Assembly (NCBI GenBank): GCA_964420885.1
Contig: CAYQVT010000001.1
Coordinates: 1,848-65,847 of the forward strand
Length of the DNA: 64,000 bases
DNA from: an uncultured Gammaproteobacteria bacterium
GTDB lineage: Bacteria > Pseudomonadota > Gammaproteobacteria > Arenicellales > Arenicellaceae
Direction: 5' to 3'
Of the stretch, positions 1 through 64,000 are shown in pieces (the first letter of the stretch is position 1; each line of letters begins with the position of its first letter). The translations under genes were made by a program, and so were the position numbers. The notes below the pieces were generated by a model that worked only from the letters and a program-made list of their open reading frames with translations, did no database searches and had not been told where the DNA came from.

Positions 1-331
1 TTAAGAAACTAGAGTAACAATGAAAGTCATAGTTAACATACTATATAGCTAAATCATAAGACCAATAATTTAAATTACGTCAATAATTGTAATACAACTT
101 TGTAATTAAATAAAGTCTAAGAATCTGGCTGACACTTGCTATTGTCGTTATGGCTACGCCTAGAGCACACCTGATAGCTAAACTTCCTAAAATGAAGATA
201 TTTGATTTAAGTCGCTTTAGCCATGTGCATGCCGACGCAAATTAGCGCCATATGTATCTATAGTTATCTTATTTGGACGTTAGACGACAAATTATAGCTA
301 TATATTTTGAAGGAAAATATTTTTTTTCATT

Positions 332-346
332 ATTGGTCATACCAAT
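332..346. promoter_or_regulatory. Putative FadR/UxuR-type GntR operator upstream of the alginate TonB receptor
   Basis: ATTGGT-CAT-ACCAAT inverted repeat, resembling ExuR/UxuR boxes; related TTGTAATACAA at 87-97. Confidence 0.65.
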
Positions 347-464
347 TATCTTCATATTGTTTGTTATTATCTTGCATTTGGTTAAAATATGTTGTAAATA
401 TTGCATTTGAAAAAGTAAAATAATCAGCACTTAATTGAAAATGACTAATGAGGAGAAAAATATA

Positions 465-3464
465 GTGGATACTATAAGAAAAAGTGACAATAACGCTGGT
501 CTGTTGACCAAGTGGCTGTCCAAAGGCTTTATACTGACTGGTGTTGCTTCAGCAATGCTCGCTATGTCTAACACGGGTCTCGCACAAGAAGAAATCGACG
601 ATGTGCTTGAAGAAGTCGTTGTTACAGGAATTCGCAGTTCTCTTGAGTCAGCGCTGGCAGAAAAACGGTCGGCCGATAATTTGAAAGAAGTAATCATTGC
701 CGAAGATATTGGTAAGCTACCTGACCAAAACTTGGCCGAAGTTCTTGAAAATATAACTGGTATCCAGATTACTCGAACAGCAGGTGTCGGTACCAATGTT
801 CAAATTCGAGGCACCAGTGCAAACCGAGTCGAAATTAATGGCGTTTCAACAGTTGGCTCAGGTTCTGGTCGTAGTGGTATCGATTTTGAGGATGTAAACG
901 CTTCTATTATCGCCGCAGTTGAAGTGACTAAGGCATCTGAAGCTAAGACTATTGAAGGCTCAGTGGGTGGTACGGTTAACTTACGTACAATTCGACCACT
1001 TGAATTGAAAGATCGTTTGGCGTCTATCCGGATTCAGGGTGAAGACAGCAGTTTGAGTACAGAAAGTATTCAGCCGAGAATCTCTGGCGCCTGGGGTGAC
1101 AGATGGTCAACAGACGCTGGTGAGTTTGGTGTTGTTATCAGTGGTAGTTATACTGAACAAGAAGCGGTATCGTTCCGCCCTCGTACAGACCGTGACAATC
1201 TTTCAAGTGTTGCAGGTGGGCCACAAGATTTTCTTGGTATTCAATTCTTACTTCAAGAACAAGAAAACGATGATTTTGAAACTACAAATATCGCTGCGGC
1301 CTTCGAGTGGGCGCCGAGTGATCGTTTAAAGCTTTCTTTTGATGCGATAATTAATGAACAAGAGCGAAGTCGAGATCAGTATCGGCTGCAAGCATCGGGA
1401 GTGAGTTCTGTAAGAAACATTCAGGCGCCAGCAACCTTTGAAACCGTTGACTTTGGAGAGGGTCGGGGGGTTTTTCAAGCCGCACTCACAGGCACTATTG
1501 AACCTGATTTAGCAAATGATGATGACGATCCTAACTTACGTTTCTCAAGTGAAACAAATTCTCGGATCACTGATAGCGAAATTTTTCGTTTAGGTGCCGA
1601 GTGGCAAATCACTGATAAGCTGTCATCAAGTTTTGAAATTGCATCGTCAACTTCAGATACGGTGACACCATCGTTAAATACAACCTTAAATTTTATCAAC
1701 CCTAACTGTCCTTTGGATGGTGGAGCTACTGGCGATCCAAGCACAAGTAATGATAACTGCGTACCCTTTATCTATGATTTGAGCGGTGGTTCTCTATCGT
1801 TTGGTATTAATTTTGATTCTCCATTTGCACCTTCAGTTGCCGACTTAACAAATCCAGCTAATTTGGTCTTAGATCAGGTAGATGTTGGTCGCAATACGAC
1901 TAATAATGAAGAGGAAGCTATCCGAGCAGACTTCACTTATGACTTAGAGTGGAACGCTCTAACCTCGATTGATTTCGGCGTTCGTTACAATGAGTCTTCA
2001 AGCCGATTTGAAGATATTGATGACCGAATTGGCGGATTCAGCCGATTAGAAGACAGCCCGAGAGCGTCTTTGTTTTCAGAAATTCTCGTGAATGGACCAA
2101 CCAATTTTAATGCGGCCGATGGCCGTGATCTATTCATCCAGAACTTTCTTCTAGTAGACCCAGATCGTTCTTTTTCTGATCCAGACGGTGTGATTGCGAT
2201 ACTTGAAAACGCACTTGCAGTACAGCGCGGCTTAGAGCCTCAAGCCGATGGTGATTTGGTTTTGAACCTTTCATCTGATGAGAACGCATTCTTTGATGTA
2301 AGCGAGGAAACGACGGCTTTATACGCTCAAGCGAATTTCGAATATGGTGCTTTCCGCGGTAACTTTGGTTTGCGCTATCTTGATACTGAAGTTGATTCGA
2401 TCGCCTTTGGTCCAGAAGATGCTAATGGAAACCGATCATTGGTTTCTACAACGGGCGAATACGACTTTTTGCTACCACGCATAAACATAGTGGCTAACGT
2501 AAGAGAAGATATGATCGTTCGTTTTGGTTATGGAGAAGACATTAGACGACCTAATTTCAGCAGTCTAAATACTGGATTCACCTTTGATCAAAGTGAAAAT
2601 GCATCGGTTTCATTGGGTAACCCAGGTCTAGAACCAGAAGAAGTTGAATCGTTTGATATCTCTTTTGAATGGTATTTTGCGCCTTCAGCCGTAGCGAGTA
2701 TTGGTTACTTTACTAAAGATCGTACTAATATTTTTGGTCAAGATTTCCAAGGTGCTTTGCTTATTGCTGATCCAAACAGTGTGAGTGGCTTTGTTAGAGA
2801 AACAAACCCAGCTTGCCCTGGCGGCGGTATTTTTAACCCAGAGGTTATTCCAAATGTGTTGGGTGATCCGAATCAGCCAGGCTTATGTGTTGATTTTACT
2901 CAACCTGGTAATGATCCAGACACAACCACTCAAGACGGTTTTGAGTTGGCGTTCCAATATGATCTTTCAGCCTTTGAAGATCAGTTGGGCTGGGCATCCG
3001 GTTTTGGTGTGATTGCAAACTATACTAGCCAAGATTTTAGTGGTGGTTCGGTTGTCGATAGTACCTCAGGTCGAGGCTTACAAGTTCTTGGTGACGTAAG
3101 CATTAATCGAGGTCTGCTTGACTTCTCAGAAGATGCTTACAACTTCACTTTGTTCTATGAGAAGTATGGCTTGTCGGCTAGAGCGCGCTACACATGGCGT
3201 GAAGCTTTCCGCACAAACGACTTTGGTGGTGGTGCTAACACCAGCGGTAGCAGTACATTTAGCTTCCCAGTTGTTACCGACGATCGAGGACAACTGAACG
3301 CCAGTATCAGTTACGATGTAAATGATAATCTTAATATTGGTGTTGAAGTAGTTAATCTAACTGAAGAGCGTATCGAGCAAAATTGTGTGAGTGGAAGTGG
3401 ACCTCTATGTTTCGTAGGGTTCCCAGATCGACGCATCACTTTTGGTGCTAGTTATAACTTCTAA
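465..3464 (+). CDS. TonB-dependent receptor, probable alginate-oligosaccharide uptake
   Basis: TonB box EEVVVTG, plug motif IGKLPDQNLAEVL, C-terminal YNF; lies in an alginate locus. GTG at 465 follows GAGGAG RBS (ORF track starts at 435). Confidence 0.93.
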   Translation: MDTIRKSDNNAGLLTKWLSKGFILTGVASAMLAMSNTGLAQEEIDDVLEEVVVTGIRSSLESALAEKRSADNLKEVIIAEDIGKLPDQNLAEVLENITGIQITRTAGVGTNVQIRGTSANRVEINGVSTVGSGSGRSGIDFEDVNASIIAAVEVTKASEAKTIEGSVGGTVNLRTIRPLELKDRLASIRIQGEDSSLSTESIQPRISGAWGDRWSTDAGEFGVVISGSYTEQEAVSFRPRTDRDNLSSVAGGPQDFLGIQFLLQEQENDDFETTNIAAAFEWAPSDRLKLSFDAIINEQERSRDQYRLQASGVSSVRNIQAPATFETVDFGEGRGVFQAALTGTIEPDLANDDDDPNLRFSSETNSRITDSEIFRLGAEWQITDKLSSSFEIASSTSDTVTPSLNTTLNFINPNCPLDGGATGDPSTSNDNCVPFIYDLSGGSLSFGINFDSPFAPSVADLTNPANLVLDQVDVGRNTTNNEEEAIRADFTYDLEWNALTSIDFGVRYNESSSRFEDIDDRIGGFSRLEDSPRASLFSEILVNGPTNFNAADGRDLFIQNFLLVDPDRSFSDPDGVIAILENALAVQRGLEPQADGDLVLNLSSDENAFFDVSEETTALYAQANFEYGAFRGNFGLRYLDTEVDSIAFGPEDANGNRSLVSTTGEYDFLLPRINIVANVREDMIVRFGYGEDIRRPNFSSLNTGFTFDQSENASVSLGNPGLEPEEVESFDISFEWYFAPSAVASIGYFTKDRTNIFGQDFQGALLIADPNSVSGFVRETNPACPGGGIFNPEVIPNVLGDPNQPGLCVDFTQPGNDPDTTTQDGFELAFQYDLSAFEDQLGWASGFGVIANYTSQDFSGGSVVDSTSGRGLQVLGDVSINRGLLDFSEDAYNFTLFYEKYGLSARARYTWREAFRTNDFGGGANTSGSSTFSFPVVTDDRGQLNASISYDVNDNLNIGVEVVNLTEERIEQNCVSGSGPLCFVGFPDRRITFGASYNF

Positions 3465-3519
3465 TAAAGCAGTATTGAACAATGAGTACCATCATTGAAT
3501 GGTGGTATTCATTTCGCTT

Positions 3520-3550
3520 AAAAGCCTCAGTTTTTGCTGAGGCTTTTTTT
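3520..3550 (+). terminator. Rho-independent terminator
   Basis: AAAGCCTCAG-TTTTTG-CTGAGGCTTT followed by a T-run; a second hairpin lies at about 3482-3511. Confidence 0.8.
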
Positions 3551-3740
3551 TAGGATAAAAATAGCGATGGTTTATCAAGATAGTATTAGCTATAAATAAA
3601 GGCTAGAAAATACCTAGCTTTAAAGTGAATAGGCAGTTTCTCGGTTTGATTTTTTCCTTTGAGAATGAGGTCGCTATTACTTTCTATAAATCAACGCCGA
3701 GCAATATTATTAAATTGAACAATAAATTGGATAACCGACT

Positions 3741-5972
3741 ATGAAGCAAAGCCTATTTTTTTTACTCTTAGTATTTGTGTGTGGATGTTCCAACGCAGGT
3801 GAGCGCAAAGGACTGATCTTGACCAAAGACGGCATACAGAAAATTCAAGCAGATCTAGGTAATGTGCCATTGTTTGATTCAAGCCTAGCGCTCTTGCAAC
3901 AAGAAGTTGACGCAGAAATAGCGAAAGGTATAGATACGCCTATTCCAAAAGATTTCTCCGGCGGATACACACATCAACGACATAAAGCCAACTTCTTTAT
4001 GTTGCAAAAAGCAGGGGTGTTATTTCAAATACTCGAAGACGAAAAATATGCAGTCTACGTACGTGACATGCTGTTTCAGTATGAGGCTATGTATCAAGGT
4101 TTACCCTTGCACCCGCAAACGCGATCTTATGCCAGAGGTAAGCTTTTTTGGCAATGTTTGAATGATTCAAATTGGTTGGTTTATGCGGCCCAAGGCTATG
4201 ATGCAATATACGACTGGCTCTCAGAAAAAGAGCGAAATACATTGGAAGCCAATTTGTTTCGCCCATTTGCCGATCACATCTCGATAGACAGTCCACAGTT
4301 TTTCAATCGCGTGCATAACCACAGTACCTGGGGAGCCGCCGCGGTAGGCATGATTGGCTTAGTTATGCAAGATGATGAGCTTATCGAGCGCGCGCTATAT
4401 GGCCTTAAGAACGATGGTTTAGAAATTGGTGCAAAGGACAACGATGGCGGCTTTATTAAAGTAGAGGGTCAAAAAGCTGGGTTCTTTGCAAATCTGAATG
4501 AGCCCTTTTCTCCCGACGGTTATTATACCGAGGGGCCTTATTATCAGAGATACGCTATGTATCCATTTCTGATATTCGCCCAAGCGCTTAACAATGCTAG
4601 GCCAGAGCTCGGTGTCTTAGAATATAAAGACGGTGTGTTGCTCAAGGCCGTTGATGTATTGCTTAATTTGACCGACGCGAAGGGAGAGTTCTTTGCGCTA
4701 AATGACGGCCAGAAAGGAATGTCGTATCAGAATGATGCCTTGGTGACTGCGCTCAATCTTGCTTATTATTATGGGGAGCAAGATCCGCGTTTATTGGGTA
4801 TTGCCGTACAACAAGGTAGAGTTTTGCTAGATGATGCAGGCTATGCTGTAGCAGCGGGTATACGCGATGGGCTTACCAAAGAGTTTAGTAAAAAATCGGC
4901 TGACTATTCCGACGGCGCCGAGGGTGATCAAGGAGGGCTTAGTTTATTGAGGCAGTCTAGCGATGAATTTACTCTATTGTTTAAGTATACCGCTCAAGGG
5001 TTAAGTCATGGTCACTACGATAAGCTCTCATTTTCACTGCATGGTCAAAGTGGAGAAATTCTACAAGATTACGGTATGTCTCGTTTTGTTAATATTGGTC
5101 AAAAAGGAGGAGGGAATTATCTTCCTGAGAACAGGACTTGGGCTAAGCAAACCATTGCGCACAATACCCTTGTGCAGAACGAAACCTCTCACTTCAAGGG
5201 GCGTTATGAAGTTGGTAGTCAACATCACTCCGAGCGACGTTTTTTCGATGTCTCGAATGAAAATGTGCAAGTGGTCAGTGGTTTAGAATCGAATGCTTAC
5301 CCCGGAACCGTATTGCAAAGAACCATGGCTATGATCAACGATCAAGAATTCGAAAAGCCATTTGTATTGGATCTCTTTAAAGCCAGTTCTGAAACCGAGA
5401 ACCAATATGATCTACCCTTTTATTATTTTGGGCAAATAATTAAGACTAACTTTGACTATAAGGCCCCCAAAATATTAAAAGCGCTTGGTAAAAAAAGTGG
5501 TTATCAACATCTGTACCTCGAGGCACAAGGGAAGGCTAATTCTGGAACGGGCCAATTTTCATGGTTGGACAAGGATCAGTTTTTTACATTGACCACGGCC
5601 ACTGACAAAGGCGACGAATTGTTGATGGTTAGGCTTGGCGCGAATGATCCAGAGTTTAATTTACGTCGAGATCCGGCCATTATTCTTCGACGGCCAGAAG
5701 CTGCCGATGCCTTGTTTGCGTCGGTGATTGAAAAACACGGAACTTACAACCCCGTTACAGAATCAGCACGCAATTCTAATAGTAATATTGCCAAATTAAC
5801 GGTACTCCAAGATGACGCCAATTATTCGGCTGTATCGATACAAACCATTAAGGGCAGTGAACGGATTTTTATTGTCTCAAATCAAAATGTAGAATCTAAA
5901 ATAGAGCATAGTTTAAGGATTGGCGGGCAAGAGTATCGCTGGTCTGGGCCGTTTTATTATTCGGCTATCTAA
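3741..5972 (+). CDS. Oligoalginate lyase, PL17 (alginate lyase plus heparinase II/III domains), lipoprotein
   Basis: GGYTH, FWQCLND, HNH, YYTEGPYYQRY, HGHYDKL and QTIAHNTL motifs; lipobox VCGC. Confidence 0.93.
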   Translation: MKQSLFFLLLVFVCGCSNAGERKGLILTKDGIQKIQADLGNVPLFDSSLALLQQEVDAEIAKGIDTPIPKDFSGGYTHQRHKANFFMLQKAGVLFQILEDEKYAVYVRDMLFQYEAMYQGLPLHPQTRSYARGKLFWQCLNDSNWLVYAAQGYDAIYDWLSEKERNTLEANLFRPFADHISIDSPQFFNRVHNHSTWGAAAVGMIGLVMQDDELIERALYGLKNDGLEIGAKDNDGGFIKVEGQKAGFFANLNEPFSPDGYYTEGPYYQRYAMYPFLIFAQALNNARPELGVLEYKDGVLLKAVDVLLNLTDAKGEFFALNDGQKGMSYQNDALVTALNLAYYYGEQDPRLLGIAVQQGRVLLDDAGYAVAAGIRDGLTKEFSKKSADYSDGAEGDQGGLSLLRQSSDEFTLLFKYTAQGLSHGHYDKLSFSLHGQSGEILQDYGMSRFVNIGQKGGGNYLPENRTWAKQTIAHNTLVQNETSHFKGRYEVGSQHHSERRFFDVSNENVQVVSGLESNAYPGTVLQRTMAMINDQEFEKPFVLDLFKASSETENQYDLPFYYFGQIIKTNFDYKAPKILKALGKKSGYQHLYLEAQGKANSGTGQFSWLDKDQFFTLTTATDKGDELLMVRLGANDPEFNLRRDPAIILRRPEAADALFASVIEKHGTYNPVTESARNSNSNIAKLTVLQDDANYSAVSIQTIKGSERIFIVSNQNVESKIEHSLRIGGQEYRWSGPFYYSAI

Positions 5973-6239
5973 AGTAAAAAACGCAGCCCACTTTTCCAAA
6001 AATATATTGGCATTACACAACGCCTGCTGTTGAATATGGCAGCAGTGGGTGTTTATCGGTCAGTTTGGCATTTCAATGAGGTTATTTTTTCGACTCCTAT
6101 TTGTCGTTAATTTGATATCCGGAATTGTGCCTATTCTCTGTAAAGTATGGCGATTAGTGGAATCACCACAACAGCGTTTTGAAGACCCAAACACGCTACA
6201 CACCGAGGCTGGCCCAAGGTTTTCTGGAGCAATGAAATA

Positions 6240-6975
6240 GTGCTTGCTCTAAGCGATGATGTTGAGATCCAAAGATTTGTTATGTCGTATTTAGGCATTA
6301 CCAAATACATCATTCTTTTTACGGCGTTCACGCAGGTTTGTACTGCTTTCTACAATGGTCGTGGAAACACCAAACCCAGCCTCAAAGGCTTCCTAATTGA
6401 ACTGCCTATCAACGCTGTTCTTAGTTATTTTCTAATTTTTGCAATAGGTGCATTCAGTGGTCTAGATTTAGTGGCGGCGTCGTGGGGTAGTTTGGTTGCT
6501 GTATTTTTGCGTAACTCCTATTTTCGTATAGTGTTGGCCTTTGATACAAGTATCGTTCTATCTTACCCTCGTGAAAGGTCATTAGGCAGAGAAATGCGCA
6601 TCCAATTGAAAGAGTTTTCGCCAATTGCAGCCAATTTTTTTGTCTTGATTATCGGTGTATCGTTTTGCCAATTATTATACTCTCAGCTTGATGTGTCCTC
6701 ATTCGTAGCCATCACCTTGATTTTTCCAGGTTGCGGATTGGTACCCAGTTTGTTTCGGCTTGGTCAAAGGCATCGGGAATCAATATTAGTCAGGCCTTAG
6801 GTGCTGGAAATTTTCAACATCTCGACAGCTTTGTGTTGGCTTGTAGGCGTACTGCATTTGTATTGTCCTTGGCTGTCGCCCTACTGTTCCTGTTTCTCAG
6901 TTATTTTATTCACGTGGTATACCCTAAGGCGGAGCCAGAGACAAACTCAGCATTGACTATCATTGCCCCTGCTTT
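6240..6975 (+). pseudogene. MATE family transporter fragment, frameshifted and truncated
   Basis: Hydrophobic pieces with FYNGRGNTK and ISQALGAG motifs split across ORFs 6240-6800 and 6731-6988; both termini missing. Confidence 0.7.
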
Positions 6976-7644
6976 GGGGAGAACTTGACCAAATTTTTTC
7001 GTAAGGTGTCGCTGGTCATATTTTGATAATTTGCCAGCATCTTGCGGAAATCGTCTAGTTTATAACTGGCGGTCATTCTGCCTGGAAGGCCGGCTATGAT
7101 ATTGTCGGTGAGTTGCTGAACTTCCTCGGCAGACAGTTGTTTGAAGGTCGTTCTAGCCTCTTCAATTTCTTCCAATGAGTATTCTGATTCGGCGTTCTCG
7201 CGTTGAAGAATAAAAAGGTCAAATGCGGCAAATTTTTTCTGATCGAATCGCAGTGAATAAGCACCATTTGAGAGTTTGTGTTTTAGATCGGTTCGAGTTC
7301 AATCGATCACCGGCATGAAATTGTAACAAATGGTCTTTATGCCACATTAAGCAAGGTTCTCCATTGACTGTATCCAATCGTCTATGAATAGTTGATTGCC
7401 CCGGCTTGGCAAGCTTAATGTCTTCATGCACTGGAATGCTCTCTACTACCATCCACTTCAGCTTAGTGGTTTCTGGAGAACCAGCTTCTACTATGGTTTG
7501 ATATTGTCTAATTGATTCCACGGTCCAGATCTCGCCTGTGGGTGTGTCGTGTAATGCGCTGACAATATCCGTGGCACCGGTTTGTCTGATGTCATCGATT
7601 GTTACAGGGTCATTCGGCCCGAACCATATCCAAGATTCACGAAT
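6975..7644 (-). pseudogene. uxuA: Mannonate dehydratase pseudogene
   Basis: ESWIWFGPNDPV, VVESIPVHEDIK, CYNFMPVID*TRTDL and IIAGLPG motifs; start codon reads ATT, frameshift near 7400, two in-frame stops, C-terminal half absent. Confidence 0.9.
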
Positions 7645-7731
7645 TATTTAGTCTTAAGTCTGGTTTAGTGAATGTTACTCGTAATACCGGTTCTAATTTC
7701 AATTTGTCTGGTCTTCAGGTTGTCAGTAAAC

Positions 7732-8484
7732 CTAAGAGGATAATTCGCTAATTGAGAAACGTTGGCGCATCTTCAAGACCTTAAGTTTCGCCTCCTCTAC
7801 TGCCTTCATCTCTGAGGCGTCATGCATGGTTTTAAGTAAATCAGAGAAATGGCTGCGCATGGCATTGCGAGCCGCGCCTGGGTCACGGTAGGCAATCGCA
7901 TCATATATATTAATATGATCAGCGATTCGCATGTCGCGATCTTCGTTTGCGCAAACAGATCGGTGGGCCTTGTTAATATGGTCGAGATTTTCTTGTAGAT
8001 CCCAAAGTAAGCCAATGACTTTGGTTATTAACTGGTTGTGTGTTGCACGAGCGATGACTGAATGGAATTGTCGATCAGCACCTGAAGCCGAATCGTCTTC
8101 CACTCCTTCGCGCTTAATGGTTTCAAGCGCTTGTTCGAGTTCAAGCAACTCGTCTGAAGTAATCATTCTCGCTGCGAGTGCCGCAGCTTCACCTTCCAAC
8201 ACTACGCGCGCCTCTAATAACTCAAAGGCACTGAGGCCATGACTAAGGTCTTCTATTAAATTACTATTTTCACTTACATAAACACCAGAGCTAGCTTTAG
8301 CAACCACTTCGCCGCGCGCTTCCAAAGCGATAATTGCCTCGCGAATCGTCGGCCGGCTAACTCCAAAGCGTTCTGCCAACTCTCGTTCGGCCGGTAATCG
8401 GCTGTTCGCCGGAAACTCTCCTGATTTGATTAAAGCCGATATTTTGTTGAAAACGGCGACATACAATCTTTTCTTATTTAACAT
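7732..8484 (-). CDS. GntR/FadR family regulator (ExuR/UxuR-like), probable repressor of the alginate locus
   Basis: wHTH RLPAERELAERFGVSRPTIREA plus FCD domain (ADRQFH, THN). Confidence 0.92.
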   Translation of the reverse strand: MLNKKRLYVAVFNKISALIKSGEFPANSRLPAERELAERFGVSRPTIREAIIALEARGEVVAKASSGVYVSENSNLIEDLSHGLSAFELLEARVVLEGEAAALAARMITSDELLELEQALETIKREGVEDDSASGADRQFHSVIARATHNQLITKVIGLLWDLQENLDHINKAHRSVCANEDRDMRIADHINIYDAIAYRDPGAARNAMRSHFSDLLKTMHDASEMKAVEEAKLKVLKMRQRFSISELSS

Positions 8485-8506
8485 TTTACTTACGAATAGC
8501 TACTCG

Positions 8507-8715
8507 TTGTTCTTACCAAATTATCTTAGCATTAGTCTGATTTGTATTACAATTTTAGTCAAGTAGTATAAAGATTTTGCCGTAACTTGCGCAGATAGAA
8601 TGATATTTCACTCGGAATTTTTAAGGGAAGTGTTCTTATTAGCCACTTTTAACTTATTGGTAATACAAGAAAATTAATCAAAAAACAAAGGTGATCAAAT
8701 ATTTGGTAATACATA
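8507..8715. promoter_or_regulatory. Divergent promoter region with several GntR operator-like sites
   Basis: TTGTTCTTACCAA (8507), TTTGTATTACAAT (8541), ATTGGTAATACAAG (8656), TTTGGTAATACATA (8702); TTGACA at 8720. Confidence 0.55.
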
Positions 8716-8831
8716 ATGGTTGACATTGTCTATCTCATTTGTTTGAATCTAATCTCCATGTATAAATCCAGAATGCATTGTATTGTGCCTTTTCAATGCC
8801 GACGTCAAACTACACCAAAAAAGTCGAGTCT

Positions 8832-11120
8832 ATGTCTCTAAACAAAGTAACCGCGCGAAATTTCTCCATGCTAGTCGGTATAGTTGGATTAGTGTTTATA
8901 ACGTCGCTCTATAATAGGGCAAATGCAACAGATTTCTTAATAACGTCACAAGATGAATACGACAAAATAAGTGATTCTCTTGCTCCGGGTGATAAGGTCG
9001 TTTTGGCTAACGGAGTGTGGGAAAACTTTGAGATTTTATTTCATGGTGAAGGCACTAAAGAACAGCCCATATCATTAGTCGCAGAAGATAAGGGTAAAGT
9101 TATCATCTCCGGTCAGTCAAATTTGAGGCTTCACGGCAAACATCTCTTTGTTTCAGGCCTTGTATTTAAAAATGGCCATACTCCGACTAGCGCGGTTATC
9201 TCGTTTCGCAGTGATCGAAATAGCTATGCCTACGATTCTCGTGTATCTGAAGTCGTCATCGATAATTTTAGTAATCCGGAGCGATATGAGAATGATTCGT
9301 GGGTCATGATGTATGGCAAGCGCAATCGTTTTGATCATAATCATTTAGAAGGCAAGAGTAACAAAGGCGTGACGATGGCTGTACGTATGAATACGCCAGA
9401 GAGCCAAGACAACTATCATCGCATTGATCATAACTATTTTGGTCCCCGTTCTATTTTAGGCTCCAATGGTGGGGAGACTTTGCGAATAGGTACTAGCCAT
9501 CATTCTTTAAAGAATTCATATACCAAGGTCGAGAACAACTATTTTGATCGTTGCGACGGCGAGCTTGAAGTGATTTCGAATAAGTCTGGTTTTAACGAAT
9601 TTCGCGGCAATGTGTTTTTCGAGTCCCGCGGCACCATGACTCTACGCCATGGTAATGACAACCTAATGGAGAATAATGTGTTCATTGGTAACGGTGTTGA
9701 TCATACTGGTGGATTAAGACTGATTAACAAGCGTCAAACCATTCGAAATAACTATTTAGAAGGTTTAGCCGGTTACCGTTTTGGCGGTGGTTTAGTGATT
9801 ATGAATGGCGTTCCAAACTCGCCAATTAATCGATACCATCAAGTTGAAGATTCGGTAATTGAGAATAATACCTTGATCAATGTTAGTCATATCCAATTAG
9901 CCGCAGGCAGTGATCAAGAGCGTTCGGCGGTACCGATCACCAGTCGTTTTAAGAACAATCTTATTTATAACGATGACAAGCGCGATACCTTCACCGTGTA
10001 TGACGATGTAAGCGGAATCGAATTTTCCGGCAATCTATTAAACGATGTTAGCAACCCCGTTTTGAAGGACGGTTTTACCAGCGAAGATCTAGTGGTGAAA
10101 CGTGATAAAAATGGCCTAATGATTTTACAAAGTCAAGATGTGTCGAGTGCAGGTCTCGCAACCAAGTTAAACCCGATTAGTAAAAATGATGTTGGTGTTG
10201 CTTGGTACCCTAAAGGCGACCGCAGAGAGACCTTTGGTTTTGGCAGTGAAATCACAATTCAAGCGGGGCAAGATACCTTGACTGAAGCCGTTAAAGCGGC
10301 CCAAGACGGAGATTTACTAAAGTTGAGGGCAGGACATTACAGCGTGTCGAAGTTGATTGTAATTGACAAAAGTATCGTGATTGAAGGGTCTGCCGTTGAT
10401 GATATAAAAATCACCTATGAACGAGGCGCTCTATTCGAGATTCAAGACGGTGGGAATTTGAAACTTGATCAAGTAACTATTAACGGTGCCGATTCCCCTG
10501 ATAGCTCCGGAAATACCGTTGTACGGACTCCTCGGCGTTCCATGCTCAGTAATTACGAGCTGATTATTGATAACAGTGTTGTTGAGGACTTGGATATTAA
10601 TCACTCGTTTCATTTTCTGACGGTTTCCAAAGGAACTTTTGCTGATCGTATTTCGATCACTAACTCACAGTTTCGAAATATCTCGGGGGCTATTTTAAAA
10701 CTCGAGCAAGAGAATGACGACTTTGGCATTTATAACGCCGAGTATGTCGACATAGAAAATTCTACGTTTGAATCGGTTAATGGCGCTATTGTTGACCTGT
10801 ATCGTGGAGGTACCGATGAAAGTACCTTCGGCCCTCATCTGAAAATCGTTGACTCTAAGTTCAAATCAGTCGGCCAGGGGAAACGCAATAAGACCAAAAG
10901 TTCGGTGCGAATCCATGGGGTACAAGTGGCCGATATTTCTAACAACCTATTTGATAATTCAGCTGGCATCGCCGTCGCTCATACCGTCGCTGAACCAGTG
11001 ACTGTAATCAAGGCGAATGATTTTGTTGCTACGCCTGAGCCGACCGTGATTGAATTAAATAGCGACAAACAAAACACCGCGACAATTTCTGGCAACCGTT
11101 TTAAGAAGGCGAAGCCCTAA
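8832..11120 (+). CDS. Alginate lyase, PL6 (chondroitinase-B-like beta-helix, two-domain)
   Basis: SNGGETLRIGTS, EVISNKS, TLRHG, YNAE and DESTFGP motifs; signal peptide. ORF track starts at 8778. Confidence 0.93.
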   Translation: MSLNKVTARNFSMLVGIVGLVFITSLYNRANATDFLITSQDEYDKISDSLAPGDKVVLANGVWENFEILFHGEGTKEQPISLVAEDKGKVIISGQSNLRLHGKHLFVSGLVFKNGHTPTSAVISFRSDRNSYAYDSRVSEVVIDNFSNPERYENDSWVMMYGKRNRFDHNHLEGKSNKGVTMAVRMNTPESQDNYHRIDHNYFGPRSILGSNGGETLRIGTSHHSLKNSYTKVENNYFDRCDGELEVISNKSGFNEFRGNVFFESRGTMTLRHGNDNLMENNVFIGNGVDHTGGLRLINKRQTIRNNYLEGLAGYRFGGGLVIMNGVPNSPINRYHQVEDSVIENNTLINVSHIQLAAGSDQERSAVPITSRFKNNLIYNDDKRDTFTVYDDVSGIEFSGNLLNDVSNPVLKDGFTSEDLVVKRDKNGLMILQSQDVSSAGLATKLNPISKNDVGVAWYPKGDRRETFGFGSEITIQAGQDTLTEAVKAAQDGDLLKLRAGHYSVSKLIVIDKSIVIEGSAVDDIKITYERGALFEIQDGGNLKLDQVTINGADSPDSSGNTVVRTPRRSMLSNYELIIDNSVVEDLDINHSFHFLTVSKGTFADRISITNSQFRNISGAILKLEQENDDFGIYNAEYVDIENSTFESVNGAIVDLYRGGTDESTFGPHLKIVDSKFKSVGQGKRNKTKSSVRIHGVQVADISNNLFDNSAGIAVAHTVAEPVTVIKANDFVATPEPTVIELNSDKQNTATISGNRFKKAKP

Positions 11121-11365
11121 GACATGTTGGCATCAATTCAAATCAAGGGCACGGTAAAATGCTTATACTTTTTGTGATGACACCCGCAATTATTGGAAGC
11201 ACCAAGTGTTCGTGCCTCGTAGATGTTAGCTAGTCCATTACAACTTTCCGTTGCTCACGATAGAGTATCTATAACCGAGCGCCAACTAACGACTAATAGT
11301 GACATACATGAATAAATTCGTTCTAGTTCACTGTTCAGAGTCATTAATACATCAGAGAAAAAGCA

Positions 11366-11713
11366 ATGAAGAAAAGTGAGAGTCCTGCGTTTGTGATTAG
11401 CTCCTCAGAGCCTATCGAACAAGTAGATAAAGGCATAAAACGTCAAATACTTGGTTATGGCCCTGAACTAATGGCGGTGAAGGTTTGGTTTGAAGAAGGC
11501 GCTGAGGGTTATCAGCATCACCATCCGCACACGCAAGTTGCCTATGTCGAGAGTGGTGAGTTTGAAGCCACGATTGACGGCGAAACACAGCTACTAAAAG
11601 CGGGCGATTCGTTTTACGTTACTCCTAATAAAAACCATGGCGCGGTATGTAAAAAAGCTGGTGTGTTAATCGATATCTTCAGCCCAGTGCGAGAAGATTT
11701 CTTAGAAGATTAA
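11366..11713 (+). CDS. kdgF: KdgF cupin acting on unsaturated uronates
   Basis: RQILGY, HHHPHTQ and LIDIFSPVREDFL motifs; locus context. Confidence 0.9.
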   Translation: MKKSESPAFVISSSEPIEQVDKGIKRQILGYGPELMAVKVWFEEGAEGYQHHHPHTQVAYVESGEFEATIDGETQLLKAGDSFYVTPNKNHGAVCKKAGVLIDIFSPVREDFLED

Positions 11714-11776
11714 GCGACGCCTTTAACAAACCGTATTATCAGAACTAGAAACCAATACAGACCTGAGAGAAGGCTT

Positions 11777-13078
11777 ATGAAAGTAAAAAATTTACGCTGG
11801 TGGGTAATCGCATTAGTAGCATTAGCCACGGTTATTAACTATATAGACAGGCAGGCACTGAGTGTATTGTGGCCTTATATGGGAAGCGAAGTATACCCAG
11901 ATAAAACAGCTGACGAACTAAAACAAGTGTTGGGTATTGTTAGTGTTGTGTTCCTATTTTCCTACGCAATTGGTCAGGCAGTATTTGGTAAGATTTTTGA
12001 TTGGATAGGAACTCGATTAGGGTTTGTTTTGTCAATCACCGTATGGTCAATCGCAACGGCATTGCATGCTTTTGCTCAAGGTGTTCTAACATTCAGTATT
12101 TTTCGTGCCCTTTTAGGCATTTCCGAAGCAGGTAACTGGCCAGGTGCGGCTAAAGCTAATGCCGAATGGTTTCCATCTAAAGAGCGTGCCTTAGCTCAAG
12201 GTATCTTTAATTCGGGCGCCGCCATAGGTGGCATTATTTCAGTACCCCTAATTGCCTATCTGGCGATATTTCTAAGTTGGAAAGTCATTTTTATATTGAT
12301 TGGTCTTGTTGGTCTTGTATGGTTGGTTCCATGGTTAGTGTTGATTAAAGCACCACCGATAGAACATCCTTGGATAACCGATGAAGAGCGAAGTTACATT
12401 TTAACCGGACAACAAAATCAAGACTCAGATAACGACGGTGAGCCTGATGATGGTTATGTTCCAAGTTATGGAAAAATGCTTTCTCATAAAGAAAGCTGGG
12501 GCGTCATTATCGCTACGGCGGCGATTGATCCAATCTGGTGGTTGTTTATTGTTTGGATTCCGACCTATTTGGTAGAAGTTTATAATATGGATGTTAAAGG
12601 GCTCGCAATTATTGGCTGGGTCCCCTATGTAGGAGCGATGTTTGGTGCATGGTTTGGCGGCTTGTTGGCACAAAATCGTCTAAAGGCCGGATGGACAGTC
12701 AACAAAACACGTAAAACCGTCATTGTGCTTGGTTGCTTAATTATGCTCCCCGCACTTTTGATGCTTTCGAATCCAGGTAGCGCTAACACTGCGGTCATGA
12801 TTATGGCGGTTATTTTATTCGGCTTTCAAACTTCGATTGGTAGCATCCAAACGCTGCCAAGTGACATGCTTGGTAAGGGCAGTGTTGGTTCATTAGCTGG
12901 TTTTGCTGGTATGGCAGCGAAGTTTTCGGCGGCTGCGTTAACAGCCACTGTACCGTGGTTAACCGCAGGAGCGAATTATCAGAATGTGTTCATTCTTGGA
13001 GCGGCCTTAGCGATTATTGTGATGGCGAGTATATTGGTGCTTTGTCCAAAAATTGAACCTCTAAAAGGGAATAGTTAA
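11777..13078 (+). CDS. MFS hexuronate/DEH transporter (ExuT-like)
   Basis: LRWWVIAL, INYIDRQ, EAGNWPG and EWFPSKERALAQGIFNSG motifs. Confidence 0.9.
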   Translation: MKVKNLRWWVIALVALATVINYIDRQALSVLWPYMGSEVYPDKTADELKQVLGIVSVVFLFSYAIGQAVFGKIFDWIGTRLGFVLSITVWSIATALHAFAQGVLTFSIFRALLGISEAGNWPGAAKANAEWFPSKERALAQGIFNSGAAIGGIISVPLIAYLAIFLSWKVIFILIGLVGLVWLVPWLVLIKAPPIEHPWITDEERSYILTGQQNQDSDNDGEPDDGYVPSYGKMLSHKESWGVIIATAAIDPIWWLFIVWIPTYLVEVYNMDVKGLAIIGWVPYVGAMFGAWFGGLLAQNRLKAGWTVNKTRKTVIVLGCLIMLPALLMLSNPGSANTAVMIMAVILFGFQTSIGSIQTLPSDMLGKGSVGSLAGFAGMAAKFSAAALTATVPWLTAGANYQNVFILGAALAIIVMASILVLCPKIEPLKGNS

Positions 13079-13141
13079 TCTTTAATAGAACGCGAGCGTA
13101 GGACCTTGGGTCAACGCTGGTCGTCAAAATTAAGCAATAAT

Positions 13142-13170
13142 GGTGTTCGTCTGTCACGCTGACGAACACT
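13142..13170 (+). other. Intergenic stem-loop
   Basis: GGTGTTCGTC ... GACGAACACT hairpin just before the SDR RBS. Confidence 0.4.
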
Positions 13171-13180
13171 GGGAAATAGT

Positions 13181-13930
13181 ATGAAATTCAAAAATAAAGT
13201 AGCAATCGTTAGCGGTGGAACCCGTGATATTGGCAAAGCTGTTGTATTAGAACTCGCATCCCAAGGTGCTAAAGTTGTAATCAACTATTTCAACAATGAA
13301 GACAATGCGAATGAGGTACAAGCAGAGGTGAACGCGCTGGGCGCCGATTCAATACTGGTTCGGGGTGATATGGCCAATAATTCGGATGTTGAATCATTGG
13401 TTTCTAAAACCGTGCAGGTTTATGGAGGCGTCGATATTTTAGTAAACGTCGCGGGTGGATTGGTGGCCCGAAAGACGATTGACGAGATGGATGAAGAATT
13501 TTTCAACCATGTTATGCGCCTCAATTTAAACAGTACCTTTCTTCTTACAAAATACTGCGTTCCACACATGCGCGAGGGCAGTTCAATCATAAATCTTGCC
13601 TCCTTAGCGGGCCGCGACGGTGGTGGCCCTGGTGCATCAGCCTACGCGACCTCAAAAGCCGCGGTGATGACATTTACACGCTCAATGGCCAAAGAATTGG
13701 GCCCACAAGGTATTCGTGTAAACGCTCTATGTCCGGGCGTTATCAGTACTACCTTCCACGATACTTTTAGCAAAGATGAAGTTCGTAAGAATATTGCCAA
13801 TGCAACTCCATTGCGGCGCGAAGGTAGTGCGCAAGAAGTGGCTGAAGCAATAAGCTATCTTGCCAGCGAACAGGCCTCATTTATCACTGGTGCGAACCTT
13901 GATGTTAATGGTGGCCTTCTGTTTTCGTAG
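13181..13930 (+). CDS. SDR, probable DEH reductase
   Basis: GGTRDIG, NVAGGLVARK, GRDGGGPGASAYATSK and TTFHDTF motifs typical of A1-R/DehR-like enzymes. Confidence 0.85.
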   Translation: MKFKNKVAIVSGGTRDIGKAVVLELASQGAKVVINYFNNEDNANEVQAEVNALGADSILVRGDMANNSDVESLVSKTVQVYGGVDILVNVAGGLVARKTIDEMDEEFFNHVMRLNLNSTFLLTKYCVPHMREGSSIINLASLAGRDGGGPGASAYATSKAAVMTFTRSMAKELGPQGIRVNALCPGVISTTFHDTFSKDEVRKNIANATPLRREGSAQEVAEAISYLASEQASFITGANLDVNGGLLFS

Positions 13931-14033
13931 CTAAGTATTTGCCGAAAAGCGCTTTTAATGGAATTCGAGGCAATAAATTCGGCGTTGCGTATTACCAGTG
14001 AAATTTTACAAAAAATATTGAACAGGTTAGTAA

Positions 14034-14972
14034 ATGTCGATATCTATATCAGTAATCGGTGAATGTATGTTGGAGTTGTCGCGTGCCGAATCTCCGAGCA
14101 ACGGCTCTTCACAGCCAATGCAAATGGGCTACGGAGGCGATACCTTAAACACTGCGATTTATCTATCAAGAAGTGGCGTATCGACCAGTTACGTTACTGG
14201 TCTTGGCGACGATGTAATGAGCGATTGGCTAATGGGCCAATGGCAAAATGAAGGGATAGATTGCTCTTTGGTTAAGCGCATGCCCAATTCCGTTCCCGGG
14301 ATGTACATGATTAACGTTGCGGAAGATGGCGAACGCTCTTTTTTATACTGGCGTAAGAATTCCCCGGCAAGTCGTTTGTTTGATGACATTGATCGAACTC
14401 ACGAACTTTTTCGAGCACTGAGTCGGTACGACTATCTTTATCTATCAGGAATCAGCTTGGGAATTCTGCCTGAAGAGTCACTCCATGGCTTGTTCGGTTG
14501 CCTAAACTCATATAGACAAGCGGGCGGGAAAATTATTTTTGATGGAAATTATCGGCCTAACTTATGGTTGAACACCGCTACCGCTCAGCAAGTGTATACG
14601 CAAATGTATAATATCACTGACATTGCGCTTCCAACATTGGAAGATGAGTCATCGTTATTTGGCTATGAAACCGCTGAACAAGTTGTTGAAGCCGCTCGAT
14701 CCGCTGGGGTAACTGAGGTTGTTGTGAAAATGGGTGGAGAAGGTTGTTTGTCGTATTGCGATCAGGTTTATGAAACCGTGAGTACGGTTTTCACTAAGCC
14801 AGTCGACACTACGGCGGCAGGCGACTCTTTCAATGCTGGGTACCTAGCCTCACGATTTACCGGCGCTAGTAGCGTTAAGGCCTGTAAAGCTGGTCATGCA
14901 CTAGCAGCAAAAGTAATACAGCATAAGGGTGCAATCGTTCCGTTGGCATCAGTAAGTGCTGACAATCCCTAA
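14034..14972 (+). CDS. kdgK: 2-keto-3-deoxygluconate kinase (PfkB family)
   Basis: IGECMLEL, GGDTLNTA, NYRPNLW and DTTAAGDSFNAG motifs. Confidence 0.92.
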   Translation: MSISISVIGECMLELSRAESPSNGSSQPMQMGYGGDTLNTAIYLSRSGVSTSYVTGLGDDVMSDWLMGQWQNEGIDCSLVKRMPNSVPGMYMINVAEDGERSFLYWRKNSPASRLFDDIDRTHELFRALSRYDYLYLSGISLGILPEESLHGLFGCLNSYRQAGGKIIFDGNYRPNLWLNTATAQQVYTQMYNITDIALPTLEDESSLFGYETAEQVVEAARSAGVTEVVVKMGGEGCLSYCDQVYETVSTVFTKPVDTTAAGDSFNAGYLASRFTGASSVKACKAGHALAAKVIQHKGAIVPLASVSADNP

Positions 14973-15051
14973 AAGATTTTCAACGCTTTCTAGAGGATTA
15001 AAGTGTCATTTTTATAGTTTATCAACTTGATTGATTTACTAATTTTAATTG

Positions 15052-15117
15052 TGACCTTGCCCCAAAATTTAGAACCATTATTTGGATGAGATGGGCTTCC
15101 CCTGACTAGTTGACACA
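15052..15117. mobile_element. Possible orphan IS3-family terminal repeat remnants
   Basis: TGACCTTGCCCCAAAATTTAGAACCA and TGGGCTTCCCCTGACTAGTTGACACA resemble IS3-family ends; no transposase present. Confidence 0.35.
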
Positions 15118-15206
15118 CACCTGTGCAAAACAGACTGTAAAATCTTGAATCCAAATAGGAATTTGAGGTATCTAATTAGAAACTTAAAACTCATCATTAA
15201 CTTCCA

Positions 15207-16052
15207 ATGAACATGTCCAAGGACAGAATTCGAGCTTCAGCTCCATCGCTAGCCACATTTCTATTTCTCACAGTAATTTTTTACTGTATTGGCTATTGGT
15301 TGATTTTTAGGCTTGAGCGAGCATCACCCTTGATGATGTCGGTCGGTTTGGCGGCTATAGTGACGTGCTTTTTACATGGGCGTCGACTTTCTTCACTTGG
15401 ATTGTTGTGGGGAAATTCTCGTTACCTATGGATTAGCTTTTTAGTGCCGCTCGGCATCGCTACATCATCATATTTATTCATTTGGGGTTTAGGTTTAGCG
15501 GAGTTCAATTTTGATTTTGCTAACGGTTCGCGAGAGGCTTATAACCTAGTTGGATGGAATGATATTTCTATAGTGTTATTCCATGTCGTGTTGACCATGA
15601 CATTCAGCTTAGTTCTATCAATACCGTCAATTTTCGGCGAAGAGTTAGCGTGGCGAGGCTTTTTAGTTCCTGAACTTTCGAAATCGATGTCTTTTGGATT
15701 AGTTGCGCTTATAAGCGGTTTACTTTGGGCCGCTTTTCACTGGCCCCTAATGATCAAAGGCTTTTACGGTAGTGGCTACACTCCGCTTATTTTCCAACTA
15801 AGTATCTTCACTCTATTTATTGTCTCTAATTCGGTGACGATGACATACCTAAGGTATAAAACTGAAAGTGTTTGGAGTGCCGTTATATTCCATGCATGTT
15901 CAAATATGGTTATCCAAAAAGTGTTTACGCCATTAACCATTGTGGATGAAAATTCAGCTTGGTATGTAGACGAATTTGGGATAGTTGTACCTGTCGTCGC
16001 TCTTTTGGTAGCTATCTTTTTTTGGAGGAAAGCAAAGAAAGAATTTAGCTAG
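15207..16052 (+). CDS. CPBP (CAAX/Abi) intramembrane metalloprotease
   Basis: EELAWRG, WAAFH and FHACSN motifs; multiple TM segments. Confidence 0.9.
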   Translation: MNMSKDRIRASAPSLATFLFLTVIFYCIGYWLIFRLERASPLMMSVGLAAIVTCFLHGRRLSSLGLLWGNSRYLWISFLVPLGIATSSYLFIWGLGLAEFNFDFANGSREAYNLVGWNDISIVLFHVVLTMTFSLVLSIPSIFGEELAWRGFLVPELSKSMSFGLVALISGLLWAAFHWPLMIKGFYGSGYTPLIFQLSIFTLFIVSNSVTMTYLRYKTESVWSAVIFHACSNMVIQKVFTPLTIVDENSAWYVDEFGIVVPVVALLVAIFFWRKAKKEFS

Positions 16053-16120
16053 GGTATTGGATTTATTATCTAACTATAAAAGGCAACTTTGCCCCATTCA
16101 TAATGTCATAATTGAATGTG

Positions 16121-16243
16121 TTTTCAGCAAGAACCCATCATTTCGACCGAGTGAGCGAGTGGGGAAACCTCTAATATTTACTCATTATTTGGAGATCTTT
16201 CGACTTCGCTCAATATGACGGTCTTGGGCAAAATTCGGACGTC
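16121..16243 (+). repeat. Palindromic ~115 bp repeat, copy 1 (REP/MITE-like)
   Basis: TCATTTCGACCGAGTG..GAAACCTCTAATATTTACTCA..TTTGGAGATCTTTCGACTTCGCTCAA.ATGACGG; near-identical to copies at 26829 and 27655. Confidence 0.9.
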
Positions 16244-16510
16244 TGCTACTGGCGCAGATCAATGCGGTATATGGGGTACAACTCTGGTTTCTTCGCGCAG
16301 GCGGCATGCTGCGGTCTTTCAACTCACGCCATGCTGCCTCAAGCAAAACCATCGGTCTCACCTAACTTGGCATGTTGATTACTCTCGAACATGCTTTTTT
16401 ACTCACATCTAATTGGGTGTGAGTCAGGCGTGATTACAACGATGCGTCAACTTGCAGACAAGCTCTGCAGGGTTTCTCTTAGGTTCTTTATAGTGTCTTG
16501 AACGAGTCGG

Positions 16511-18040
16511 TTATATCTGTCCTTTCTGATCTGCCCAATGCGGTGCTCGTAGACGTTGTTTAAATATTTTGCCACTGTCTTCCCTTGGCAATCGGTCGTG
16601 TGTTTCAATCACTCTTGGTATTTTAAAACGAGCAATCTTGCCGTCTAAAAATGCCGCCACAGATTCCTGATTCACAGTTTTACCCGCAGCGAGTTCTACC
16701 GCAGCTACAACCGATTCACCAAATTCAGGGTGCGGAACACCGAATACAGCACAATCCACAATCTCTGGCATTTCAATTAGTACCGATTCAATCTCAGCTG
16801 GAAAGATATTGGCTCCCCCGGAGATTATCATGTCTTTTTTGCGATCACTGATGTAAAGATAACCTTCCTCATCCAGATGGCCCAGATCACCGACAGTAGT
16901 ATGATCGCCATAACGGATTCCCTCCAAATTCCCTTCCAGGTTGGAGTAGGAAAAATCTCCAAACATGGGCAGGTAAACATAGATTGAACCTGTCTCACCA
17001 GCAGGAAGTTGATTATTGTTATCATCGATGATCTTAATCGAGCCACCAGGTAGCACCTTGCCCGCCGACCCCGGTTTTCGCAGAGATTCATCAGAGGAAA
17101 TGAGGGTCATAAACCCTATCTCACTGGCACCATAGGTTTCGTAAAAAATAGGGCCAAACCAATCAATCATGGCTTGTTTTATATCTCTTGGCCAGGCCGA
17201 ACCCGTGGTGATGCTGAATCGCCAGGATGACGTGTCATACTTGGCTTTTATGGGTTCTGGCAATTTAAGTAGGCGCACCATCATAGCCGGAACCATATAG
17301 ACATGGGTGATCTTAAAACGTTCGATATCGGCTAAAAATTGTTCCGCATCAAACCGTGGGCTCAAAATAAGATCGGCATTGCCGTACGCAACACACATTA
17401 CAGAAAGTGCATTTGGCGCGCTGTGGTACAAAGGCGCTGAGGTATAGAAACGGTCACCCGGAGTGAGTTGCAGTAAACTTTCTGCCAAGGCTTTATAGGT
17501 ATCATATGAATCGGGTCTATCCGTATTCAACTGACGGCGAATTCCCTTTGGTCGGCCAGTGCTTCCTGAGGTGTAGGACATCATGCCTCGAGTGCGAGGA
17601 GGTGGGGTTGCTATTGGCGTGGCAGATTCGATTGCTTCCTTAGCGTCCACCTGACCCTCGTTGATAACGTGTTCCACGCTGTATGCCTCTTGCACGGCAG
17701 CTGGGATCTCTACCGAAAGTATCGGGAAGTCCAGTTGGAACTCGCCTTGAAAAACACTCGTTAAGGTACTGTGGCCTATAAGCACTTTGGTGTGCGAGTC
17801 GTCAAGAATGTCCGCAATCTCCATCGCCGATCCATGCCAATTTAGGGGGACATAATGCGCCCCTACGTGACGGCAGGCCTCAACCACTGCGATATAAAAT
17901 GGGTCGTTGTACAGCAGTGCGCCAACTGCATCGTCTTCTGCCACACCCAGCTCCTTGAGCACCGTAGCCAATCGCAGTACCTGATCTTGAAAACTATGCC
18001 GTTCGATTTTTTGATCCAGTAAATAAAGTTCGCCGGTCAT
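16511..18040 (-). CDS. Acyl-CoA synthetase / AMP-binding enzyme
   Basis: YTSGSTGRPKG, YGASE, GDLG, DRKKDMIISGGANIFPAEIE and SGK motifs. Confidence 0.92.
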   Translation of the reverse strand: MTGELYLLDQKIERHSFQDQVLRLATVLKELGVAEDDAVGALLYNDPFYIAVVEACRHVGAHYVPLNWHGSAMEIADILDDSHTKVLIGHSTLTSVFQGEFQLDFPILSVEIPAAVQEAYSVEHVINEGQVDAKEAIESATPIATPPPRTRGMMSYTSGSTGRPKGIRRQLNTDRPDSYDTYKALAESLLQLTPGDRFYTSAPLYHSAPNALSVMCVAYGNADLILSPRFDAEQFLADIERFKITHVYMVPAMMVRLLKLPEPIKAKYDTSSWRFSITTGSAWPRDIKQAMIDWFGPIFYETYGASEIGFMTLISSDESLRKPGSAGKVLPGGSIKIIDDNNNQLPAGETGSIYVYLPMFGDFSYSNLEGNLEGIRYGDHTTVGDLGHLDEEGYLYISDRKKDMIISGGANIFPAEIESVLIEMPEIVDCAVFGVPHPEFGESVVAAVELAAGKTVNQESVAAFLDGKIARFKIPRVIETHDRLPREDSGKIFKQRLRAPHWADQKGQI

Positions 18041-18531
18041 TAATACTCTCCCACTTAATATGACGGCATTTTAACCCAACTCTGTAAACACAGTTAGAAT
18101 CGAGATTGATTTAATCTAAATCGCAAAACCCTGCCTAGGATTTATAAATGGTGTCACACCACAAATAACTCTATAAAGGGCGTAAAAGTTTTAAGTAAAT
18201 TAGCGCAATTTAGCAGCGTGGCTTGTATACAGTCGACGTGCTAATCAGTAACTTCTTACGATTGACGAACACGGATAATTGATACACCGTTCGACTTCAA
18301 TTAATTAGATCATTTATGGCCTGATAAATGGCTCTTAAAGGTCAACCTTGTGAATTTTGCCCTGTGAGTTTGAACTAGTAAAATGCCTCTGGGATATTCA
18401 GAGCAGAGATACAAGACTCAATGTGAACCAACTTATTATGGTAGTTGTCTTTAAAAAAGTATCTACCCATAGCTAATCACAATAATAAACAATGACAAGC
18501 TTAGGCTCAGGCAGCCAGTCTAAACTCGCTT

Positions 18532-19779
18532 CTATTTCGAGGGTTTAAAAATCGGAATCGTTTCAAGGGCCCTATCAGAATCAAAGTCTTCAGATTTAAA
18601 CATTTTTGGATAATGCCAGGCTCGTAGATCAGCGTGAAAATCCCTGACACTTTGTTCAAAGGCAAGGGCTGAGCGCATATCGGTGCTTGCTAATTGCTCG
18701 ATTGTTCGTTGCAATAGAGTAGCAGGTGAAATCAGGCTTAACCCATTAGCGAGTTCATCGCGTCTCGCTTGCCCATCTCGGTAAGATTGGCTGATCGGCT
18801 CCACAGTCTGGTCGCCAACTTGTTGAAAGGAGAAGTACCATTTCCACTCAAAGCCATCGTCATCGTCCCAAGTTGTGTGGTTACTCCATTCTGAATGACG
18901 TTCAAGGAAGGGCTCATAGGTCGCTTCTCTAGGCAGATCCCATGCATCATTGACGGCCTCACGCTGTGTTAGCACAATCTCTCCGCCATCGGGTACCGAA
19001 ATGACTCCCTCGATAACTTGTGTGAGAGCCGCAGGGATAATAACGCAGAGAAATAGCCATACCCCTAGCATCACGGTCAAATTATAGGACCCAGTTTGTT
19101 TAGCTGGTGTAAGCCATAGCGTTATAGACATCCAGAAAAAAAGATAGAGCGAGACCGCGACCACGCAGAACGTTAATGTCGCTAAGGACGAGCCAGAAAC
19201 AATCCCGCCTATGATAAGGGGTAAAGAAAGTGCGCCCGTTAACGCCACGATGCGAAGTATCGAACGTAGCCACCAAAGTTTTCGAACATTTGTTGCGCTA
19301 GCCTCAATTAGGTGTAAGCGCCCAGCAACACGCTCACCAGAACGCAGATCGAACAATAAGAGAACCACGAGAAGCGGAGCGATCAAGCTTACTACGAACG
19401 CAAAATCAAACCGTCCAATTAATGCAAAATCGGGGTTGTTCGCGTCTGTTTCGTAAATTTGACCCTCCAAGGCAAGCATTCGGATGCGATGCTTCCAAGG
19501 GCTTACATCACGTTGGCCGAGCGCCGCATAGGCGAAATCAGTAGGCGGGTCATAGGTTATATGAAAAGTGTAGTACGCAGCTGAACCCCAATCAGATTGA
19601 CCGAGCAGCGTAGCCTCTCGCTCAATTTGATCAAGCTGCTTCAACTCGGCGATCTCTGCGTGTTGTTGATGCACTTCGTTCAGGCCTAGTAGTACAGCAG
19701 AGCCGGAGAAGAAAAACGCCAGTGAAAGCCAAACCCACGCCGCTTTGTCGCGGAGCATAAATTTTATTTCGCGCATCAT
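18532..19779 (-). CDS. ABC-2-type permease, DUF3526 family
   Basis: ALGQRD, LEGQIYE..NP, GRFDFAFV, QREAVNDAWD and FEWKWY motifs; ATGA overlap with the upstream gene. Confidence 0.85.
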   Translation of the reverse strand: MMREIKFMLRDKAAWVWLSLAFFFSGSAVLLGLNEVHQQHAEIAELKQLDQIEREATLLGQSDWGSAAYYTFHITYDPPTDFAYAALGQRDVSPWKHRIRMLALEGQIYETDANNPDFALIGRFDFAFVVSLIAPLLVVLLLFDLRSGERVAGRLHLIEASATNVRKLWWLRSILRIVALTGALSLPLIIGGIVSGSSLATLTFCVVAVSLYLFFWMSITLWLTPAKQTGSYNLTVMLGVWLFLCVIIPAALTQVIEGVISVPDGGEIVLTQREAVNDAWDLPREATYEPFLERHSEWSNHTTWDDDDGFEWKWYFSFQQVGDQTVEPISQSYRDGQARRDELANGLSLISPATLLQRTIEQLASTDMRSALAFEQSVRDFHADLRAWHYPKMFKSEDFDSDRALETIPIFKPSK

Positions 19780-21212
19780 GGTGTGAGCCTCCGTGCGGCG
19801 AACACTCCTACGCTCAACAAGGCGATGAACCAAATCAAAAGCGATACCAGCTTGGGGGTTGCGCGGTTTACTCGATCCATTGCACGATCAGGTGTAAATC
19901 TGAATTTTTTCAACACCTGCCAGCTATCAGCGTCGACACGTGCGCGCTTCCAACCTTCCTCGCCTTTATTCCGATTAATATCGTCGATGTAGGAGAGCTG
20001 TTCTATGTGTGCTTTGTTCAAACCCTGAACAAAATCATAACGGACTGTCTCGGCTTCTCGTAGAAAACGATGGTGTGTCTCAAGATCTGTTCCAGCTATA
20101 TTTCGCGACGCGCCACCAATCGCGAGATAGGGTGATAACCACCGATAGCTAGAGAGGTGTGTTGCTTGGTCTACCTCCCTTTGCATCCGTTTTTCCGCAT
20201 AAGCATTCAGAGTTTCGGTTAAGTCAGATTCGCTTTTCGATGCGACGATTCCGCGAAAGTTAACGGGTAAATCTTCAACGCGTTCGGCATTATATTGCGC
20301 TAGTAAATTTGCACGTAACTTGGCAAAGGCTGGGTCAGCAGCATTGTGACCGTCGCCCAACTTTCGTAGGTCTTCGTTCATGCGCATGTCGGTCAGAATT
20401 TTTCCTTCCGACGGTAGCGTCGCGCTGGCGGACGTTACCCCAATGCGTGGGATAACAAGTACGCTTAGAACCCATACGGCAGATAACACTCCCAAAGCAA
20501 CCGCCCGCGAGCGTGTGGTGACGGAAATAAGAAGTGTCAGTGCTGCCCATATACCGAGATAGAGTACGTTGCCAAGATAGAGCATGATGCAAGCCAGAGC
20601 GCTTTCGCCTGAAAGACTCGCTGCCACCGATGAAAAAAGTGCAGGCAAAGACAGCAAACCAATCAATATACTTAAAGCCAGTAGCTTTCCACCGTACAGA
20701 TGTGAGCCAGAGACACCTTGCGATAGGAGTGGACCAAGTGTGCGCGCTTCCCGTTCGCGCAAAATCACGCCATGACCTAAAGCAATAATAAGCAGTGGTA
20801 AAAAAAGGTGATAGAGCTTTGCGGGGGTTAACGCGCCGAACCCGCCTGTCCGAGCTTGCGCACGCGCGTCGGCAAACATGGCAGAATTCTGCCGATGCCC
20901 CTCTAAAAATAGTGACTGGCCAGTAACTGAGTCGACACCGGGATCAAACATGGCGAGTGGCGGAGGAGTACGAAAGACGTAATGGCCATAATGCACCATG
21001 CGGTGTGGATGACGATCAGGTTGGTTTAAAAAAGTTTCTTCGGCCTGTTCCTGCTGGTGCAGGCGTTTATGCTGCGCTTCCCGCGTATCCAGCGCGCTGA
21101 AAATTGTCGTGAATAACAATAAGGCAATAAATACGATCAGACTGACTATAGCAAGTCGAGAGCGTAACCATTGACGCCATTCTTCTCTGGCTATTCGAGT
21201 TGTACTATTCAT
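19776..21212 (-). CDS. ABC-2-type permease, DUF3526 family, His-containing periplasmic loop
   Basis: QPDRHPHRMVHYGH, FDPGV, LEGHRQN and GDGHN motifs. Confidence 0.85.
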   Translation of the reverse strand: MNSTTRIAREEWRQWLRSRLAIVSLIVFIALLLFTTIFSALDTREAQHKRLHQQEQAEETFLNQPDRHPHRMVHYGHYVFRTPPPLAMFDPGVDSVTGQSLFLEGHRQNSAMFADARAQARTGGFGALTPAKLYHLFLPLLIIALGHGVILREREARTLGPLLSQGVSGSHLYGGKLLALSILIGLLSLPALFSSVAASLSGESALACIMLYLGNVLYLGIWAALTLLISVTTRSRAVALGVLSAVWVLSVLVIPRIGVTSASATLPSEGKILTDMRMNEDLRKLGDGHNAADPAFAKLRANLLAQYNAERVEDLPVNFRGIVASKSESDLTETLNAYAEKRMQREVDQATHLSSYRWLSPYLAIGGASRNIAGTDLETHHRFLREAETVRYDFVQGLNKAHIEQLSYIDDINRNKGEEGWKRARVDADSWQVLKKFRFTPDRAMDRVNRATPKLVSLLIWFIALLSVGVFAARRLTP

Positions 21213-21929
21213 CTAAGTAGTGGCTCGCTCGGCAAAGGTTGCGTGCACCAGGTTTGTTTCTATTTGCTGCCCATCTGTCGCATCGAAACTACCAACGAGT
21301 TGCCCTCGTCGCAATAAGCCAATACGATCAGCAACCTGGCAGGCACCATAAACATCATGCGTCACCATTAAAATAGTTTTACCTTGCGCAGCCAAGGTAC
21401 GCACAAGGACATTAAACTCGTCTATTGCTATTGGGTCGAGCCCTGAAGTAGGCTCGTCCAATAAAAGTATCGGTGTTTCTCGCAAGATAGCCAGAGCGAT
21501 TGCGACCTTTTGGCGCATACCTTTGGAATAACTATCCATCTGTCTTAAACGTGATTCAGACTGAAGGCCGACTTCGTCCAGCGCGGTATCTAACTGGCTC
21601 CGAACTGTTTTTTTGCCTGCCAAATCTAAAAAATATTCAAGATTTTCATAAGCGTTAAGGTGCGGGTAAAGCGTAGCCGCCTCAGGCAGATAAGCAATCT
21701 GCTGGCGTAGGCTGCTCACCTCCTTTATCACATCGTTATCCAGAACAGACGCAGAGCCTTGATCGAGAGGTAAAAAACCCAATAGCGTTAATAACGTGGT
21801 GGATTTTCCGGCGCCATTTCCCCCGAGCAACGCATAAACGCTACCCGTTTCCACGCTGAAGGATATGCCTTGAAGAACTTGTGTTCCGTCTCGGCTAACA
21901 AATAAATCGTTGACTGCAATGGCTGCCAT
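21213..21929 (-). CDS. ABC transporter ATP-binding protein
   Basis: Walker A GGNGAGKST, signature YSKGMRQK, Walker B LLLDEPTSGLD. Confidence 0.95.
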   Translation of the reverse strand: MAAIAVNDLFVSRDGTQVLQGISFSVETGSVYALLGGNGAGKSTTLLTLLGFLPLDQGSASVLDNDVIKEVSSLRQQIAYLPEAATLYPHLNAYENLEYFLDLAGKKTVRSQLDTALDEVGLQSESRLRQMDSYSKGMRQKVAIALAILRETPILLLDEPTSGLDPIAIDEFNVLVRTLAAQGKTILMVTHDVYGACQVADRIGLLRRGQLVGSFDATDGQQIETNLVHATFAERATT

Positions 21930-21973
21930 ACAAAAATTCCTAGTGATTTTAAGGTTGGTTAGTCATGTATTCG

Positions 21974-22004
21974 CTTAAGGCACATTCACTGAGTGTGCCT
22001 TAAG
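21974..22004 (-). terminator. Stem-loop after the TonB receptor (mRNA stabiliser or partial terminator)
   Basis: CTTAAGGCACATTC-ACT-GAGTGTGCCTTAAG. Confidence 0.55.
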
Positions 22005-22017
22005 TAACGATGGCTAG

Positions 22018-24225
22018 TCAGAAAGAATAAGTAGCGCTAAATCTCCAACGACGTGGCGTTCCCGGGCCCACCCAAACGTTGGCAAAAGAGTTGGTGAAGA
22101 ACGTTTCGTCGAATACGTTATCTATGTCCAGTCGCAACGACAGTCCATCAACTGGTTTTACTTCACCGAACAGCCGCACTGTGGTGTAGTCTGGTAAGGT
22201 GAAGTCAGACCCGACAAAGCCATTACGCTCGTCCGTATAAAAAATGCCGCCACCGATACTAGCCTGCATGCTGCCCAAGCTGAGCCCCTTACTTGCCTGT
22301 AGATTAAATTGGTGTTCTGGCGAGTTAATAACGGGGTCTCCAGCATCAATGGTAAACCCGAAACCATCGGCATCAGCAAAGCTGTTGCTAAATTCGGCAT
22401 CGGTATAGGCGTACGAGATCCAAAGACTCAGATCGTTTTCAAATTCCAGGTTTGCGTCTAACTCTAGCCCGCTACTTTCTGCTTCACCCGCTGGAATTGA
22501 GAAAAATCCGACAGCCGTCGCTTCTGGACGGTCATCATTGACAAGAAAGTTGCTTTGTTCAACTTGGAACAGAGTGACACCGATCGAACCATCTACGAAG
22601 CCATACAACTCACCAAGGTCAATTTTCAAGCCAATCTCCGTTGATTCTGTGACGTTTGGATCAAATTGATTTTCTTGGAAGTCCTGTCCGGTTTGCTGGC
22701 GAAAACCCTCGCCATAAGAGGCATACAGGCTAAGACCCTCATTGACCCGATACACCGCACCAATCTGAGGTGAAAAACGGTCATCGGATGAGGTGATCGT
22801 TGTCGCTGGAGATGCCAGAAAATTGGTGAGATCTTGCTCAAAATCGTCAAAGCGTGCACCAATACGGATTTGTAGCTGATCGGTCAGATCAATTTGATCT
22901 TGTATGTAAATGCCATAGCCTTCGAGTACTTCATTTCGATTGGTATTGGCTCCCGCAGCCGGGTTCAGGTTTGCACCAAAAACAGGATTGCCTATCTCAA
23001 GTATCAAATCATTTGCAAGGTCAGACGGTGTGAGAGCATTAATATCTCCGCCAAATCTCGAGCGAAAACGGTCAATAACCAGCGTGTTATCAAACCTATC
23101 GTAATCCACGCCCACAGTCAGTCGATGACGCAATCGCCCCGTTTGGAATTCTCCGGCCAACTCGCCGCGCAGCACAAAATACTCAGAGTCAAAGTCACGC
23201 GAGCGAAAGAATCGTGAGATCGTTTCACCGTTAAGGAAAAAGGTCTGACGCGAGCCAAATTGTGGTTCAAATGCATCACCTTCAAGACTGGTTTCACGAA
23301 AGCCCACGCCGCCCAGAAAACTCCAGTTGTCACTAAAATTATTTTGCAGTTCGAACTGATGCCCGATGACTTCGGTTTCGATTGGCACGTTCTCGCCTAC
23401 GAAAAAGTCGCGTGGAGAAAATCCAAAATCCTCGGAGAAGACGACACCGCGATCAAACGGCAATTCTTGAGAGGTATATTCTAGATCATAGGAAAGACTG
23501 GTTCGTTCAGAAATGTTCCAGTTTACTGAGGGGTAAAACCCAAATTTTTCAGACTCGGCGGGGTCACGAAAGCTATCACTATCTTCATAAAAACCAACTA
23601 AACGAAGACCAACATTCTGATCCGCTCCAAGTACGGTTTGATAGTCACCTTCAACACGCGCTTGATTCCATTCTCCTACCGTGCCTCGGATATAACCACC
23701 GGTTTCAAATTGAGGCCGTTTGGTTACAAGATTGACTGTTCCCCCCGGTTCACCCCGACCATACAGTGCTGAGCGAGGGCCCTTCAATATTTCGACAGAT
23801 TCAATGCCGACCAAATCACGAGGGCCACCAAAGCCGCGACCAGCGTTAAACCCGTTTACCAGAAAACCACTCGGCAAATTTATGTCCCCGGAGAACCCTC
23901 GAATAGAAAAGCTATTCCATAGACCACCAAAATTGTTCTGCCGCGCGGCGGAAGCTGATAGGTCCAAAGCATCGTCCAAGGTCAAGGCGCCTACCTGAAG
24001 AAGCAGCTCCTCGCTAATTGCTTGATCCGCAGTAGGGTTTTCTAAATTATCGAAGTTACCCTGATATGCACGCCGTTCGCCGAGTACGAATATCTCTTCT
24101 ATTTTAGCCTCATCGGCTGCATTTTGTGTTTGTGCTACTAGCGGTAGTGCAAACGTGATTCCAAAAGCAGCGCCTAAACCCAGCGCCGCCGATTTATATT
24201 TATAATTTTTCATAATTTCAATCAT
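22018..24225 (-). CDS. TonB-dependent metal/metallophore receptor, probably zinc-regulated
   Basis: RQNNFGGLWNSFSIRGF, EILKGPRSALYGRGEPGGTVNLVTK and C-terminal YSF; downstream of a Zur-like box. Confidence 0.92.
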   Translation of the reverse strand: MIEIMKNYKYKSAALGLGAAFGITFALPLVAQTQNAADEAKIEEIFVLGERRAYQGNFDNLENPTADQAISEELLLQVGALTLDDALDLSASAARQNNFGGLWNSFSIRGFSGDINLPSGFLVNGFNAGRGFGGPRDLVGIESVEILKGPRSALYGRGEPGGTVNLVTKRPQFETGGYIRGTVGEWNQARVEGDYQTVLGADQNVGLRLVGFYEDSDSFRDPAESEKFGFYPSVNWNISERTSLSYDLEYTSQELPFDRGVVFSEDFGFSPRDFFVGENVPIETEVIGHQFELQNNFSDNWSFLGGVGFRETSLEGDAFEPQFGSRQTFFLNGETISRFFRSRDFDSEYFVLRGELAGEFQTGRLRHRLTVGVDYDRFDNTLVIDRFRSRFGGDINALTPSDLANDLILEIGNPVFGANLNPAAGANTNRNEVLEGYGIYIQDQIDLTDQLQIRIGARFDDFEQDLTNFLASPATTITSSDDRFSPQIGAVYRVNEGLSLYASYGEGFRQQTGQDFQENQFDPNVTESTEIGLKIDLGELYGFVDGSIGVTLFQVEQSNFLVNDDRPEATAVGFFSIPAGEAESSGLELDANLEFENDLSLWISYAYTDAEFSNSFADADGFGFTIDAGDPVINSPEHQFNLQASKGLSLGSMQASIGGGIFYTDERNGFVGSDFTLPDYTTVRLFGEVKPVDGLSLRLDIDNVFDETFFTNSFANVWVGPGTPRRWRFSATYSF

Positions 24226-24304
24226 CTAACTTTATATGAACCGCAAATATGAGCGCCCAAAAACTAGTTTTGAAGGCACGTAGAGCGGCGATTAACTTTT
24301 AGGT

Positions 24305-24595
24305 TTAGATTGAAGGTGGGCCGGTAGAGGCAGGGATAAGCGCCTGGTTCTTTGTGGATAAAATCTGACTGGCAAGCGGGAGTGATTCGGCTTGCACCAT
24401 TACAAAAGTCAGCGATACCAGCTGGCTTAATATCGGCGGATCTGCTTGTTCATCATTCAAAACCGATAGACAAATAACACAGTTGTGTCGGTGGTGTTCG
24501 CTGCCGTGCTCAGCCGCATGCGCAGTAACGAATATTTGCCCAATCACGTAAAGAGAGAGCATCAACACACTTTTGGATTTGTAACACTCTAACAT
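24305..24595 (-). CDS. Small His/CxxC protein, DUF2946/CruR-like upstream ORF
   Basis: Hydrophobic N-terminus, HAAEHGSEHHRHNCVIC, C-terminal STGPP, directly upstream of a TonB receptor; ATG 24595 chosen because it lies downstream of the operator. Confidence 0.7.
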   Translation of the reverse strand: MLECYKSKSVLMLSLYVIGQIFVTAHAAEHGSEHHRHNCVICLSVLNDEQADPPILSQLVSLTFVMVQAESLPLASQILSTKNQALIPASTGPPSI

Positions 24596-24623
24596 TGAGT
24601 TCGACTTCAGTAGCACAGTGAGT

Positions 24624-24664
24624 ATTTTGAATATTATGTTATGATATAACATAATATTCAAAAT
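24624..24664. promoter_or_regulatory. Zur box within a perfect 19-3-19 palindrome
   Basis: ATTTTGAATATTATGTTAT-GAT-ATAACATAATATTCAAAAT; the core TGTTAT-N3-ATAACA matches the proteobacterial Zur consensus. Confidence 0.8.
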
Positions 24665-24846
24665 CGCAAAAAATGAATAGGCCCAGAGGAGAAAATGGGC
24701 TCTTAGTGAACGCCTCATATTATCTGCTCAGTGAAGAAGCAACCTGCGTACGCTGACATAACTACGGCACCAAATCTTTCATTTTTATCGTGTTAAATAA
24801 GTGATTAGCGCACCATTGCAAGGACGATTTGAAGTTGATTTGACTA

Positions 24847-26754
24847 TTGCTGAGTATCCTCTATATACGAAAGCCAACCACTCATCTAGAAAACGCGACC
24901 TTGAAACTAAGCTTTACATTTACAGCCTTCTTTCTTCTAAATTTGGGGTTTTTATGCGCCGTTAATGCGACGGAAAATAATGGAGAACAAGAGAGGAATA
25001 TCCAACTCGAGGCTAAGTTATCCAATCTGTTGAAGACCCAGGGGATCCAGGGGATTACATGGCATGTCATCGATGAGAATGGTGCCCGTTCTGGTGGCTT
25101 AGGCCTCGCTAACGTTACTACGCATCAATCGATGACTGATTCGACTCCAGTACATGTGGGTTCAGTGATGAAAACTCTTCTTGCAATCGGGGTCTTAAGA
25201 TTCATCGAAAAGTCAGATCTCTCACTTGATAGTGAGGTCACCCCCTTGTTATCAACTCCGATCATAGATAATCCGTGGCGTGATTCTTCACCTGTTCTAA
25301 TCAGACATTTGCTGGAGCACACTGCTGGTCTAAACAATTTGAACATTTGGCAGTTTCTAAACTCTCAACCAACAGAAGACACTCCCCTAAAGGCCGCGCT
25401 TCTAGCGCGCGACAACGCTGTGCTCAAGATTCGTAGCAAACCTGGAACTCAATATTCGTATTCGAATACCGGCTACGCATTGTTGGCATGGGTGCTTGAA
25501 GAGGTAAGTGGCCAACGTTATGAAGACTATCTTGATCGAGAGCTTCTCTCTGAAGTTGGTATGGGCCAAAGTACCTTTCATTTTACTCATCAGAAACAAG
25601 ATGCTGCAGTTCCGCTAGCAATGGGCTACCTCGAAGATAATCAGGAAATACAAGCATTGCCCACATATCTCAGGCCGGCAGGACAATTCACTACTACTGC
25701 GAAGGATATGTTGGCTTTCTCTATGTTCTTACTAGGCAATGGAAATCTGCGCGGCCAGCAATTTATACGGCTCGGACTAATTAAACAGTTGGCTGAGCCA
25801 TCTACGACCAAGGCAGCACTGGCAGGTCTAAGAATTGGTCACGGTCTAGCACTCGCGTTGAGAGACCGTCATGGCGTACTCGGACAATGTCATCCAGGAA
25901 CTACTTTCGGGTTTCGGGCAAACTTTTGCGTGTTTCCTGATCAGGGAAAAGCCTTTTTCTACTCCGTGAATACCGATAGTGAAATTGCTGACTATAGCCA
26001 GTTTGACGTAGCATTTATCAAAGCACTCAATCTGACTGATACGGCTACCGTCAATCCGATGTTAGAGTCAGGTAGTGTGCATCATCAGAATATCGAGGGC
26101 TTTTATCTGTTCAGTCCAAACAACATGGAAGAATTTGCTTGGCTTGACGCTGTGTTCGGTGTACAGCACATGAGCTGGAAGGGCTCGAAATTGGTAATCA
26201 GCTCCTTACAAAACGCAGACAAAACTCTGGTGCCAATCAGCGGCTCCTTGTTTCGTGCCATTGACCGGAGAATTCCTTCCCACGTTGTGTATGAATCAGA
26301 CGGTGATTCTTTTTTGAGCGATGGACTGAATACTTTTAAAAAAGCCTCCGTTTTTACGGTAGTTTATTACTGGGGTAGCTCGATTCTGGGGTTAATGGGG
26401 CTGTTCTACATATTAGTTGTTGCCACTTCACGTTTTGTTCTCAAGTCTACTACGGTAAACAAGTATCTACAGTGGCCGTGGTACAGCTTACTTTTGTTCA
26501 CAATACCCATCTTCGCCTTCTCTCAACAAAGCTTTATTCATTTCGGCGAACTGACCTTGGCGAGTGGACTATTAACGATTGCATCATTGTTGCTTCCAAT
26601 TTCATTGACCATATCGGCAATCAAAATGGTAAAGCCGACTCAGTACTCTCAGATAATGCGTCGTGATCTGATCGCTACAGTCCTAGCGCTGCACCTGATC
26701 ATAATGCTTCTATACTGGGGAGCGCTGCCGATAAAATTCTGGGTGATGAATTAG
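24847..26754 (+). CDS. Serine hydrolase (class C beta-lactamase-like) with C-terminal TM helices
   Basis: SxxK (SVMK), LLEHTAG, YSN and HPG motifs; signal peptide; about 4 C-terminal TMs; true start may be 24901. Confidence 0.88.
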   Translation: MLSILYIRKPTTHLENATLKLSFTFTAFFLLNLGFLCAVNATENNGEQERNIQLEAKLSNLLKTQGIQGITWHVIDENGARSGGLGLANVTTHQSMTDSTPVHVGSVMKTLLAIGVLRFIEKSDLSLDSEVTPLLSTPIIDNPWRDSSPVLIRHLLEHTAGLNNLNIWQFLNSQPTEDTPLKAALLARDNAVLKIRSKPGTQYSYSNTGYALLAWVLEEVSGQRYEDYLDRELLSEVGMGQSTFHFTHQKQDAAVPLAMGYLEDNQEIQALPTYLRPAGQFTTTAKDMLAFSMFLLGNGNLRGQQFIRLGLIKQLAEPSTTKAALAGLRIGHGLALALRDRHGVLGQCHPGTTFGFRANFCVFPDQGKAFFYSVNTDSEIADYSQFDVAFIKALNLTDTATVNPMLESGSVHHQNIEGFYLFSPNNMEEFAWLDAVFGVQHMSWKGSKLVISSLQNADKTLVPISGSLFRAIDRRIPSHVVYESDGDSFLSDGLNTFKKASVFTVVYYWGSSILGLMGLFYILVVATSRFVLKSTTVNKYLQWPWYSLLLFTIPIFAFSQQSFIHFGELTLASGLLTIASLLLPISLTISAIKMVKPTQYSQIMRRDLIATVLALHLIIMLLYWGALPIKFWVMN

Positions 26755-26828
26755 AGAAAAATACGAGTAGTATTGGAAATAAAATTTGTATTTAAGAATT
26801 GGTCTGATTTTGCTTTTCGTCTGCGTTG

Positions 26829-26941
26829 CTTTGGGCAAGAAGCCGTCATTTCGACCGAGTGAAACGAGTGGAGAAACCTCTAATATTTACTCATAATTTG
26901 GAGATCTTTCGACTTCGCTCAAGATGGCGGCATAGGGCAAA
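26829..26941 (+). repeat. Palindromic ~115 bp repeat, copy 2
   Basis: TTGGGCAAGAAGCCGTCATTTCGACC...CGCTCAAGATGGCGGCATAGGGCAAA. Confidence 0.9.
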
Positions 26942-27083
26942 GTTGAGGTTTTTAGCCTTGTAAATTTGAAATAGTAAAATGCCTCTGAGATACTAGAAAG
27001 AGACATTTCAGATGTATGTGTGTCAATTCAATATCGCTGCTTAGGAAATGCTTGAGTATCTTTTGTTCTGTGAAGTTAAATTG

Positions 27084-27656
27084 ATGAGTGAAATTGAAGT
27101 GGTAATGGCCAACCCTAGGTGGGTCGAAGAATACACTGCTCTTGCATGTCAAATTAGGAGCACTGTCGATGACGATGCTATTCGTGTCGATCATATCGGT
27201 TCGACTGCGGTTAATGGCCTAGCTGCAAAAGATGTGATTGATATTCAAATATCTGTCGAAAATCTATCAAAAGAGACCGTCACCTCTAAGCTTGTCGATA
27301 TTGGATACCGCTTACACGACAACGCGAAGGACAATTTGATAGGTTTCTCTCAAGGCTCGCCTGAGCTCCGAAAACAATTCTTATCAGAACCCAAAAACCA
27401 GCGCCGAACCAATGTGCATATACGCCAGATTGGTAGACTAAATCAAGAGTACCCTCTGTTGTTTAGAGATTTTTTGAGGAACGATCCGTTTATGACCCAC
27501 GCTTACCAGCAGATTAAATTGGAACTAGCAATGCGTTTCCCCAATGATATAGATTCCTATTACGCAATTAAAGATCCTTACATGGATACGCTTTATCGAG
27601 CAGCTCAGTCTTGGGCAGAATCTGTAAACTGGAAACCGAGCAATGACTTTCTATAA
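27084..27656 (+). CDS. GrpB/UPF0157 family nucleotidyltransferase-fold protein
   Basis: DHIGSTAV.GLAAKDVIDI, NVHIR, FRDFLR and Y..IK motifs; ORF track starts at 27048. Confidence 0.9.
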   Translation: MSEIEVVMANPRWVEEYTALACQIRSTVDDDAIRVDHIGSTAVNGLAAKDVIDIQISVENLSKETVTSKLVDIGYRLHDNAKDNLIGFSQGSPELRKQFLSEPKNQRRTNVHIRQIGRLNQEYPLLFRDFLRNDPFMTHAYQQIKLELAMRFPNDIDSYYAIKDPYMDTLYRAAQSWAESVNWKPSNDFL

Positions 27657-27785
27657 TGACTGTTTTGGGCAAGAACCCGTCGTTTCGACCGAGTGAAGCG
27701 AGTGGAGAAACCTCTAATATTTACTCAAAATTTGGAGATCTTTCGACTTCGCTCAAGATGACGGCCCTTGGCAAACTTCGGGCAT
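27655..27785 (+). repeat. Palindromic ~115 bp repeat, copy 3
   Basis: AATGACTGTTTTGGGCAAGAACCCGTCGTTTCGACC...CAAGATGACGGCCCTTGGCAAACTTCGGGCAT; begins within the GrpB stop codon. Confidence 0.9.
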
Positions 27786-27854
27786 CCATCTGCGAGATAC
27801 TGTAAGAATTGGTCTCTTGATTTCGAGGGGTGGGGTTATTAAATAATTTGGGAT

Positions 27855-28640
27855 TTATGAATACCTAATTAAGGTGCGGCTCTCGATACTTTTCCTGATG
27901 TTTCGCTGACTGGCTTGGGTTTCTATGACATCAAGCGCACTGTGGCCGAGGCTAGGTACGTCTCTATTATCATAAATATTAAAGATAGCTACTTCACTTG
28001 GGGTCATTTGAGACATGTAAAACCACTCATGGTTTTTGTTCGCGGCGAGACCTAAAATCTGACCTACCCGGTTGGGGTAAATCAACTCTATGGTCATCCA
28101 ATCTTTAGGGTTAATAGATGAAGGTCGAATGAACCCAAGTGGAGAGGTCGTTATTACGTGATCTACTGGCCGCCAAACATTAACGAAACCGAAGTGCCCT
28201 TCATTGAATTCTTCGGCATTTTCTTGGCCAAGCAAATCAACGAGTCTTTGTTGTGCACCTTGAAAACTATAATCATTATGTACATTACGGGCCGGTTTTC
28301 GATCTGCGTTTGGATCATCGACTCTAACTGTATGATCGAACACTATGACGTCTTCCGCACCGAGTTTGTCTTTTAGTAGTAAAGATAATTCGTGTTCATA
28401 GCTATGAACCCAATCTGAAGAATTATCAAATCCCGGGGTGTGACTGACGTGATTTTCAAAAGTAATTCCATCATTAGAAAATTTAACATGTAAGTCTTTG
28501 TCTCTAAGGTCTTTTACAGTAACTTCCGTTGGCATTAACTCGGGCGAGATTAAGTTACCGACAATGCCGTCGACATCAAATTCAAATGCCTGCTTTTCAG
28601 CTTTTTTTACGTGGTAGTTCACTATTGCGCGGATGCTCAT
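27855..28640 (-). CDS. CmcJ/NvfI/AsaB-like oxidoreductase
   Basis: FDHTVR, VHNDYS, VNVWRP, HSA and RKSIESR motifs. Confidence 0.8.
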   Translation of the reverse strand: MSIRAIVNYHVKKAEKQAFEFDVDGIVGNLISPELMPTEVTVKDLRDKDLHVKFSNDGITFENHVSHTPGFDNSSDWVHSYEHELSLLLKDKLGAEDVIVFDHTVRVDDPNADRKPARNVHNDYSFQGAQQRLVDLLGQENAEEFNEGHFGFVNVWRPVDHVITTSPLGFIRPSSINPKDWMTIELIYPNRVGQILGLAANKNHEWFYMSQMTPSEVAIFNIYDNRDVPSLGHSALDVIETQASQRNIRKSIESRTLIRYS

Positions 28641-28695
28641 TTTAGACCTCTAAATTCAAGCATGGTTTCTGTCGGCGATCAGAAAGCCTTTTGAC

Positions 28696-29682
28696 CTATA
28701 AAGAGACAACGACTTTACCCAAGGCCTTACCGCTTGCAAGATGGTCATGAGCTTTTCCAATTTCGTGTAGGTCAAAATGTTCGGTATCGACCACTGGTCT
28801 CATAGCCCCCTGATCGACTATGTTTGCCAGCTTGGTCAAAATCTCGCCATGCTGTTCTCTTTTGATGTTGTGTAGCATCGGAATCAACATAAAAACAACG
28901 TGCAAAGAAAGACCTTTGAAGTGCGCTAGCGTTAGATCAATTTCGAGCATAGAAACCGTGGTAGCCACATGACCATTTAACGCAGTGGCTTCAAATGAAC
29001 TAAGCATATTCGCGCCGCCAACGGAATCGAATACAACATCAAAACCACGCCCACCTGTGTATTGCTCAACGTAATCAGCAACCGACTCGGAGCGATAATT
29101 AATACCTGTTGCGCCTAACGATTTGATCAGTTCTAACTGAGTTTCACCGCCGCCGGTGGAATACACATCTGCGCCGAAGTGCTTTGCTAATTGGAGAGCC
29201 ACGTGTCCTACGCCCCCAGAGCCACCATGAACAAGAACCTTTTGACCTTTCGTGACGCCCGCTCTCATCATACCCTCATACGCGGTAATACCCACCAGAG
29301 GCAATGCCGCTGCTTCGCGCATTGAAATGGTTGTCGGTTTATGCGCGATCAATTGTGAATCTACCAACATAAATTCGGCAAGCGCACCTTGTAAATCAGC
29401 CAGCCCTCCCGCGCAGCCGTAAACCTCATCACCAATGTTAAAACCATCGACACCTTCGCCGATCTCTTCAATGACGCCGGCGAAATCCATACCAAGTACT
29501 GCAGGTAATGCAGGGGATAAGGCTAAATCTTGACCCATTTGCCGAATCATGGTGTCCACCGTATTAACGCTCGTCGCTGCAATTTTTACCAATACATGGC
29601 CTGACTTGATGACTGGTTTATCAATGTGGGCTTGTTCAAAAACATCGCTGTTCCCGTAGGCGTTAACAATCATTGCTTTCAT
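28696..29682 (-). CDS. MDR superfamily quinone-oxidoreductase-like protein
   Basis: SVNTVD, LGMDFAG, AAALPLVGITA and HGGSGGVGH motifs. Confidence 0.88.
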   Translation of the reverse strand: MKAMIVNAYGNSDVFEQAHIDKPVIKSGHVLVKIAATSVNTVDTMIRQMGQDLALSPALPAVLGMDFAGVIEEIGEGVDGFNIGDEVYGCAGGLADLQGALAEFMLVDSQLIAHKPTTISMREAAALPLVGITAYEGMMRAGVTKGQKVLVHGGSGGVGHVALQLAKHFGADVYSTGGGETQLELIKSLGATGINYRSESVADYVEQYTGGRGFDVVFDSVGGANMLSSFEATALNGHVATTVSMLEIDLTLAHFKGLSLHVVFMLIPMLHNIKREQHGEILTKLANIVDQGAMRPVVDTEHFDLHEIGKAHDHLASGKALGKVVVSL

Positions 29683-29788
29683 AATCAAATATCTCTTGGT
29701 ATTGGTTAATTCAAACCTGAGTATATTTATTTACACAATTGCTGATAATATTTAAATTAACTTAATCAATTTATAGTTTTTATTGACA

Positions 29789-30685
29789 ATGAACATAGAG
29801 CACCTAAGATTATTCATGCGTGTCGCAGCCATAAACAACATCAGCATGGCTGGAAAAGAACTGGGACTTTCACCTGCGGTATCCAGTGCTCACATCAATA
29901 AACTCGAAGAAGGTTTGGGCGTTAGGTTGATTCACAGAACAACTCGGCGAGTCTCTTTAACCGAAGAAGGGATAGACTTTCTGCCTCACGCCGAGCAAGT
30001 GCTTGCCAGCGTCGAACTCGCGCAAGCTTCGGTTGGATCAGGCAGTGTGACACCACAAGGAACACTACGCATTACCGCCCCCGCCTCATTTGGGCGCATG
30101 CACATTGTTCCAGCGCTGGCAGACTTCACGCAACGTTACCCTGACCTGATGCTCGACCTAAGGCTCTGTGATTCGATCTTAGATATGGTCGAAGGTGGTT
30201 TTGATATTGCGATTAGAAACTCCAGCCTAAATGATTCCACGTTGGTTGCACGAAAGCTCGCCGTCGATAATCGCATGGTGCTCGCTTCGCCTGCTTTTCT
30301 TGAAAAGTATGGTGAACCAAAATCGGCAGACGATTTAACTGCGTTCAACTGTGTGGGTTTGATGGGGCTAGAAGATTGGGCTTTCAAAACGCCTAAAGGG
30401 CGTCAAAGCGTTAAGCCAAAACATATACTGCGCATGGACAATGGAGAGGCGGTTCGGGACGCCTGTGTTAATGGGCTGGGTATAACAATATGCTCCGCCT
30501 GGTGCGCTTACGAACAACTTAGAAACGGTGAGTTAGTTCAAATACTTAAAGATCAGCCCCTAGCGAGTGATACAGCAATTTGGGCGGTTTATCCGAGCTC
30601 AAGAATGCTCGCACCTAAAGTGCGAGTATTTATCGACTATTTCTTAGAAATACTGGGTGATAAACCGTATTGGGAAGACGCATGA
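29789..30685 (+). CDS. LysR regulator (CrgA/DmlR-like)
   Basis: HTH followed by LEEGLGVRLIHRTTRRVSLTEEG and PKVRVFIDY; divergent from the oxidoreductase. Confidence 0.93.
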   Translation: MNIEHLRLFMRVAAINNISMAGKELGLSPAVSSAHINKLEEGLGVRLIHRTTRRVSLTEEGIDFLPHAEQVLASVELAQASVGSGSVTPQGTLRITAPASFGRMHIVPALADFTQRYPDLMLDLRLCDSILDMVEGGFDIAIRNSSLNDSTLVARKLAVDNRMVLASPAFLEKYGEPKSADDLTAFNCVGLMGLEDWAFKTPKGRQSVKPKHILRMDNGEAVRDACVNGLGITICSAWCAYEQLRNGELVQILKDQPLASDTAIWAVYPSSRMLAPKVRVFIDYFLEILGDKPYWEDA

Positions 30686-30701
30686 GTTTGTTGATAGTGC
30701 G

Positions 30702-30950
30702 CTATTCTTTTGTTTGCATACTTAAGCTTTTATAAAGCAGATCTTTAAGCTTAGATCGATCGTGTTTCATCTTATGCATTTCTGAATCGCCTATTGGCGA
30801 GTTTGCCAGTTCTAGTGTTCTAATTTTCTCATCGAGTTGGTTGTACTGTTTTGCTCGTTCAGCAAACAACTGATCATTTGATACTAATTTTTTAATCAGT
30901 GCTGAGAATTCTGGGAACTCGTTCAATAATGAATGGTTTTCACCTAACAT
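30702..30950 (-). CDS. YdcH/DUF465 family protein
   Basis: MLGENHSL..EFPE, Y..LD..IR.LE and R..LKD.L pattern. Confidence 0.8.
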   Translation of the reverse strand: MLGENHSLLNEFPEFSALIKKLVSNDQLFAERAKQYNQLDEKIRTLELANSPIGDSEMHKMKHDRSKLKDLLYKSLSMQTKE

Positions 30951-30981
30951 ATATTTTGCTCCAACTTATCGGTAATGGGAT

Positions 30982-31779
30982 TTACGAAAGAATGTTTTCA
31001 ATTTTTTCCGTGACCGCTTTGATCTTACTGGGGTCTAGCGCATCTGGATGGGGGGCGCTAAACGCGCCTTTATCGTTATCAAAGTACAAACTCGATGCTG
31101 AAGAAAACTCCTCGGAAAGAGCCGCCCTTACCAAAATATCAACACCTATTTGTAAGTCTTTACCAGATGAGCCATAGGCTTCTTTAACCATCTTACTTCC
31201 CAAGAAAGAAGCAGGATTTACGGCAATAATTGCTGGCCCTTTATCAGCTTGGGTTTGAGCGACATAGCGCGACCACATCGTCAAGGCAAGCTTACTCTGC
31301 GCGTACGCTTGATCGTCACTTAAGCGGTTTGCCTCTCCGAGCGCATTAATATCCACAGGCGCTTGCGCGGCTGAAGAGAGATTGATAACACGCCCTTGCT
31401 TGCCTAACAATGGAGTAAGCTTTTCGGTAAGAAGATAAGGCGCGATGGTGTTGACGACAAATCGAATGTCTATTCCATTGTCGGCCGTCTTGTTTGGAAC
31501 TTTGTAAACGCCAGCATTATTAATTAACACATCGATGTATTGATGATCTTCAGACACGTCAGCCGCCAGCCGTTCTACGGTTTTGAAGTCAGAGAGATCC
31601 GCGGAATAAGCCCCAATTTTGGTTGTGCCGTAAGCTGAATTCAATTCGCTTTTGACGGCATCCAATTTATTTTGGCTACGGCCGTGCAACAAAACAGTGT
31701 GGCCTTGATTTACAAGTGCTTCAGCAGTTGCCTTACCGATGCCATCGGTTGAGCCTGTAATTAATATAATTTTCTTCAT
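30982..31779 (-). CDS. Short-chain dehydrogenase/reductase
   Basis: TGSTDGIG, NNAG and YAQSK motifs. Confidence 0.92.
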   Translation of the reverse strand: MKKIILITGSTDGIGKATAEALVNQGHTVLLHGRSQNKLDAVKSELNSAYGTTKIGAYSADLSDFKTVERLAADVSEDHQYIDVLINNAGVYKVPNKTADNGIDIRFVVNTIAPYLLTEKLTPLLGKQGRVINLSSAAQAPVDINALGEANRLSDDQAYAQSKLALTMWSRYVAQTQADKGPAIIAVNPASFLGSKMVKEAYGSSGKDLQIGVDILVRAALSEEFSSASSLYFDNDKGAFSAPHPDALDPSKIKAVTEKIENILS

Positions 31780-31938
31780 TGTTTTAACTTCCTTTCTTAT
31801 CAAAAATTGGCCTGTGTTGAAACACTGTATATAGACCGTCTAAATTGTTTAAAGAGTTTTAATCAAGGGCAAGCGCAGAATAAAACTAACCCTGAAAATG
31901 TTTTTAACTTATAAAAGCAATTATAGAAACCAAGGTGA

Positions 31939-32787
31939 TTAGTCGTTAACCTCTTGAACATCTATCACCATCTTTTCCCAGTTTCGTTGATTTTCCATAT
32001 CAAACTGAGCGCCTTGATCATCAGCCCATGTGAACCGAGTTAAGGCAGGTGTCTTGCTCGTAGCCTGATATAACCAATAGGCTTCAGCTTTGAGTGCCTC
32101 ATCAATAGGCTTGTCGATAGATTCATAAACTGTTTGTTTGCATGCATTGATTGACTCGGCCGGAAACTTTGCAATGCGTTTTGCTAAATTATCGACATAC
32201 TCACCAATTTCGTCCGGCTCTAACGCTTTGTTGATGGTGCCGTAGGCTTCGGCTTCGTCAGCGTCAAAATCGCGCGCACTCAAAATAATCTCTAATGCCC
32301 GACCTAAGCCGACCTGACGCGCCATACGAGATGCTCCACCACCGCAAGGAAGAATGCCCATACCGACTTCCATTTGCATGAATTTAAATTTGCCTCGTGC
32401 AGCGAATCGCATGTCACAGGCCAAGGCAAATTCGTGACCACCACCTCGCGCGAACCCTTCTAGTTTTGCAATGGTCGCTTGAGGAACACGACTGATGCGT
32501 TCGAGTATTGATTGAAGGTCCAAAAGCTTTGCTTCCTCTCTAGAAACCGCTTCCGAGGACATATCTTTCAACAGCTCAGTATCGTAGTGGCAGACCCAGA
32601 TCTCAGGATGTGCAGATTGGAAAACGACTACTTTCGTTTCACGATCTCGCTCGAGACGCATTGCTAAAGAATTTAGATCTTCCAACATTGCTTGGCCTTG
32701 AACATTTACTGGTGGTAAATCGATGGTTACTGTTAATACGCCATCATTTGCCGCAGCGCTAAAGGTTTTAAAGTTTTCGTAGTTCAT
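31939..32787 (-). CDS. Enoyl-CoA hydratase/isomerase family protein
   Basis: GFARGGGHEFALACDMRFA and MEVGMGILPCGGG motifs. Confidence 0.9.
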   Translation of the reverse strand: MNYENFKTFSAAANDGVLTVTIDLPPVNVQGQAMLEDLNSLAMRLERDRETKVVVFQSAHPEIWVCHYDTELLKDMSSEAVSREEAKLLDLQSILERISRVPQATIAKLEGFARGGGHEFALACDMRFAARGKFKFMQMEVGMGILPCGGGASRMARQVGLGRALEIILSARDFDADEAEAYGTINKALEPDEIGEYVDNLAKRIAKFPAESINACKQTVYESIDKPIDEALKAEAYWLYQATSKTPALTRFTWADDQGAQFDMENQRNWEKMVIDVQEVND

Positions 32788-33033
32788 GGCTTATTCCTAG
32801 ATAGGAGTCTGGTTTCAGTGAGCTTTCTACTCTAAAAAATTCTGAAACAATTGATAATGATTCAATTTATAGAATAAGTATCTATAAAATATTGATAATC
32901 GCTAAATGTGTATAAATCGCCAATTATATATATTTCATAGATTCTGAATCCTTAAAGATCTTCTTTATCAATATCAAGCTATCTAATAGAGTGGAAAAGT
33001 ATCGATCTATTAACTAATTTTGGAGAAAACGAC

Positions 33034-33972
33034 ATGAGTCTTAAAGAGACTAGTAATCAAATATCATCAGGCCAGTTGGCGATTGCACGAGCTCTAGAAT
33101 TGCCCTCTCAAGACGCCATGCTGAATCGAGATCCATCGGTATTACGTTTTTGGTCCGACGCTAAAGATGTTTTAAGTGCCGCTTGGCAAGAGTGGGAAGA
33201 ACGACAAAACGGGCTTCCCGTACTAGATGACTCTTTGCTTGATTCAAAACTTCGAACCGTGATCGAAGCCGCTTGGCAAGATCCCACGAAAGAGGTCTCA
33301 GTAGAAACACTGTGGAACGAGGTTTCCCCCGGTGTGTTTAAGGCTCAGTTTTTTGATCCGGAGCGCCTCAATCACCTACGCAGCTATTTTGATGAAATTC
33401 AACAAGCACAGATTCCACTACGCCCGCCATACGGTATCGCGCTGAATCGCTTTGGGGTAATGCTTGACGAACGTTCCGACGGCTTTTTAGCAGCGCCTAG
33501 TTTTCAATACTTCTATACCCAGCTGCTTGATAAATACATGCGGCCGCTTGCTCGATTATTGTTTCCAGAAATAATGGGTTATGACACGCAGACCTTTGGG
33601 TTTTCCATTAAATATCAACCAGGATTAGACACCTCTCTTCAGCTGCATTCTGATGCCTCTGCGACTACGTTAAACATCAACCTCAATTTGCCAGACGAAA
33701 CATTTACCGGCTCTGAAGTTGATTTTTATGACCCAACGACTGGCAAGGCAAACAGATTAACCTTTGAACCTGGTACAGCGATGATTCACAAAGGCACGGT
33801 CGCGCATGCTGCGCAACCAATTACCGGTGGCAAGCGTACCAACATGGTGCTGTGGTTGTATGGTGATCGTATGCAGCTGCCTCCAAGGTTTGGTTCAACT
33901 GACCGGGCATACAGCGCCCATGAACACTGGACCGTTCCGTCAACAGCTAAAGACGAATTTGCTCCTTTTTAA
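33034..33972 (+). CDS. 2OG-Fe(II) oxygenase
   Basis: HSD...H(AAQPITGGK)R facial triad plus 2OG-binding Arg. Confidence 0.85.
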   Translation: MSLKETSNQISSGQLAIARALELPSQDAMLNRDPSVLRFWSDAKDVLSAAWQEWEERQNGLPVLDDSLLDSKLRTVIEAAWQDPTKEVSVETLWNEVSPGVFKAQFFDPERLNHLRSYFDEIQQAQIPLRPPYGIALNRFGVMLDERSDGFLAAPSFQYFYTQLLDKYMRPLARLLFPEIMGYDTQTFGFSIKYQPGLDTSLQLHSDASATTLNINLNLPDETFTGSEVDFYDPTTGKANRLTFEPGTAMIHKGTVAHAAQPITGGKRTNMVLWLYGDRMQLPPRFGSTDRAYSAHEHWTVPSTAKDEFAPF

Positions 33973-34046
33973 ATCAGGTTAAATTGACCCGAGTCAGCAG
34001 ACGCATGCGTCAACACATATTAACTCAAAGCCCAATTAGCAATATC

Positions 34047-35231
34047 ATGCCAAACGAAAATGTCAGACGCTCGGTTTTTATCAACCCAGTTATTGCTCGA
34101 AACAAATATGAAGCTCATCGCACGGCAACGCCGTTAGAACTTTTCTATGACTTAGTGTATGTCGTCGCGATCGCGTTTCTTGCTGGACAGTTACACCACG
34201 CAATCACTCAATGGCATCACGTACCGCATGCAATTTTGATGTATTTGTGGATCTTCTGGTGCGTCTGGTGGCCATGGAATACATATACATTTTTTGCGTC
34301 GGGTTACGACACCGATGATACCCAGTTTAGACTGGCTTCCTTTGTACAGATGATCGGCGTTATCATCGTTGCCATTGGGATTAAGCCCGCGTTCCTAGAA
34401 GAAAATTTTCTCTACATTATGCTTGGCTACCTTGTGATGCGTATCCCTTACATCTTAATGTGGATGAAGGTCGCCCGTGATGATATTCAGTCTCGCCCTG
34501 TTGCTATACGTTACGCCGTGGGTGTGTTTTTAGTGCAGTGCGGATGGACGTTTACGGTCTTGTTCTACCAAAGTTGGATGGCGTGGATCTGTTTGCTCGC
34601 CTGTGAATTGATAGTGCCTTGGTTTGCCGAACGTTCGGTGGCAAAAGGCGAGAATACAAAATACCATGCAGAGCATCTTGAAGAGCGCATGGGGCTGTTA
34701 ACTATCATTGTTCTTGGTGAATCTATCTTAGCGTCGGTCAATGCTTTCGATAGTGTATTCAATCACTTTACGCCTGAATTAGGCCTGATCGTATCAGGCG
34801 CACTACTCATTCTATTTTCGATGTGGTGGTTATACTTTGACGATAAAGTTGAACAAGAATTGCATAATGAAACCACCTGCTTTATTTGGTCTTACGGGCA
34901 TTACTTTATATTTGGTGCTGCGGCAGCCGTTGGCGCTCTTATCAGTGTCTGTGTTGATGCAGCCTCGGTTCATGGCCATATAACGATGGATAAGGCGGTA
35001 CTCGGTTTGGCCATTGCTCTGTCTATCTATTTAATCGCTATCTGGTTATGCCACGATTTCATTCTGAAAAAGACGGGAATTGTGCGTTTCGAGTTATTGA
35101 TTCTTGCTACCGTGGTGCTTGTCTTAGCCATCGCGACTAACAGTATCTTATTAATTGGGTTGGCATTTGTAACTCTGAACGTGTTTCGTTTATGGCGAAG
35201 GCATAAAGGCTTTAAGCAGCTAAATTCTTAA
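34047..35231 (+). CDS. Low temperature requirement protein A (LtrA) family membrane protein
   Basis: ATPLELFYDLVYV, HLEERMGLLTIIVLGES, WWLYF and YGH motifs; ORF track starts at 33984. Confidence 0.88.
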   Translation: MPNENVRRSVFINPVIARNKYEAHRTATPLELFYDLVYVVAIAFLAGQLHHAITQWHHVPHAILMYLWIFWCVWWPWNTYTFFASGYDTDDTQFRLASFVQMIGVIIVAIGIKPAFLEENFLYIMLGYLVMRIPYILMWMKVARDDIQSRPVAIRYAVGVFLVQCGWTFTVLFYQSWMAWICLLACELIVPWFAERSVAKGENTKYHAEHLEERMGLLTIIVLGESILASVNAFDSVFNHFTPELGLIVSGALLILFSMWWLYFDDKVEQELHNETTCFIWSYGHYFIFGAAAAVGALISVCVDAASVHGHITMDKAVLGLAIALSIYLIAIWLCHDFILKKTGIVRFELLILATVVLVLAIATNSILLIGLAFVTLNVFRLWRRHKGFKQLNS

Positions 35232-35613
35232 TCGCTCTACAACTCATCTGAGGCAAGCAGTTGGTTCAATTAGCCTTCAAGATTTCTGGTCAAAGAGACT
35301 GTGCTAGCCACCTTTGTTTAATATAAGGTAGCCGGCCAGCGTCTCTAGTATCGGTTTTGTCCTGAATTTATTATTGGATCAGCCTTCGAACGTAGACAAT
35401 TCCTGAACAACGGTACAGCCTAAAATAACAGGCTTTGAGGGCTCGAACCGTTTAGCGCTTAGAATTAAACCAGTCTTCTAGATACTCAATACAACTAACG
35501 AGGATAGGAGGAACAAAATGTCGAGCCGGATACAAAGCATACAAGGTTAAATAGGGCCGCTCCAAGCGCGGTAGAACTTCTACAACTTCTATATAAACAT
35601 AAATTCCTTTCAT

Positions 35614-36753
35614 TCAAACCGTTTGGTTGGAATTAGGTTTATCGTAAATTTTTCTAATCCACGAATTCATTGGTCTCGAGAAATAGCGCTCTACAGCGTA
35701 ACCCAATAGGCCTGACATTATCACAATGCCAATTAACCAAATGAAAGAATCATTTAGGCTTATTTCGAATTCTCTATATAAGCTAACGCCCGTTAAAACA
35801 ACAAAAGCGTGAGTTAAATAGACTTCATAACTAAGTCGACCGTAAATAATTAGAGGCGATAGCAATGTTCGAAGCAGCGGCTGAAGTTCTTGCCTAACAG
35901 AAGAAACGAGCAGTAGTCCAACGCCGATTGAAAGTAGCGTTTTAAACAAATAATATTCACTCAAAATACTGAAAGATGAGCCACGCTTTTCCATAAGAAC
36001 AAATATGACTATCACTAAGCCAAGAACTGAAAAAGCTCGCGTGAAGGGCTTTGATATTGTTGTTTTATGACTTATCAAAGCAAATAGGCAACCCATTGAG
36101 ATTGAGTCCATGCAGGAAAGATATGCTTTGCTTTGCCATATTTTGTTTGTTTCTAAGAAAAGCCTATTGAGTGGCCCAGCAATAACTAACGCTATTAGTA
36201 GAAAATACAGAATCTCTTTCTTTCTCGAGATTAGGCAAGCGAGAGGAAATATAAGATAGAAAACTTCTTCAACACTTAACGACCATAGAACATCCCAGGC
36301 GGCGGGCAGATATCCTTTCATACCCTCCAGCCAGTTTAAGTGAAACGTTAATGCCGAAAACAAAGCTTCAAGGTAGTTAAACTTGGTACTGATAACGTAG
36401 CCCTTTATTCCTAAAAAGTGCAAAGCGGTCAATATCATCAATAGGCCAATCAGGCAGGGCGCTATTCTTGCGAGTCTAAATATATAGAATTGCTTGGCAT
36501 TAATATTGCGGAGATCGGAATACCTTCTCAATGACACCAAAGTAATTATAAAGCCCGAAATCACAAAAAAGATTCGCACTCCTTCATTCCCACTCACGAA
36601 AATGGCATTAATAATCGAGTCAGGAATGTTAGTCAGTAACTCTGCTTTATCAAAAGGAATTCTCAACTGCACGTGCCTGATGACCACAAGCAAAATCGCT
36701 GTTCCCCGAAGCATGTCAATAACGTCGTATCTACCACTGGCTTTCTTATTCAC
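35614..36753 (-). CDS. Acyltransferase-3 (OafA-like) membrane O-acyltransferase
   Basis: DMLRG.AILLV, FFVISGF, RLARI.P, WSLSVEE.FY and SYEVYLTH motifs. Confidence 0.9.
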   Translation of the reverse strand: MNKKASGRYDVIDMLRGTAILLVVIRHVQLRIPFDKAELLTNIPDSIINAIFVSGNEGVRIFFVISGFIITLVSLRRYSDLRNINAKQFYIFRLARIAPCLIGLLMILTALHFLGIKGYVISTKFNYLEALFSALTFHLNWLEGMKGYLPAAWDVLWSLSVEEVFYLIFPLACLISRKKEILYFLLIALVIAGPLNRLFLETNKIWQSKAYLSCMDSISMGCLFALISHKTTISKPFTRAFSVLGLVIVIFVLMEKRGSSFSILSEYYLFKTLLSIGVGLLLVSSVRQELQPLLRTLLSPLIIYGRLSYEVYLTHAFVVLTGVSLYREFEISLNDSFIWLIGIVIMSGLLGYAVERYFSRPMNSWIRKIYDKPNSNQTV

Positions 36754-37000
36754 AACCGTCCCCTAATTGATAAAGAGCTCTCTGAATATGCAAGTGATGA
36801 ATTTTAACGAGATAGCGCGGTGAAATTTGTGTGGTTTCTATGAGGTTTTTTACTTTCAGAACATCAAATGAAAGTTTTTGTACGAATCTAGAATGCGCGA
36901 TATGGCAAAGAGCCGCCGTCAACGTTGTCTTCTAGTTTGTTGTTTTCTAGTTTGATGACGAACGTCATACCAGACGAGCTCACCAATTCTGGCGGCGCAC

Positions 37001-37600
37001 TCAGTAAAGCCAAGGTCGCAGTTGTTTATCTCTCTGTGCGAAACTGTCGATCAATGCTTGATGTCGTTGAGTCGCTGAGATTGGGTCTATGCCCTCAAGC
37101 AACGAAAGTTTGTCGTTGTTGGCAATATTGAACCAGTATGAAGTCTGGTCGCGCGTTATGGTTTGCGAGCAGAGGTCTACCGTGAGCTCTTTTATTTGGC
37201 TATTGCTCAGCTGCTGAATGTCCGCTTTTTCTAGTTTTATTGGCAGTATGCCATTTGCGATGCAATTGCTATAAAAGATGGCGCCGAAGCTTTCTGCAAT
37301 AATGCATCGAATGCCGAACTCTTTTAGGGCCCAAACTGCGTGTTCGCGTGATGAGCCACAGCCAAAGTTATCGCCACTGAGTAAAATGCTCGCGCCTTTA
37401 AAGCTCTGTGAATTGAGTACAAAGTCTGGGTTTAGCGTTCGTTTCGTGGCATCCGAATAGCGCCATGCGGCAAATAAGCCATCACTTAAACCGAGCTTTG
37501 ATACGGTTTTCATTTCGCGCGACGGAATGATGGAGTCGGTATCGATATTGTTTCGAATAAGTGGCGCTGCTATGCCTGTATGAGTGATAAACTTATCCAT
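37001..37600 (-). CDS. leuD: Isopropylmalate isomerase small-subunit paralogue (maleate-type hydratase candidate)
   Basis: NIDTDSIIP, NFGCGSSREHA and SFGAIFYSN motifs; start overlaps the large-subunit stop. Confidence 0.88.
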   Translation of the reverse strand: MDKFITHTGIAAPLIRNNIDTDSIIPSREMKTVSKLGLSDGLFAAWRYSDATKRTLNPDFVLNSQSFKGASILLSGDNFGCGSSREHAVWALKEFGIRCIIAESFGAIFYSNCIANGILPIKLEKADIQQLSNSQIKELTVDLCSQTITRDQTSYWFNIANNDKLSLLEGIDPISATQRHQALIDSFAQRDKQLRPWLY

Positions 37601-39005
37601 TATCGGCCCCTCGTATGTACCCAGCGCAAGCCGACGCGGCAACGGTAAGAGGGCTGGCGATATGTGTTTTGACCATAGGGCCTTGGCGGCCTTCGAAATT
37701 CCTATTGGTGCTGGAAATAATTCGTTTACCTACACCAAATGTTTCACCACCGGCGTAAAAACACATTGAACAGCCCGATTCGCGCCACTCAAATCCGGCG
37801 TCAATTAGCACTTTGTCGATTCCCTCTTTCTCAGCCGCACGTTTAACCGAGCGCGAGCCCGGCACACAAATTGCTGAAACACCCTCGGCAACCCGTTTGC
37901 CTTTTAAGTAGTTTGCAACTAGGCGGAGATCACTTAATCGGCTATTGGTACAAGAGCCGATAAAGGCGGCATCTACTTTAATTTGTTCAAAACGTTGGCC
38001 TGGCGCCACTTCCATGTAATCCTGAGCTTTTCGCATTGATTCGCGCCGGTCATTTGAGTAGTTGCTCGATTGATCAGGACAAGGGACAACATCATTCACA
38101 GCAATCGCGTCTTGTGGGCTGGTACCCCAGGTAACACTTGGCCTAATCTCAGTGCAATTTATACTCACTTCTTTGTCAAATTCAGCGTCGGGGTCCGAAT
38201 GCAGGTCTTTCCAATGTCTGATCGCGCTTTCCCAGTGCTCGTCTTTTGGCGCATACTCGCGGCCTTTAAGATATTCGAAGCAAATGTCATCGGGCGCTAT
38301 AAGACCGGTGAAGGCGGAGAATTCAACGGCCATGTTGCACAGCGTTAATCGTGCTTCCACTTCAAGTGCGCGTATGGCTGTGCCAGAAAATTCAACCGCA
38401 TGGCCTAAGCCACCGGTGGTACCCAGCTCAGCAATCAGGTGAATAATCATATCTTTGGCTGTTACGCCTGCGCGGAGCCTACCTTCAAAGTTTACGCGCA
38501 TGGTTTTAGGTTTATTAACCTTAAGCGTTTTGGTCGCTAAAGCGTGTTCTGTATCGGTCGACCCGATACCCCAAGCCAGTGCGCCTAGACCCCCTAATGT
38601 GCAGGTATGGCTATCGGGACACACAATAGTAATACCCGGTAAGGCGATTCCAAGTTCTGGCGACACCACATGCGCAATGCCTTGTTGAGGATGGTCTAAG
38701 TCAAATAAAGTGATGCCCGCGTTTTTTGCTGCGCGTCGAGTTGCCGAAATAAACTTTTCACCCCCCGGCATCTCGGTTTTATCAGTGCGGCCCGGTTTCG
38801 TGCTGACTATGTGATCCATGGTGCAAAATACGGTTTCAGGATGCAACACTTCTAGCTCGCTCTGTTCGAGGTTTAGCAGCGCGATACTGCCCGTGCGTTC
38901 ATGCAAGAATATTCTGTCTACATTAAGCAGATATTCATCATCGTCCAGATGCTTAATCTCATGTAGTTGCCAAAGTTTCTCGAAAAGTGTTAACGGCTTA
39001 GTCAC
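37593..39005 (-). CDS. leuC: Isopropylmalate isomerase large-subunit paralogue ([4Fe-4S] hydratase)
   Basis: HE, DH, DSHT, IGSCTNSR, GCSMC and STNRNFEGRQG motifs; no leuA/leuB nearby. Confidence 0.88.
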   Translation of the reverse strand: MTKPLTLFEKLWQLHEIKHLDDDEYLLNVDRIFLHERTGSIALLNLEQSELEVLHPETVFCTMDHIVSTKPGRTDKTEMPGGEKFISATRRAAKNAGITLFDLDHPQQGIAHVVSPELGIALPGITIVCPDSHTCTLGGLGALAWGIGSTDTEHALATKTLKVNKPKTMRVNFEGRLRAGVTAKDMIIHLIAELGTTGGLGHAVEFSGTAIRALEVEARLTLCNMAVEFSAFTGLIAPDDICFEYLKGREYAPKDEHWESAIRHWKDLHSDPDAEFDKEVSINCTEIRPSVTWGTSPQDAIAVNDVVPCPDQSSNYSNDRRESMRKAQDYMEVAPGQRFEQIKVDAAFIGSCTNSRLSDLRLVANYLKGKRVAEGVSAICVPGSRSVKRAAEKEGIDKVLIDAGFEWRESGCSMCFYAGGETFGVGKRIISSTNRNFEGRQGPMVKTHIASPLTVAASACAGYIRGADNG

Positions 39006-39042
39006 AAATTTTACTGAGGGTTTATTTGTATTATTGTAGTTT

Positions 39043-39068
39043 AATCATAAAGATATAACATTATAACA
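39043..39068. promoter_or_regulatory. 26-bp cluster operator, site 1
   Basis: Reverse strand reads TGTTATAATGTTATATCTTTATGATT, upstream of the leuC-like gene. Confidence 0.65.
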
Positions 39069-39143
39069 AATAAAGCAAAGAATGAGTACAACACACGGTC
39101 AGTGGTCTAGCGGCTGATAGTGAATTTTTTCGAGAAGGTTAAT

Positions 39144-39452
39144 TCACGACCAAACCTTGCCGCCAATCCATTTTCCGGCTGCTGGCATGAATGTAGAAAA
39201 TGAGTAACTACGATAGACTCCAGCTTTAACATATGGGTCGTTGTCGAATAATTGTTTTGCTTCTTCAACATCGTCGGTGTCGTAAATAAAGCAGCTACCG
39301 TCATAGTGTGCAGCTTGTAGTTGATTAATTGGGCCAGCTACTGCGAGCTTGTCTAAGATACCTTCGATATACCTAAAATGTGATTGTAAATGTTGTTTAC
39401 GAAGTCCTTGTGCATTATCGCCGTCGTGGCAGATTACGATGATAGCCATCAA
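39144..39452 (-). CDS. YciI family protein
   Basis: R..H...H..Y, AGP, GS and DPY..AGVY motifs. Confidence 0.85.
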   Translation of the reverse strand: MMAIIVICHDGDNAQGLRKQHLQSHFRYIEGILDKLAVAGPINQLQAAHYDGSCFIYDTDDVEEAKQLFDNDPYVKAGVYRSYSFSTFMPAAGKWIGGKVWS

Positions 39453-39521
39453 TATTTACCTCTCGTTGCAGCCTGGCTGATCTTATTCTCTATTTTAAAG
39501 AAAATGCCGGTAGCGAACAGT

Positions 39522-39558
39522 AATGGCCGATAGTTATCTGAAGATAAGATCGGCCATT
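39522..39558 (-). terminator. Stem-loop downstream of the cupin gene
   Basis: AATGGCCGAT..TTATC-TGAA-GATAA-GATCGGCCATT. Confidence 0.5.
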
Positions 39559-39592
39559 GAATTTAAGTTAGCTAGCGTTGATGTTGTTTTAC

Positions 39593-40495
39593 TTATTGAT
39601 AATTAGGATCTTTCCATTCGCCCACAGACCTCGATCGTACGGGTTGAAGTAGCTTCGGTTCTTCGGTATCAGGGTAACCTTCTCCCCAGTTTTGTGGGTC
39701 ACCGAACATTTCGACTCGTGCGTTATCTGTATACCAATCTACCAAGTCGCCATCACATCGTAATAAAAAAGTGGCGCCTTCTTCATCACCCGCCACAAAA
39801 TCACCGTGGCGAATGTGTGCGGGGCGAAAGAAGTAAGTTCCTGCATGTAAGCTGCCGTAGTTGTAATGGAAATCACCAGCTAAAGTATATGATTCTTCAA
39901 ATACTGGGTGGTGCGCTAGCGGATGTTCCTTCCAACCTGGCTTGGCTTTGATTAAGCGCGTATAGAAACCAGTAATAGGGTCTCGATACATAAGCTTAAT
40001 ATAGAGCCCTGGTACCGGCGTGCCGCCGCGTTCGAAGTTCATGGGACTGCCGTTATCGGGGTCGGTAACTTCGTACCAATCCATTTCGTTTGTATGAGCG
40101 ATGGTAAGTTCGTGCTCTTTAGCGGTCCCGGGTCGATCAGCCGAAGCAGGTTCGAATTTCCAGTCACCATATTCACGAAATAACAGCACTTCAGTGCCAG
40201 CCGTGACCATCATTGCCGGAGTGAGTATGCCTTTGGGCGCGCAGAAATAACTGCCTTCGGTAAGCACTTCGTCGCCTAGGCGAACTTCGCCCTTAAGTAC
40301 ATACCACTCAACCAGTGCTGCGTGAAGACCAGAGACTCGGGTCCAATCCGTTTTGAAAATTACTCGAGTCGACGCTGAACCGTCTTCTTCGTCATAACTT
40401 AAGTTTTGTTGTTCGGCTTCGCCTTGCCCTAGTGGTAGCTCAGCGATGTGCCAAATTAGATCATCTTGGTGGATGAACTCTACGTGTGGTCTCAT
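39593..40495 (-). CDS. Bicupin protein (DUF4437/ChrR-like), candidate dioxygenase
   Basis: Two cupin repeats: H...EWYVL.G and HHPVFEESY.L.G...YFFRPAHIRHG. Confidence 0.7.
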   Translation of the reverse strand: MRPHVEFIHQDDLIWHIAELPLGQGEAEQQNLSYDEEDGSASTRVIFKTDWTRVSGLHAALVEWYVLKGEVRLGDEVLTEGSYFCAPKGILTPAMMVTAGTEVLLFREYGDWKFEPASADRPGTAKEHELTIAHTNEMDWYEVTDPDNGSPMNFERGGTPVPGLYIKLMYRDPITGFYTRLIKAKPGWKEHPLAHHPVFEESYTLAGDFHYNYGSLHAGTYFFRPAHIRHGDFVAGDEEGATFLLRCDGDLVDWYTDNARVEMFGDPQNWGEGYPDTEEPKLLQPVRSRSVGEWKDPNYQ

Positions 40496-40587
40496 TATTA
40501 ATCTCCAAAAGTGTCTGTAGAGTTAAAGTAGCAGAAGCTAGAAATAGATAATAATAGATAATTATTTCTGATTAGATAGATAAAAAT

Positions 40588-41571
40588 CTATGTTCCCCAC
40601 TTTCCGTCAATTGCTGACTGCACATTCTTCTCTATTTTTTTCATCGGTAATATCTCGCGCCCATTTTCTAGCAAGAAATCTAGAAACCTCTGGGCTACGG
40701 GGGATAATTTTTTATCTTTTAGATGCGTGACTTCCCATCGAGACATAAGAGGAAAGTCGTCAACGTTTAGTTGAGTTAGGCCGTCCATATCCGAGTTGCT
40801 TAAGATATAGGCAGACATTATGGATATGCCCATGTTTGCCATAACGGCATGCTTGATGGCTTCGTTGCTCTCGATGGTCATGACATCGTCCATCTTAAAG
40901 TTATTCTTTTTAAGATAGGCCTGTACTTTAATCATTTCGCCAGACCCAGCTTCGCGCATCAAAAAACGTTGTCCTTTAATATCATTCCAGCTTAAGTCTT
41001 TGCGACTTGCAAGGTCGTGATGTTTAGATGCAACTACGGCTATAGGATTGGGTAAAAATGGATGTGAATGAATATCCAAGTCGTTTGGTAATTCGCTGAA
41101 GAAATAAAGGTCGTCTTCATTGTTTTTCAATCGTTCGACGATCATGTCTCGATTGCCAACATGAAATTCGACTTCTACGCCAGGGTAGAGTTCGCAAAAT
41201 GGTGCAAGAATATAGGGCAAAAAATACTTTGCAGTGGTGACCACGGAAATGCTCAAGCTGCCCGACTGGAGACCTTTAAGGCTATTGATTGTGTCGTCTA
41301 AACGATTGACCGATTCAAAAATCTCTTTTCCTGTGTCTTCCACTTCACGGCCAGCTTCAGTCAGTTTTAATGTTTTACCTATTACCTCGTATAAGGGTAA
41401 GCCAACGGCTTCAGACAGCTTTTTAACTTGAACTGAGACGCTCGGTTGAGTCAAACATAGTGCTTCTGAAGCGCGTGCAATGCTACTTAACTCGGCCACC
41501 TTGAGAAATATTTCTATTTGTCGAAGCGTGCCAAGTTTAGATAAAAGCCGAAGGTCTAAAGGTTGTTCCAT
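40588..41571 (-). CDS. LysR regulator, CbbR/CmpR-like subfamily
   Basis: TLRQIEIF, TQPSVS, TTAKYF, REAGSG and SNEAIKHAVMANMGISI motifs. Confidence 0.9.
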   Translation of the reverse strand: MEQPLDLRLLSKLGTLRQIEIFLKVAELSSIARASEALCLTQPSVSVQVKKLSEAVGLPLYEVIGKTLKLTEAGREVEDTGKEIFESVNRLDDTINSLKGLQSGSLSISVVTTAKYFLPYILAPFCELYPGVEVEFHVGNRDMIVERLKNNEDDLYFFSELPNDLDIHSHPFLPNPIAVVASKHHDLASRKDLSWNDIKGQRFLMREAGSGEMIKVQAYLKKNNFKMDDVMTIESNEAIKHAVMANMGISIMSAYILSNSDMDGLTQLNVDDFPLMSRWEVTHLKDKKLSPVAQRFLDFLLENGREILPMKKIEKNVQSAIDGKWGT

Positions 41572-41586
41572 GATACGCCGTTTTTG

Positions 41587-42333
41587 CTAGAACTCCGCAA
41601 GCAGTCGGCCGAAGCCAGACATTTTATCGTTAATTCCGCAGGCCCGCAGGGCGTGCCAATACGTCGCCGTATTAATCGCGATTACTGGTTTACCAAGCTC
41701 TTGTTCCATATCGGCGGCCAATTGCACCGCTGATAAATTTGTGCCGACCTGAATGATGGCGTCGACGTCATCACTGTTCATATCGAGAAATACTTGGCGG
41801 GTGGTTTCGTTTGTCACTTCTGCAATGGCTCTCCAACTTGGGCATTGTAAGCATTGATCAGCGACTGTTTCATAACCGTAATCACTGAAAAAATTAGCAA
41901 CTTCGGTATTGGCAACAGGGTAGTACGGAGACATAAAGGCTATTTTCTTTACGCCGCCATAGGCTTCTAACGCAGAGACTATGGATTCTGAACCAACTGA
42001 TATTTTGAGTCCCGATATGTCTTCGACTGGTTTCTTCCACTCAATACATCCTCGTGCACCATCATAAAAAGTGACCGCAGACATACCCATAACCAAATAG
42101 TCCGGTGCACAGGGCATTACATGACGTACCGCATCTAAGGTATTTTCTGAAATGATCTGCGTGCCCTTCATAAACGACTCGTTTGAGATCGCGTTCGCGT
42201 TCTCTACAAAGATGCGGCTATAGTGATTGCTTACACCTTGCGGCCGCATATCGTCGAACTCGGGTTGCACAATGGTGTTGGTGGCGGGGCCTAATACGCC
42301 GAATTTGGCTCGATAACCTAGAACGTCAGTCAT
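41587..42333 (-). CDS. Maleate isomerase / arylmalonate decarboxylase (Asp/Glu racemase) family protein
   Basis: GVLGPATNTIVQPEF, SPY, E.ELGKPVIAIN and GFGRLL motifs. Confidence 0.82.
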   Translation of the reverse strand: MTDVLGYRAKFGVLGPATNTIVQPEFDDMRPQGVSNHYSRIFVENANAISNESFMKGTQIISENTLDAVRHVMPCAPDYLVMGMSAVTFYDGARGCIEWKKPVEDISGLKISVGSESIVSALEAYGGVKKIAFMSPYYPVANTEVANFFSDYGYETVADQCLQCPSWRAIAEVTNETTRQVFLDMNSDDVDAIIQVGTNLSAVQLAADMEQELGKPVIAINTATYWHALRACGINDKMSGFGRLLAEF

Positions 42334-42380
42334 AATGATTTTGCGGTGTTGATACTAATGCACGTAGTTTTGGTAATATA

Positions 42381-42406
42381 TGATATATTATTATGTCATT
42401 ATATCA
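42381..42406. promoter_or_regulatory. 26-bp cluster operator, site 2
   Basis: TGATATATTATTATGTCATTATATCA in a divergent intergenic region. Confidence 0.6.
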
Positions 42407-42433
42407 AATAATCTTTATTTGGAGTTTTTATCC

Positions 42434-42739
42434 ATGAGTGCCTACATCGTCGTCGAAGCAATAATTACCGACTATCCTAAGTTTGCTCCCTATACAAAAG
42501 TTGTACCGCCCTTGGTTGCTAAAATGGGAGGCGAATACATCTCTATTGCCGGAGAAGCTCAGGCATTAGAAGGTGATTGGGGCGACACTAAAATAGTTTT
42601 ACACCGATGGCCAAGCATGCAAGCTGCAAGAGATTTTTGGTTTTCAGATGAGTATGAACAAGCAAAAAAATTGCGCGAAAATACAGGTACCTTTAGAGTA
42701 ATGTTAGTAGAGGGAGTAAAGAAAGAGGTCTTGGAGTGA
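42434..42739 (+). CDS. DUF1330 family protein
   Basis: MSAYIVV, GGEY, LEGDW and PS..AA..FWFS.EY..AK.LR pattern. Confidence 0.85.
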   Translation: MSAYIVVEAIITDYPKFAPYTKVVPPLVAKMGGEYISIAGEAQALEGDWGDTKIVLHRWPSMQAARDFWFSDEYEQAKKLRENTGTFRVMLVEGVKKEVLE

Positions 42740-42782
42740 TAGCCTCAATGATGGTGATTAGGATCTTAAACAAGAGAAAACT

Positions 42783-43826
42783 ATGAGAATAGAACCCTAT
42801 CAAGCCCTTGGGCTGCAAGTGACTTGTCAAGCGGTAAACATTGCGCCATCAATTGAAGCTGCGCGTGAAAAAATGTTGCAAAGCATCAAGCATATCGACG
42901 GTCGCATTAAGGGCAGTATTGGTTTTGCTAACACTTTTAGTGGTGTGCCGGTTCGCTTGGTTGTACTGCCGGAGTATTTCTTGAGCAGTTTTCCGTTAAG
43001 CGAATCCATACCCGCGTGGATCGATAAAGCTTGTTTGCAAGTTGACGGGCCTGAATATGACGCCTTAAGTAAGGTCGCTCAGTCTAGTAAGATTTATCTT
43101 TCGGGAAATGCCTATGAAGTAGATCCGTATTTTCCCGAATTGTATTTTCAGACAAGTTTCATTATCAATGACTCTGGCGATGTGATCTTGCGGTATCGCC
43201 GCTTGGTATCCATGTATTCTCCGACGCCGCATGACGTCATGGATAAGTATTTAGAGAAACACGGTGATGATTCACTTTTTCCGGTTGTCGATACTGAGCT
43301 GGGCAAGCTAGCTTGCGTCGCGTCTGAGGAAATTCTTTACCCTGAAATTAGCCGTGCCTTAGCGCTAAATGGGGCCGAGGTTTTATGCCACTCTTCAAGT
43401 GAAGTGGGTAGCCCCCGAGCCACGCCAAAGAATATAGCTAAACAAGCGCGCGCTTATGAAAATATGGCCTATATTGTTTCAGCTAACAGCGCGGGTATCG
43501 AAGGCATTCCGTTCCCTGCGGCATCAACCGATGGCAGTTCTCAAGTTGTCGATTATAAGGGGCAAGTGATGGCTGAGGCAGACACAGGTGAGTCGATGGT
43601 TGGTATAGCAGAGCTCAATATTAATGCCTTGCGGCGCGCGCGCGCTAAGCCAGCTATGACCAATATGCTGGCAAGACAGCGTTTGGAATTGTTTGCTAAG
43701 GTTTATTCGCAACAATCGGTTTATCCGATGAATAATATGCTGCAAGGTAGTGATGTTGTGGTGCCCGATCGCTCGCACTTTATAAAATGTCAGAACACGG
43801 CAATTCGTGCTTTGAGTGAGAAATAG
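42783..43826 (+). CDS. Nitrilase / carbon-nitrogen hydrolase superfamily protein with atypical active site
   Basis: VVLPEY, FPVVDTELGKL, ARAYENMAYIVSAN and G.S.VVDYKG motifs. Confidence 0.85.
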   Translation: MRIEPYQALGLQVTCQAVNIAPSIEAAREKMLQSIKHIDGRIKGSIGFANTFSGVPVRLVVLPEYFLSSFPLSESIPAWIDKACLQVDGPEYDALSKVAQSSKIYLSGNAYEVDPYFPELYFQTSFIINDSGDVILRYRRLVSMYSPTPHDVMDKYLEKHGDDSLFPVVDTELGKLACVASEEILYPEISRALALNGAEVLCHSSSEVGSPRATPKNIAKQARAYENMAYIVSANSAGIEGIPFPAASTDGSSQVVDYKGQVMAEADTGESMVGIAELNINALRRARAKPAMTNMLARQRLELFAKVYSQQSVYPMNNMLQGSDVVVPDRSHFIKCQNTAIRALSEK

Positions 43827-43945
43827 CCGATCTTTTCATCGAACTGTTTGCAGCCAATATGTTTGATACGCCAAATTGCTTAGGTAGGCAGCTTTAAGAG
43901 TACCGCCAACCTTTGACACACCTATCTTCATTTATGAATTGTGAC

Positions 43946-44488
43946 ATGAATAAACTACCTAGTGCACTCTTGCTGTTAATTATTTCGATCGCGCCTTTGA
44001 AGCTGTTTGCCGACACTGTAGATGAGAAGAATGAATGGTCTGGAGCTGAATTTCGCCGCTGGTCGGCGGTTGTCTCGGATATGGATGAGACGATACATTT
44101 GTATCGAGATATCCTAGGTTTCTCGCTTGACTCAGTGCGCGTTGATCCTTTGCAGTCGTATGTATACACAATTTTTAATATCGACCGCTCAATTCGTACC
44201 AAACATGCCACCTTTAGTTCGAGTACCAAGCAGCGAGTTTTATCCGTTATTGAGGTGCCCGGAGTTAAGCTCGAGCGACCGCCACAGTCGCCTCGATTGT
44301 CGGTGGCCTTAATCAATGCTAACGGTGGGTTCGATAAAATAGTCGCTCAATTAAAGGCTGAAAAATATGAGGTATTCGAACCTCATCGCTTGGGTTCAAA
44401 AGGAATAGAAATTGGGTTTCTCGATCGAGATGGGCATCTTTATGCGCTTTACGAGTTGCCCTATACCGGTGCGTCATTGGCCGAATAA
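43946..44488 (+). CDS. Exported VOC/glyoxalase family protein
   Basis: Signal peptide; RR..VVSDMD....YRDILGF and FLDRDGH...LYE motifs. Confidence 0.75.
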   Translation: MNKLPSALLLLIISIAPLKLFADTVDEKNEWSGAEFRRWSAVVSDMDETIHLYRDILGFSLDSVRVDPLQSYVYTIFNIDRSIRTKHATFSSSTKQRVLSVIEVPGVKLERPPQSPRLSVALINANGGFDKIVAQLKAEKYEVFEPHRLGSKGIEIGFLDRDGHLYALYELPYTGASLAE

Positions 44489-44585
44489 ACGCGTTTGAAA
44501 AATTGCTGTTTTATCTGCCTAATGCCTCTTTAATTGCATGATGGGTTTGGTAAACGTTTTATATCCATCAAAGTTGGAGTTTGTT

Positions 44586-45449
44586 ATGAAAAGTGTTATT
44601 CGCCCCTTTCTTGTTCGTTTATTTGCTTTACTGATTGCCCCGATTAGCTGGGCCGATGATCACTCGAAAGAAGAGAAGTTTGATACTGTAAAGGTTGCAG
44701 ATGGCATTTATATGCTAAGTGGTAGTGGCGGCAATGTTGGTATCAGCATTGGTGATGATGGCGTGTTAATCATTGACTCCGATTTCAATTCTACGTCGGA
44801 GGCATTACTGGCGGCACTTAAGGAGTTGGGCGGCGATAAGCCACATTTTATTTTAAATACGCATTGGCATGGCGACCATACAGGTGGTAACGCCACTGTT
44901 GGAGATCATGCATCAATCATTGCGCACGATAATGTTCGAAAACGTTTGGCGCTTAAGCAGCCTAAAGAAGCGCTGCCAGTAGTCACTTTTGACAATTCTC
45001 TGTCAGTACACTTTAACGGAGAAAAAATCAGCATGATACATTTGCCTGGCGGTCACACTGATGGCGATAGCGTGGTCTATTTTGAAGGCTCTAAGGTATT
45101 GCACACTGGCGATTTATACTTTCAAGGCGGGCTGCCTTTTGTTGACTTAAAGTCTGGCGGCAATGTTGCGAGCTTTGTTACTAATGTTGGCACTATGATC
45201 GATAAAGTTCAGAAAGATTGGGTCGTTATTCCTGGACATGGTGGCTTGTCAAATCGGCAAGAGCTAATAGAATATCACAAGGTCTTGGTTGATAGTGTCA
45301 GTCATGTTACTAAGATGAAGGCCGACGGCCTGAGTCTTCAGCAAGCTCAAGAAGAAGGCTTGCCGTCTAAATTTGACGATTGGGCTTTGAGTTTTGTAGA
45401 CGACAAGTTTTGGATTAAAACCGTTTATTCATCCAGCAAATTTAACTAA
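44586..45449 (+). CDS. Exported MBL-fold metallo-hydrolase (cyclase-like)
   Basis: NTHWHGDHTGGN, GHTDGD, TGD and IPGHG motifs; signal peptide. Confidence 0.88.
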   Translation: MKSVIRPFLVRLFALLIAPISWADDHSKEEKFDTVKVADGIYMLSGSGGNVGISIGDDGVLIIDSDFNSTSEALLAALKELGGDKPHFILNTHWHGDHTGGNATVGDHASIIAHDNVRKRLALKQPKEALPVVTFDNSLSVHFNGEKISMIHLPGGHTDGDSVVYFEGSKVLHTGDLYFQGGLPFVDLKSGGNVASFVTNVGTMIDKVQKDWVVIPGHGGLSNRQELIEYHKVLVDSVSHVTKMKADGLSLQQAQEEGLPSKFDDWALSFVDDKFWIKTVYSSSKFN

Positions 45450-45500
45450 CGACAATAATGGAATCAACATTCTCTTAATGCGGCCTGCCAATTGCATACA

Positions 45501-46331
45501 TTATTTGAACTCATTTATACAGTTGATAATTGCGTCTAAGCGTTCATCCATGGTTTGACCGCAATGGCGCATTTGGATATTGTTCGGCCATTGAAATTCA
45601 TCGAAACGATCCGTGTATTTCTTCACAATGCTGCCCTGCCAGCGAATAATGCGAACCGGTGTTTGATTTACTTTGAGTATGATGTTCGCATCTTCTGAGC
45701 GAAAGGCTCTCGAGTAAGCTTGGGCATAGTCGGAGCCGGCTGTAACGTAAGCCTTGGCTACCGCGTCTACCAGCTCGGTTGTTGGGTCTGAACCAATTCG
45801 ATGTTCTTCATCTTCTAGGTACCACGGAAACCAATTGAACAGGCCGTTTGACATTTTCCATATCGTTGTGAGATGGCTCCCATCAGGTTTTGCACTGGTA
45901 TCAGGAAAGTAGTGAGGAGGTATTTCTTGTCGCTCTTTTTCGCTAAAGTGCGCAGCGCTGTCCATGATTACATAGTCGAGTCTCTCGGGGTAACGTTCGG
46001 CAAAACAGATAGCAATTTGTGAGCCCGTGGCAACACCGTATAAGCCAACCTTCTTAAAGCCAAAACTATCGATAAACTCTTTAAGCCATTCAACGTAAGG
46101 TATTAGGTCATTAGTGTTCTCTAGCATTTCCGGCGGCAGCGGATCGGATTGACCATAGCCAGGCGTGTCTGGTGCGATGATGTCTGAATATGGTGCTAAA
46201 GCATTAATGGTAGGCACCATGACGGCGGATGATAATGGCGACGCATGTAATGCGATCAACCGAGCCCCTTTGCCGCCTCGGCGATAATGGGTCTGTCCAA
46301 ATGAAAGGTTTGCGTAGTGTTTAAGTATCAT
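45501..46331 (-). CDS. Alpha/beta hydrolase fold protein with atypical nucleophile elbow
   Basis: LHASP, APDTPGYGQSD, YGVATG and YPER motifs. Confidence 0.82.
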   Translation of the reverse strand: MILKHYANLSFGQTHYRRGGKGARLIALHASPLSSAVMVPTINALAPYSDIIAPDTPGYGQSDPLPPEMLENTNDLIPYVEWLKEFIDSFGFKKVGLYGVATGSQIAICFAERYPERLDYVIMDSAAHFSEKERQEIPPHYFPDTSAKPDGSHLTTIWKMSNGLFNWFPWYLEDEEHRIGSDPTTELVDAVAKAYVTAGSDYAQAYSRAFRSEDANIILKVNQTPVRIIRWQGSIVKKYTDRFDEFQWPNNIQMRHCGQTMDERLDAIINCINEFK

Positions 46332-46376
46332 ATCGATCGCCCTCTATGAGCAAGTTTCTACAAGTGTTGCAACGCC

Positions 46377-47597
46377 TCAGAGAGAAGATGGCACTGCTGG
46401 TTCAGTTCGTTTAAGTTTTACTTGTGTCATGGCAATGGCCGCAATCGCTATTAGGATCGCATAGATCGTGAACGATAATTGATAGCTACCTGTCGATTCG
46501 AAAAAATAGCCCGTAAGCCATATGCCAATGCCGCCTCCAATTGAGTCAAATACAGTAATCGTACCAAGTATCTTACCCGCGGATTTTAGACCAAAGGCGT
46601 TAACCAAATTCAGTTGTAGTAGCGTAAATATACCGCCCCAACCGAGACCAAATGCGACAACCGAGGTCCATACTAAACTTGCGTTCATGCTCGCAAGAAA
46701 GGCCGCGCCAAAGAACATCACCACACAATTAACTAGCATTACCTTTTTAGCGTCTACATAGTCTGCTGCGGCGCCAAACAAAAACTTCCCGACCAAGGCA
46801 CAAAGAAAAAATAAACTAATCAAGTTAGTCGCTTCGGCGGGTGAAAAATTCAGATCACGCATGTGCAAAAATAGATTACCAACTGCGCCGAGAACAGAGT
46901 AGTAAGTGCTAGTGGCAATCACCGCTAGAGCCCAGAATGTTCGTGTGCGTAAAGCCTGGGTGTAATCCATGCCAACGTCGAGCGAAGCTTGCTTTGAGGT
47001 GTTGTCATCATTACCGCTAGCGGTGTTGGTTCGAACAACGAGCAACACGGTGATAAGCATAATAATCGGAAACCACATGTGCATTTGTAAGGCATCTCGC
47101 CATGACATGGTGTTTAAATACTGGGTTCCAAGCTGAGACATAACGATACCGCCTAAACTGGTCCCCACAACGGCGATGCCAATCGCCACGCCGCGATACT
47201 TAGACGACCATTGTGAAACCAGAATAATACAGGGGTTAATTCCAACTAACGTCAGTACCACTCCGAGTAGAAAGTGCCAGACATAAAGCATGCTTAATGA
47301 ATCGGTATTACTATAGAGATAGAGAGTGAGTGCTAGTAGCGCCCAGCCGGCTATCATGCAGCGTTTAACGCCGTAGCGGTCGATCATATATCCGGAAATT
47401 GGTGAGAATAAGCCCCCTACAACCAAGGTGATCATGCCTCCAAATTTAAGCTGGCCTCGGTCCCACCCGAATTCAGTTAGGATCGCTTCATCAAACACGG
47501 ATAATCCAGAAATGCTTAAACCATTACTTACTAATAAGCTTAGGCAACCTATGAGAGTAATCACAGCAGGAAACAGTTTTATTGTAGGTAGGTTCAT
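46377..47597 (-). CDS. MFS transporter (OFA/MCT-like)
   Basis: 12 TM; GYMIDRYGVKR and RGVAIGI motifs. Confidence 0.88.
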   Translation of the reverse strand: MNLPTIKLFPAVITLIGCLSLLVSNGLSISGLSVFDEAILTEFGWDRGQLKFGGMITLVVGGLFSPISGYMIDRYGVKRCMIAGWALLALTLYLYSNTDSLSMLYVWHFLLGVVLTLVGINPCIILVSQWSSKYRGVAIGIAVVGTSLGGIVMSQLGTQYLNTMSWRDALQMHMWFPIIMLITVLLVVRTNTASGNDDNTSKQASLDVGMDYTQALRTRTFWALAVIATSTYYSVLGAVGNLFLHMRDLNFSPAEATNLISLFFLCALVGKFLFGAAADYVDAKKVMLVNCVVMFFGAAFLASMNASLVWTSVVAFGLGWGGIFTLLQLNLVNAFGLKSAGKILGTITVFDSIGGGIGIWLTGYFFESTGSYQLSFTIYAILIAIAAIAMTQVKLKRTEPAVPSSL

Positions 47598-47603
47598 AAA
47601 TCT

Positions 47604-49055
47604 TTACGGTTGGTTCATGGATATTTTTGGTACGCGATTTAGGTGATCGTTTGGCGTACTTTTCGCTTGTCGGCTACGAAGCCAAAGACCAATAGAGAGA
47701 CAGCCGATTGCGGAGATTGTGATCGCGCTAGCAAAATAATAAAATTGTCTGAGCGCGATCAATAATTCCGGGTATGTATTCGGGTCCAATTCCTGTATGC
47801 CTAGATGGCGGCCCATCAGAAATGACAATACGGCAATGCCCACCAATCCTCCAAAGCTTCTTAGTCCATTCAATGTGGCTGAGGCACTGCCTAGCATTTT
47901 TTCATTAACCGAGTTGAGGGCTGAATTAAACAGCTGCGTGTCGGCGATAGCGACCCCTATCCCAGCGAGCGCTAACGCCAAAACAATCGTTAGTACAGGT
48001 GTTTGAAAGCCAATGCTACTGAGTACTAACATCGACGATGTGATCAAGATAACGCCACTAATAATTAAATAACGTGCCCGGATCTTGTCTCCCATCCACG
48101 CCCCCAGTGGTGCGAATATAGCGGTGAGCAAGGCTTGTGAAATAAGTATCAAACCGGTGGTTTTCGGGTCCAGCCCTTTTATATATTGTAAGTAGAGCGT
48201 GATCGTGACTGAGGTCGACATAATCGCGCAGTAGTAGAAAAAATGGGTGAGGCCTAAGGTTGCAAATATTGAATTTTCAAGAAATAGTTTGGTCTGTAGC
48301 AAGGGGTCTCGACGCTTGGTTTGAAACCAGCAAAAGTAGCAGAAAGAGACCAGCCCTATGAGGAGCAATATTTGCCCATATACCGTATTAGTTCTAAAAA
48401 CAGCGATCGCGAGGCTTGAGAGGGCAATCATATACACGATTGTGTCTAAAAACCTCAGACGCGAAGTGCTGTCTCCATAGCGCTCCCATTTGATCAGCCT
48501 AAAACCAGCCACTGCGGTAATAGTTAGCACAATTGTGGGAACGTGAAACACCCAGCGCCAATGCAAAGTCTCGAGAATAAGGCTGCCAACAAGAGGCCCC
48601 GCAACCAAGCCTAAATAACAAACAGCAAGGTACAAGCCCATTGCCCTAGCCTTGTATTTTTGTGGCGGTATACTGCTCACCAAGGCAACTGAACTGCCAA
48701 AGGTGAAGGCACCACCCATGCCCTGAAGAAACCGGCCGGCCAGAAGCATTAATGAATTCTGTGCGAACCCGCTGAGAACACAGGCGAGAGCCGCTAGAGC
48801 AACGCCCATGCAAAATATTCGGCGGCGACCATAGATGTCTGCCAATTTCCCGGCAGGCAGCACAAATAAAGCGCTGCCGAGCATATTCAATAATGAGAAC
48901 CAGCTTATTCGTTCAGCATCTAAGCGCATTTCTTGCGCAATGGTCGGTATCGCCAAGGTAGACGAATACATCAACAAAGGGGCCATAAATGAGCCAATAA
49001 GGATAACGCTTAGAGATAACCCTATCCGTGTTATTGGCTGTTGTTGTGGATTCAT
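47604..49055 (-). CDS. MFS transporter, DHA2-like (14 TM)
   Basis: GKLADIYGRRR, GRFLQGMGG and WRWVF motifs. Confidence 0.88.
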   Translation of the reverse strand: MNPQQQPITRIGLSLSVILIGSFMAPLLMYSSTLAIPTIAQEMRLDAERISWFSLLNMLGSALFVLPAGKLADIYGRRRIFCMGVALAALACVLSGFAQNSLMLLAGRFLQGMGGAFTFGSSVALVSSIPPQKYKARAMGLYLAVCYLGLVAGPLVGSLILETLHWRWVFHVPTIVLTITAVAGFRLIKWERYGDSTSRLRFLDTIVYMIALSSLAIAVFRTNTVYGQILLLIGLVSFCYFCWFQTKRRDPLLQTKLFLENSIFATLGLTHFFYYCAIMSTSVTITLYLQYIKGLDPKTTGLILISQALLTAIFAPLGAWMGDKIRARYLIISGVILITSSMLVLSSIGFQTPVLTIVLALALAGIGVAIADTQLFNSALNSVNEKMLGSASATLNGLRSFGGLVGIAVLSFLMGRHLGIQELDPNTYPELLIALRQFYYFASAITISAIGCLSIGLWLRSRQAKSTPNDHLNRVPKISMNQP

Positions 49056-49109
49056 ACATTAGAGGACGAGCGATTACGAGCGACGAGTATGCCACATCAC
49101 CAATCTTAA

Positions 49110-49135
49110 TGTAATATTGTTATATCAATATAATC
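49110..49135. promoter_or_regulatory. 26-bp cluster operator, site 3
   Basis: TGTAATATTGTTATATCAATATAATC. Confidence 0.65.
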
Positions 49136-49163
49136 TATATGGTTTCGAATAATATGTTGAGTC

Positions 49164-49982
49164 TTAATCTATTTTTAAATCCATTTTGTACTGAAAATGC
49201 TCTGGGTTGTAAAACACGGTTAAGTGGTCGCGTAATGTTTCAGTATCGCCAACGGTATTGTATGAACGTCGGGTTAGGGTAAGAAGGGCGGTGCCCTCAG
49301 CGACACCCAGATTTTTAGCCGTCTCACCTGAGGCTGAAACGGCACTTAGCGTTTGTGTTACGTGTGTGATCTCAAGGCCTTTTTCTCGGAAATAGCTCAA
49401 CCTGGGTTCGGTTTCGAAAAGGCTAGGCTCTGCAGGCATTTCAACACCGGCTGTCCAGCTAACGTAGTAACCGAATTTCATGCCTTCACGTTCGCGCACG
49501 CGAATTAAGTGAAGAGCGTTTTGGCCATCCTGTAAATCTAATTCGTCGCGAATGCGCCTTGGAGGGGCCATTAAATTGCATTCTAAAACGGTGGCGTGTG
49601 AATTGCGTGCCATGCTTTCAATTTCTTGCAACATGCCCACTAAAGGGGCTTGTACCGGTTTTGGCGTATATTTGTAGGTAACGTGTGAACCTTTGCCCCG
49701 ACGACGTTCTACTAAGCCTTCTTTGGCAAGTTCATCCATTGAACGTTTGGCCGTGATGCGCGAGACATCAAATGCCTTGGCTAATTGTTCCTCAGTAGGG
49801 ATGCGCTCGCCAAATGGAAGCGTGCCATCAATAATCATGCCTTTTAGTAAGCTAAACAATTGAAAATATAACGGAGTTGGAGCATCGGTGCTAAGGCCAT
49901 CACGGAGTCGTTGGCTAAAAAGGGTGTCAATTGCTGATGTCATACTTGGGTTCCTGATGAGCTTGGGTTCCAAATTAGCCAT
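49164..49982 (-). CDS. GntR family regulator, HutC/UTRA subfamily
   Basis: PLYFQ, IPTEEQLA..FDVSRIT and RRRGKGS motifs plus UTRA domain. Confidence 0.92.
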   Translation of the reverse strand: MANLEPKLIRNPSMTSAIDTLFSQRLRDGLSTDAPTPLYFQLFSLLKGMIIDGTLPFGERIPTEEQLAKAFDVSRITAKRSMDELAKEGLVERRRGKGSHVTYKYTPKPVQAPLVGMLQEIESMARNSHATVLECNLMAPPRRIRDELDLQDGQNALHLIRVREREGMKFGYYVSWTAGVEMPAEPSLFETEPRLSYFREKGLEITHVTQTLSAVSASGETAKNLGVAEGTALLTLTRRSYNTVGDTETLRDHLTVFYNPEHFQYKMDLKID

Positions 49983-50004
49983 TTTTAGAGGCTAATATTT
50001 CATT

Positions 50005-50112
50005 TGATCTAATGATATAACAAATACAGCGGAACTTAAAAATTTGTTTAATATGCTGCGATTCTTCTTGAATCATTTGCCTTATTTGTTCTATAGATAT
50101 AACATTATCACA
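50005..50112. promoter_or_regulatory. 26-bp cluster operators, sites 4 and 5 (GntR autoregulatory region)
   Basis: TGATCTAATGATATAACAAATACAGC (50005) and TGTTCTATAGATATAACATTATCACA (50087). Confidence 0.65.
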
Positions 50113-50193
50113 TATTTGTAGAATATTTAATACAATGGCAAGCGTGTGTTTCAGTATTTGCCATTCCATCGACATTAGAAGAGGTTATTTTTT

Positions 50194-50871
50194 GTGATTA
50201 CTACTTTAGCTGTTTTGAAGTGGCTGCATATTATTGCAATGGTGTATTGGCTTGGCGGTGAATGGGGCGTGTTTCATACATCGAGATTTGTAGTCGACCG
50301 TAAACTGAGTATGGAAGAGCGTCAGCGCCATATGAGCACGGCATATATTATCGACATACCGGCGCGAACCGGCATTATTTTGTTGATGCCGATTGGCTTG
50401 CATATGGGTTTCTATTGGGGCGTACAGCCATTCGGTGGGAATTATATTGTTGCAATGTGGGCGCTAGTTGCTGTTTGGTTGGGTATTTGTTGGTCAGCGT
50501 TTTATTATCGTGAGACCGACCGAGGTCTTTTGCTAACCAAGATCGACGAGAAAATACGGTTCATTCTAATCCCGTTGATATTTTTGGTCACGGTAACGTC
50601 TTTACTCGGTTATGGACCGTTTAATGCTGGAGTTGGGCAAAAATGGTTCACAATAAAATTGGGACTTTTCGGTGGCTTGTTGGTGATTGGTTTGTTGCTA
50701 AGATTCATCATGCGCGAATGGACTACCATGTTCAGGATATTGGCAGAAGGCGCGAATGACGAAGTCGAAAATCGCTTAGAGAAGTCCTTAAGGTTTGGCC
50801 GTCGTCTAGCTTACATTTATTGGATTGGCATCGCCACGGTCGCTTTCTTCGGTGCGACTAAGTTTATGTAA
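50194..50871 (+). CDS. Uncharacterised 6-7 TM membrane protein, paralogue of 59730-60398
   Basis: LKWLHIIAMVYWLGGEWGVF N-terminus; GAGG RBS; followed by a terminator. Confidence 0.75.
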   Translation: MITTLAVLKWLHIIAMVYWLGGEWGVFHTSRFVVDRKLSMEERQRHMSTAYIIDIPARTGIILLMPIGLHMGFYWGVQPFGGNYIVAMWALVAVWLGICWSAFYYRETDRGLLLTKIDEKIRFILIPLIFLVTVTSLLGYGPFNAGVGQKWFTIKLGLFGGLLVIGLLLRFIMREWTTMFRILAEGANDEVENRLEKSLRFGRRLAYIYWIGIATVAFFGATKFM

Positions 50872-50888
50872 GTATTATTCGAATAATC

Positions 50889-50928
50889 TAAGCAAAAAGG
50901 GCCAGCTAGGATTGGCCTTTTTTGCTTA
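50889..50928. terminator. Bidirectional Rho-independent terminator
   Basis: TAAGCAAAAAGGGCCA-loop-TGGCCTTTTTTGCTTA between convergent genes. Confidence 0.8.
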
Positions 50929-50943
50929 CCTCCTAAGGTGGGT

Positions 50944-51882
50944 TTATTGGTTCTTAAATACAGATAAAATTTCACTGGCAGAAGCGCTCCATACCTCTCC
51001 CTTAGACATAATATAATTCAACACCTGTTCGAACTTAGCAATGCGATGAGGTTGGCCTAGCATCCAAGGGTGCACATTCAGCGCTAAAATCCGGCCGCCG
51101 CTAAGTTTGCTTTCTTCAATTAGAAAATCGCAAGCATCACACACTTGATCAACATAAGACTGTTCGCTGTGAAGGTTGTCCATTAATATAAACTTATCTT
51201 CTAGTTCATTGGAAAGTGGCATGGCGACCAGCTCACCGTGCTTTGTTTTGAAATCATAGGGCATGTCGTCATTTACCCAATCACTAAAGTACTTTACACC
51301 CTGTTCGGCGAGCAAGTCTGGAGTGTTTTCACTTTCACTTCTAGCGGGGCTTAACCATCCAATTACGTCTTGGCCGCTAAGGTCGCGCAAAGTATTTAAC
51401 GATCGCTTTACTAGCTCCCGTTCGTCGTCGATGTTCTGACCGCCAAAGTGCAATGCGTCCATATGCATGCCATGGCAAGCTATCTCATCTCCGCGTTCTT
51501 TTATGGTCTCCAACAGGTAGGGATTACGTTCGGCTAAACGGGAGCTCATCGCATACGTTGGTTGTATATTCGCTTTATCGAATGCCTCTAGGAAGCGATA
51601 CACACCAACGCGATTGCCGTAGTCTCGCAGGCTGTAATGACGTAAATCGGGGTATGGCATGGTCATGCCAGCAGGGACTTTAAAGGGCTTACCCCGTTGA
51701 TTCATCGGAAAAAACTGTAAGCAAACGTTCACCCATAAAGCCAGCTTTTTGTTGTTCGGCCACTGAATCTTCTGGCGCTCTTTCAGCATCGACCAATCAT
51801 AACGATCATGGTCCATACCATAAGAACGTTCTGGGTATTCTAAAAATCTTTTGTCCAAACCGTTCTCAGAGTTTTGGCTCAT
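50944..51882 (-). CDS. CE4 / polysaccharide deacetylase family, PuuE-like cyclic amide hydrolase
   Basis: WPNNKKLAL, DYGNRVG, HG, GWLSP, DDMPY, HPWMLGQPHR motifs. Confidence 0.85.
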   Translation of the reverse strand: MSQNSENGLDKRFLEYPERSYGMDHDRYDWSMLKERQKIQWPNNKKLALWVNVCLQFFPMNQRGKPFKVPAGMTMPYPDLRHYSLRDYGNRVGVYRFLEAFDKANIQPTYAMSSRLAERNPYLLETIKERGDEIACHGMHMDALHFGGQNIDDERELVKRSLNTLRDLSGQDVIGWLSPARSESENTPDLLAEQGVKYFSDWVNDDMPYDFKTKHGELVAMPLSNELEDKFILMDNLHSEQSYVDQVCDACDFLIEESKLSGGRILALNVHPWMLGQPHRIAKFEQVLNYIMSKGEVWSASASEILSVFKNQ

Positions 51883-52799
51883 GATCTACCTCTCAGTTTA
51901 GATTGTATATTCACGATAGAAGATTCGTAGTGGTGCTCTATAAAATATTCAGCGATTTCACACCCGGTAGTAAGCCACACGTCGGAATGCCCTGTGACAT
52001 ATTCGAGGGCCTCTTCAAACGCGCGCATTCGGTGTGGGCAGCTAACTTGATAGTTATGAGTTGGAATGCACATAACGGTACCGCTTTCAGCGCCTTCTTG
52101 GTATAGGCGATCAAAATTATCTTTAATCATTTGACCGTACCGTCGAGGTTCAACTTTGTTAACGACATACGCAATCGTGTCATTCATTTCGAGCGAATAT
52201 GGTATTGAAATAAATTTCTCTCCAGAGCGAACATGTACCGGAGTTGGTTGATCATCGTGAAATAGGTCGCAAGTATAGATGCCGCCTGCTTCGGCAAACA
52301 GGTCGATGGTGTGTTCCGAATGAGATAAGGCTGGTGCAAGGTAGCCTGCGGGTTTCTTTCCAGTGTGTTTTTCAATCGTGTCTACTGAATCCTGGATCAT
52401 CTCGCGTTCTTGATCTTCTGAAAGACCGTAGGTGTATCGAGTGTTATAAACGCCATGACTAAAAAATTCCCAATCGCGTTCGGCACAGAGCTCGATTATT
52501 TCTGGGTGATGATTACAAAGCGCGGTGGATAAGGATATTGATCCACGAACGCCATATTTGTCTAAAAGGGCCATTTGCCGGTGATGGCCTACTCTATTCC
52601 CATAATCGCGAATACTGTATCCGCCAACGGATGGGTAGGCCTGAGGCCAAGGCTTGCGATGTGGGTTTTCAGGTGGGTTTAGCTCGTAGAATTCTATATT
52701 TGGAGCAACCCAAAATGCGATTTTTGCGCCATTTGGCCATTCAATTTTCGGGCGATTTTGATACGGCCAATAGTCGTAAAGTTGAGGGTCTTCTTGCAT
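51879..52799 (-). CDS. CE4 / polysaccharide deacetylase family, PuuE-like, second paralogue
   Basis: WPNGAKIAFWVAPNIE, DYGNRVG, SHG, DDQP and PYSLEMND motifs. Confidence 0.85.
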   Translation of the reverse strand: MQEDPQLYDYWPYQNRPKIEWPNGAKIAFWVAPNIEFYELNPPENPHRKPWPQAYPSVGGYSIRDYGNRVGHHRQMALLDKYGVRGSISLSTALCNHHPEIIELCAERDWEFFSHGVYNTRYTYGLSEDQEREMIQDSVDTIEKHTGKKPAGYLAPALSHSEHTIDLFAEAGGIYTCDLFHDDQPTPVHVRSGEKFISIPYSLEMNDTIAYVVNKVEPRRYGQMIKDNFDRLYQEGAESGTVMCIPTHNYQVSCPHRMRAFEEALEYVTGHSDVWLTTGCEIAEYFIEHHYESSIVNIQSKLRGRS

Positions 52800-52823
52800 T
52801 ACCTGTCCTGCAATAAAATTGTG

Positions 52824-53486
52824 TTATTGCTCGTTAAGCCAATTAAACACTTCGTTTACGTCCAATACATCAGAATATTTAATGGCTAAATCGGTTAAGT
52901 TGGCGAAGTGATAGCTTTCGTGTTTGTCGGCGACACACTCTTCTGGAACGATGGTTCGATATCCTCGTGAAAGAGAGTCTACGGCTGTTGCGCGGATGCA
53001 GCCTGAAGTCGAACCGCCTGTCACAACAACCGTATCTACTTTGTGCCAAACGCATAGCGATTGAAGTTGAGTTTCAAAGAAGGCCGATGGCATTTTCTTG
53101 CAGTAAATAACATCGTTAACGCGATCAATTTCTAGCCGGTCATCAAACTCAGATCGCTCAGAATCGAAAGCGATATTTTGCAGAGAATCAGGCGTGTCGG
53201 TGCGCGTGCCCCAAATTCCACAATCTTCTGCTGACTCCATATAGGCAACGTGTGTCCACACAACTGGCCAACCGAGTTTTCGAAACGCCTTGGCTAATTG
53301 GTTGATGTAATGCATTTGCTTAGGATCAGTCTCGTAAGCGGTTTTGAATAGGTCGGTTCGCGTATACGCTTTCTGAGGGTCTACATTTACCAGAATCGCT
53401 TTTCTTCCAAAGCCAAAGCGCGCACGCGCTGGGTTGGCTTTAAGTTCCTGATAGATCTCTCGTGCTGTTTTGTTGCTCGACTGCAT
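52824..53486 (-). CDS. Isochorismatase family amidohydrolase (NicF/CSHase-like)
   Basis: D-K-C triad: VDPQ, KKMPSAFF, STSGCIRATAVD. Confidence 0.88.
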   Translation of the reverse strand: MQSSNKTAREIYQELKANPARARFGFGRKAILVNVDPQKAYTRTDLFKTAYETDPKQMHYINQLAKAFRKLGWPVVWTHVAYMESAEDCGIWGTRTDTPDSLQNIAFDSERSEFDDRLEIDRVNDVIYCKKMPSAFFETQLQSLCVWHKVDTVVVTGGSTSGCIRATAVDSLSRGYRTIVPEECVADKHESYHFANLTDLAIKYSDVLDVNEVFNWLNEQ

Positions 53487-53567
53487 TTTTAAAATTCTCG
53501 ACTCATGGCATGTTGGGCTTAAACGATATATTTAGTAGTAAATAACGCGATAAGAAACGGTAGTTAA

Positions 53568-53594
53568 TGATATATTTGATATATTAGTATAACA
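53568..53594. promoter_or_regulatory. Cluster operator, site 6
   Basis: TGATATATTTGATATATTAGTATAACA in a divergent intergenic region. Confidence 0.62.
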
Positions 53595-53731
53595 TTAATA
53601 CAATATGCAAATATCATTGGCCCTTTTACTATGCGCCAGTCTGATAATCTTGGTCAATGGCAGGTTTGGTTTCACTAATGCTTTGATCCTTTAATTGTTA
53701 CTAAATTCGCTTATTGCGACCCCGTTTTAGC

Positions 53732-54931
53732 ATGAACAAGCCCTTGGAAGATGTACGAATACTCGATTTAACCCATATGCTCTCTGGTCCTTATGGGGCG
53801 ATGATTCTTGCTGACTTGGGAGCTGAAACGATTAAAGTTGAACCCTTGCATGGCGAGGGAACGCGAAAACTATTAGCGACGGACCCCAAAAATTCACTTG
53901 ATGGAATGGGTGCGTACTACATTACGCTTAACCGTAACAAGAAAAGTACCGCCATCGATTTAAAGACTGACGAAGGTTTAGCGGTGTTTTACGATCTCGT
54001 CAAGGAAGCTGATATCGTGATTAGTAATTTCGGTGCCGGTGTGCCTGAGCGTTTGAAAATTGACTACGACACTTTGGCCGTAATTAATCCCCGAATAATT
54101 ACCTGCGTGGTATCGGGCTTTGGTTCGGATGGCCCTAACCATAAACGTCCCGCATTTGATCAGGTTGCACAAGCGACTGGCGGAGGTATGTCGATTACCG
54201 GTGCTGATATCAACACGCCTCAACGAGCGGGTATACCCATCGGTGATTTGGCGGGTGGTATGTTTGGTGTTATGGGTATTTTATCTGCGCTTTATGAGCG
54301 GGAACGTAGCGGCAAGGGTCAGCATGTTGATATATCGATGCTCGATGCTCAAATTTCGCTGCTAAATTACATGGCAACAATGCACTTTTTGTCAGGCGAC
54401 GACCCATACCCAATTGGTAACTCCCATTTTGTGCACGTACCTTATGACACCTTTAGGTGTTCTGATGGGTTTATCGTGATTGCTGTTATTACCGACAATT
54501 TTTGGACCAACCTCAAAACCGTTGTAAATATTCCAGAATTCAACGATCGTGAACTAGACGGGCAACCAGGCCGTTGGGCTGCACGTGAAATGATAAGCGA
54601 CAAGCTAAATCAGGCCCTTAGTGAAAAGACATCCGCGCATTGGATTGCAGAATTGGAAGCAAAGCGTATTCCGTGTGCGCCGGTGAATAAGTTCAGCCAG
54701 GCGCTATCTGATGAACAGGTGCTGCACCGAAATATGGTGGTAGATATAAAACACCCTTCTGGAAAATCAACCAAAGGACCAGGAAATCCGATCAAACTCT
54801 CGCGCACTAGTGAAGAAAGTTTTAGCCCTGCGCCGCTATTGGGGCAACACACCGACGAAGTTTTCTCGTCAATTCTCGACTACAACGATGAAAAGTTAGC
54901 TGAGCTTCGCGACAAAGGAGTGATTGGCTAA
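53732..54931 (+). CDS. Family III CoA transferase (CaiB/BaiF)
   Basis: LDLTHMLSGP, LADLGAE.IKVE, NRNKKS, catalytic GD and PLLGQHT motifs. Confidence 0.93.
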   Translation: MNKPLEDVRILDLTHMLSGPYGAMILADLGAETIKVEPLHGEGTRKLLATDPKNSLDGMGAYYITLNRNKKSTAIDLKTDEGLAVFYDLVKEADIVISNFGAGVPERLKIDYDTLAVINPRIITCVVSGFGSDGPNHKRPAFDQVAQATGGGMSITGADINTPQRAGIPIGDLAGGMFGVMGILSALYERERSGKGQHVDISMLDAQISLLNYMATMHFLSGDDPYPIGNSHFVHVPYDTFRCSDGFIVIAVITDNFWTNLKTVVNIPEFNDRELDGQPGRWAAREMISDKLNQALSEKTSAHWIAELEAKRIPCAPVNKFSQALSDEQVLHRNMVVDIKHPSGKSTKGPGNPIKLSRTSEESFSPAPLLGQHTDEVFSSILDYNDEKLAELRDKGVIG

Positions 54932-55863
54932 TGGGTTTAACGAACACCATAGTGATCAACGACGTAGGCCCCCGAGACGGTTTACAGAATCAGCCCAAGA
55001 TATTGACTGTTGATGAACGTTTAAAGATGATTGATGCGCTATGCGATGCGAACGTAGGCAATATCGAAATCGGTGCATTTGTATCACCGAACGCGGTTCC
55101 AGCAATGGCCGGTACCAACGGCGTAGCTGAGCGATTGGGAGATCGTCAAGGTAACTTCTCGGCATTGATTCCCAACCTGCGTGGTTACGAACTGGCAGTA
55201 ACGTCAGGCGTAAAAACTGTGGCCATGGTGTTATACGGTAGCGATACCATGGCACAGAAAAACGTGAAGATGTCGCGCGTCGAGGTAGAAGAGGCAAGCT
55301 TCGCAATTCTAGATCGTGCTAAGCAGGATAATGTAGAGGTCGTAGCAACTATTGCGGTTGCGTTCGAATGTCCATTTGATGGGCCAACAGATACTGAGAC
55401 TGTTCGAGAGATCACTGCAAAATTGCTAAACGCTGGCGCATCACAAGTGGTAATTGCAGACACCATTGGTGCAGCTAACCCTGTACAAGTATCCCGCTTA
55501 ATGAGCCAGCTGGTGGCCGATAATGGCGCGGAAAAACTAAGTTGCCATTTTCACGATACCAGAGCACTCGGAATGGCGAACGTCTATGCTGCGGTCGAAG
55601 CTGGCATCCGCCACTTTGATGCATCAATTGCCGGTTTAGGCGGTTGTCCTTTTGCGCCTGGAGCAACCGGAAATATCGCCACTGAAGATGCGGTTATGAT
55701 GTTGCATAGTATGGGCTACGATACCGGCATAGATTTAGATAAATTAATGTTTGCTTCTGATCTGGCTGAGCAGCTTACCGGCACGGCTCCGGGTGGTCGC
55801 TCAAAGCCTTGGTTAAAACCTCATCTAACAAAGCGAAATAACAGCTTAAGGCAATGGACCTAA
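54931..55863 (+). CDS. HMG-CoA lyase family (DRE-TIM) acyl-CoA lyase
   Basis: VGPRDGLQN, DTIG, HFHDT and GLGGCPFAPGATGN motifs. Confidence 0.9.
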   Translation: MGLTNTIVINDVGPRDGLQNQPKILTVDERLKMIDALCDANVGNIEIGAFVSPNAVPAMAGTNGVAERLGDRQGNFSALIPNLRGYELAVTSGVKTVAMVLYGSDTMAQKNVKMSRVEVEEASFAILDRAKQDNVEVVATIAVAFECPFDGPTDTETVREITAKLLNAGASQVVIADTIGAANPVQVSRLMSQLVADNGAEKLSCHFHDTRALGMANVYAAVEAGIRHFDASIAGLGGCPFAPGATGNIATEDAVMMLHSMGYDTGIDLDKLMFASDLAEQLTGTAPGGRSKPWLKPHLTKRNNSLRQWT

Positions 55864-56444
55864 AAAAGAATAAAATTGGTTTGGGCGACAAGCCCGCGTT
55901 GATCCTAGTCGATATGATTAATGCATTTACCGATCCGAGCTGCGCGCTAGGAACTGATTGTCCTGAGGTCGTTATTGCAAACCAGGCACTGTTAGAGGGT
56001 TTTAGAGCTCGTTCATTGCCTATTTTTTTTACTACGGTTGCGTATCAAAATTCGCATCAGGCAAGCGTATTTAGACAACGACTGCCGGCTTTAGAAATTC
56101 TACAATTTGGTTCGTCTTGGGTTGATGTAGATCAACGATTGGCGATGAAAGATGGAGAGACTCTGGTGGTAAAACAACTGGCCAGTGGTTTTCACGGAAC
56201 TGATTTAGATCAGCACCTTAAGGTACTTAACGTCGATTCACTAGTGGTAACGGGCTTAACTACGAGTGGTTGCGTTCGAGCGACGGCGGTTGACGGCCTG
56301 CAATACAATTACAAAGTGGTGGTTGCTAGCGACGCGGTAGGTGATCGAAATCAAGCCGCTCATAAGGCAAATTTATTCGATCTCAACGCAAAGTATGCCG
56401 ACGTACTTAGAAACCAGCAAATTTTCAAATTATTAGCCGCCTGA
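55854..56444 (+). CDS. Isochorismatase family amidohydrolase (NicF-like), second paralogue
   Basis: VDM, K..ASGF.GT and TTSGCVRATAVD motifs. Confidence 0.88.
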   Translation: MDLKKNKIGLGDKPALILVDMINAFTDPSCALGTDCPEVVIANQALLEGFRARSLPIFFTTVAYQNSHQASVFRQRLPALEILQFGSSWVDVDQRLAMKDGETLVVKQLASGFHGTDLDQHLKVLNVDSLVVTGLTTSGCVRATAVDGLQYNYKVVVASDAVGDRNQAAHKANLFDLNAKYADVLRNQQIFKLLAA

Positions 56445-56490
56445 GCAATATCAATATGGTAATCACAATAACCGGCCCTAGGGGCGTATT

Positions 56491-58086
56491 ATGAGTTTAG
56501 AGATAGTCAGTAATAGTAACAAGAGTCTTATTGAACGACTCCAAGGCATCGTTGGTGAGGCCCATGTACTGACCGATGATGAATCGCGCAGACTTTACTC
56601 ACAAGATGTTTTTACTCGCGATATAGCTAGTTTAGCGGTTGTACAACCTGCTAATAAAGACGAGTTGGCTGCCGCTGTTAAGGCATCTACTGCAGCTGAC
56701 TGTGACGTGATTCCACGCGGTGGCGGCATGTCCTATACCAGTGGGTATGTTCCGCTAAATCATGATTCAGTGACCATGGATTTGAGTCGAATGAATCGCA
56801 TACTTGAAATCAATACTGATGACATGTACGTCACGGCTGAAGCTGGTTGTACATGGAAACAACTCTATGAGGCATTAGAGGGTACTGGCTACCGAACACC
56901 TTATTGGGGCACACTATCAGGTACCTACGCAACGATTGGTGGGGGCTTTTCTCAGAACTCGATTTTCTGGGGCTCTGGCCAATATGGGTCGGCAGCTGAC
57001 AGTGTTATAAGTCTAGAAGTCGTTATTGCGGATGGCTCGATTATAAAGACCGGCTCTGGCGCACAACTTAATAGTCAGCCGTTCTTTCGCCATTTTGGAC
57101 CCGATTTAACCGGTATTTTCACCTCTGATTGTGGAGCCTTGGGTTTTAAAGCGACCGCCACCATTCGATTAATAAAACAGTTTGACGGCAAGGCGTTTTG
57201 CGCTTATGACTTTAAGACGAGTGAAGATACGATTGCAGCGATGTCTGAAATTTCTCGCCAAGGTCTCGCAATGGAGTGCTTCGGCTTTGATCCGTTCTTG
57301 CAGTCGCAACGTTTAAAGCGCGAAAGTTTGAGTAAAGACGTAAAGGCATTGGCGGGCGTAATGAAAGCGTCTGGATCAATACTGGGTGCGTTAAAGGATG
57401 GTGCCAAGGTCGCACTTGCTGGGCGAAGATATATGGATGATGTGGACTTCTCGGTACAGCTAATGATCGAGAGTTACACCCAAAGTGGTGCGCAAGCCAA
57501 AGCAAGTAGAGTCTCAGAAATTGCGGCTAAATATAATGGCCGCGAAATTAGCAATAGTATTCCGAAAATCACCAGAGCGAATCCATTTGGCCCAGTGAAT
57601 GTAATGCTTGGCCCAGAGGGAGAACGCTGGGTGTGCACGCACGCGTTAGTGTCCCATTCAAACGCGGTGTCTAGTCATCAGGCGATTTTGGATGTGTTTG
57701 AAAAGTATCAAACTGAATTTGAAAAACATGGCGTTGAGACCGGCTTTTTATTTGCCATAATCTCAACCAATGCCTTCGTTTTAGAGCCGGTGTTTTTCTG
57801 GCAAGATGCGCCGACTGAAATACATGCCAGATACATAGAAACCGATCACTTTGCAACGCTACCAAAGTTTGAGGAAGACTTAGAGGGTCGCAAATTAGTC
57901 GCAAAAGTGCGACATGAACTGGCGGCAATGTTTAAAGATATAGGTGGAGTACATATGCAAATCGGCAAAGATTATCACTACTCAGATGGTATTGCGCCAG
58001 AATCACTAGCGCTAATAAAAGCCGTGAAATCATCGGTTGATCCGAATAATCGTATCAACCCTGGTGCACTGGGGTTAGGCGTATGA
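56491..58086 (+). CDS. FAD-binding oxidoreductase (VAO/PCMH, GlcD-like)
   Basis: PRGGGMSYTSGY, DLSRMNRI, ATIGG, GPDLTG and DPNNRINPG motifs. Confidence 0.88.
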   Translation: MSLEIVSNSNKSLIERLQGIVGEAHVLTDDESRRLYSQDVFTRDIASLAVVQPANKDELAAAVKASTAADCDVIPRGGGMSYTSGYVPLNHDSVTMDLSRMNRILEINTDDMYVTAEAGCTWKQLYEALEGTGYRTPYWGTLSGTYATIGGGFSQNSIFWGSGQYGSAADSVISLEVVIADGSIIKTGSGAQLNSQPFFRHFGPDLTGIFTSDCGALGFKATATIRLIKQFDGKAFCAYDFKTSEDTIAAMSEISRQGLAMECFGFDPFLQSQRLKRESLSKDVKALAGVMKASGSILGALKDGAKVALAGRRYMDDVDFSVQLMIESYTQSGAQAKASRVSEIAAKYNGREISNSIPKITRANPFGPVNVMLGPEGERWVCTHALVSHSNAVSSHQAILDVFEKYQTEFEKHGVETGFLFAIISTNAFVLEPVFFWQDAPTEIHARYIETDHFATLPKFEEDLEGRKLVAKVRHELAAMFKDIGGVHMQIGKDYHYSDGIAPESLALIKAVKSSVDPNNRINPGALGLGV

Positions 58087-58661
58087 ACCACACGGTTATG
58101 AGACTTGACCCTGCAAACATTGATGAGCTTGATGCTGATACCAAGGAAATACTTGCTAAAGGCGATGAGATCATGGGTTTTAGTTCGAATGACGCCTTGC
58201 TCATGGCTCACAAACCGGCCATGTTGAAAGCCACACTCGGCCTCGTGCAGTCTGTTTATCAAGAGGGTTGTGTACCTCTCGTTTTAAAAAAACTAGTCGC
58301 ATTAATGACGAGTAGTGCAGCGGGCTGTCAGTACTGCCAAGTGCATACGCAATATGGTGCGATTAATGAAGGTGTCGAAGCTAATAAGATTAGCGAGATT
58401 TGGAATTACTCCAGTAGTGATCTATTTAGTGATGCCGAACGTGCCGCCTTAGATGTTGCTCGAACCGCGGCTTTTAGTCCCAACGAAACCAGTGACCGAA
58501 GTTTCGATAGACTAAAAGAATTCTACTCTCCGGAACAAATCGTTGAGCTGGTCGGTGTGATTGCCTTGTTCGGTTTTCTCAATCGATGGAATTCTACGTT
58601 TAATACAACTTTAGAACAAACACCCAAAGCGGTCGTACAGGCCAGCGGATTAAAGAAATAA
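58083..58661 (+). CDS. AhpD/carboxymuconolactone decarboxylase family protein
   Basis: GCQYCQVH, ERAAL and FGFLNRWN motifs. Confidence 0.85.
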   Translation: MNHTVMRLDPANIDELDADTKEILAKGDEIMGFSSNDALLMAHKPAMLKATLGLVQSVYQEGCVPLVLKKLVALMTSSAAGCQYCQVHTQYGAINEGVEANKISEIWNYSSSDLFSDAERAALDVARTAAFSPNETSDRSFDRLKEFYSPEQIVELVGVIALFGFLNRWNSTFNTTLEQTPKAVVQASGLKK

Positions 58662-58670
58662 TGTAAAATT

Positions 58671-59672
58671 ATGACTGAGAACATTCAAATACAAGTAGCG
58701 TTTGTGCCCGACGGCGAACCTGATCTAGAGCATTTTCAATCTGTTGCTACACCGATGCCAGTCGCTGGCGATGGCCAAATTTTATGCGCCACTCAATATC
58801 TTTCACTGGACCCTTATATGCGCAGTCAATTAGCGGGTATGCATATGTCCGGCACGGTAAGTAAGGGCGACTTAATGCGTGGTGAAACCGTTAGTAAGGT
58901 GATCGAATCTAATCACGACGATTTTACTGAAGGCGATATCGTTCGCTGTTTCGGTAACTGGCAGCAATACTCGGTGCATGAAGCCAAGGAACTCAGGATT
59001 CAGCGTAAAGACATTCAGCCCCCTTCTTACGGACTGTCTGTATTGGGTATGCCAGGCTTGACCGCCTACGCTGGCCTTATGTGGATCGCCAAGCCAAAAA
59101 AAAACGACGTGGTACTTATTCCAGCTGCAACGGGGGCCGTGGGGTCAACAGCAGGTCAGCTTGCCAAGATAGAAGGCTGCCGCGTGATCGGTATCGCAGG
59201 CTCAGATGAAAAGTGTCGTTACGCTGTTGAAGAACTCGGATATGACGCATGCATTAATCGTAAAACTGAAGACCTGAGTGAACGTCTAGACAAACTTTGC
59301 CCACAAGGCGTTGACGTATACTTCGATCTTGTCGGCGGTGAAACCTTAAATACAGTGTGCACAAAATTAGCGATGCATGCCCGTGTAATTCTGTGTGGAT
59401 TAATGGAAGACTATAACAAACCAAGCCGTTCCCATGGCCCCAAGCCAGGCCCAATCATCGGTGCAAGAGCCTCACTGCATGGCTTAGTCGTATACGATTG
59501 GGAGCCTCGCCGAGAGGAGTTTACCGACGCATGCCTAAACTATATTTCTCAGGGACGGCTAAGCATGCGAGAGGATATGGGCTATGGCATCAATGCTGCT
59601 CCTGACGTATTTTGCAAACTAATGCGTGGTGAAAATCAAGGCAAGGCCATCGTCAAAATAGCCGTTGATTAG
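58671..59672 (+). CDS. NADP-dependent alkenal/ene reductase (CurA/PTGR family)
   Basis: YLSLDPYMR, LGMPGLTAY, AATGAVG and GIAGSDEK motifs. Confidence 0.9.
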   Translation: MTENIQIQVAFVPDGEPDLEHFQSVATPMPVAGDGQILCATQYLSLDPYMRSQLAGMHMSGTVSKGDLMRGETVSKVIESNHDDFTEGDIVRCFGNWQQYSVHEAKELRIQRKDIQPPSYGLSVLGMPGLTAYAGLMWIAKPKKNDVVLIPAATGAVGSTAGQLAKIEGCRVIGIAGSDEKCRYAVEELGYDACINRKTEDLSERLDKLCPQGVDVYFDLVGGETLNTVCTKLAMHARVILCGLMEDYNKPSRSHGPKPGPIIGARASLHGLVVYDWEPRREEFTDACLNYISQGRLSMREDMGYGINAAPDVFCKLMRGENQGKAIVKIAVD

Positions 59673-59729
59673 TTGGCCTTTTAAAGGAGCTTGCAAAAAC
59701 AAACACCTAGTTTTTCAAAGCTGCAGTGT

Positions 59730-60398
59730 TTAGCCAGTCCAAGGTTTGACGATGCCAAGATACGCTTCAACAATCAGCACTAGCCATATTGTTAACACCC
59801 AAGGCCTTACACGATTTAGACTCGCCTTCATGAGTTGATTGTCTTCGTCCGTATAACTATCTTGGATGATTTTTGCGTAGGTTGCGCTGAAGTCTTTTAT
59901 TTTGATTCGTATCATCAACCCGCAAAAAACCAAGAAGGCAAAGCCAACTAGTTTCGCGATAATCCAGGGTTGATCAGTCAAGCGGTCGATGGAATAAGCA
60001 TAAGCGCAGGATAGCAAGATTGAGGCAATAACAACCCACCGAAAGTAGAAATCCAATTTTGTTAATAGTGGAATGTAAGTTGCGTCGTGTTTATAGTGGA
60101 GAATTAACACCATGCTCAGCCAAAGCGGGCCAATCAAAATTATGAGTAACATTTGCCAGCTTGCGTGTTCTACTCCAACATAGTGTGACAACAAGCCACC
60201 GATGGTAAGCATTAAACTCATGCAAATGCGTGGCACCAGATCGCAGCCGAGCATGATCTTGGCTGCGACTAAACGGCTCTCCGAAGACAGCGAAGAATCG
60301 ACCACAAAGCCACTGGAATAAAACACACCCAGATCACCGCCCAACCAATAGACAAAAAGTAAAATGTGAATCAGTAAGAGAAGTTCGTAGGCACCCAT
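59730..60398 (-). CDS. Uncharacterised membrane protein, paralogue of 50194-50871
   Basis: LIHILLFVYWLGGDLGVF, D.VPR and W..AKL motifs; C-terminal G..KP. Confidence 0.75.
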   Translation of the reverse strand: MGAYELLLLIHILLFVYWLGGDLGVFYSSGFVVDSSLSSESRLVAAKIMLGCDLVPRICMSLMLTIGGLLSHYVGVEHASWQMLLIILIGPLWLSMVLILHYKHDATYIPLLTKLDFYFRWVVIASILLSCAYAYSIDRLTDQPWIIAKLVGFAFLVFCGLMIRIKIKDFSATYAKIIQDSYTDEDNQLMKASLNRVRPWVLTIWLVLIVEAYLGIVKPWTG

Positions 60399-60407
60399 GA
60401 GTTTACT

Positions 60408-61859
60408 CTACTTATAGGAAGTGAATGTTCGGTACTTGCCTAATGCGAGTAAAGGGATCGACCCTACTACGAGCAATATGCCTGCGGTAGTCAACGCCGT
60501 ACTCCAACTGCCTGTCGTCGCAACATCGGCCATGATCTTGGGCCCGAAGCCAGCCCCTAAGGCAAAGAAAGCATAGAGAAAGCCGTAAATCGCTGAGTAG
60601 CTGCGCATACCAAAATACTTGGTAACTAAATACGCTAGAAAGTCATATTCTACGCCGGCACCGAAGCCGATCATCAATATGGCGATGCGCGCTGATTGAG
60701 GCGTTAGTTCGGGCGACGCCAATAAGTAGAACGCAATTGCTGGCGATGCTAAAAAAATGAAGGCCACACCAGGGGCCCAAAATTTATCGATTAAAAAGCC
60801 TCCAATCAAACGTCCGCCTAAAACTGCCAGGCCTGTTAAGCCCGCGAGGGCTACCGCATCGGCAATGTCGAAGCCTTGTGCGCTTAAAATTTGTTCAAGA
60901 TTCGGGATAATAGCCCCTAGAGAATAAGAAATAGGTACGATGCAAATACACAATAGCCATAGGCGCCATTCTTTGAATGATTGTTTAAGAGTCAAGCCTG
61001 GTAGGCGTTCGCCTGCTTGTAGCTTGTAGCGAACGATTGGCTCTGTGCCTATTTTTCCAAACATGAAACCCAAGACTGGTAAAGCGGTGATGATCAGGAA
61101 TGGAAATACAATGGCGTATTCAAGTCGTAGACCGTTTTTAGCGATTTGCGGCAATATAAACTGCAAATTTAGCCAGACAAGAGCCGTGAAGCCAGTTAAG
61201 GCTGGCAACATGATTAAAAGTTTGAACTTGGTTAATACTGAATCCCGTGCTGGTGTGTCATCGACGTCTCTAATACCAAGTAACGCGATCGGGAAGGCAA
61301 TCAATATAGGTAGCAAACCCAAGGCGATATAGGCGGTGCGCCAATCGTATAAAGTTACAATTTCTTGGGCAAAATATTTTGCCAATGTGCCGAACATGCC
61401 TGTGGCAATCAATGCAATACCCAGCGCTTTACCTCGGTGCTTTTCAAAGGCGTTATTGACTGCACGAGTGAACGTTACTGGTAAGGTGCCCGCACCAAAA
61501 ATCGAGATTAAACCCCAAAGAAATAAGTAAAGAGCTTTGTCGCCGGTATGCAGCGATTGGGCCATCATGGCGAATCCAAAAAGAATAATTGACACCAGCG
61601 ATACCAAGCGTGCGCCAAACTTGTCGGCTAAGCTGCCGATCAGCGGCGCCATAAAAAAGGCAGTAATCGTATAAATAGGGAACGCTAAAAACACATCGCC
61701 TAATCCCCAATTGAACTCTTGCATAATTGGGCCTGCCATGACGCCTAAGGTATAAAATGGCAGTGGCGACATACCGAGCCCAATTCCCACTGCTGAGGCC
61801 GACATTACTGGCCAACCGCTGGCGAATTCGTTTTGCCCAGATGCTGTGTTATCACTCAT
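60408..61859 (-). CDS. MFS transporter (OFA-like) with an extra hydrophobic insertion
   Basis: GSLADKFGAR, RGKALGIAL and YFGMRSYSAIYG motifs. Confidence 0.88.
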   Translation of the reverse strand: MSDNTASGQNEFASGWPVMSASAVGIGLGMSPLPFYTLGVMAGPIMQEFNWGLGDVFLAFPIYTITAFFMAPLIGSLADKFGARLVSLVSIILFGFAMMAQSLHTGDKALYLFLWGLISIFGAGTLPVTFTRAVNNAFEKHRGKALGIALIATGMFGTLAKYFAQEIVTLYDWRTAYIALGLLPILIAFPIALLGIRDVDDTPARDSVLTKFKLLIMLPALTGFTALVWLNLQFILPQIAKNGLRLEYAIVFPFLIITALPVLGFMFGKIGTEPIVRYKLQAGERLPGLTLKQSFKEWRLWLLCICIVPISYSLGAIIPNLEQILSAQGFDIADAVALAGLTGLAVLGGRLIGGFLIDKFWAPGVAFIFLASPAIAFYLLASPELTPQSARIAILMIGFGAGVEYDFLAYLVTKYFGMRSYSAIYGFLYAFFALGAGFGPKIMADVATTGSWSTALTTAGILLVVGSIPLLALGKYRTFTSYK

Positions 61860-61892
61860 CTCTCTACACTCCGTATAGATATCTTTATAGTG

Positions 61893-62816
61893 TTAGTACG
61901 GCCAAGACTTAGGCAGACCTGCTTCGGGAGTGAAGCCATACAACGGTTCATTTGGCAATGCTCGTTGTATCAAGTTTCGTACTTCTATTAGTTTGTTTAA
62001 ATCGATGCCAGTGTTTAAGCCCATTGATTCGAGCATGAATACCAGGTCTTCAGTGACGATATTACCGCTTGCTCCGGGTGCCCAGGGGCAGCCGCCAATT
62101 CCGCCAAGCGAGCTATCTAAGGTTGTCATGCCCAGTTCGACAGCCATCAATGCATTAGCGAGGCCTTGACCACGAGTATTATGTAAGTGCACGCCATTTA
62201 ATGATTCGCGACCACAATGTTGCCAAATGCTTTGGCTTAAGCGTTTTAATTGGGCCGGGTTGCCTACTCCTGTCGTGTCCGATAAGCCAACTTCATCGAC
62301 GCCGAGTTCGATAAGCGATTCGGCCATTCTAACGACAGTGCTTTCTTCAACTTTTCCTTCAATGGTACAGCCGAAGGCAGTTGACAAGCCAACTTCGAGG
62401 CTTGGACGATTGTCACTCTCAAGTTGTTGAATATGGGCAACGCATTTTCGTATTTCCTCTAACATTTGCGGGTGAGTCTTGTTGACGTTTTTAACTGAAT
62501 GCGTCTCGCTCATCGAGAAGGGAATTGATATTTTGTCCGCACCATTTTCTACCGCCGCTTTAACTCCGTGTAAATTTGGAGCGAGTACGGCAACCGTTAG
62601 GCCATTTATTGATGCGGCATATCGTGTAATTTCAGCCGTATCCGCGAGTTGTGGGAGCAGTCTTGCAGGTACAAATGAGCCCACTTCAATCTCGCTGGTT
62701 CCCGCTTGATACTGAGATTTTATCCATCTTTTTTTCGCCTCGGTGGGCATGATTTTCGTAATGCTTTGTAAGCCATCTCTTGGGCCAACTTCGCTAATTT
62801 GGATATCTATGGTCAT
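61893..62816 (-). CDS. HMG-CoA lyase family acyl-CoA lyase, second paralogue
   Basis: EVGPRDGLQS, DTTG, HLHNTRG and GGCPWAPGASGN motifs. Confidence 0.9.
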   Translation of the reverse strand: MTIDIQISEVGPRDGLQSITKIMPTEAKKRWIKSQYQAGTSEIEVGSFVPARLLPQLADTAEITRYAASINGLTVAVLAPNLHGVKAAVENGADKISIPFSMSETHSVKNVNKTHPQMLEEIRKCVAHIQQLESDNRPSLEVGLSTAFGCTIEGKVEESTVVRMAESLIELGVDEVGLSDTTGVGNPAQLKRLSQSIWQHCGRESLNGVHLHNTRGQGLANALMAVELGMTTLDSSLGGIGGCPWAPGASGNIVTEDLVFMLESMGLNTGIDLNKLIEVRNLIQRALPNEPLYGFTPEAGLPKSWPY

Positions 62817-62874
62817 TTAATTTACTGCTAGCGGTTGTAGCTTCTGGTCTATTAAGTTTTAGTTTGGCTTTAAA

Positions 62875-63025
62875 TGTTATATTGTTATATCATAATAACA
62901 TATGTTTTGATGATCGCTACTGTTTTAGGCATTTTGATCGACAAAATAGCTTGAATATTAGCCGTTTAGGGTCGAATTTAGGATTCAGGCTTGCTTAAAT
63001 GTATTATTGATATATCATAATAACA
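62875..63025. promoter_or_regulatory. 26-bp cluster operators, sites 7 and 8
   Basis: TGTTATATTGTTATATCATAATAACA (62875) and TGTATTATTGATATATCATAATAACA (63000). Confidence 0.7.
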
Positions 63026-63087
63026 ATAGGTTATGTTTGGCGCATGATCTTTATTAGCGGCTTTTACGTGAATTGCAGGAGCCTGAA

Positions 63088-64000
63088 TTGACTTTAAATT
63101 ATGGAAAGACTGCTGTGCATCAAAACGACTTACCCCTATCAGGCATAAAAGTTATTGAATTTACCCATATGGTTATGGGCCCCGCTGCTGGCGTGATTTT
63201 GGCTGATTTGGGTGCAGAAGTGATTAAGGTTGAACCGATTAACGGCGATAACACTCGACGTCTGAAGGGGTCTGGTGCAGGCTACTTTCCGATGTACAAC
63301 CGCAACAAGAAAAGCATTAGTGTCGATGTTAAATCGAGCGACGGCCTAAAAATTGTCAAGCGGCTAATAGAATCTGCCGATGTCTTGATTGAAAATTTCC
63401 GCCCAGGCGCAATGGCTAAGCTCGGACTTGGCTATGATGATTTGAGTGAGGCTAACCCTCGATTGGTATATTGCTCCTTGAAAGGTTTTCTTTCTGGCCC
63501 ATATCAACATCGCACTGCTCTGGATGAGGTCGTGCAAATGATGGGAGGCTTGGCGTACATGACCGGTTTGCCTGATCGTCCGATGCGCGCTGGTTCATCA
63601 GTGATCGATATCGCTGGAGGCATGTTCGGCGTGATTGGAATTTTGTCGGCGATAGAGAAGCGGCACGTCACTGGAAAGGGTGAATTGGTATCTAGCTCAC
63701 TATTTGAAACTACCGCGTTTATGGTTGGCCAGCACATGGCTCAAGAGGCGGTTTCAGGCGAAGCGCCTTTACCGATGTCGGTACGGCAATCCGCTTGGTC
63801 GGTCTACGATATCTTTGAGTGTAATGATGACGAAAAAGTCTTTGTTGGCGTTGTCAGTGATGCCCTATGGAAACTATTTTGCAGTGAGTTTGAACTTACT
63901 GGGTTTCAGCAAGACCGTTCACTTGATAGCAATAATCAACGAGTAGAACAGCGTGAGCGTATTTTGCCTGTAGTAAAAAAGTTATTTAGGAGTATGTCCG
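63088..64000 (+). CDS. Family III CoA transferase (CaiB/BaiF), second paralogue, truncated by the window end
   Basis: Not in the ORF track; manual translation gives LPLSGIKVIEFTHMVMGP, LADLGAEVIKVEP, NRNKKS and ENFRPG. TTG 63088 follows AGGAG; alternative GTG at 63115. Confidence 0.9.
   Translation, partial: MTLNYGKTAVHQNDLPLSGIKVIEFTHMVMGPAAGVILADLGAEVIKVEPINGDNTRRLKGSGAGYFPMYNRNKKSISVDVKSSDGLKIVKRLIESADVLIENFRPGAMAKLGLGYDDLSEANPRLVYCSLKGFLSGPYQHRTALDEVVQMMGGLAYMTGLPDRPMRAGSSVIDIAGGMFGVIGILSAIEKRHVTGKGELVSSSLFETTAFMVGQHMAQEAVSGEAPLPMSVRQSAWSVYDIFECNDDEKVFVGVVSDALWKLFCSEFELTGFQQDRSLDSNNQRVEQRERILPVVKKLFRSMS

Follow-up and report, generated by a model that had tools for sequence, protein, structure and literature searches.

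A probable tetrapyrrole (bile-pigment) breakdown island of a marine bacterium, with a predicted substrate

The window, a 64,000-nucleotide stretch of DNA from an uncultured gammaproteobacterium, carries in its second part (Table 1) one half of a gene island of about 55 kb whose two halves stand under one operator motif and which is kept in many water-dwelling bacteria. The original prediction had described a catabolic cluster of more than 27 kb; the cluster is real, but its true length is about double, its far end lying about 27 kb outside the window at offset ~91,470 (contig C1 ~93,320). Every gene that had been listed is present, with Pfam or profile matches and assigned coordinates. The proposed absence of leuA and leuB beside leuCD is borne out, another LeuC/LeuD pair (43-46% identical to the island pair) lying elsewhere in this 87.6% complete genome, on contigs C234/C248.

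Table 1. Genes and operator sites of the island (window positions unless stated; training, site used to train the operator matrix)
Feature	Position	Strand	Remarks
LeuCD-type hydratase, large and small subunit	37001-39005	-	PRK12466 676 bits (cut-off 531); TIGR00170 532 (cut-off 560)
LeuD small subunit	37001-37642	-	
LeuC large subunit	37593-39005	-	
Operator, 5' of leuC	39051-39070	-	21.8 bits, training
YciI-like protein	39144-39452	-	PF03795
DUF4437 bicupin	39593-40495	-	PF14499, E 9e-35
LysR regulator	40588-41571	-	PF03466/PF00126
AMDase/maleate-isomerase-fold protein	41587-42333	-	PF17645; no catalytic cysteines (PDB alignment)
DUF1330	42380-42739	+	
Operator, isomerase-fold gene/DUF1330 gap	42381-42400	-	21.1 bits, training
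Nitrilase-family amidase NitA	42783-43826	+	Ser at usual Cys position (ASEE)
Exported VOC protein	43913-44488	+	no match in 80 loci
Metallo-beta-lactamase-fold protein	44538-45449	+	no match in 80 loci
Alpha/beta-fold protein	45501-46331	-	no nucleophilic Ser
MCT-like MFS	46377-47597	-	
DHA2-type MFS	47604-49055	-	only 3 matches in 80 loci, ~30%
Operator, 5' of MFS-MFS-hydrolase unit	49108-49127	+	25.7 bits, training
HutC-type GntR/UTRA repressor	49164-49982	-	PF00392+PF07702
Membrane protein TMa (TMb paralogue)	50194-50871	+	no Pfam; Atlas matches 'hypothetical' only
Core ICa + CE4a + CE4b	50944-53486	-	intact in 80/80 loci
CE4b	50944-51882	-	conserved Glu replaced by Gln
CE4a	51879-52799	-	best PDB match PuuE 3cl6, E 6e-27
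NicF-like amidase ICa, isochorismatase family	52824-53486	-	best PDB matches 4l07/3ot4
Operator, core/caiB1 divergent promoter	53577-53596	-	23.3 bits, training
CaiB1 CoA transferase	53714-54931	+	
HMGL1	54931-55863	+	
Amidase ICb, isochorismatase family	55854-56444	+	
VAO/PCMH-family FAD oxidoreductase	56491-58086	+	
AhpD/CMD	58083-58661	+	
CurA-like ene-reductase	58671-59672	+	
Membrane protein TMb	59730-60398	-	
MCT-like MFS	60408-61859	-	
HMGL2	61893-62816	-	
Two operators, HMGL2/CaiB2 divergent promoter	62873-63017 (62873, 62998)	+	26.2, 23.2 bits, training
CaiB2 CoA-transferase	63073-64311	+	end read on contig
Island continuation	C1 65,848-93,320		loci L001, L002
CpcT-family-related exported protein	offset 66939-67916		profile

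The amidase-CE4-CE4 core is intact in all of the 80 related loci that form the comparison set for the core and its neighbours, and all 80 ICa proteins carry the motif GGSTSGC. The top PDB matches of ICa are 4l07/4l08 and 3ot4/3uao, which we take to be the maleamate amidases of the nicotine and nicotinate pathways. Two PuuE-like CE4 hydrolases had been proposed and both genes are there, but because Gln replaces a conserved Glu in the second, CE4b may be a non-catalytic partner and not a second enzyme. PuuE allantoinase, the nearest solved relative (3cl6), shares the CE4 fold and opens a cyclic amide; unlike PuuE (TIGR03212, cut-off 424.6 bits), the island CE4 proteins score just 125 and 110 bits, their genes are tandem and overlapping, one lacks the Glu, and no purine genes lie nearby. 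From sequence, the core is likely to be an imide hydrolase with a half-amidase.

The shared operator is real, with a consensus of about AATGTTATATTGTTATATCA. Its seven window sites (those of Table 1 and 50095) score by construction, since the same regions trained the matrix; the independent test is that sites of at least 12 bits lie upstream of the ICa gene in 41/80 related loci, compared with 10/2433 off-island upstream regions of this genome. The top two of these off-island sites lie in front of genes for a TonB receptor paralogue and for CpeT, and unseeded sites occur past the window at offsets 68430, 76876, 81770, 85563 and 90579, so that the same operator marks both island halves and an unlinked CpcT-like gene. 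In genomes G413 and G415 the window-trained motif also stands before leuC, caiB/hmgL and ICa, and in G444 it lies 54 bp upstream of the gene for an RCC reductase (RCCR) homologue (21.7 bits); it precedes RCCR in Alkalimonas; overall it stands before only 4 of 39 RCCR genes, and a search of the G445 island returned no site. The HutC-type repressor, encoded near the core in 35/80 loci, probably binds this operator, judging from the sites upstream of its own gene (50003/50095) and of its orthologues in G413, G415 and G444.

Beyond the window the island encodes five VOC proteins, a lipoprotein-like amidohydrolase, an ALDH, a second ene-reductase, an MFS transporter, a DUF1330 protein, three alpha/beta folds with GxHxG, a cytochrome c, a TonB receptor, a lipoprotein nitrilase, two Tat flavin amine oxidases (a third is broken) and four DUF1838 proteins, one of them fused to CpeT (offset 86655-88106). 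Two CpcT-like genes, of the bilin-lyase fold, lie in this part. Like the T-type phycobiliprotein lyases CpcT/CpeT, two regulon proteins pass the Pfam cut-off of PF06206, and profile comparison links a third one to the family (probability 97%); unlike those lyases, the island proteins are predicted to be exported, are two-domain or DUF1838-fused, belong to a heterotroph's catabolic island and lack a direct phmmer match to solved lyases, the CpeT-domain fusion finding none in the PDB. A DUF1838 model fits the CpeS lyase (Z 8.0, rmsd 3.8, 140 aligned) only as well as it fits unrelated barrels, which tells against a specific kinship. DUF1838 occurs in 6 of 400 sampled genomes, all of them among the ten that have a CE4a gene, and lies within 43 kb of CE4a in four of the six.

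Examination of gene neighbourhoods for bilin-related genes, suggested at the outset, was positive: CpcT-like genes were found in this very island, and RCCR homologues lie within 10 kb of the core in 8/80 loci, a Rieske oxygenase doing so in 15/80. The cluster RCCR matches Arabidopsis RCCR in the PDB (E 3e-9). RCCR homologues are encoded by 23 of 50 core-bearing genomes, in 2-5 copies each, and by 0/400 genomes of a phylum sample; CpeT is found in 19/50 and in 3/10, compared with 0/150 core-free genomes, counts that overstate significance because the 50 are mostly related marine Gammaproteobacteria. The two are nearly mutually exclusive (both in only 3 genomes, one in 39/50, neither in 11/50), and the neighbour families fall into two modules that follow this split: DUF1330 and NitA associate with CpeT-type genomes, and the LysR regulator accompanies the cupin gene in RCCR-type loci. 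Reciprocally, at least one island orthologue (at least 36% identity) was present in 9/10 RCCR metagenome loci of at least 10 kb. The sister islands with Rieske oxygenase, RCCR-like protein and hydrolases resemble the phyllobilin pathway of plants (PAO/RCCR) and its homologues in prokaryotes, although RCCR is missing from the island studied here. RCCR homologues are reported from heterotrophic Pseudomonadota in a preprint in which Shewanella acanthi is reported to convert Chl a; the hits in that preprint lie in about 11 kb, and its account stops at pFCC, without mention of genes further down, maleimides, an operator or a CpcT/DUF1838 module (bioRxiv 10.64898/2026.03.19.712979).

Gene content, operator, conservation and linkage to RCCR-like and CpcT-like genes are plain features of the island; its likely function in tetrapyrrole breakdown, and the substrate, are predicted. 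We consider it rather probable that tetrapyrroles are catabolised via substituted maleimides and that this island is of the CpcT/DUF1838 type. Against this count the 11/50 core-bearing genomes that have neither marker and the absence of RCCR from all ten CE4a-positive genomes of the random phylum sample. Opened tetrapyrroles (bilins or mono-/dipyrrole fragments) would be imported, trimmed to 2,3-disubstituted maleimides and mineralised via maleamate, dialkylmaleate and dialkylmalate, with a 2-oxo acid, acyl-CoA and ammonia as products, and the conserved core fits this order, lending support to the original prediction from maleimide onwards. No published account was found of such a route from pigment through a small nitrogen ring to combustion. 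Hematinic acid, methyl-ethyl-maleimide and methyl-vinyl-maleimide are among the named heme or chlorophyll breakdown products (PMC7318184). Two upper modules would supply the common core, RCCR/Rieske probably with chlorophyll catabolites and CpcT/DUF1838, the one present here, probably with phycobilins or biliverdin.

Ranked from firm to weak, the inferred steps are imide opening, hydration, CaiB/HMGL cleavage, periplasmic capture and bridge-carbon removal. CE4a would open the imide, possibly with CE4b as partner, and ICa and ICb would release ammonia. The LeuCD-type enzyme, encoded near the core in 25/80 loci, is a likely dialkylmaleate hydratase by sequence. Each CaiB/HMGL pair may then activate and cleave one ring type, hematinic acid giving pyruvate and glutaryl-CoA, and the methyl-ethyl ring pyruvate and butyryl-CoA or 2-oxobutyrate and propionyl-CoA. 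Some relatives have glutarate-handling genes near the core, and there a PrpB-like lyase, a glutarate CoA-transferase and glutaryl-CoA dehydrogenase may replace CaiB/HMGL: a PrpB/ICL-family lyase occurs in 17/80 loci, glutaryl-CoA dehydrogenase (PDB E 2.5e-190) adjoins LeuCD in 4/80, and a minimal plasmid cluster combines the core, LeuCD, the PrpB-like lyase, glutaryl-CoA dehydrogenase (70%), a succinate-glutarate CoA-transferase-like gene and ETF. Its predicted C3 and C5 products add up to the C8 of hematinic acid, just as a methylisocitrate-lyase-like enzyme with glutaryl-CoA dehydrogenase fits conversion of hematinic acid to pyruvate and glutarate. Neither the PrpB-like lyase gene nor that of the dehydrogenase is in the present island, the latter being on contig C106. 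Pigment capture and oxidation would be periplasmic tasks of the TonB receptor, the CpcT-like and DUF1838 barrels, cytochrome c and the Tat flavin oxidases; most speculatively, the VAO-type flavoenzyme, ALDH, Ser-type nitrilase and Ser-less alpha/beta folds might remove bridge carbons.

DmdAB, the 2,3-dimethylmaleate hydratase of Eubacterium barkeri, works with the lyase Dml; further related systems are HbzIJ and the pairing of a CaiB-type CoA-transferase with an HMGL-family (R)-citramalyl-CoA lyase. In common with all of these, the island would first hydrate a substituted maleate with a LeuCD-type enzyme and then break a C-C bond, and its related loci share with DmdAB/Dml a PrpB/ICL-family lyase. 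It differs from them in its link to imide hydrolysis, its two CaiB/HMGL pairs and the glutarate handling of its relatives.

The ring-opening step of this genome is unaccounted for, because searches detected neither RCCR nor a haem oxygenase or ferredoxin-dependent bilin reductase, and its only Rieske match is distant (29%). This favours an account that we nevertheless judge unlikely, in which the core consumes tetrapyrrole-derived maleimides made extracellularly by light or reactive oxygen, and the TonB/DUF1838/CpcT-like/amine-oxidase half handles another nitrogen compound (amine or alkaloid) and shares only the regulator. Minimal clusters without a nearby upper module (L153, G079) and the failure to find CpeT in any of three core-bearing congeners agree with it, as does the pairing of cytochrome c and Tat flavin amine oxidases, which usually acts on amines. 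Against it, the shared operator is found in front of both the periplasmic genes and the unlinked CpeT gene, DUF1838 was confined to CE4a-bearing genomes in the sample (6/6), and the CpcT and RCCR modules substitute for each other like parallel entries to one pathway.

Less likely still is degradation of alkyl- or carboxyalkyl-pyridines or another N-heterocycle via maleamate, as in the nicotinate/nicotine branch NicX-NicD-NicF-NicE. The island shares with that branch an isochorismatase-family amidase with the Cys motif, whose best PDB matches point the same way, and an isomerase-fold gene and alpha/beta folds reminiscent of the NicE and NicD families. However, no gene of the peptidase-M29 family, presumably that of NicX, was detected in the genome, and the island and 57 scanned neighbour families contain no molybdenum hydroxylase; the predicted maleate-isomerase fold exists but lacks the family's catalytic cysteines, and the alpha/beta folds are without a nucleophilic Ser. 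In the island, hydration by LeuCD and cleavage are the likely fate of the acid, instead of isomerisation, and pyridines leave unexplained both the CE4 pair that always accompanies the amidase and the RCCR/CpcT linkage. Another natural cyclic imide, lactam or anhydride (an algal or fungal secondary metabolite), with RCCR-like and CpcT-like proteins recruited to non-tetrapyrrole chemistry, is the most improbable source: oxoprolinase A/B genes in 7-9/80 loci, the modest match to plant RCCR and the predicted status of both family functions speak for it, but two unrelated tetrapyrrole-specific families (FDBR/RCCR fold and T-type bilin lyase) independently joined the core, and glutarate and pyruvate end products agree with a propionate-bearing pyrrole.

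The metallo-beta-lactamase-fold gene and the DHA2-type MFS may be passengers, given their scarcity in the 80 loci (Table 1), and possibly the exported VOC gene too. The isomerase-fold gene is present in the whole islands of G413, G444, G445 and G347. The window half also holds genes that had first been passed over, namely the HutC-type GntR, the LysR, the nitrilase-family gene, the alpha/beta fold, the VOC gene and two unknown membrane proteins, of which TMa recurs in 20/80 loci.

The catabolic cluster, which the original prediction had put at more than 27 kb, is a gene island of 55 kb. Pfam and profile annotation of the window (G000:C1:1848-65847, G000 being this genome and C1 its contig CAYQVT010000001.1) found every predicted gene in its place; only the extent had been understated, as the island runs past the window edge to an offset of about 91,470 (offsets continue the window numbering beyond its end). 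Its GC content is similar to that of the rest of the genome, which is 87.6% complete. The core of the island, an isochorismatase-family amidase (ICa) followed by two CE4 hydrolases (CE4a and CE4b), is unbroken in order in all 80 related loci, and whole islands of about 45-75 kb occur in Microbulbifer, Pseudohongiella, Alkalimonas, a Cellvibrionaceae genome and one genome of another class; the genes accordingly make up a genuine unit, shuffled and widespread. Within 10 kb of the core, many of the 80 loci being incomplete, there are genes for a GntR regulator (35), LeuC and LeuD (25), the lyase-like HMGL1 (20), the membrane protein TMa (20), the CoA transferase CaiB2 (18) and its partner HMGL2 (15), the nitrilase-family NitA (14), the FAD enzyme (13) and DUF1838 (12). 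Other neighbours are PrpB/ICL-family lyases (17), Rieske oxygenases (15) and, in 10 of the 80 loci, a beta-lactamase-fold protein whose chlorophyllase match is below the cut-off; neighbour 'families' without a Pfam match (4, 18, 19, 34-36, 38-40 and similar), which include shadow frames, were left out.

Among the nearest relatives of CE4a are those in Arenicella MAGs (83-89%). CE4a is present in 10 of 400 evenly sampled genomes of the phylum, two of which (G206 and G338) hold it in an unrelated context with no adjoining amidase match and hence do not carry this cluster; this context check left out the G246 region, and the G264 stretch ends before its core. Matching stretches in GTDB are estimated at about 910. 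No RNA sequencing run is among the listed carriers of the island. The one DNA run there is an algae metagenome from which this assembly may itself derive, and it is thus not independent support. The compact island on the mobilisable plasmid pJE1 resides in a cultured, tractable carrier, Sphingomonas sp. JE1.

The active sites of the core are conserved to different degrees. ICa has the isochorismatase fold (PF00857) and, in all 80 sequences, the cysteine motif GGSTSGC, while the second amidase, ICb, shows GL[TS]TSGC in 13 matches from 14 loci; fold and motif agree with those of NicF-type maleamate amidases, the putative activity of both. The best PDB matches of ICa are 4l07/4l08, followed at lower scores by 3ot4/3uao, all named just isochorismatase-family in the PDB listing; we take them to be maleamate amidases, although the identity of 4L07 was not confirmed in a literature search. 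The prediction of two PuuE-like CE4 hydrolases holds for CE4a, in which NIEF, SHG and THN are kept in the consensus of 80 sequences and the motif-1 glutamate and two histidines are present, but less so for CE4b, which has a glutamine at the glutamate position (consensus of 78) and is the more diverged (median 64% vs 77%). It is therefore plausible from these residues that CE4a and CE4b form a single two-subunit imidase. Several accessory proteins lack expected catalytic residues: NitA has a serine where a cysteine is expected, and the alpha/beta folds of the island are devoid of a nucleophilic serine. The FAD enzyme is a distant member of the VAO/PCMH family.

Three known systems resemble parts of the island, which fails membership of each yet works like parts of them. 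The canonical nicotinate pathway was rejected; the maleate-isomerase-fold protein does have the predicted fold but not its catalytic cysteines, the position of AMDase Cys188 aligning to VGTNL and position 74 to a methionine. A PF02073 search for the 2,5-dihydroxypyridine dioxygenase NicX, presumably M29-like, matched nothing in this one genome (87.6% complete), the control matching in 4 of 14. Leucine biosynthesis was rejected as well: the LeuC score is below the cut-off (TIGR00170, 531.6 < 560.25), the neighbours are YciI and an acyltransferase with no leuA/leuB context, and a separate LeuCD pair, 43-46% identical to that of the island, is encoded on C234/C248. The island pair thus stands outside leucine biosynthesis, and family and context suggest, as had been proposed, a substituted-maleate hydratase of the DmdAB/HbzIJ type. 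Both HMGL copies exceed the PRK05692 cut-off of 246 bits (302 and 274 bits); they are considered paralogues because another HMG-CoA lyase copy on C142, beside enoyl-CoA hydratase and carboxylase-like genes, is likely the leucine-pathway enzyme. Purine (allantoin) catabolism is dismissed by the PuuE allantoinase model TIGR03212, which gives 124.8 and 110.3 bits against a cut-off of 424.6.

The carbon skeleton can be approached through the smallest clusters. A PDB match (E 2.5e-190) identifies the dehydrogenase that adjoins LeuCD in 4 of the 80 loci as a glutaryl-CoA dehydrogenase. This enzyme (70%) is also encoded in a minimal plasmid cluster of Burkholderia plantarii, together with the core, GntR, LeuCD, ETF, a PrpB-like lyase (277 bits, cut-off 354) and a succinate-glutarate CoA-transferase-like gene (542 bits, cut-off 750). 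Pyruvate plus glutarate would add up to C8, the skeleton of hematinic acid once its imide is opened, deamidated and hydrated. That there are two amidases and two CaiB/HMGL pairs is consistent with two kinds of ring. Genes that would be appropriate to the saturated ring of chlorins or phycobilins are found in other islands, namely those for a third CE4, an acyl-CoA dehydrogenase, an Ich-like hydratase and a CitE-like lyase. An excerpt of PMC7318184 describes hematinic acid and methyl-ethyl and methyl-vinyl maleimides as heme or chlorophyll products, and reports maleimides and hematinic acid in senescent leaves and lake sediments. We consider it likely, in keeping with the original prediction, that the island mineralises tetrapyrrole-derived rings through substituted maleimides.

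Two families of the bilin-related genes to be sought in homologous clusters are indeed found there, the RCC reductase (RCCR) family in 8 of the 80 loci and the T-type bilin lyase family CpcT/CpeT in 3. The neighbour reductase matches Arabidopsis RCCR structures in the PDB (E 3e-9), and RCCRs are treated as an outgroup of the bilin reductases in an excerpt of PMC10151467. In whole-genome searches for 50 of the 80 loci, chosen mainly for length, RCCR-like genes occur in 23 genomes and CpeT in 19 (both in 3, either in 39, neither in 11), co-occurrence counts that are uncorrected for kinship, kin not being independent, and hence indicative only. PF06405 matched nothing in 401 genomes nor in controls, and the RCCR counts therefore come from an alignment-based search. 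For comparison, the phylum background is 0 of 400 genomes for RCCR, including the 10 CE4a-positive ones; CpeT is found in 0 of 150 core-free vs 3 of 10 CE4a-positive genomes, and DUF1838 in 6 of 400, all CE4a-positive and three from one family. RCCR is accompanied by a Rieske oxygenase, a double nitrilase, one uncharacterised family, an aldehyde dehydrogenase (ALDH) and mostly an ICL lyase, and CpeT by DUF1838, NitA, another ALDH, the FAD enzyme, TMa and an amine oxidase; in Alkalimonas the two modules lie side by side. The near-exclusive distribution of these two upper modules is a second contribution of this work, albeit indicative only. In the reciprocal test, 9 of 10 RCCR metagenome loci of at least 10 kb (of 39 loci) hold an island orthologue, and in only two of them are core genes within reach. 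Two results speak against a tight coupling. CpeT was found in none of three core-bearing congeners, and searches of this genome, at its 87.6% completeness, turned up neither RCCR nor haem oxygenase nor a bilin reductase, the RCCR alignment being the one that matches 23 of the 50 other genomes. The Rieske match of this genome reaches only 29%.

The first contribution here concerns regulation: one operator unites the core with the CpcT/DUF1838 half and, among relatives, with RCCR as a single regulon. The operator is a 20-base motif, about AATGTTATATTGTTATATCA, whose matrix was built from seven intergenic stretches in the window. Eight unseeded places in the genome score at least 15.5 bits; four fall within the island extension, one lies upstream of paralogous TonB and hydrolase genes on C390, where operator sites are strong, one upstream of the CpeT gene that stands apart on C2, and for two (C167, C77) no connection to the island is apparent. 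The C167 site could be due to chance or a link to a pigment-ester hydrolase. Off-island upstream regions of this genome reach at least 15 bits in 3 of 2433 cases and at least 12 bits in 10 of 2433; upstream of ICa in relatives, at least 12 bits are reached in 41 of 80, and 52 of 80 regions score better than all 20 shuffles. In 400 kb from five genomes 32 of the 35 matches of at least 12.5 bits stand just upstream of island-set genes, the remaining three upstream of one unlabelled island ORF. The Alkalimonas genome has a 21.7-bit site 54 bp in front of RCCR, between it and the Rieske gene; across RCCR genes a site is directly upstream in only 4 of 39, and the matrix scan found none in the island of G445, another relative. 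The island contains a gene for a HutC/UTRA-type GntR, and the conserved operator precedes both this gene and its targets; the regulator is the likely binder because sites stand upstream of its own gene.

One of the four DUF1838 genes in the CpcT/DUF1838 half is fused to a CpeT domain (PF06206, 62.7 bits, E 5e-17, cut-off 21). DUF1838 is predicted with confidence to be a beta-barrel, its alignment-based model having a pLDDT of 92.6 vs 36.7 for a single-sequence fold. The structural matches of this model are BFA1 (Z 8.6), CpeS (8.0), a designed barrel (8.0), nitrobindin (7.2) and CpeT (6.1), so that the CpeS lyase and nitrobindin tie with unrelated barrels; Foldseek gave no convincing match (TM to query <0.3), and an Atlas search returned only DUF1838 or 'hypothetical' clusters. 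A resemblance of TMa and its paralogue TMb to HemJ (UPF0093), noticed by eye, was discarded as too weak (hhalign probability 8%, 29 columns, template of two sequences).

Overall, this is a real, conserved and co-regulated catabolic island, apparently unpublished: the open-access literature yielded no description of the cluster, or of a bacterial pathway below the pFCC or bilin level. Its own entry substrate may be a phycobilin or biliverdin-type pigment, a reading that falls a little short of even chances and is less secure than that of the maleimides. Equally tentative is a complete bacterial tetrapyrrole mineralisation, in which a shared imidase-amidase-hydratase-lyase core would be fed by two interchangeable upper modules, RCCR and Rieske oxygenase delivering chlorophyll catabolites, and exported CpcT/DUF1838 barrels with Tat flavoenzymes delivering phycobilins or biliverdin. 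The CpcT-like proteins would run the cyanobacterial lyase reaction in reverse, freeing bilins from phycobiliprotein peptides, and DUF1838 would be a bilin-binding family. If true, pigment carbon and nitrogen would have a marine sink in the island, which would also assign functions to DUF1838, DUF4437 and heterotrophic CpcT-like and RCCR-like proteins, and would provide marker genes with which to follow the recycling of pigments in algal blooms. What is new is the pathway in its entirety, provided that the substrate is confirmed; each single enzyme comes from a known family.

Chlorophyll turnover is about 10^9 tonnes a year according to the preprint 'Chlorophyll a degradation in Prokaryotes' (10.64898/2026.03.19.712979), in which RCCR homologues are rare in heterotrophs and Shewanella acanthi converts chlorophyll. 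That work stops at pFCC, with no downstream genes in its main text; the routes that we found described end at ring opening or reduction, and the consumer of the pyrrole rings is the question that the island would address. It provides genes that can be tested in cultured marine bacteria, and hematinic acid, methyl-ethyl-maleimide, biliverdin and phycocyanobilin are substrates within reach. Microbulbifer agarilyticus, Halioglobus japonicus and Parahaliea maris are carriers of the RCCR type in culture, Exilibacterium tricleocarpae and Pseudocolwellia agarivorans of the CpcT type. RCCR matched in none of 93 Shewanella genomes and in no plasmids, and S. acanthi is not named among the best 120 of 274 RCCR homologues, most rows being without an organism name.

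Features of the island, its relatives and the surrounding genome (C, contigs of this genome unless a relative is named; L, fetched loci)
Feature	Position	Remarks
CaiB2, end	offset 64311	past the window edge
Island extension	offset 64311 to ~91,470	VOC proteins, amidohydrolase, aldehyde dehydrogenase, second ene-reductase, MFS, three alpha/beta folds, DUF1330, cytochrome c, TonB receptor, two Tat-type flavin amine oxidases, second nitrilase, four DUF1838 genes
Exported CpeT-family-related protein	offset 66939-67916	profile comparison, probability 97%
Third flavin amine oxidase	L001 ~15370-16170, offset 77520-78320	fragment, 65% to island-type relatives; apparently broken
Stand-alone exported CpeT-domain gene	C2:78760-79804	PF06206 38.7 bits; 19-bit operator site; downstream of dnaG- and rpoD-like genes
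Operator-like site	C167:6834	18 bits; precedes gene run including lipase-like gene
Second copies on short contigs	C285:3-1414, C98:11230-12521, C415:218-2045, C390:1-2479	CaiB1 (92%), HMGL1 (70-77%), ICb (76%), VOC-amidohydrolase-CpcT-like pieces (47-76%), TonB/alpha-beta fold
Oxoprolinase A/B pair	C29:1850-5794	unlinked to island; same family inside 7-9 of 80 related loci
Alginate-utilisation-like locus	window 435-14972	TonB receptor, cupin, PfkB kinase, FadR-type GntR; MFS- and SDR-like ORFs seen by eye
Alginate lyase/heparinase II-III	window 3741-5972	in alginate-like locus
Chondroitinase-B-fold lyase	window 8778-11120	in alginate-like locus
TonB receptor, ABC ATPase-like ORF, two DUF3526/ABC-2 permeases	window 18532-24718	small His-rich gene upstream
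Compact island, Sphingomonas sp. JE1 plasmid pJE1	L155, 1-25938	two LeuCD pairs, CaiB2/HMGL2, ICL lyase, FAD enzyme, cupin
Alkalimonas island	G444:C88:47000-110000 (L145-L148)	three RCCR paralogues, Rieske oxygenase, double nitrilase adjoining CpeT/DUF1838 module; saturated-ring module (CE4c, ACAD, MaoC, CitE)

Among the islands inspected, that of Alkalimonas is the most complete. The copies on short contigs represent either a second partial island or contamination of the bin. Elsewhere in the window, the TonB receptor and ABC-type genes at 18532-24718 resemble a metal-uptake unit, and the alginate-utilisation-like locus fits an alga-associated lifestyle.
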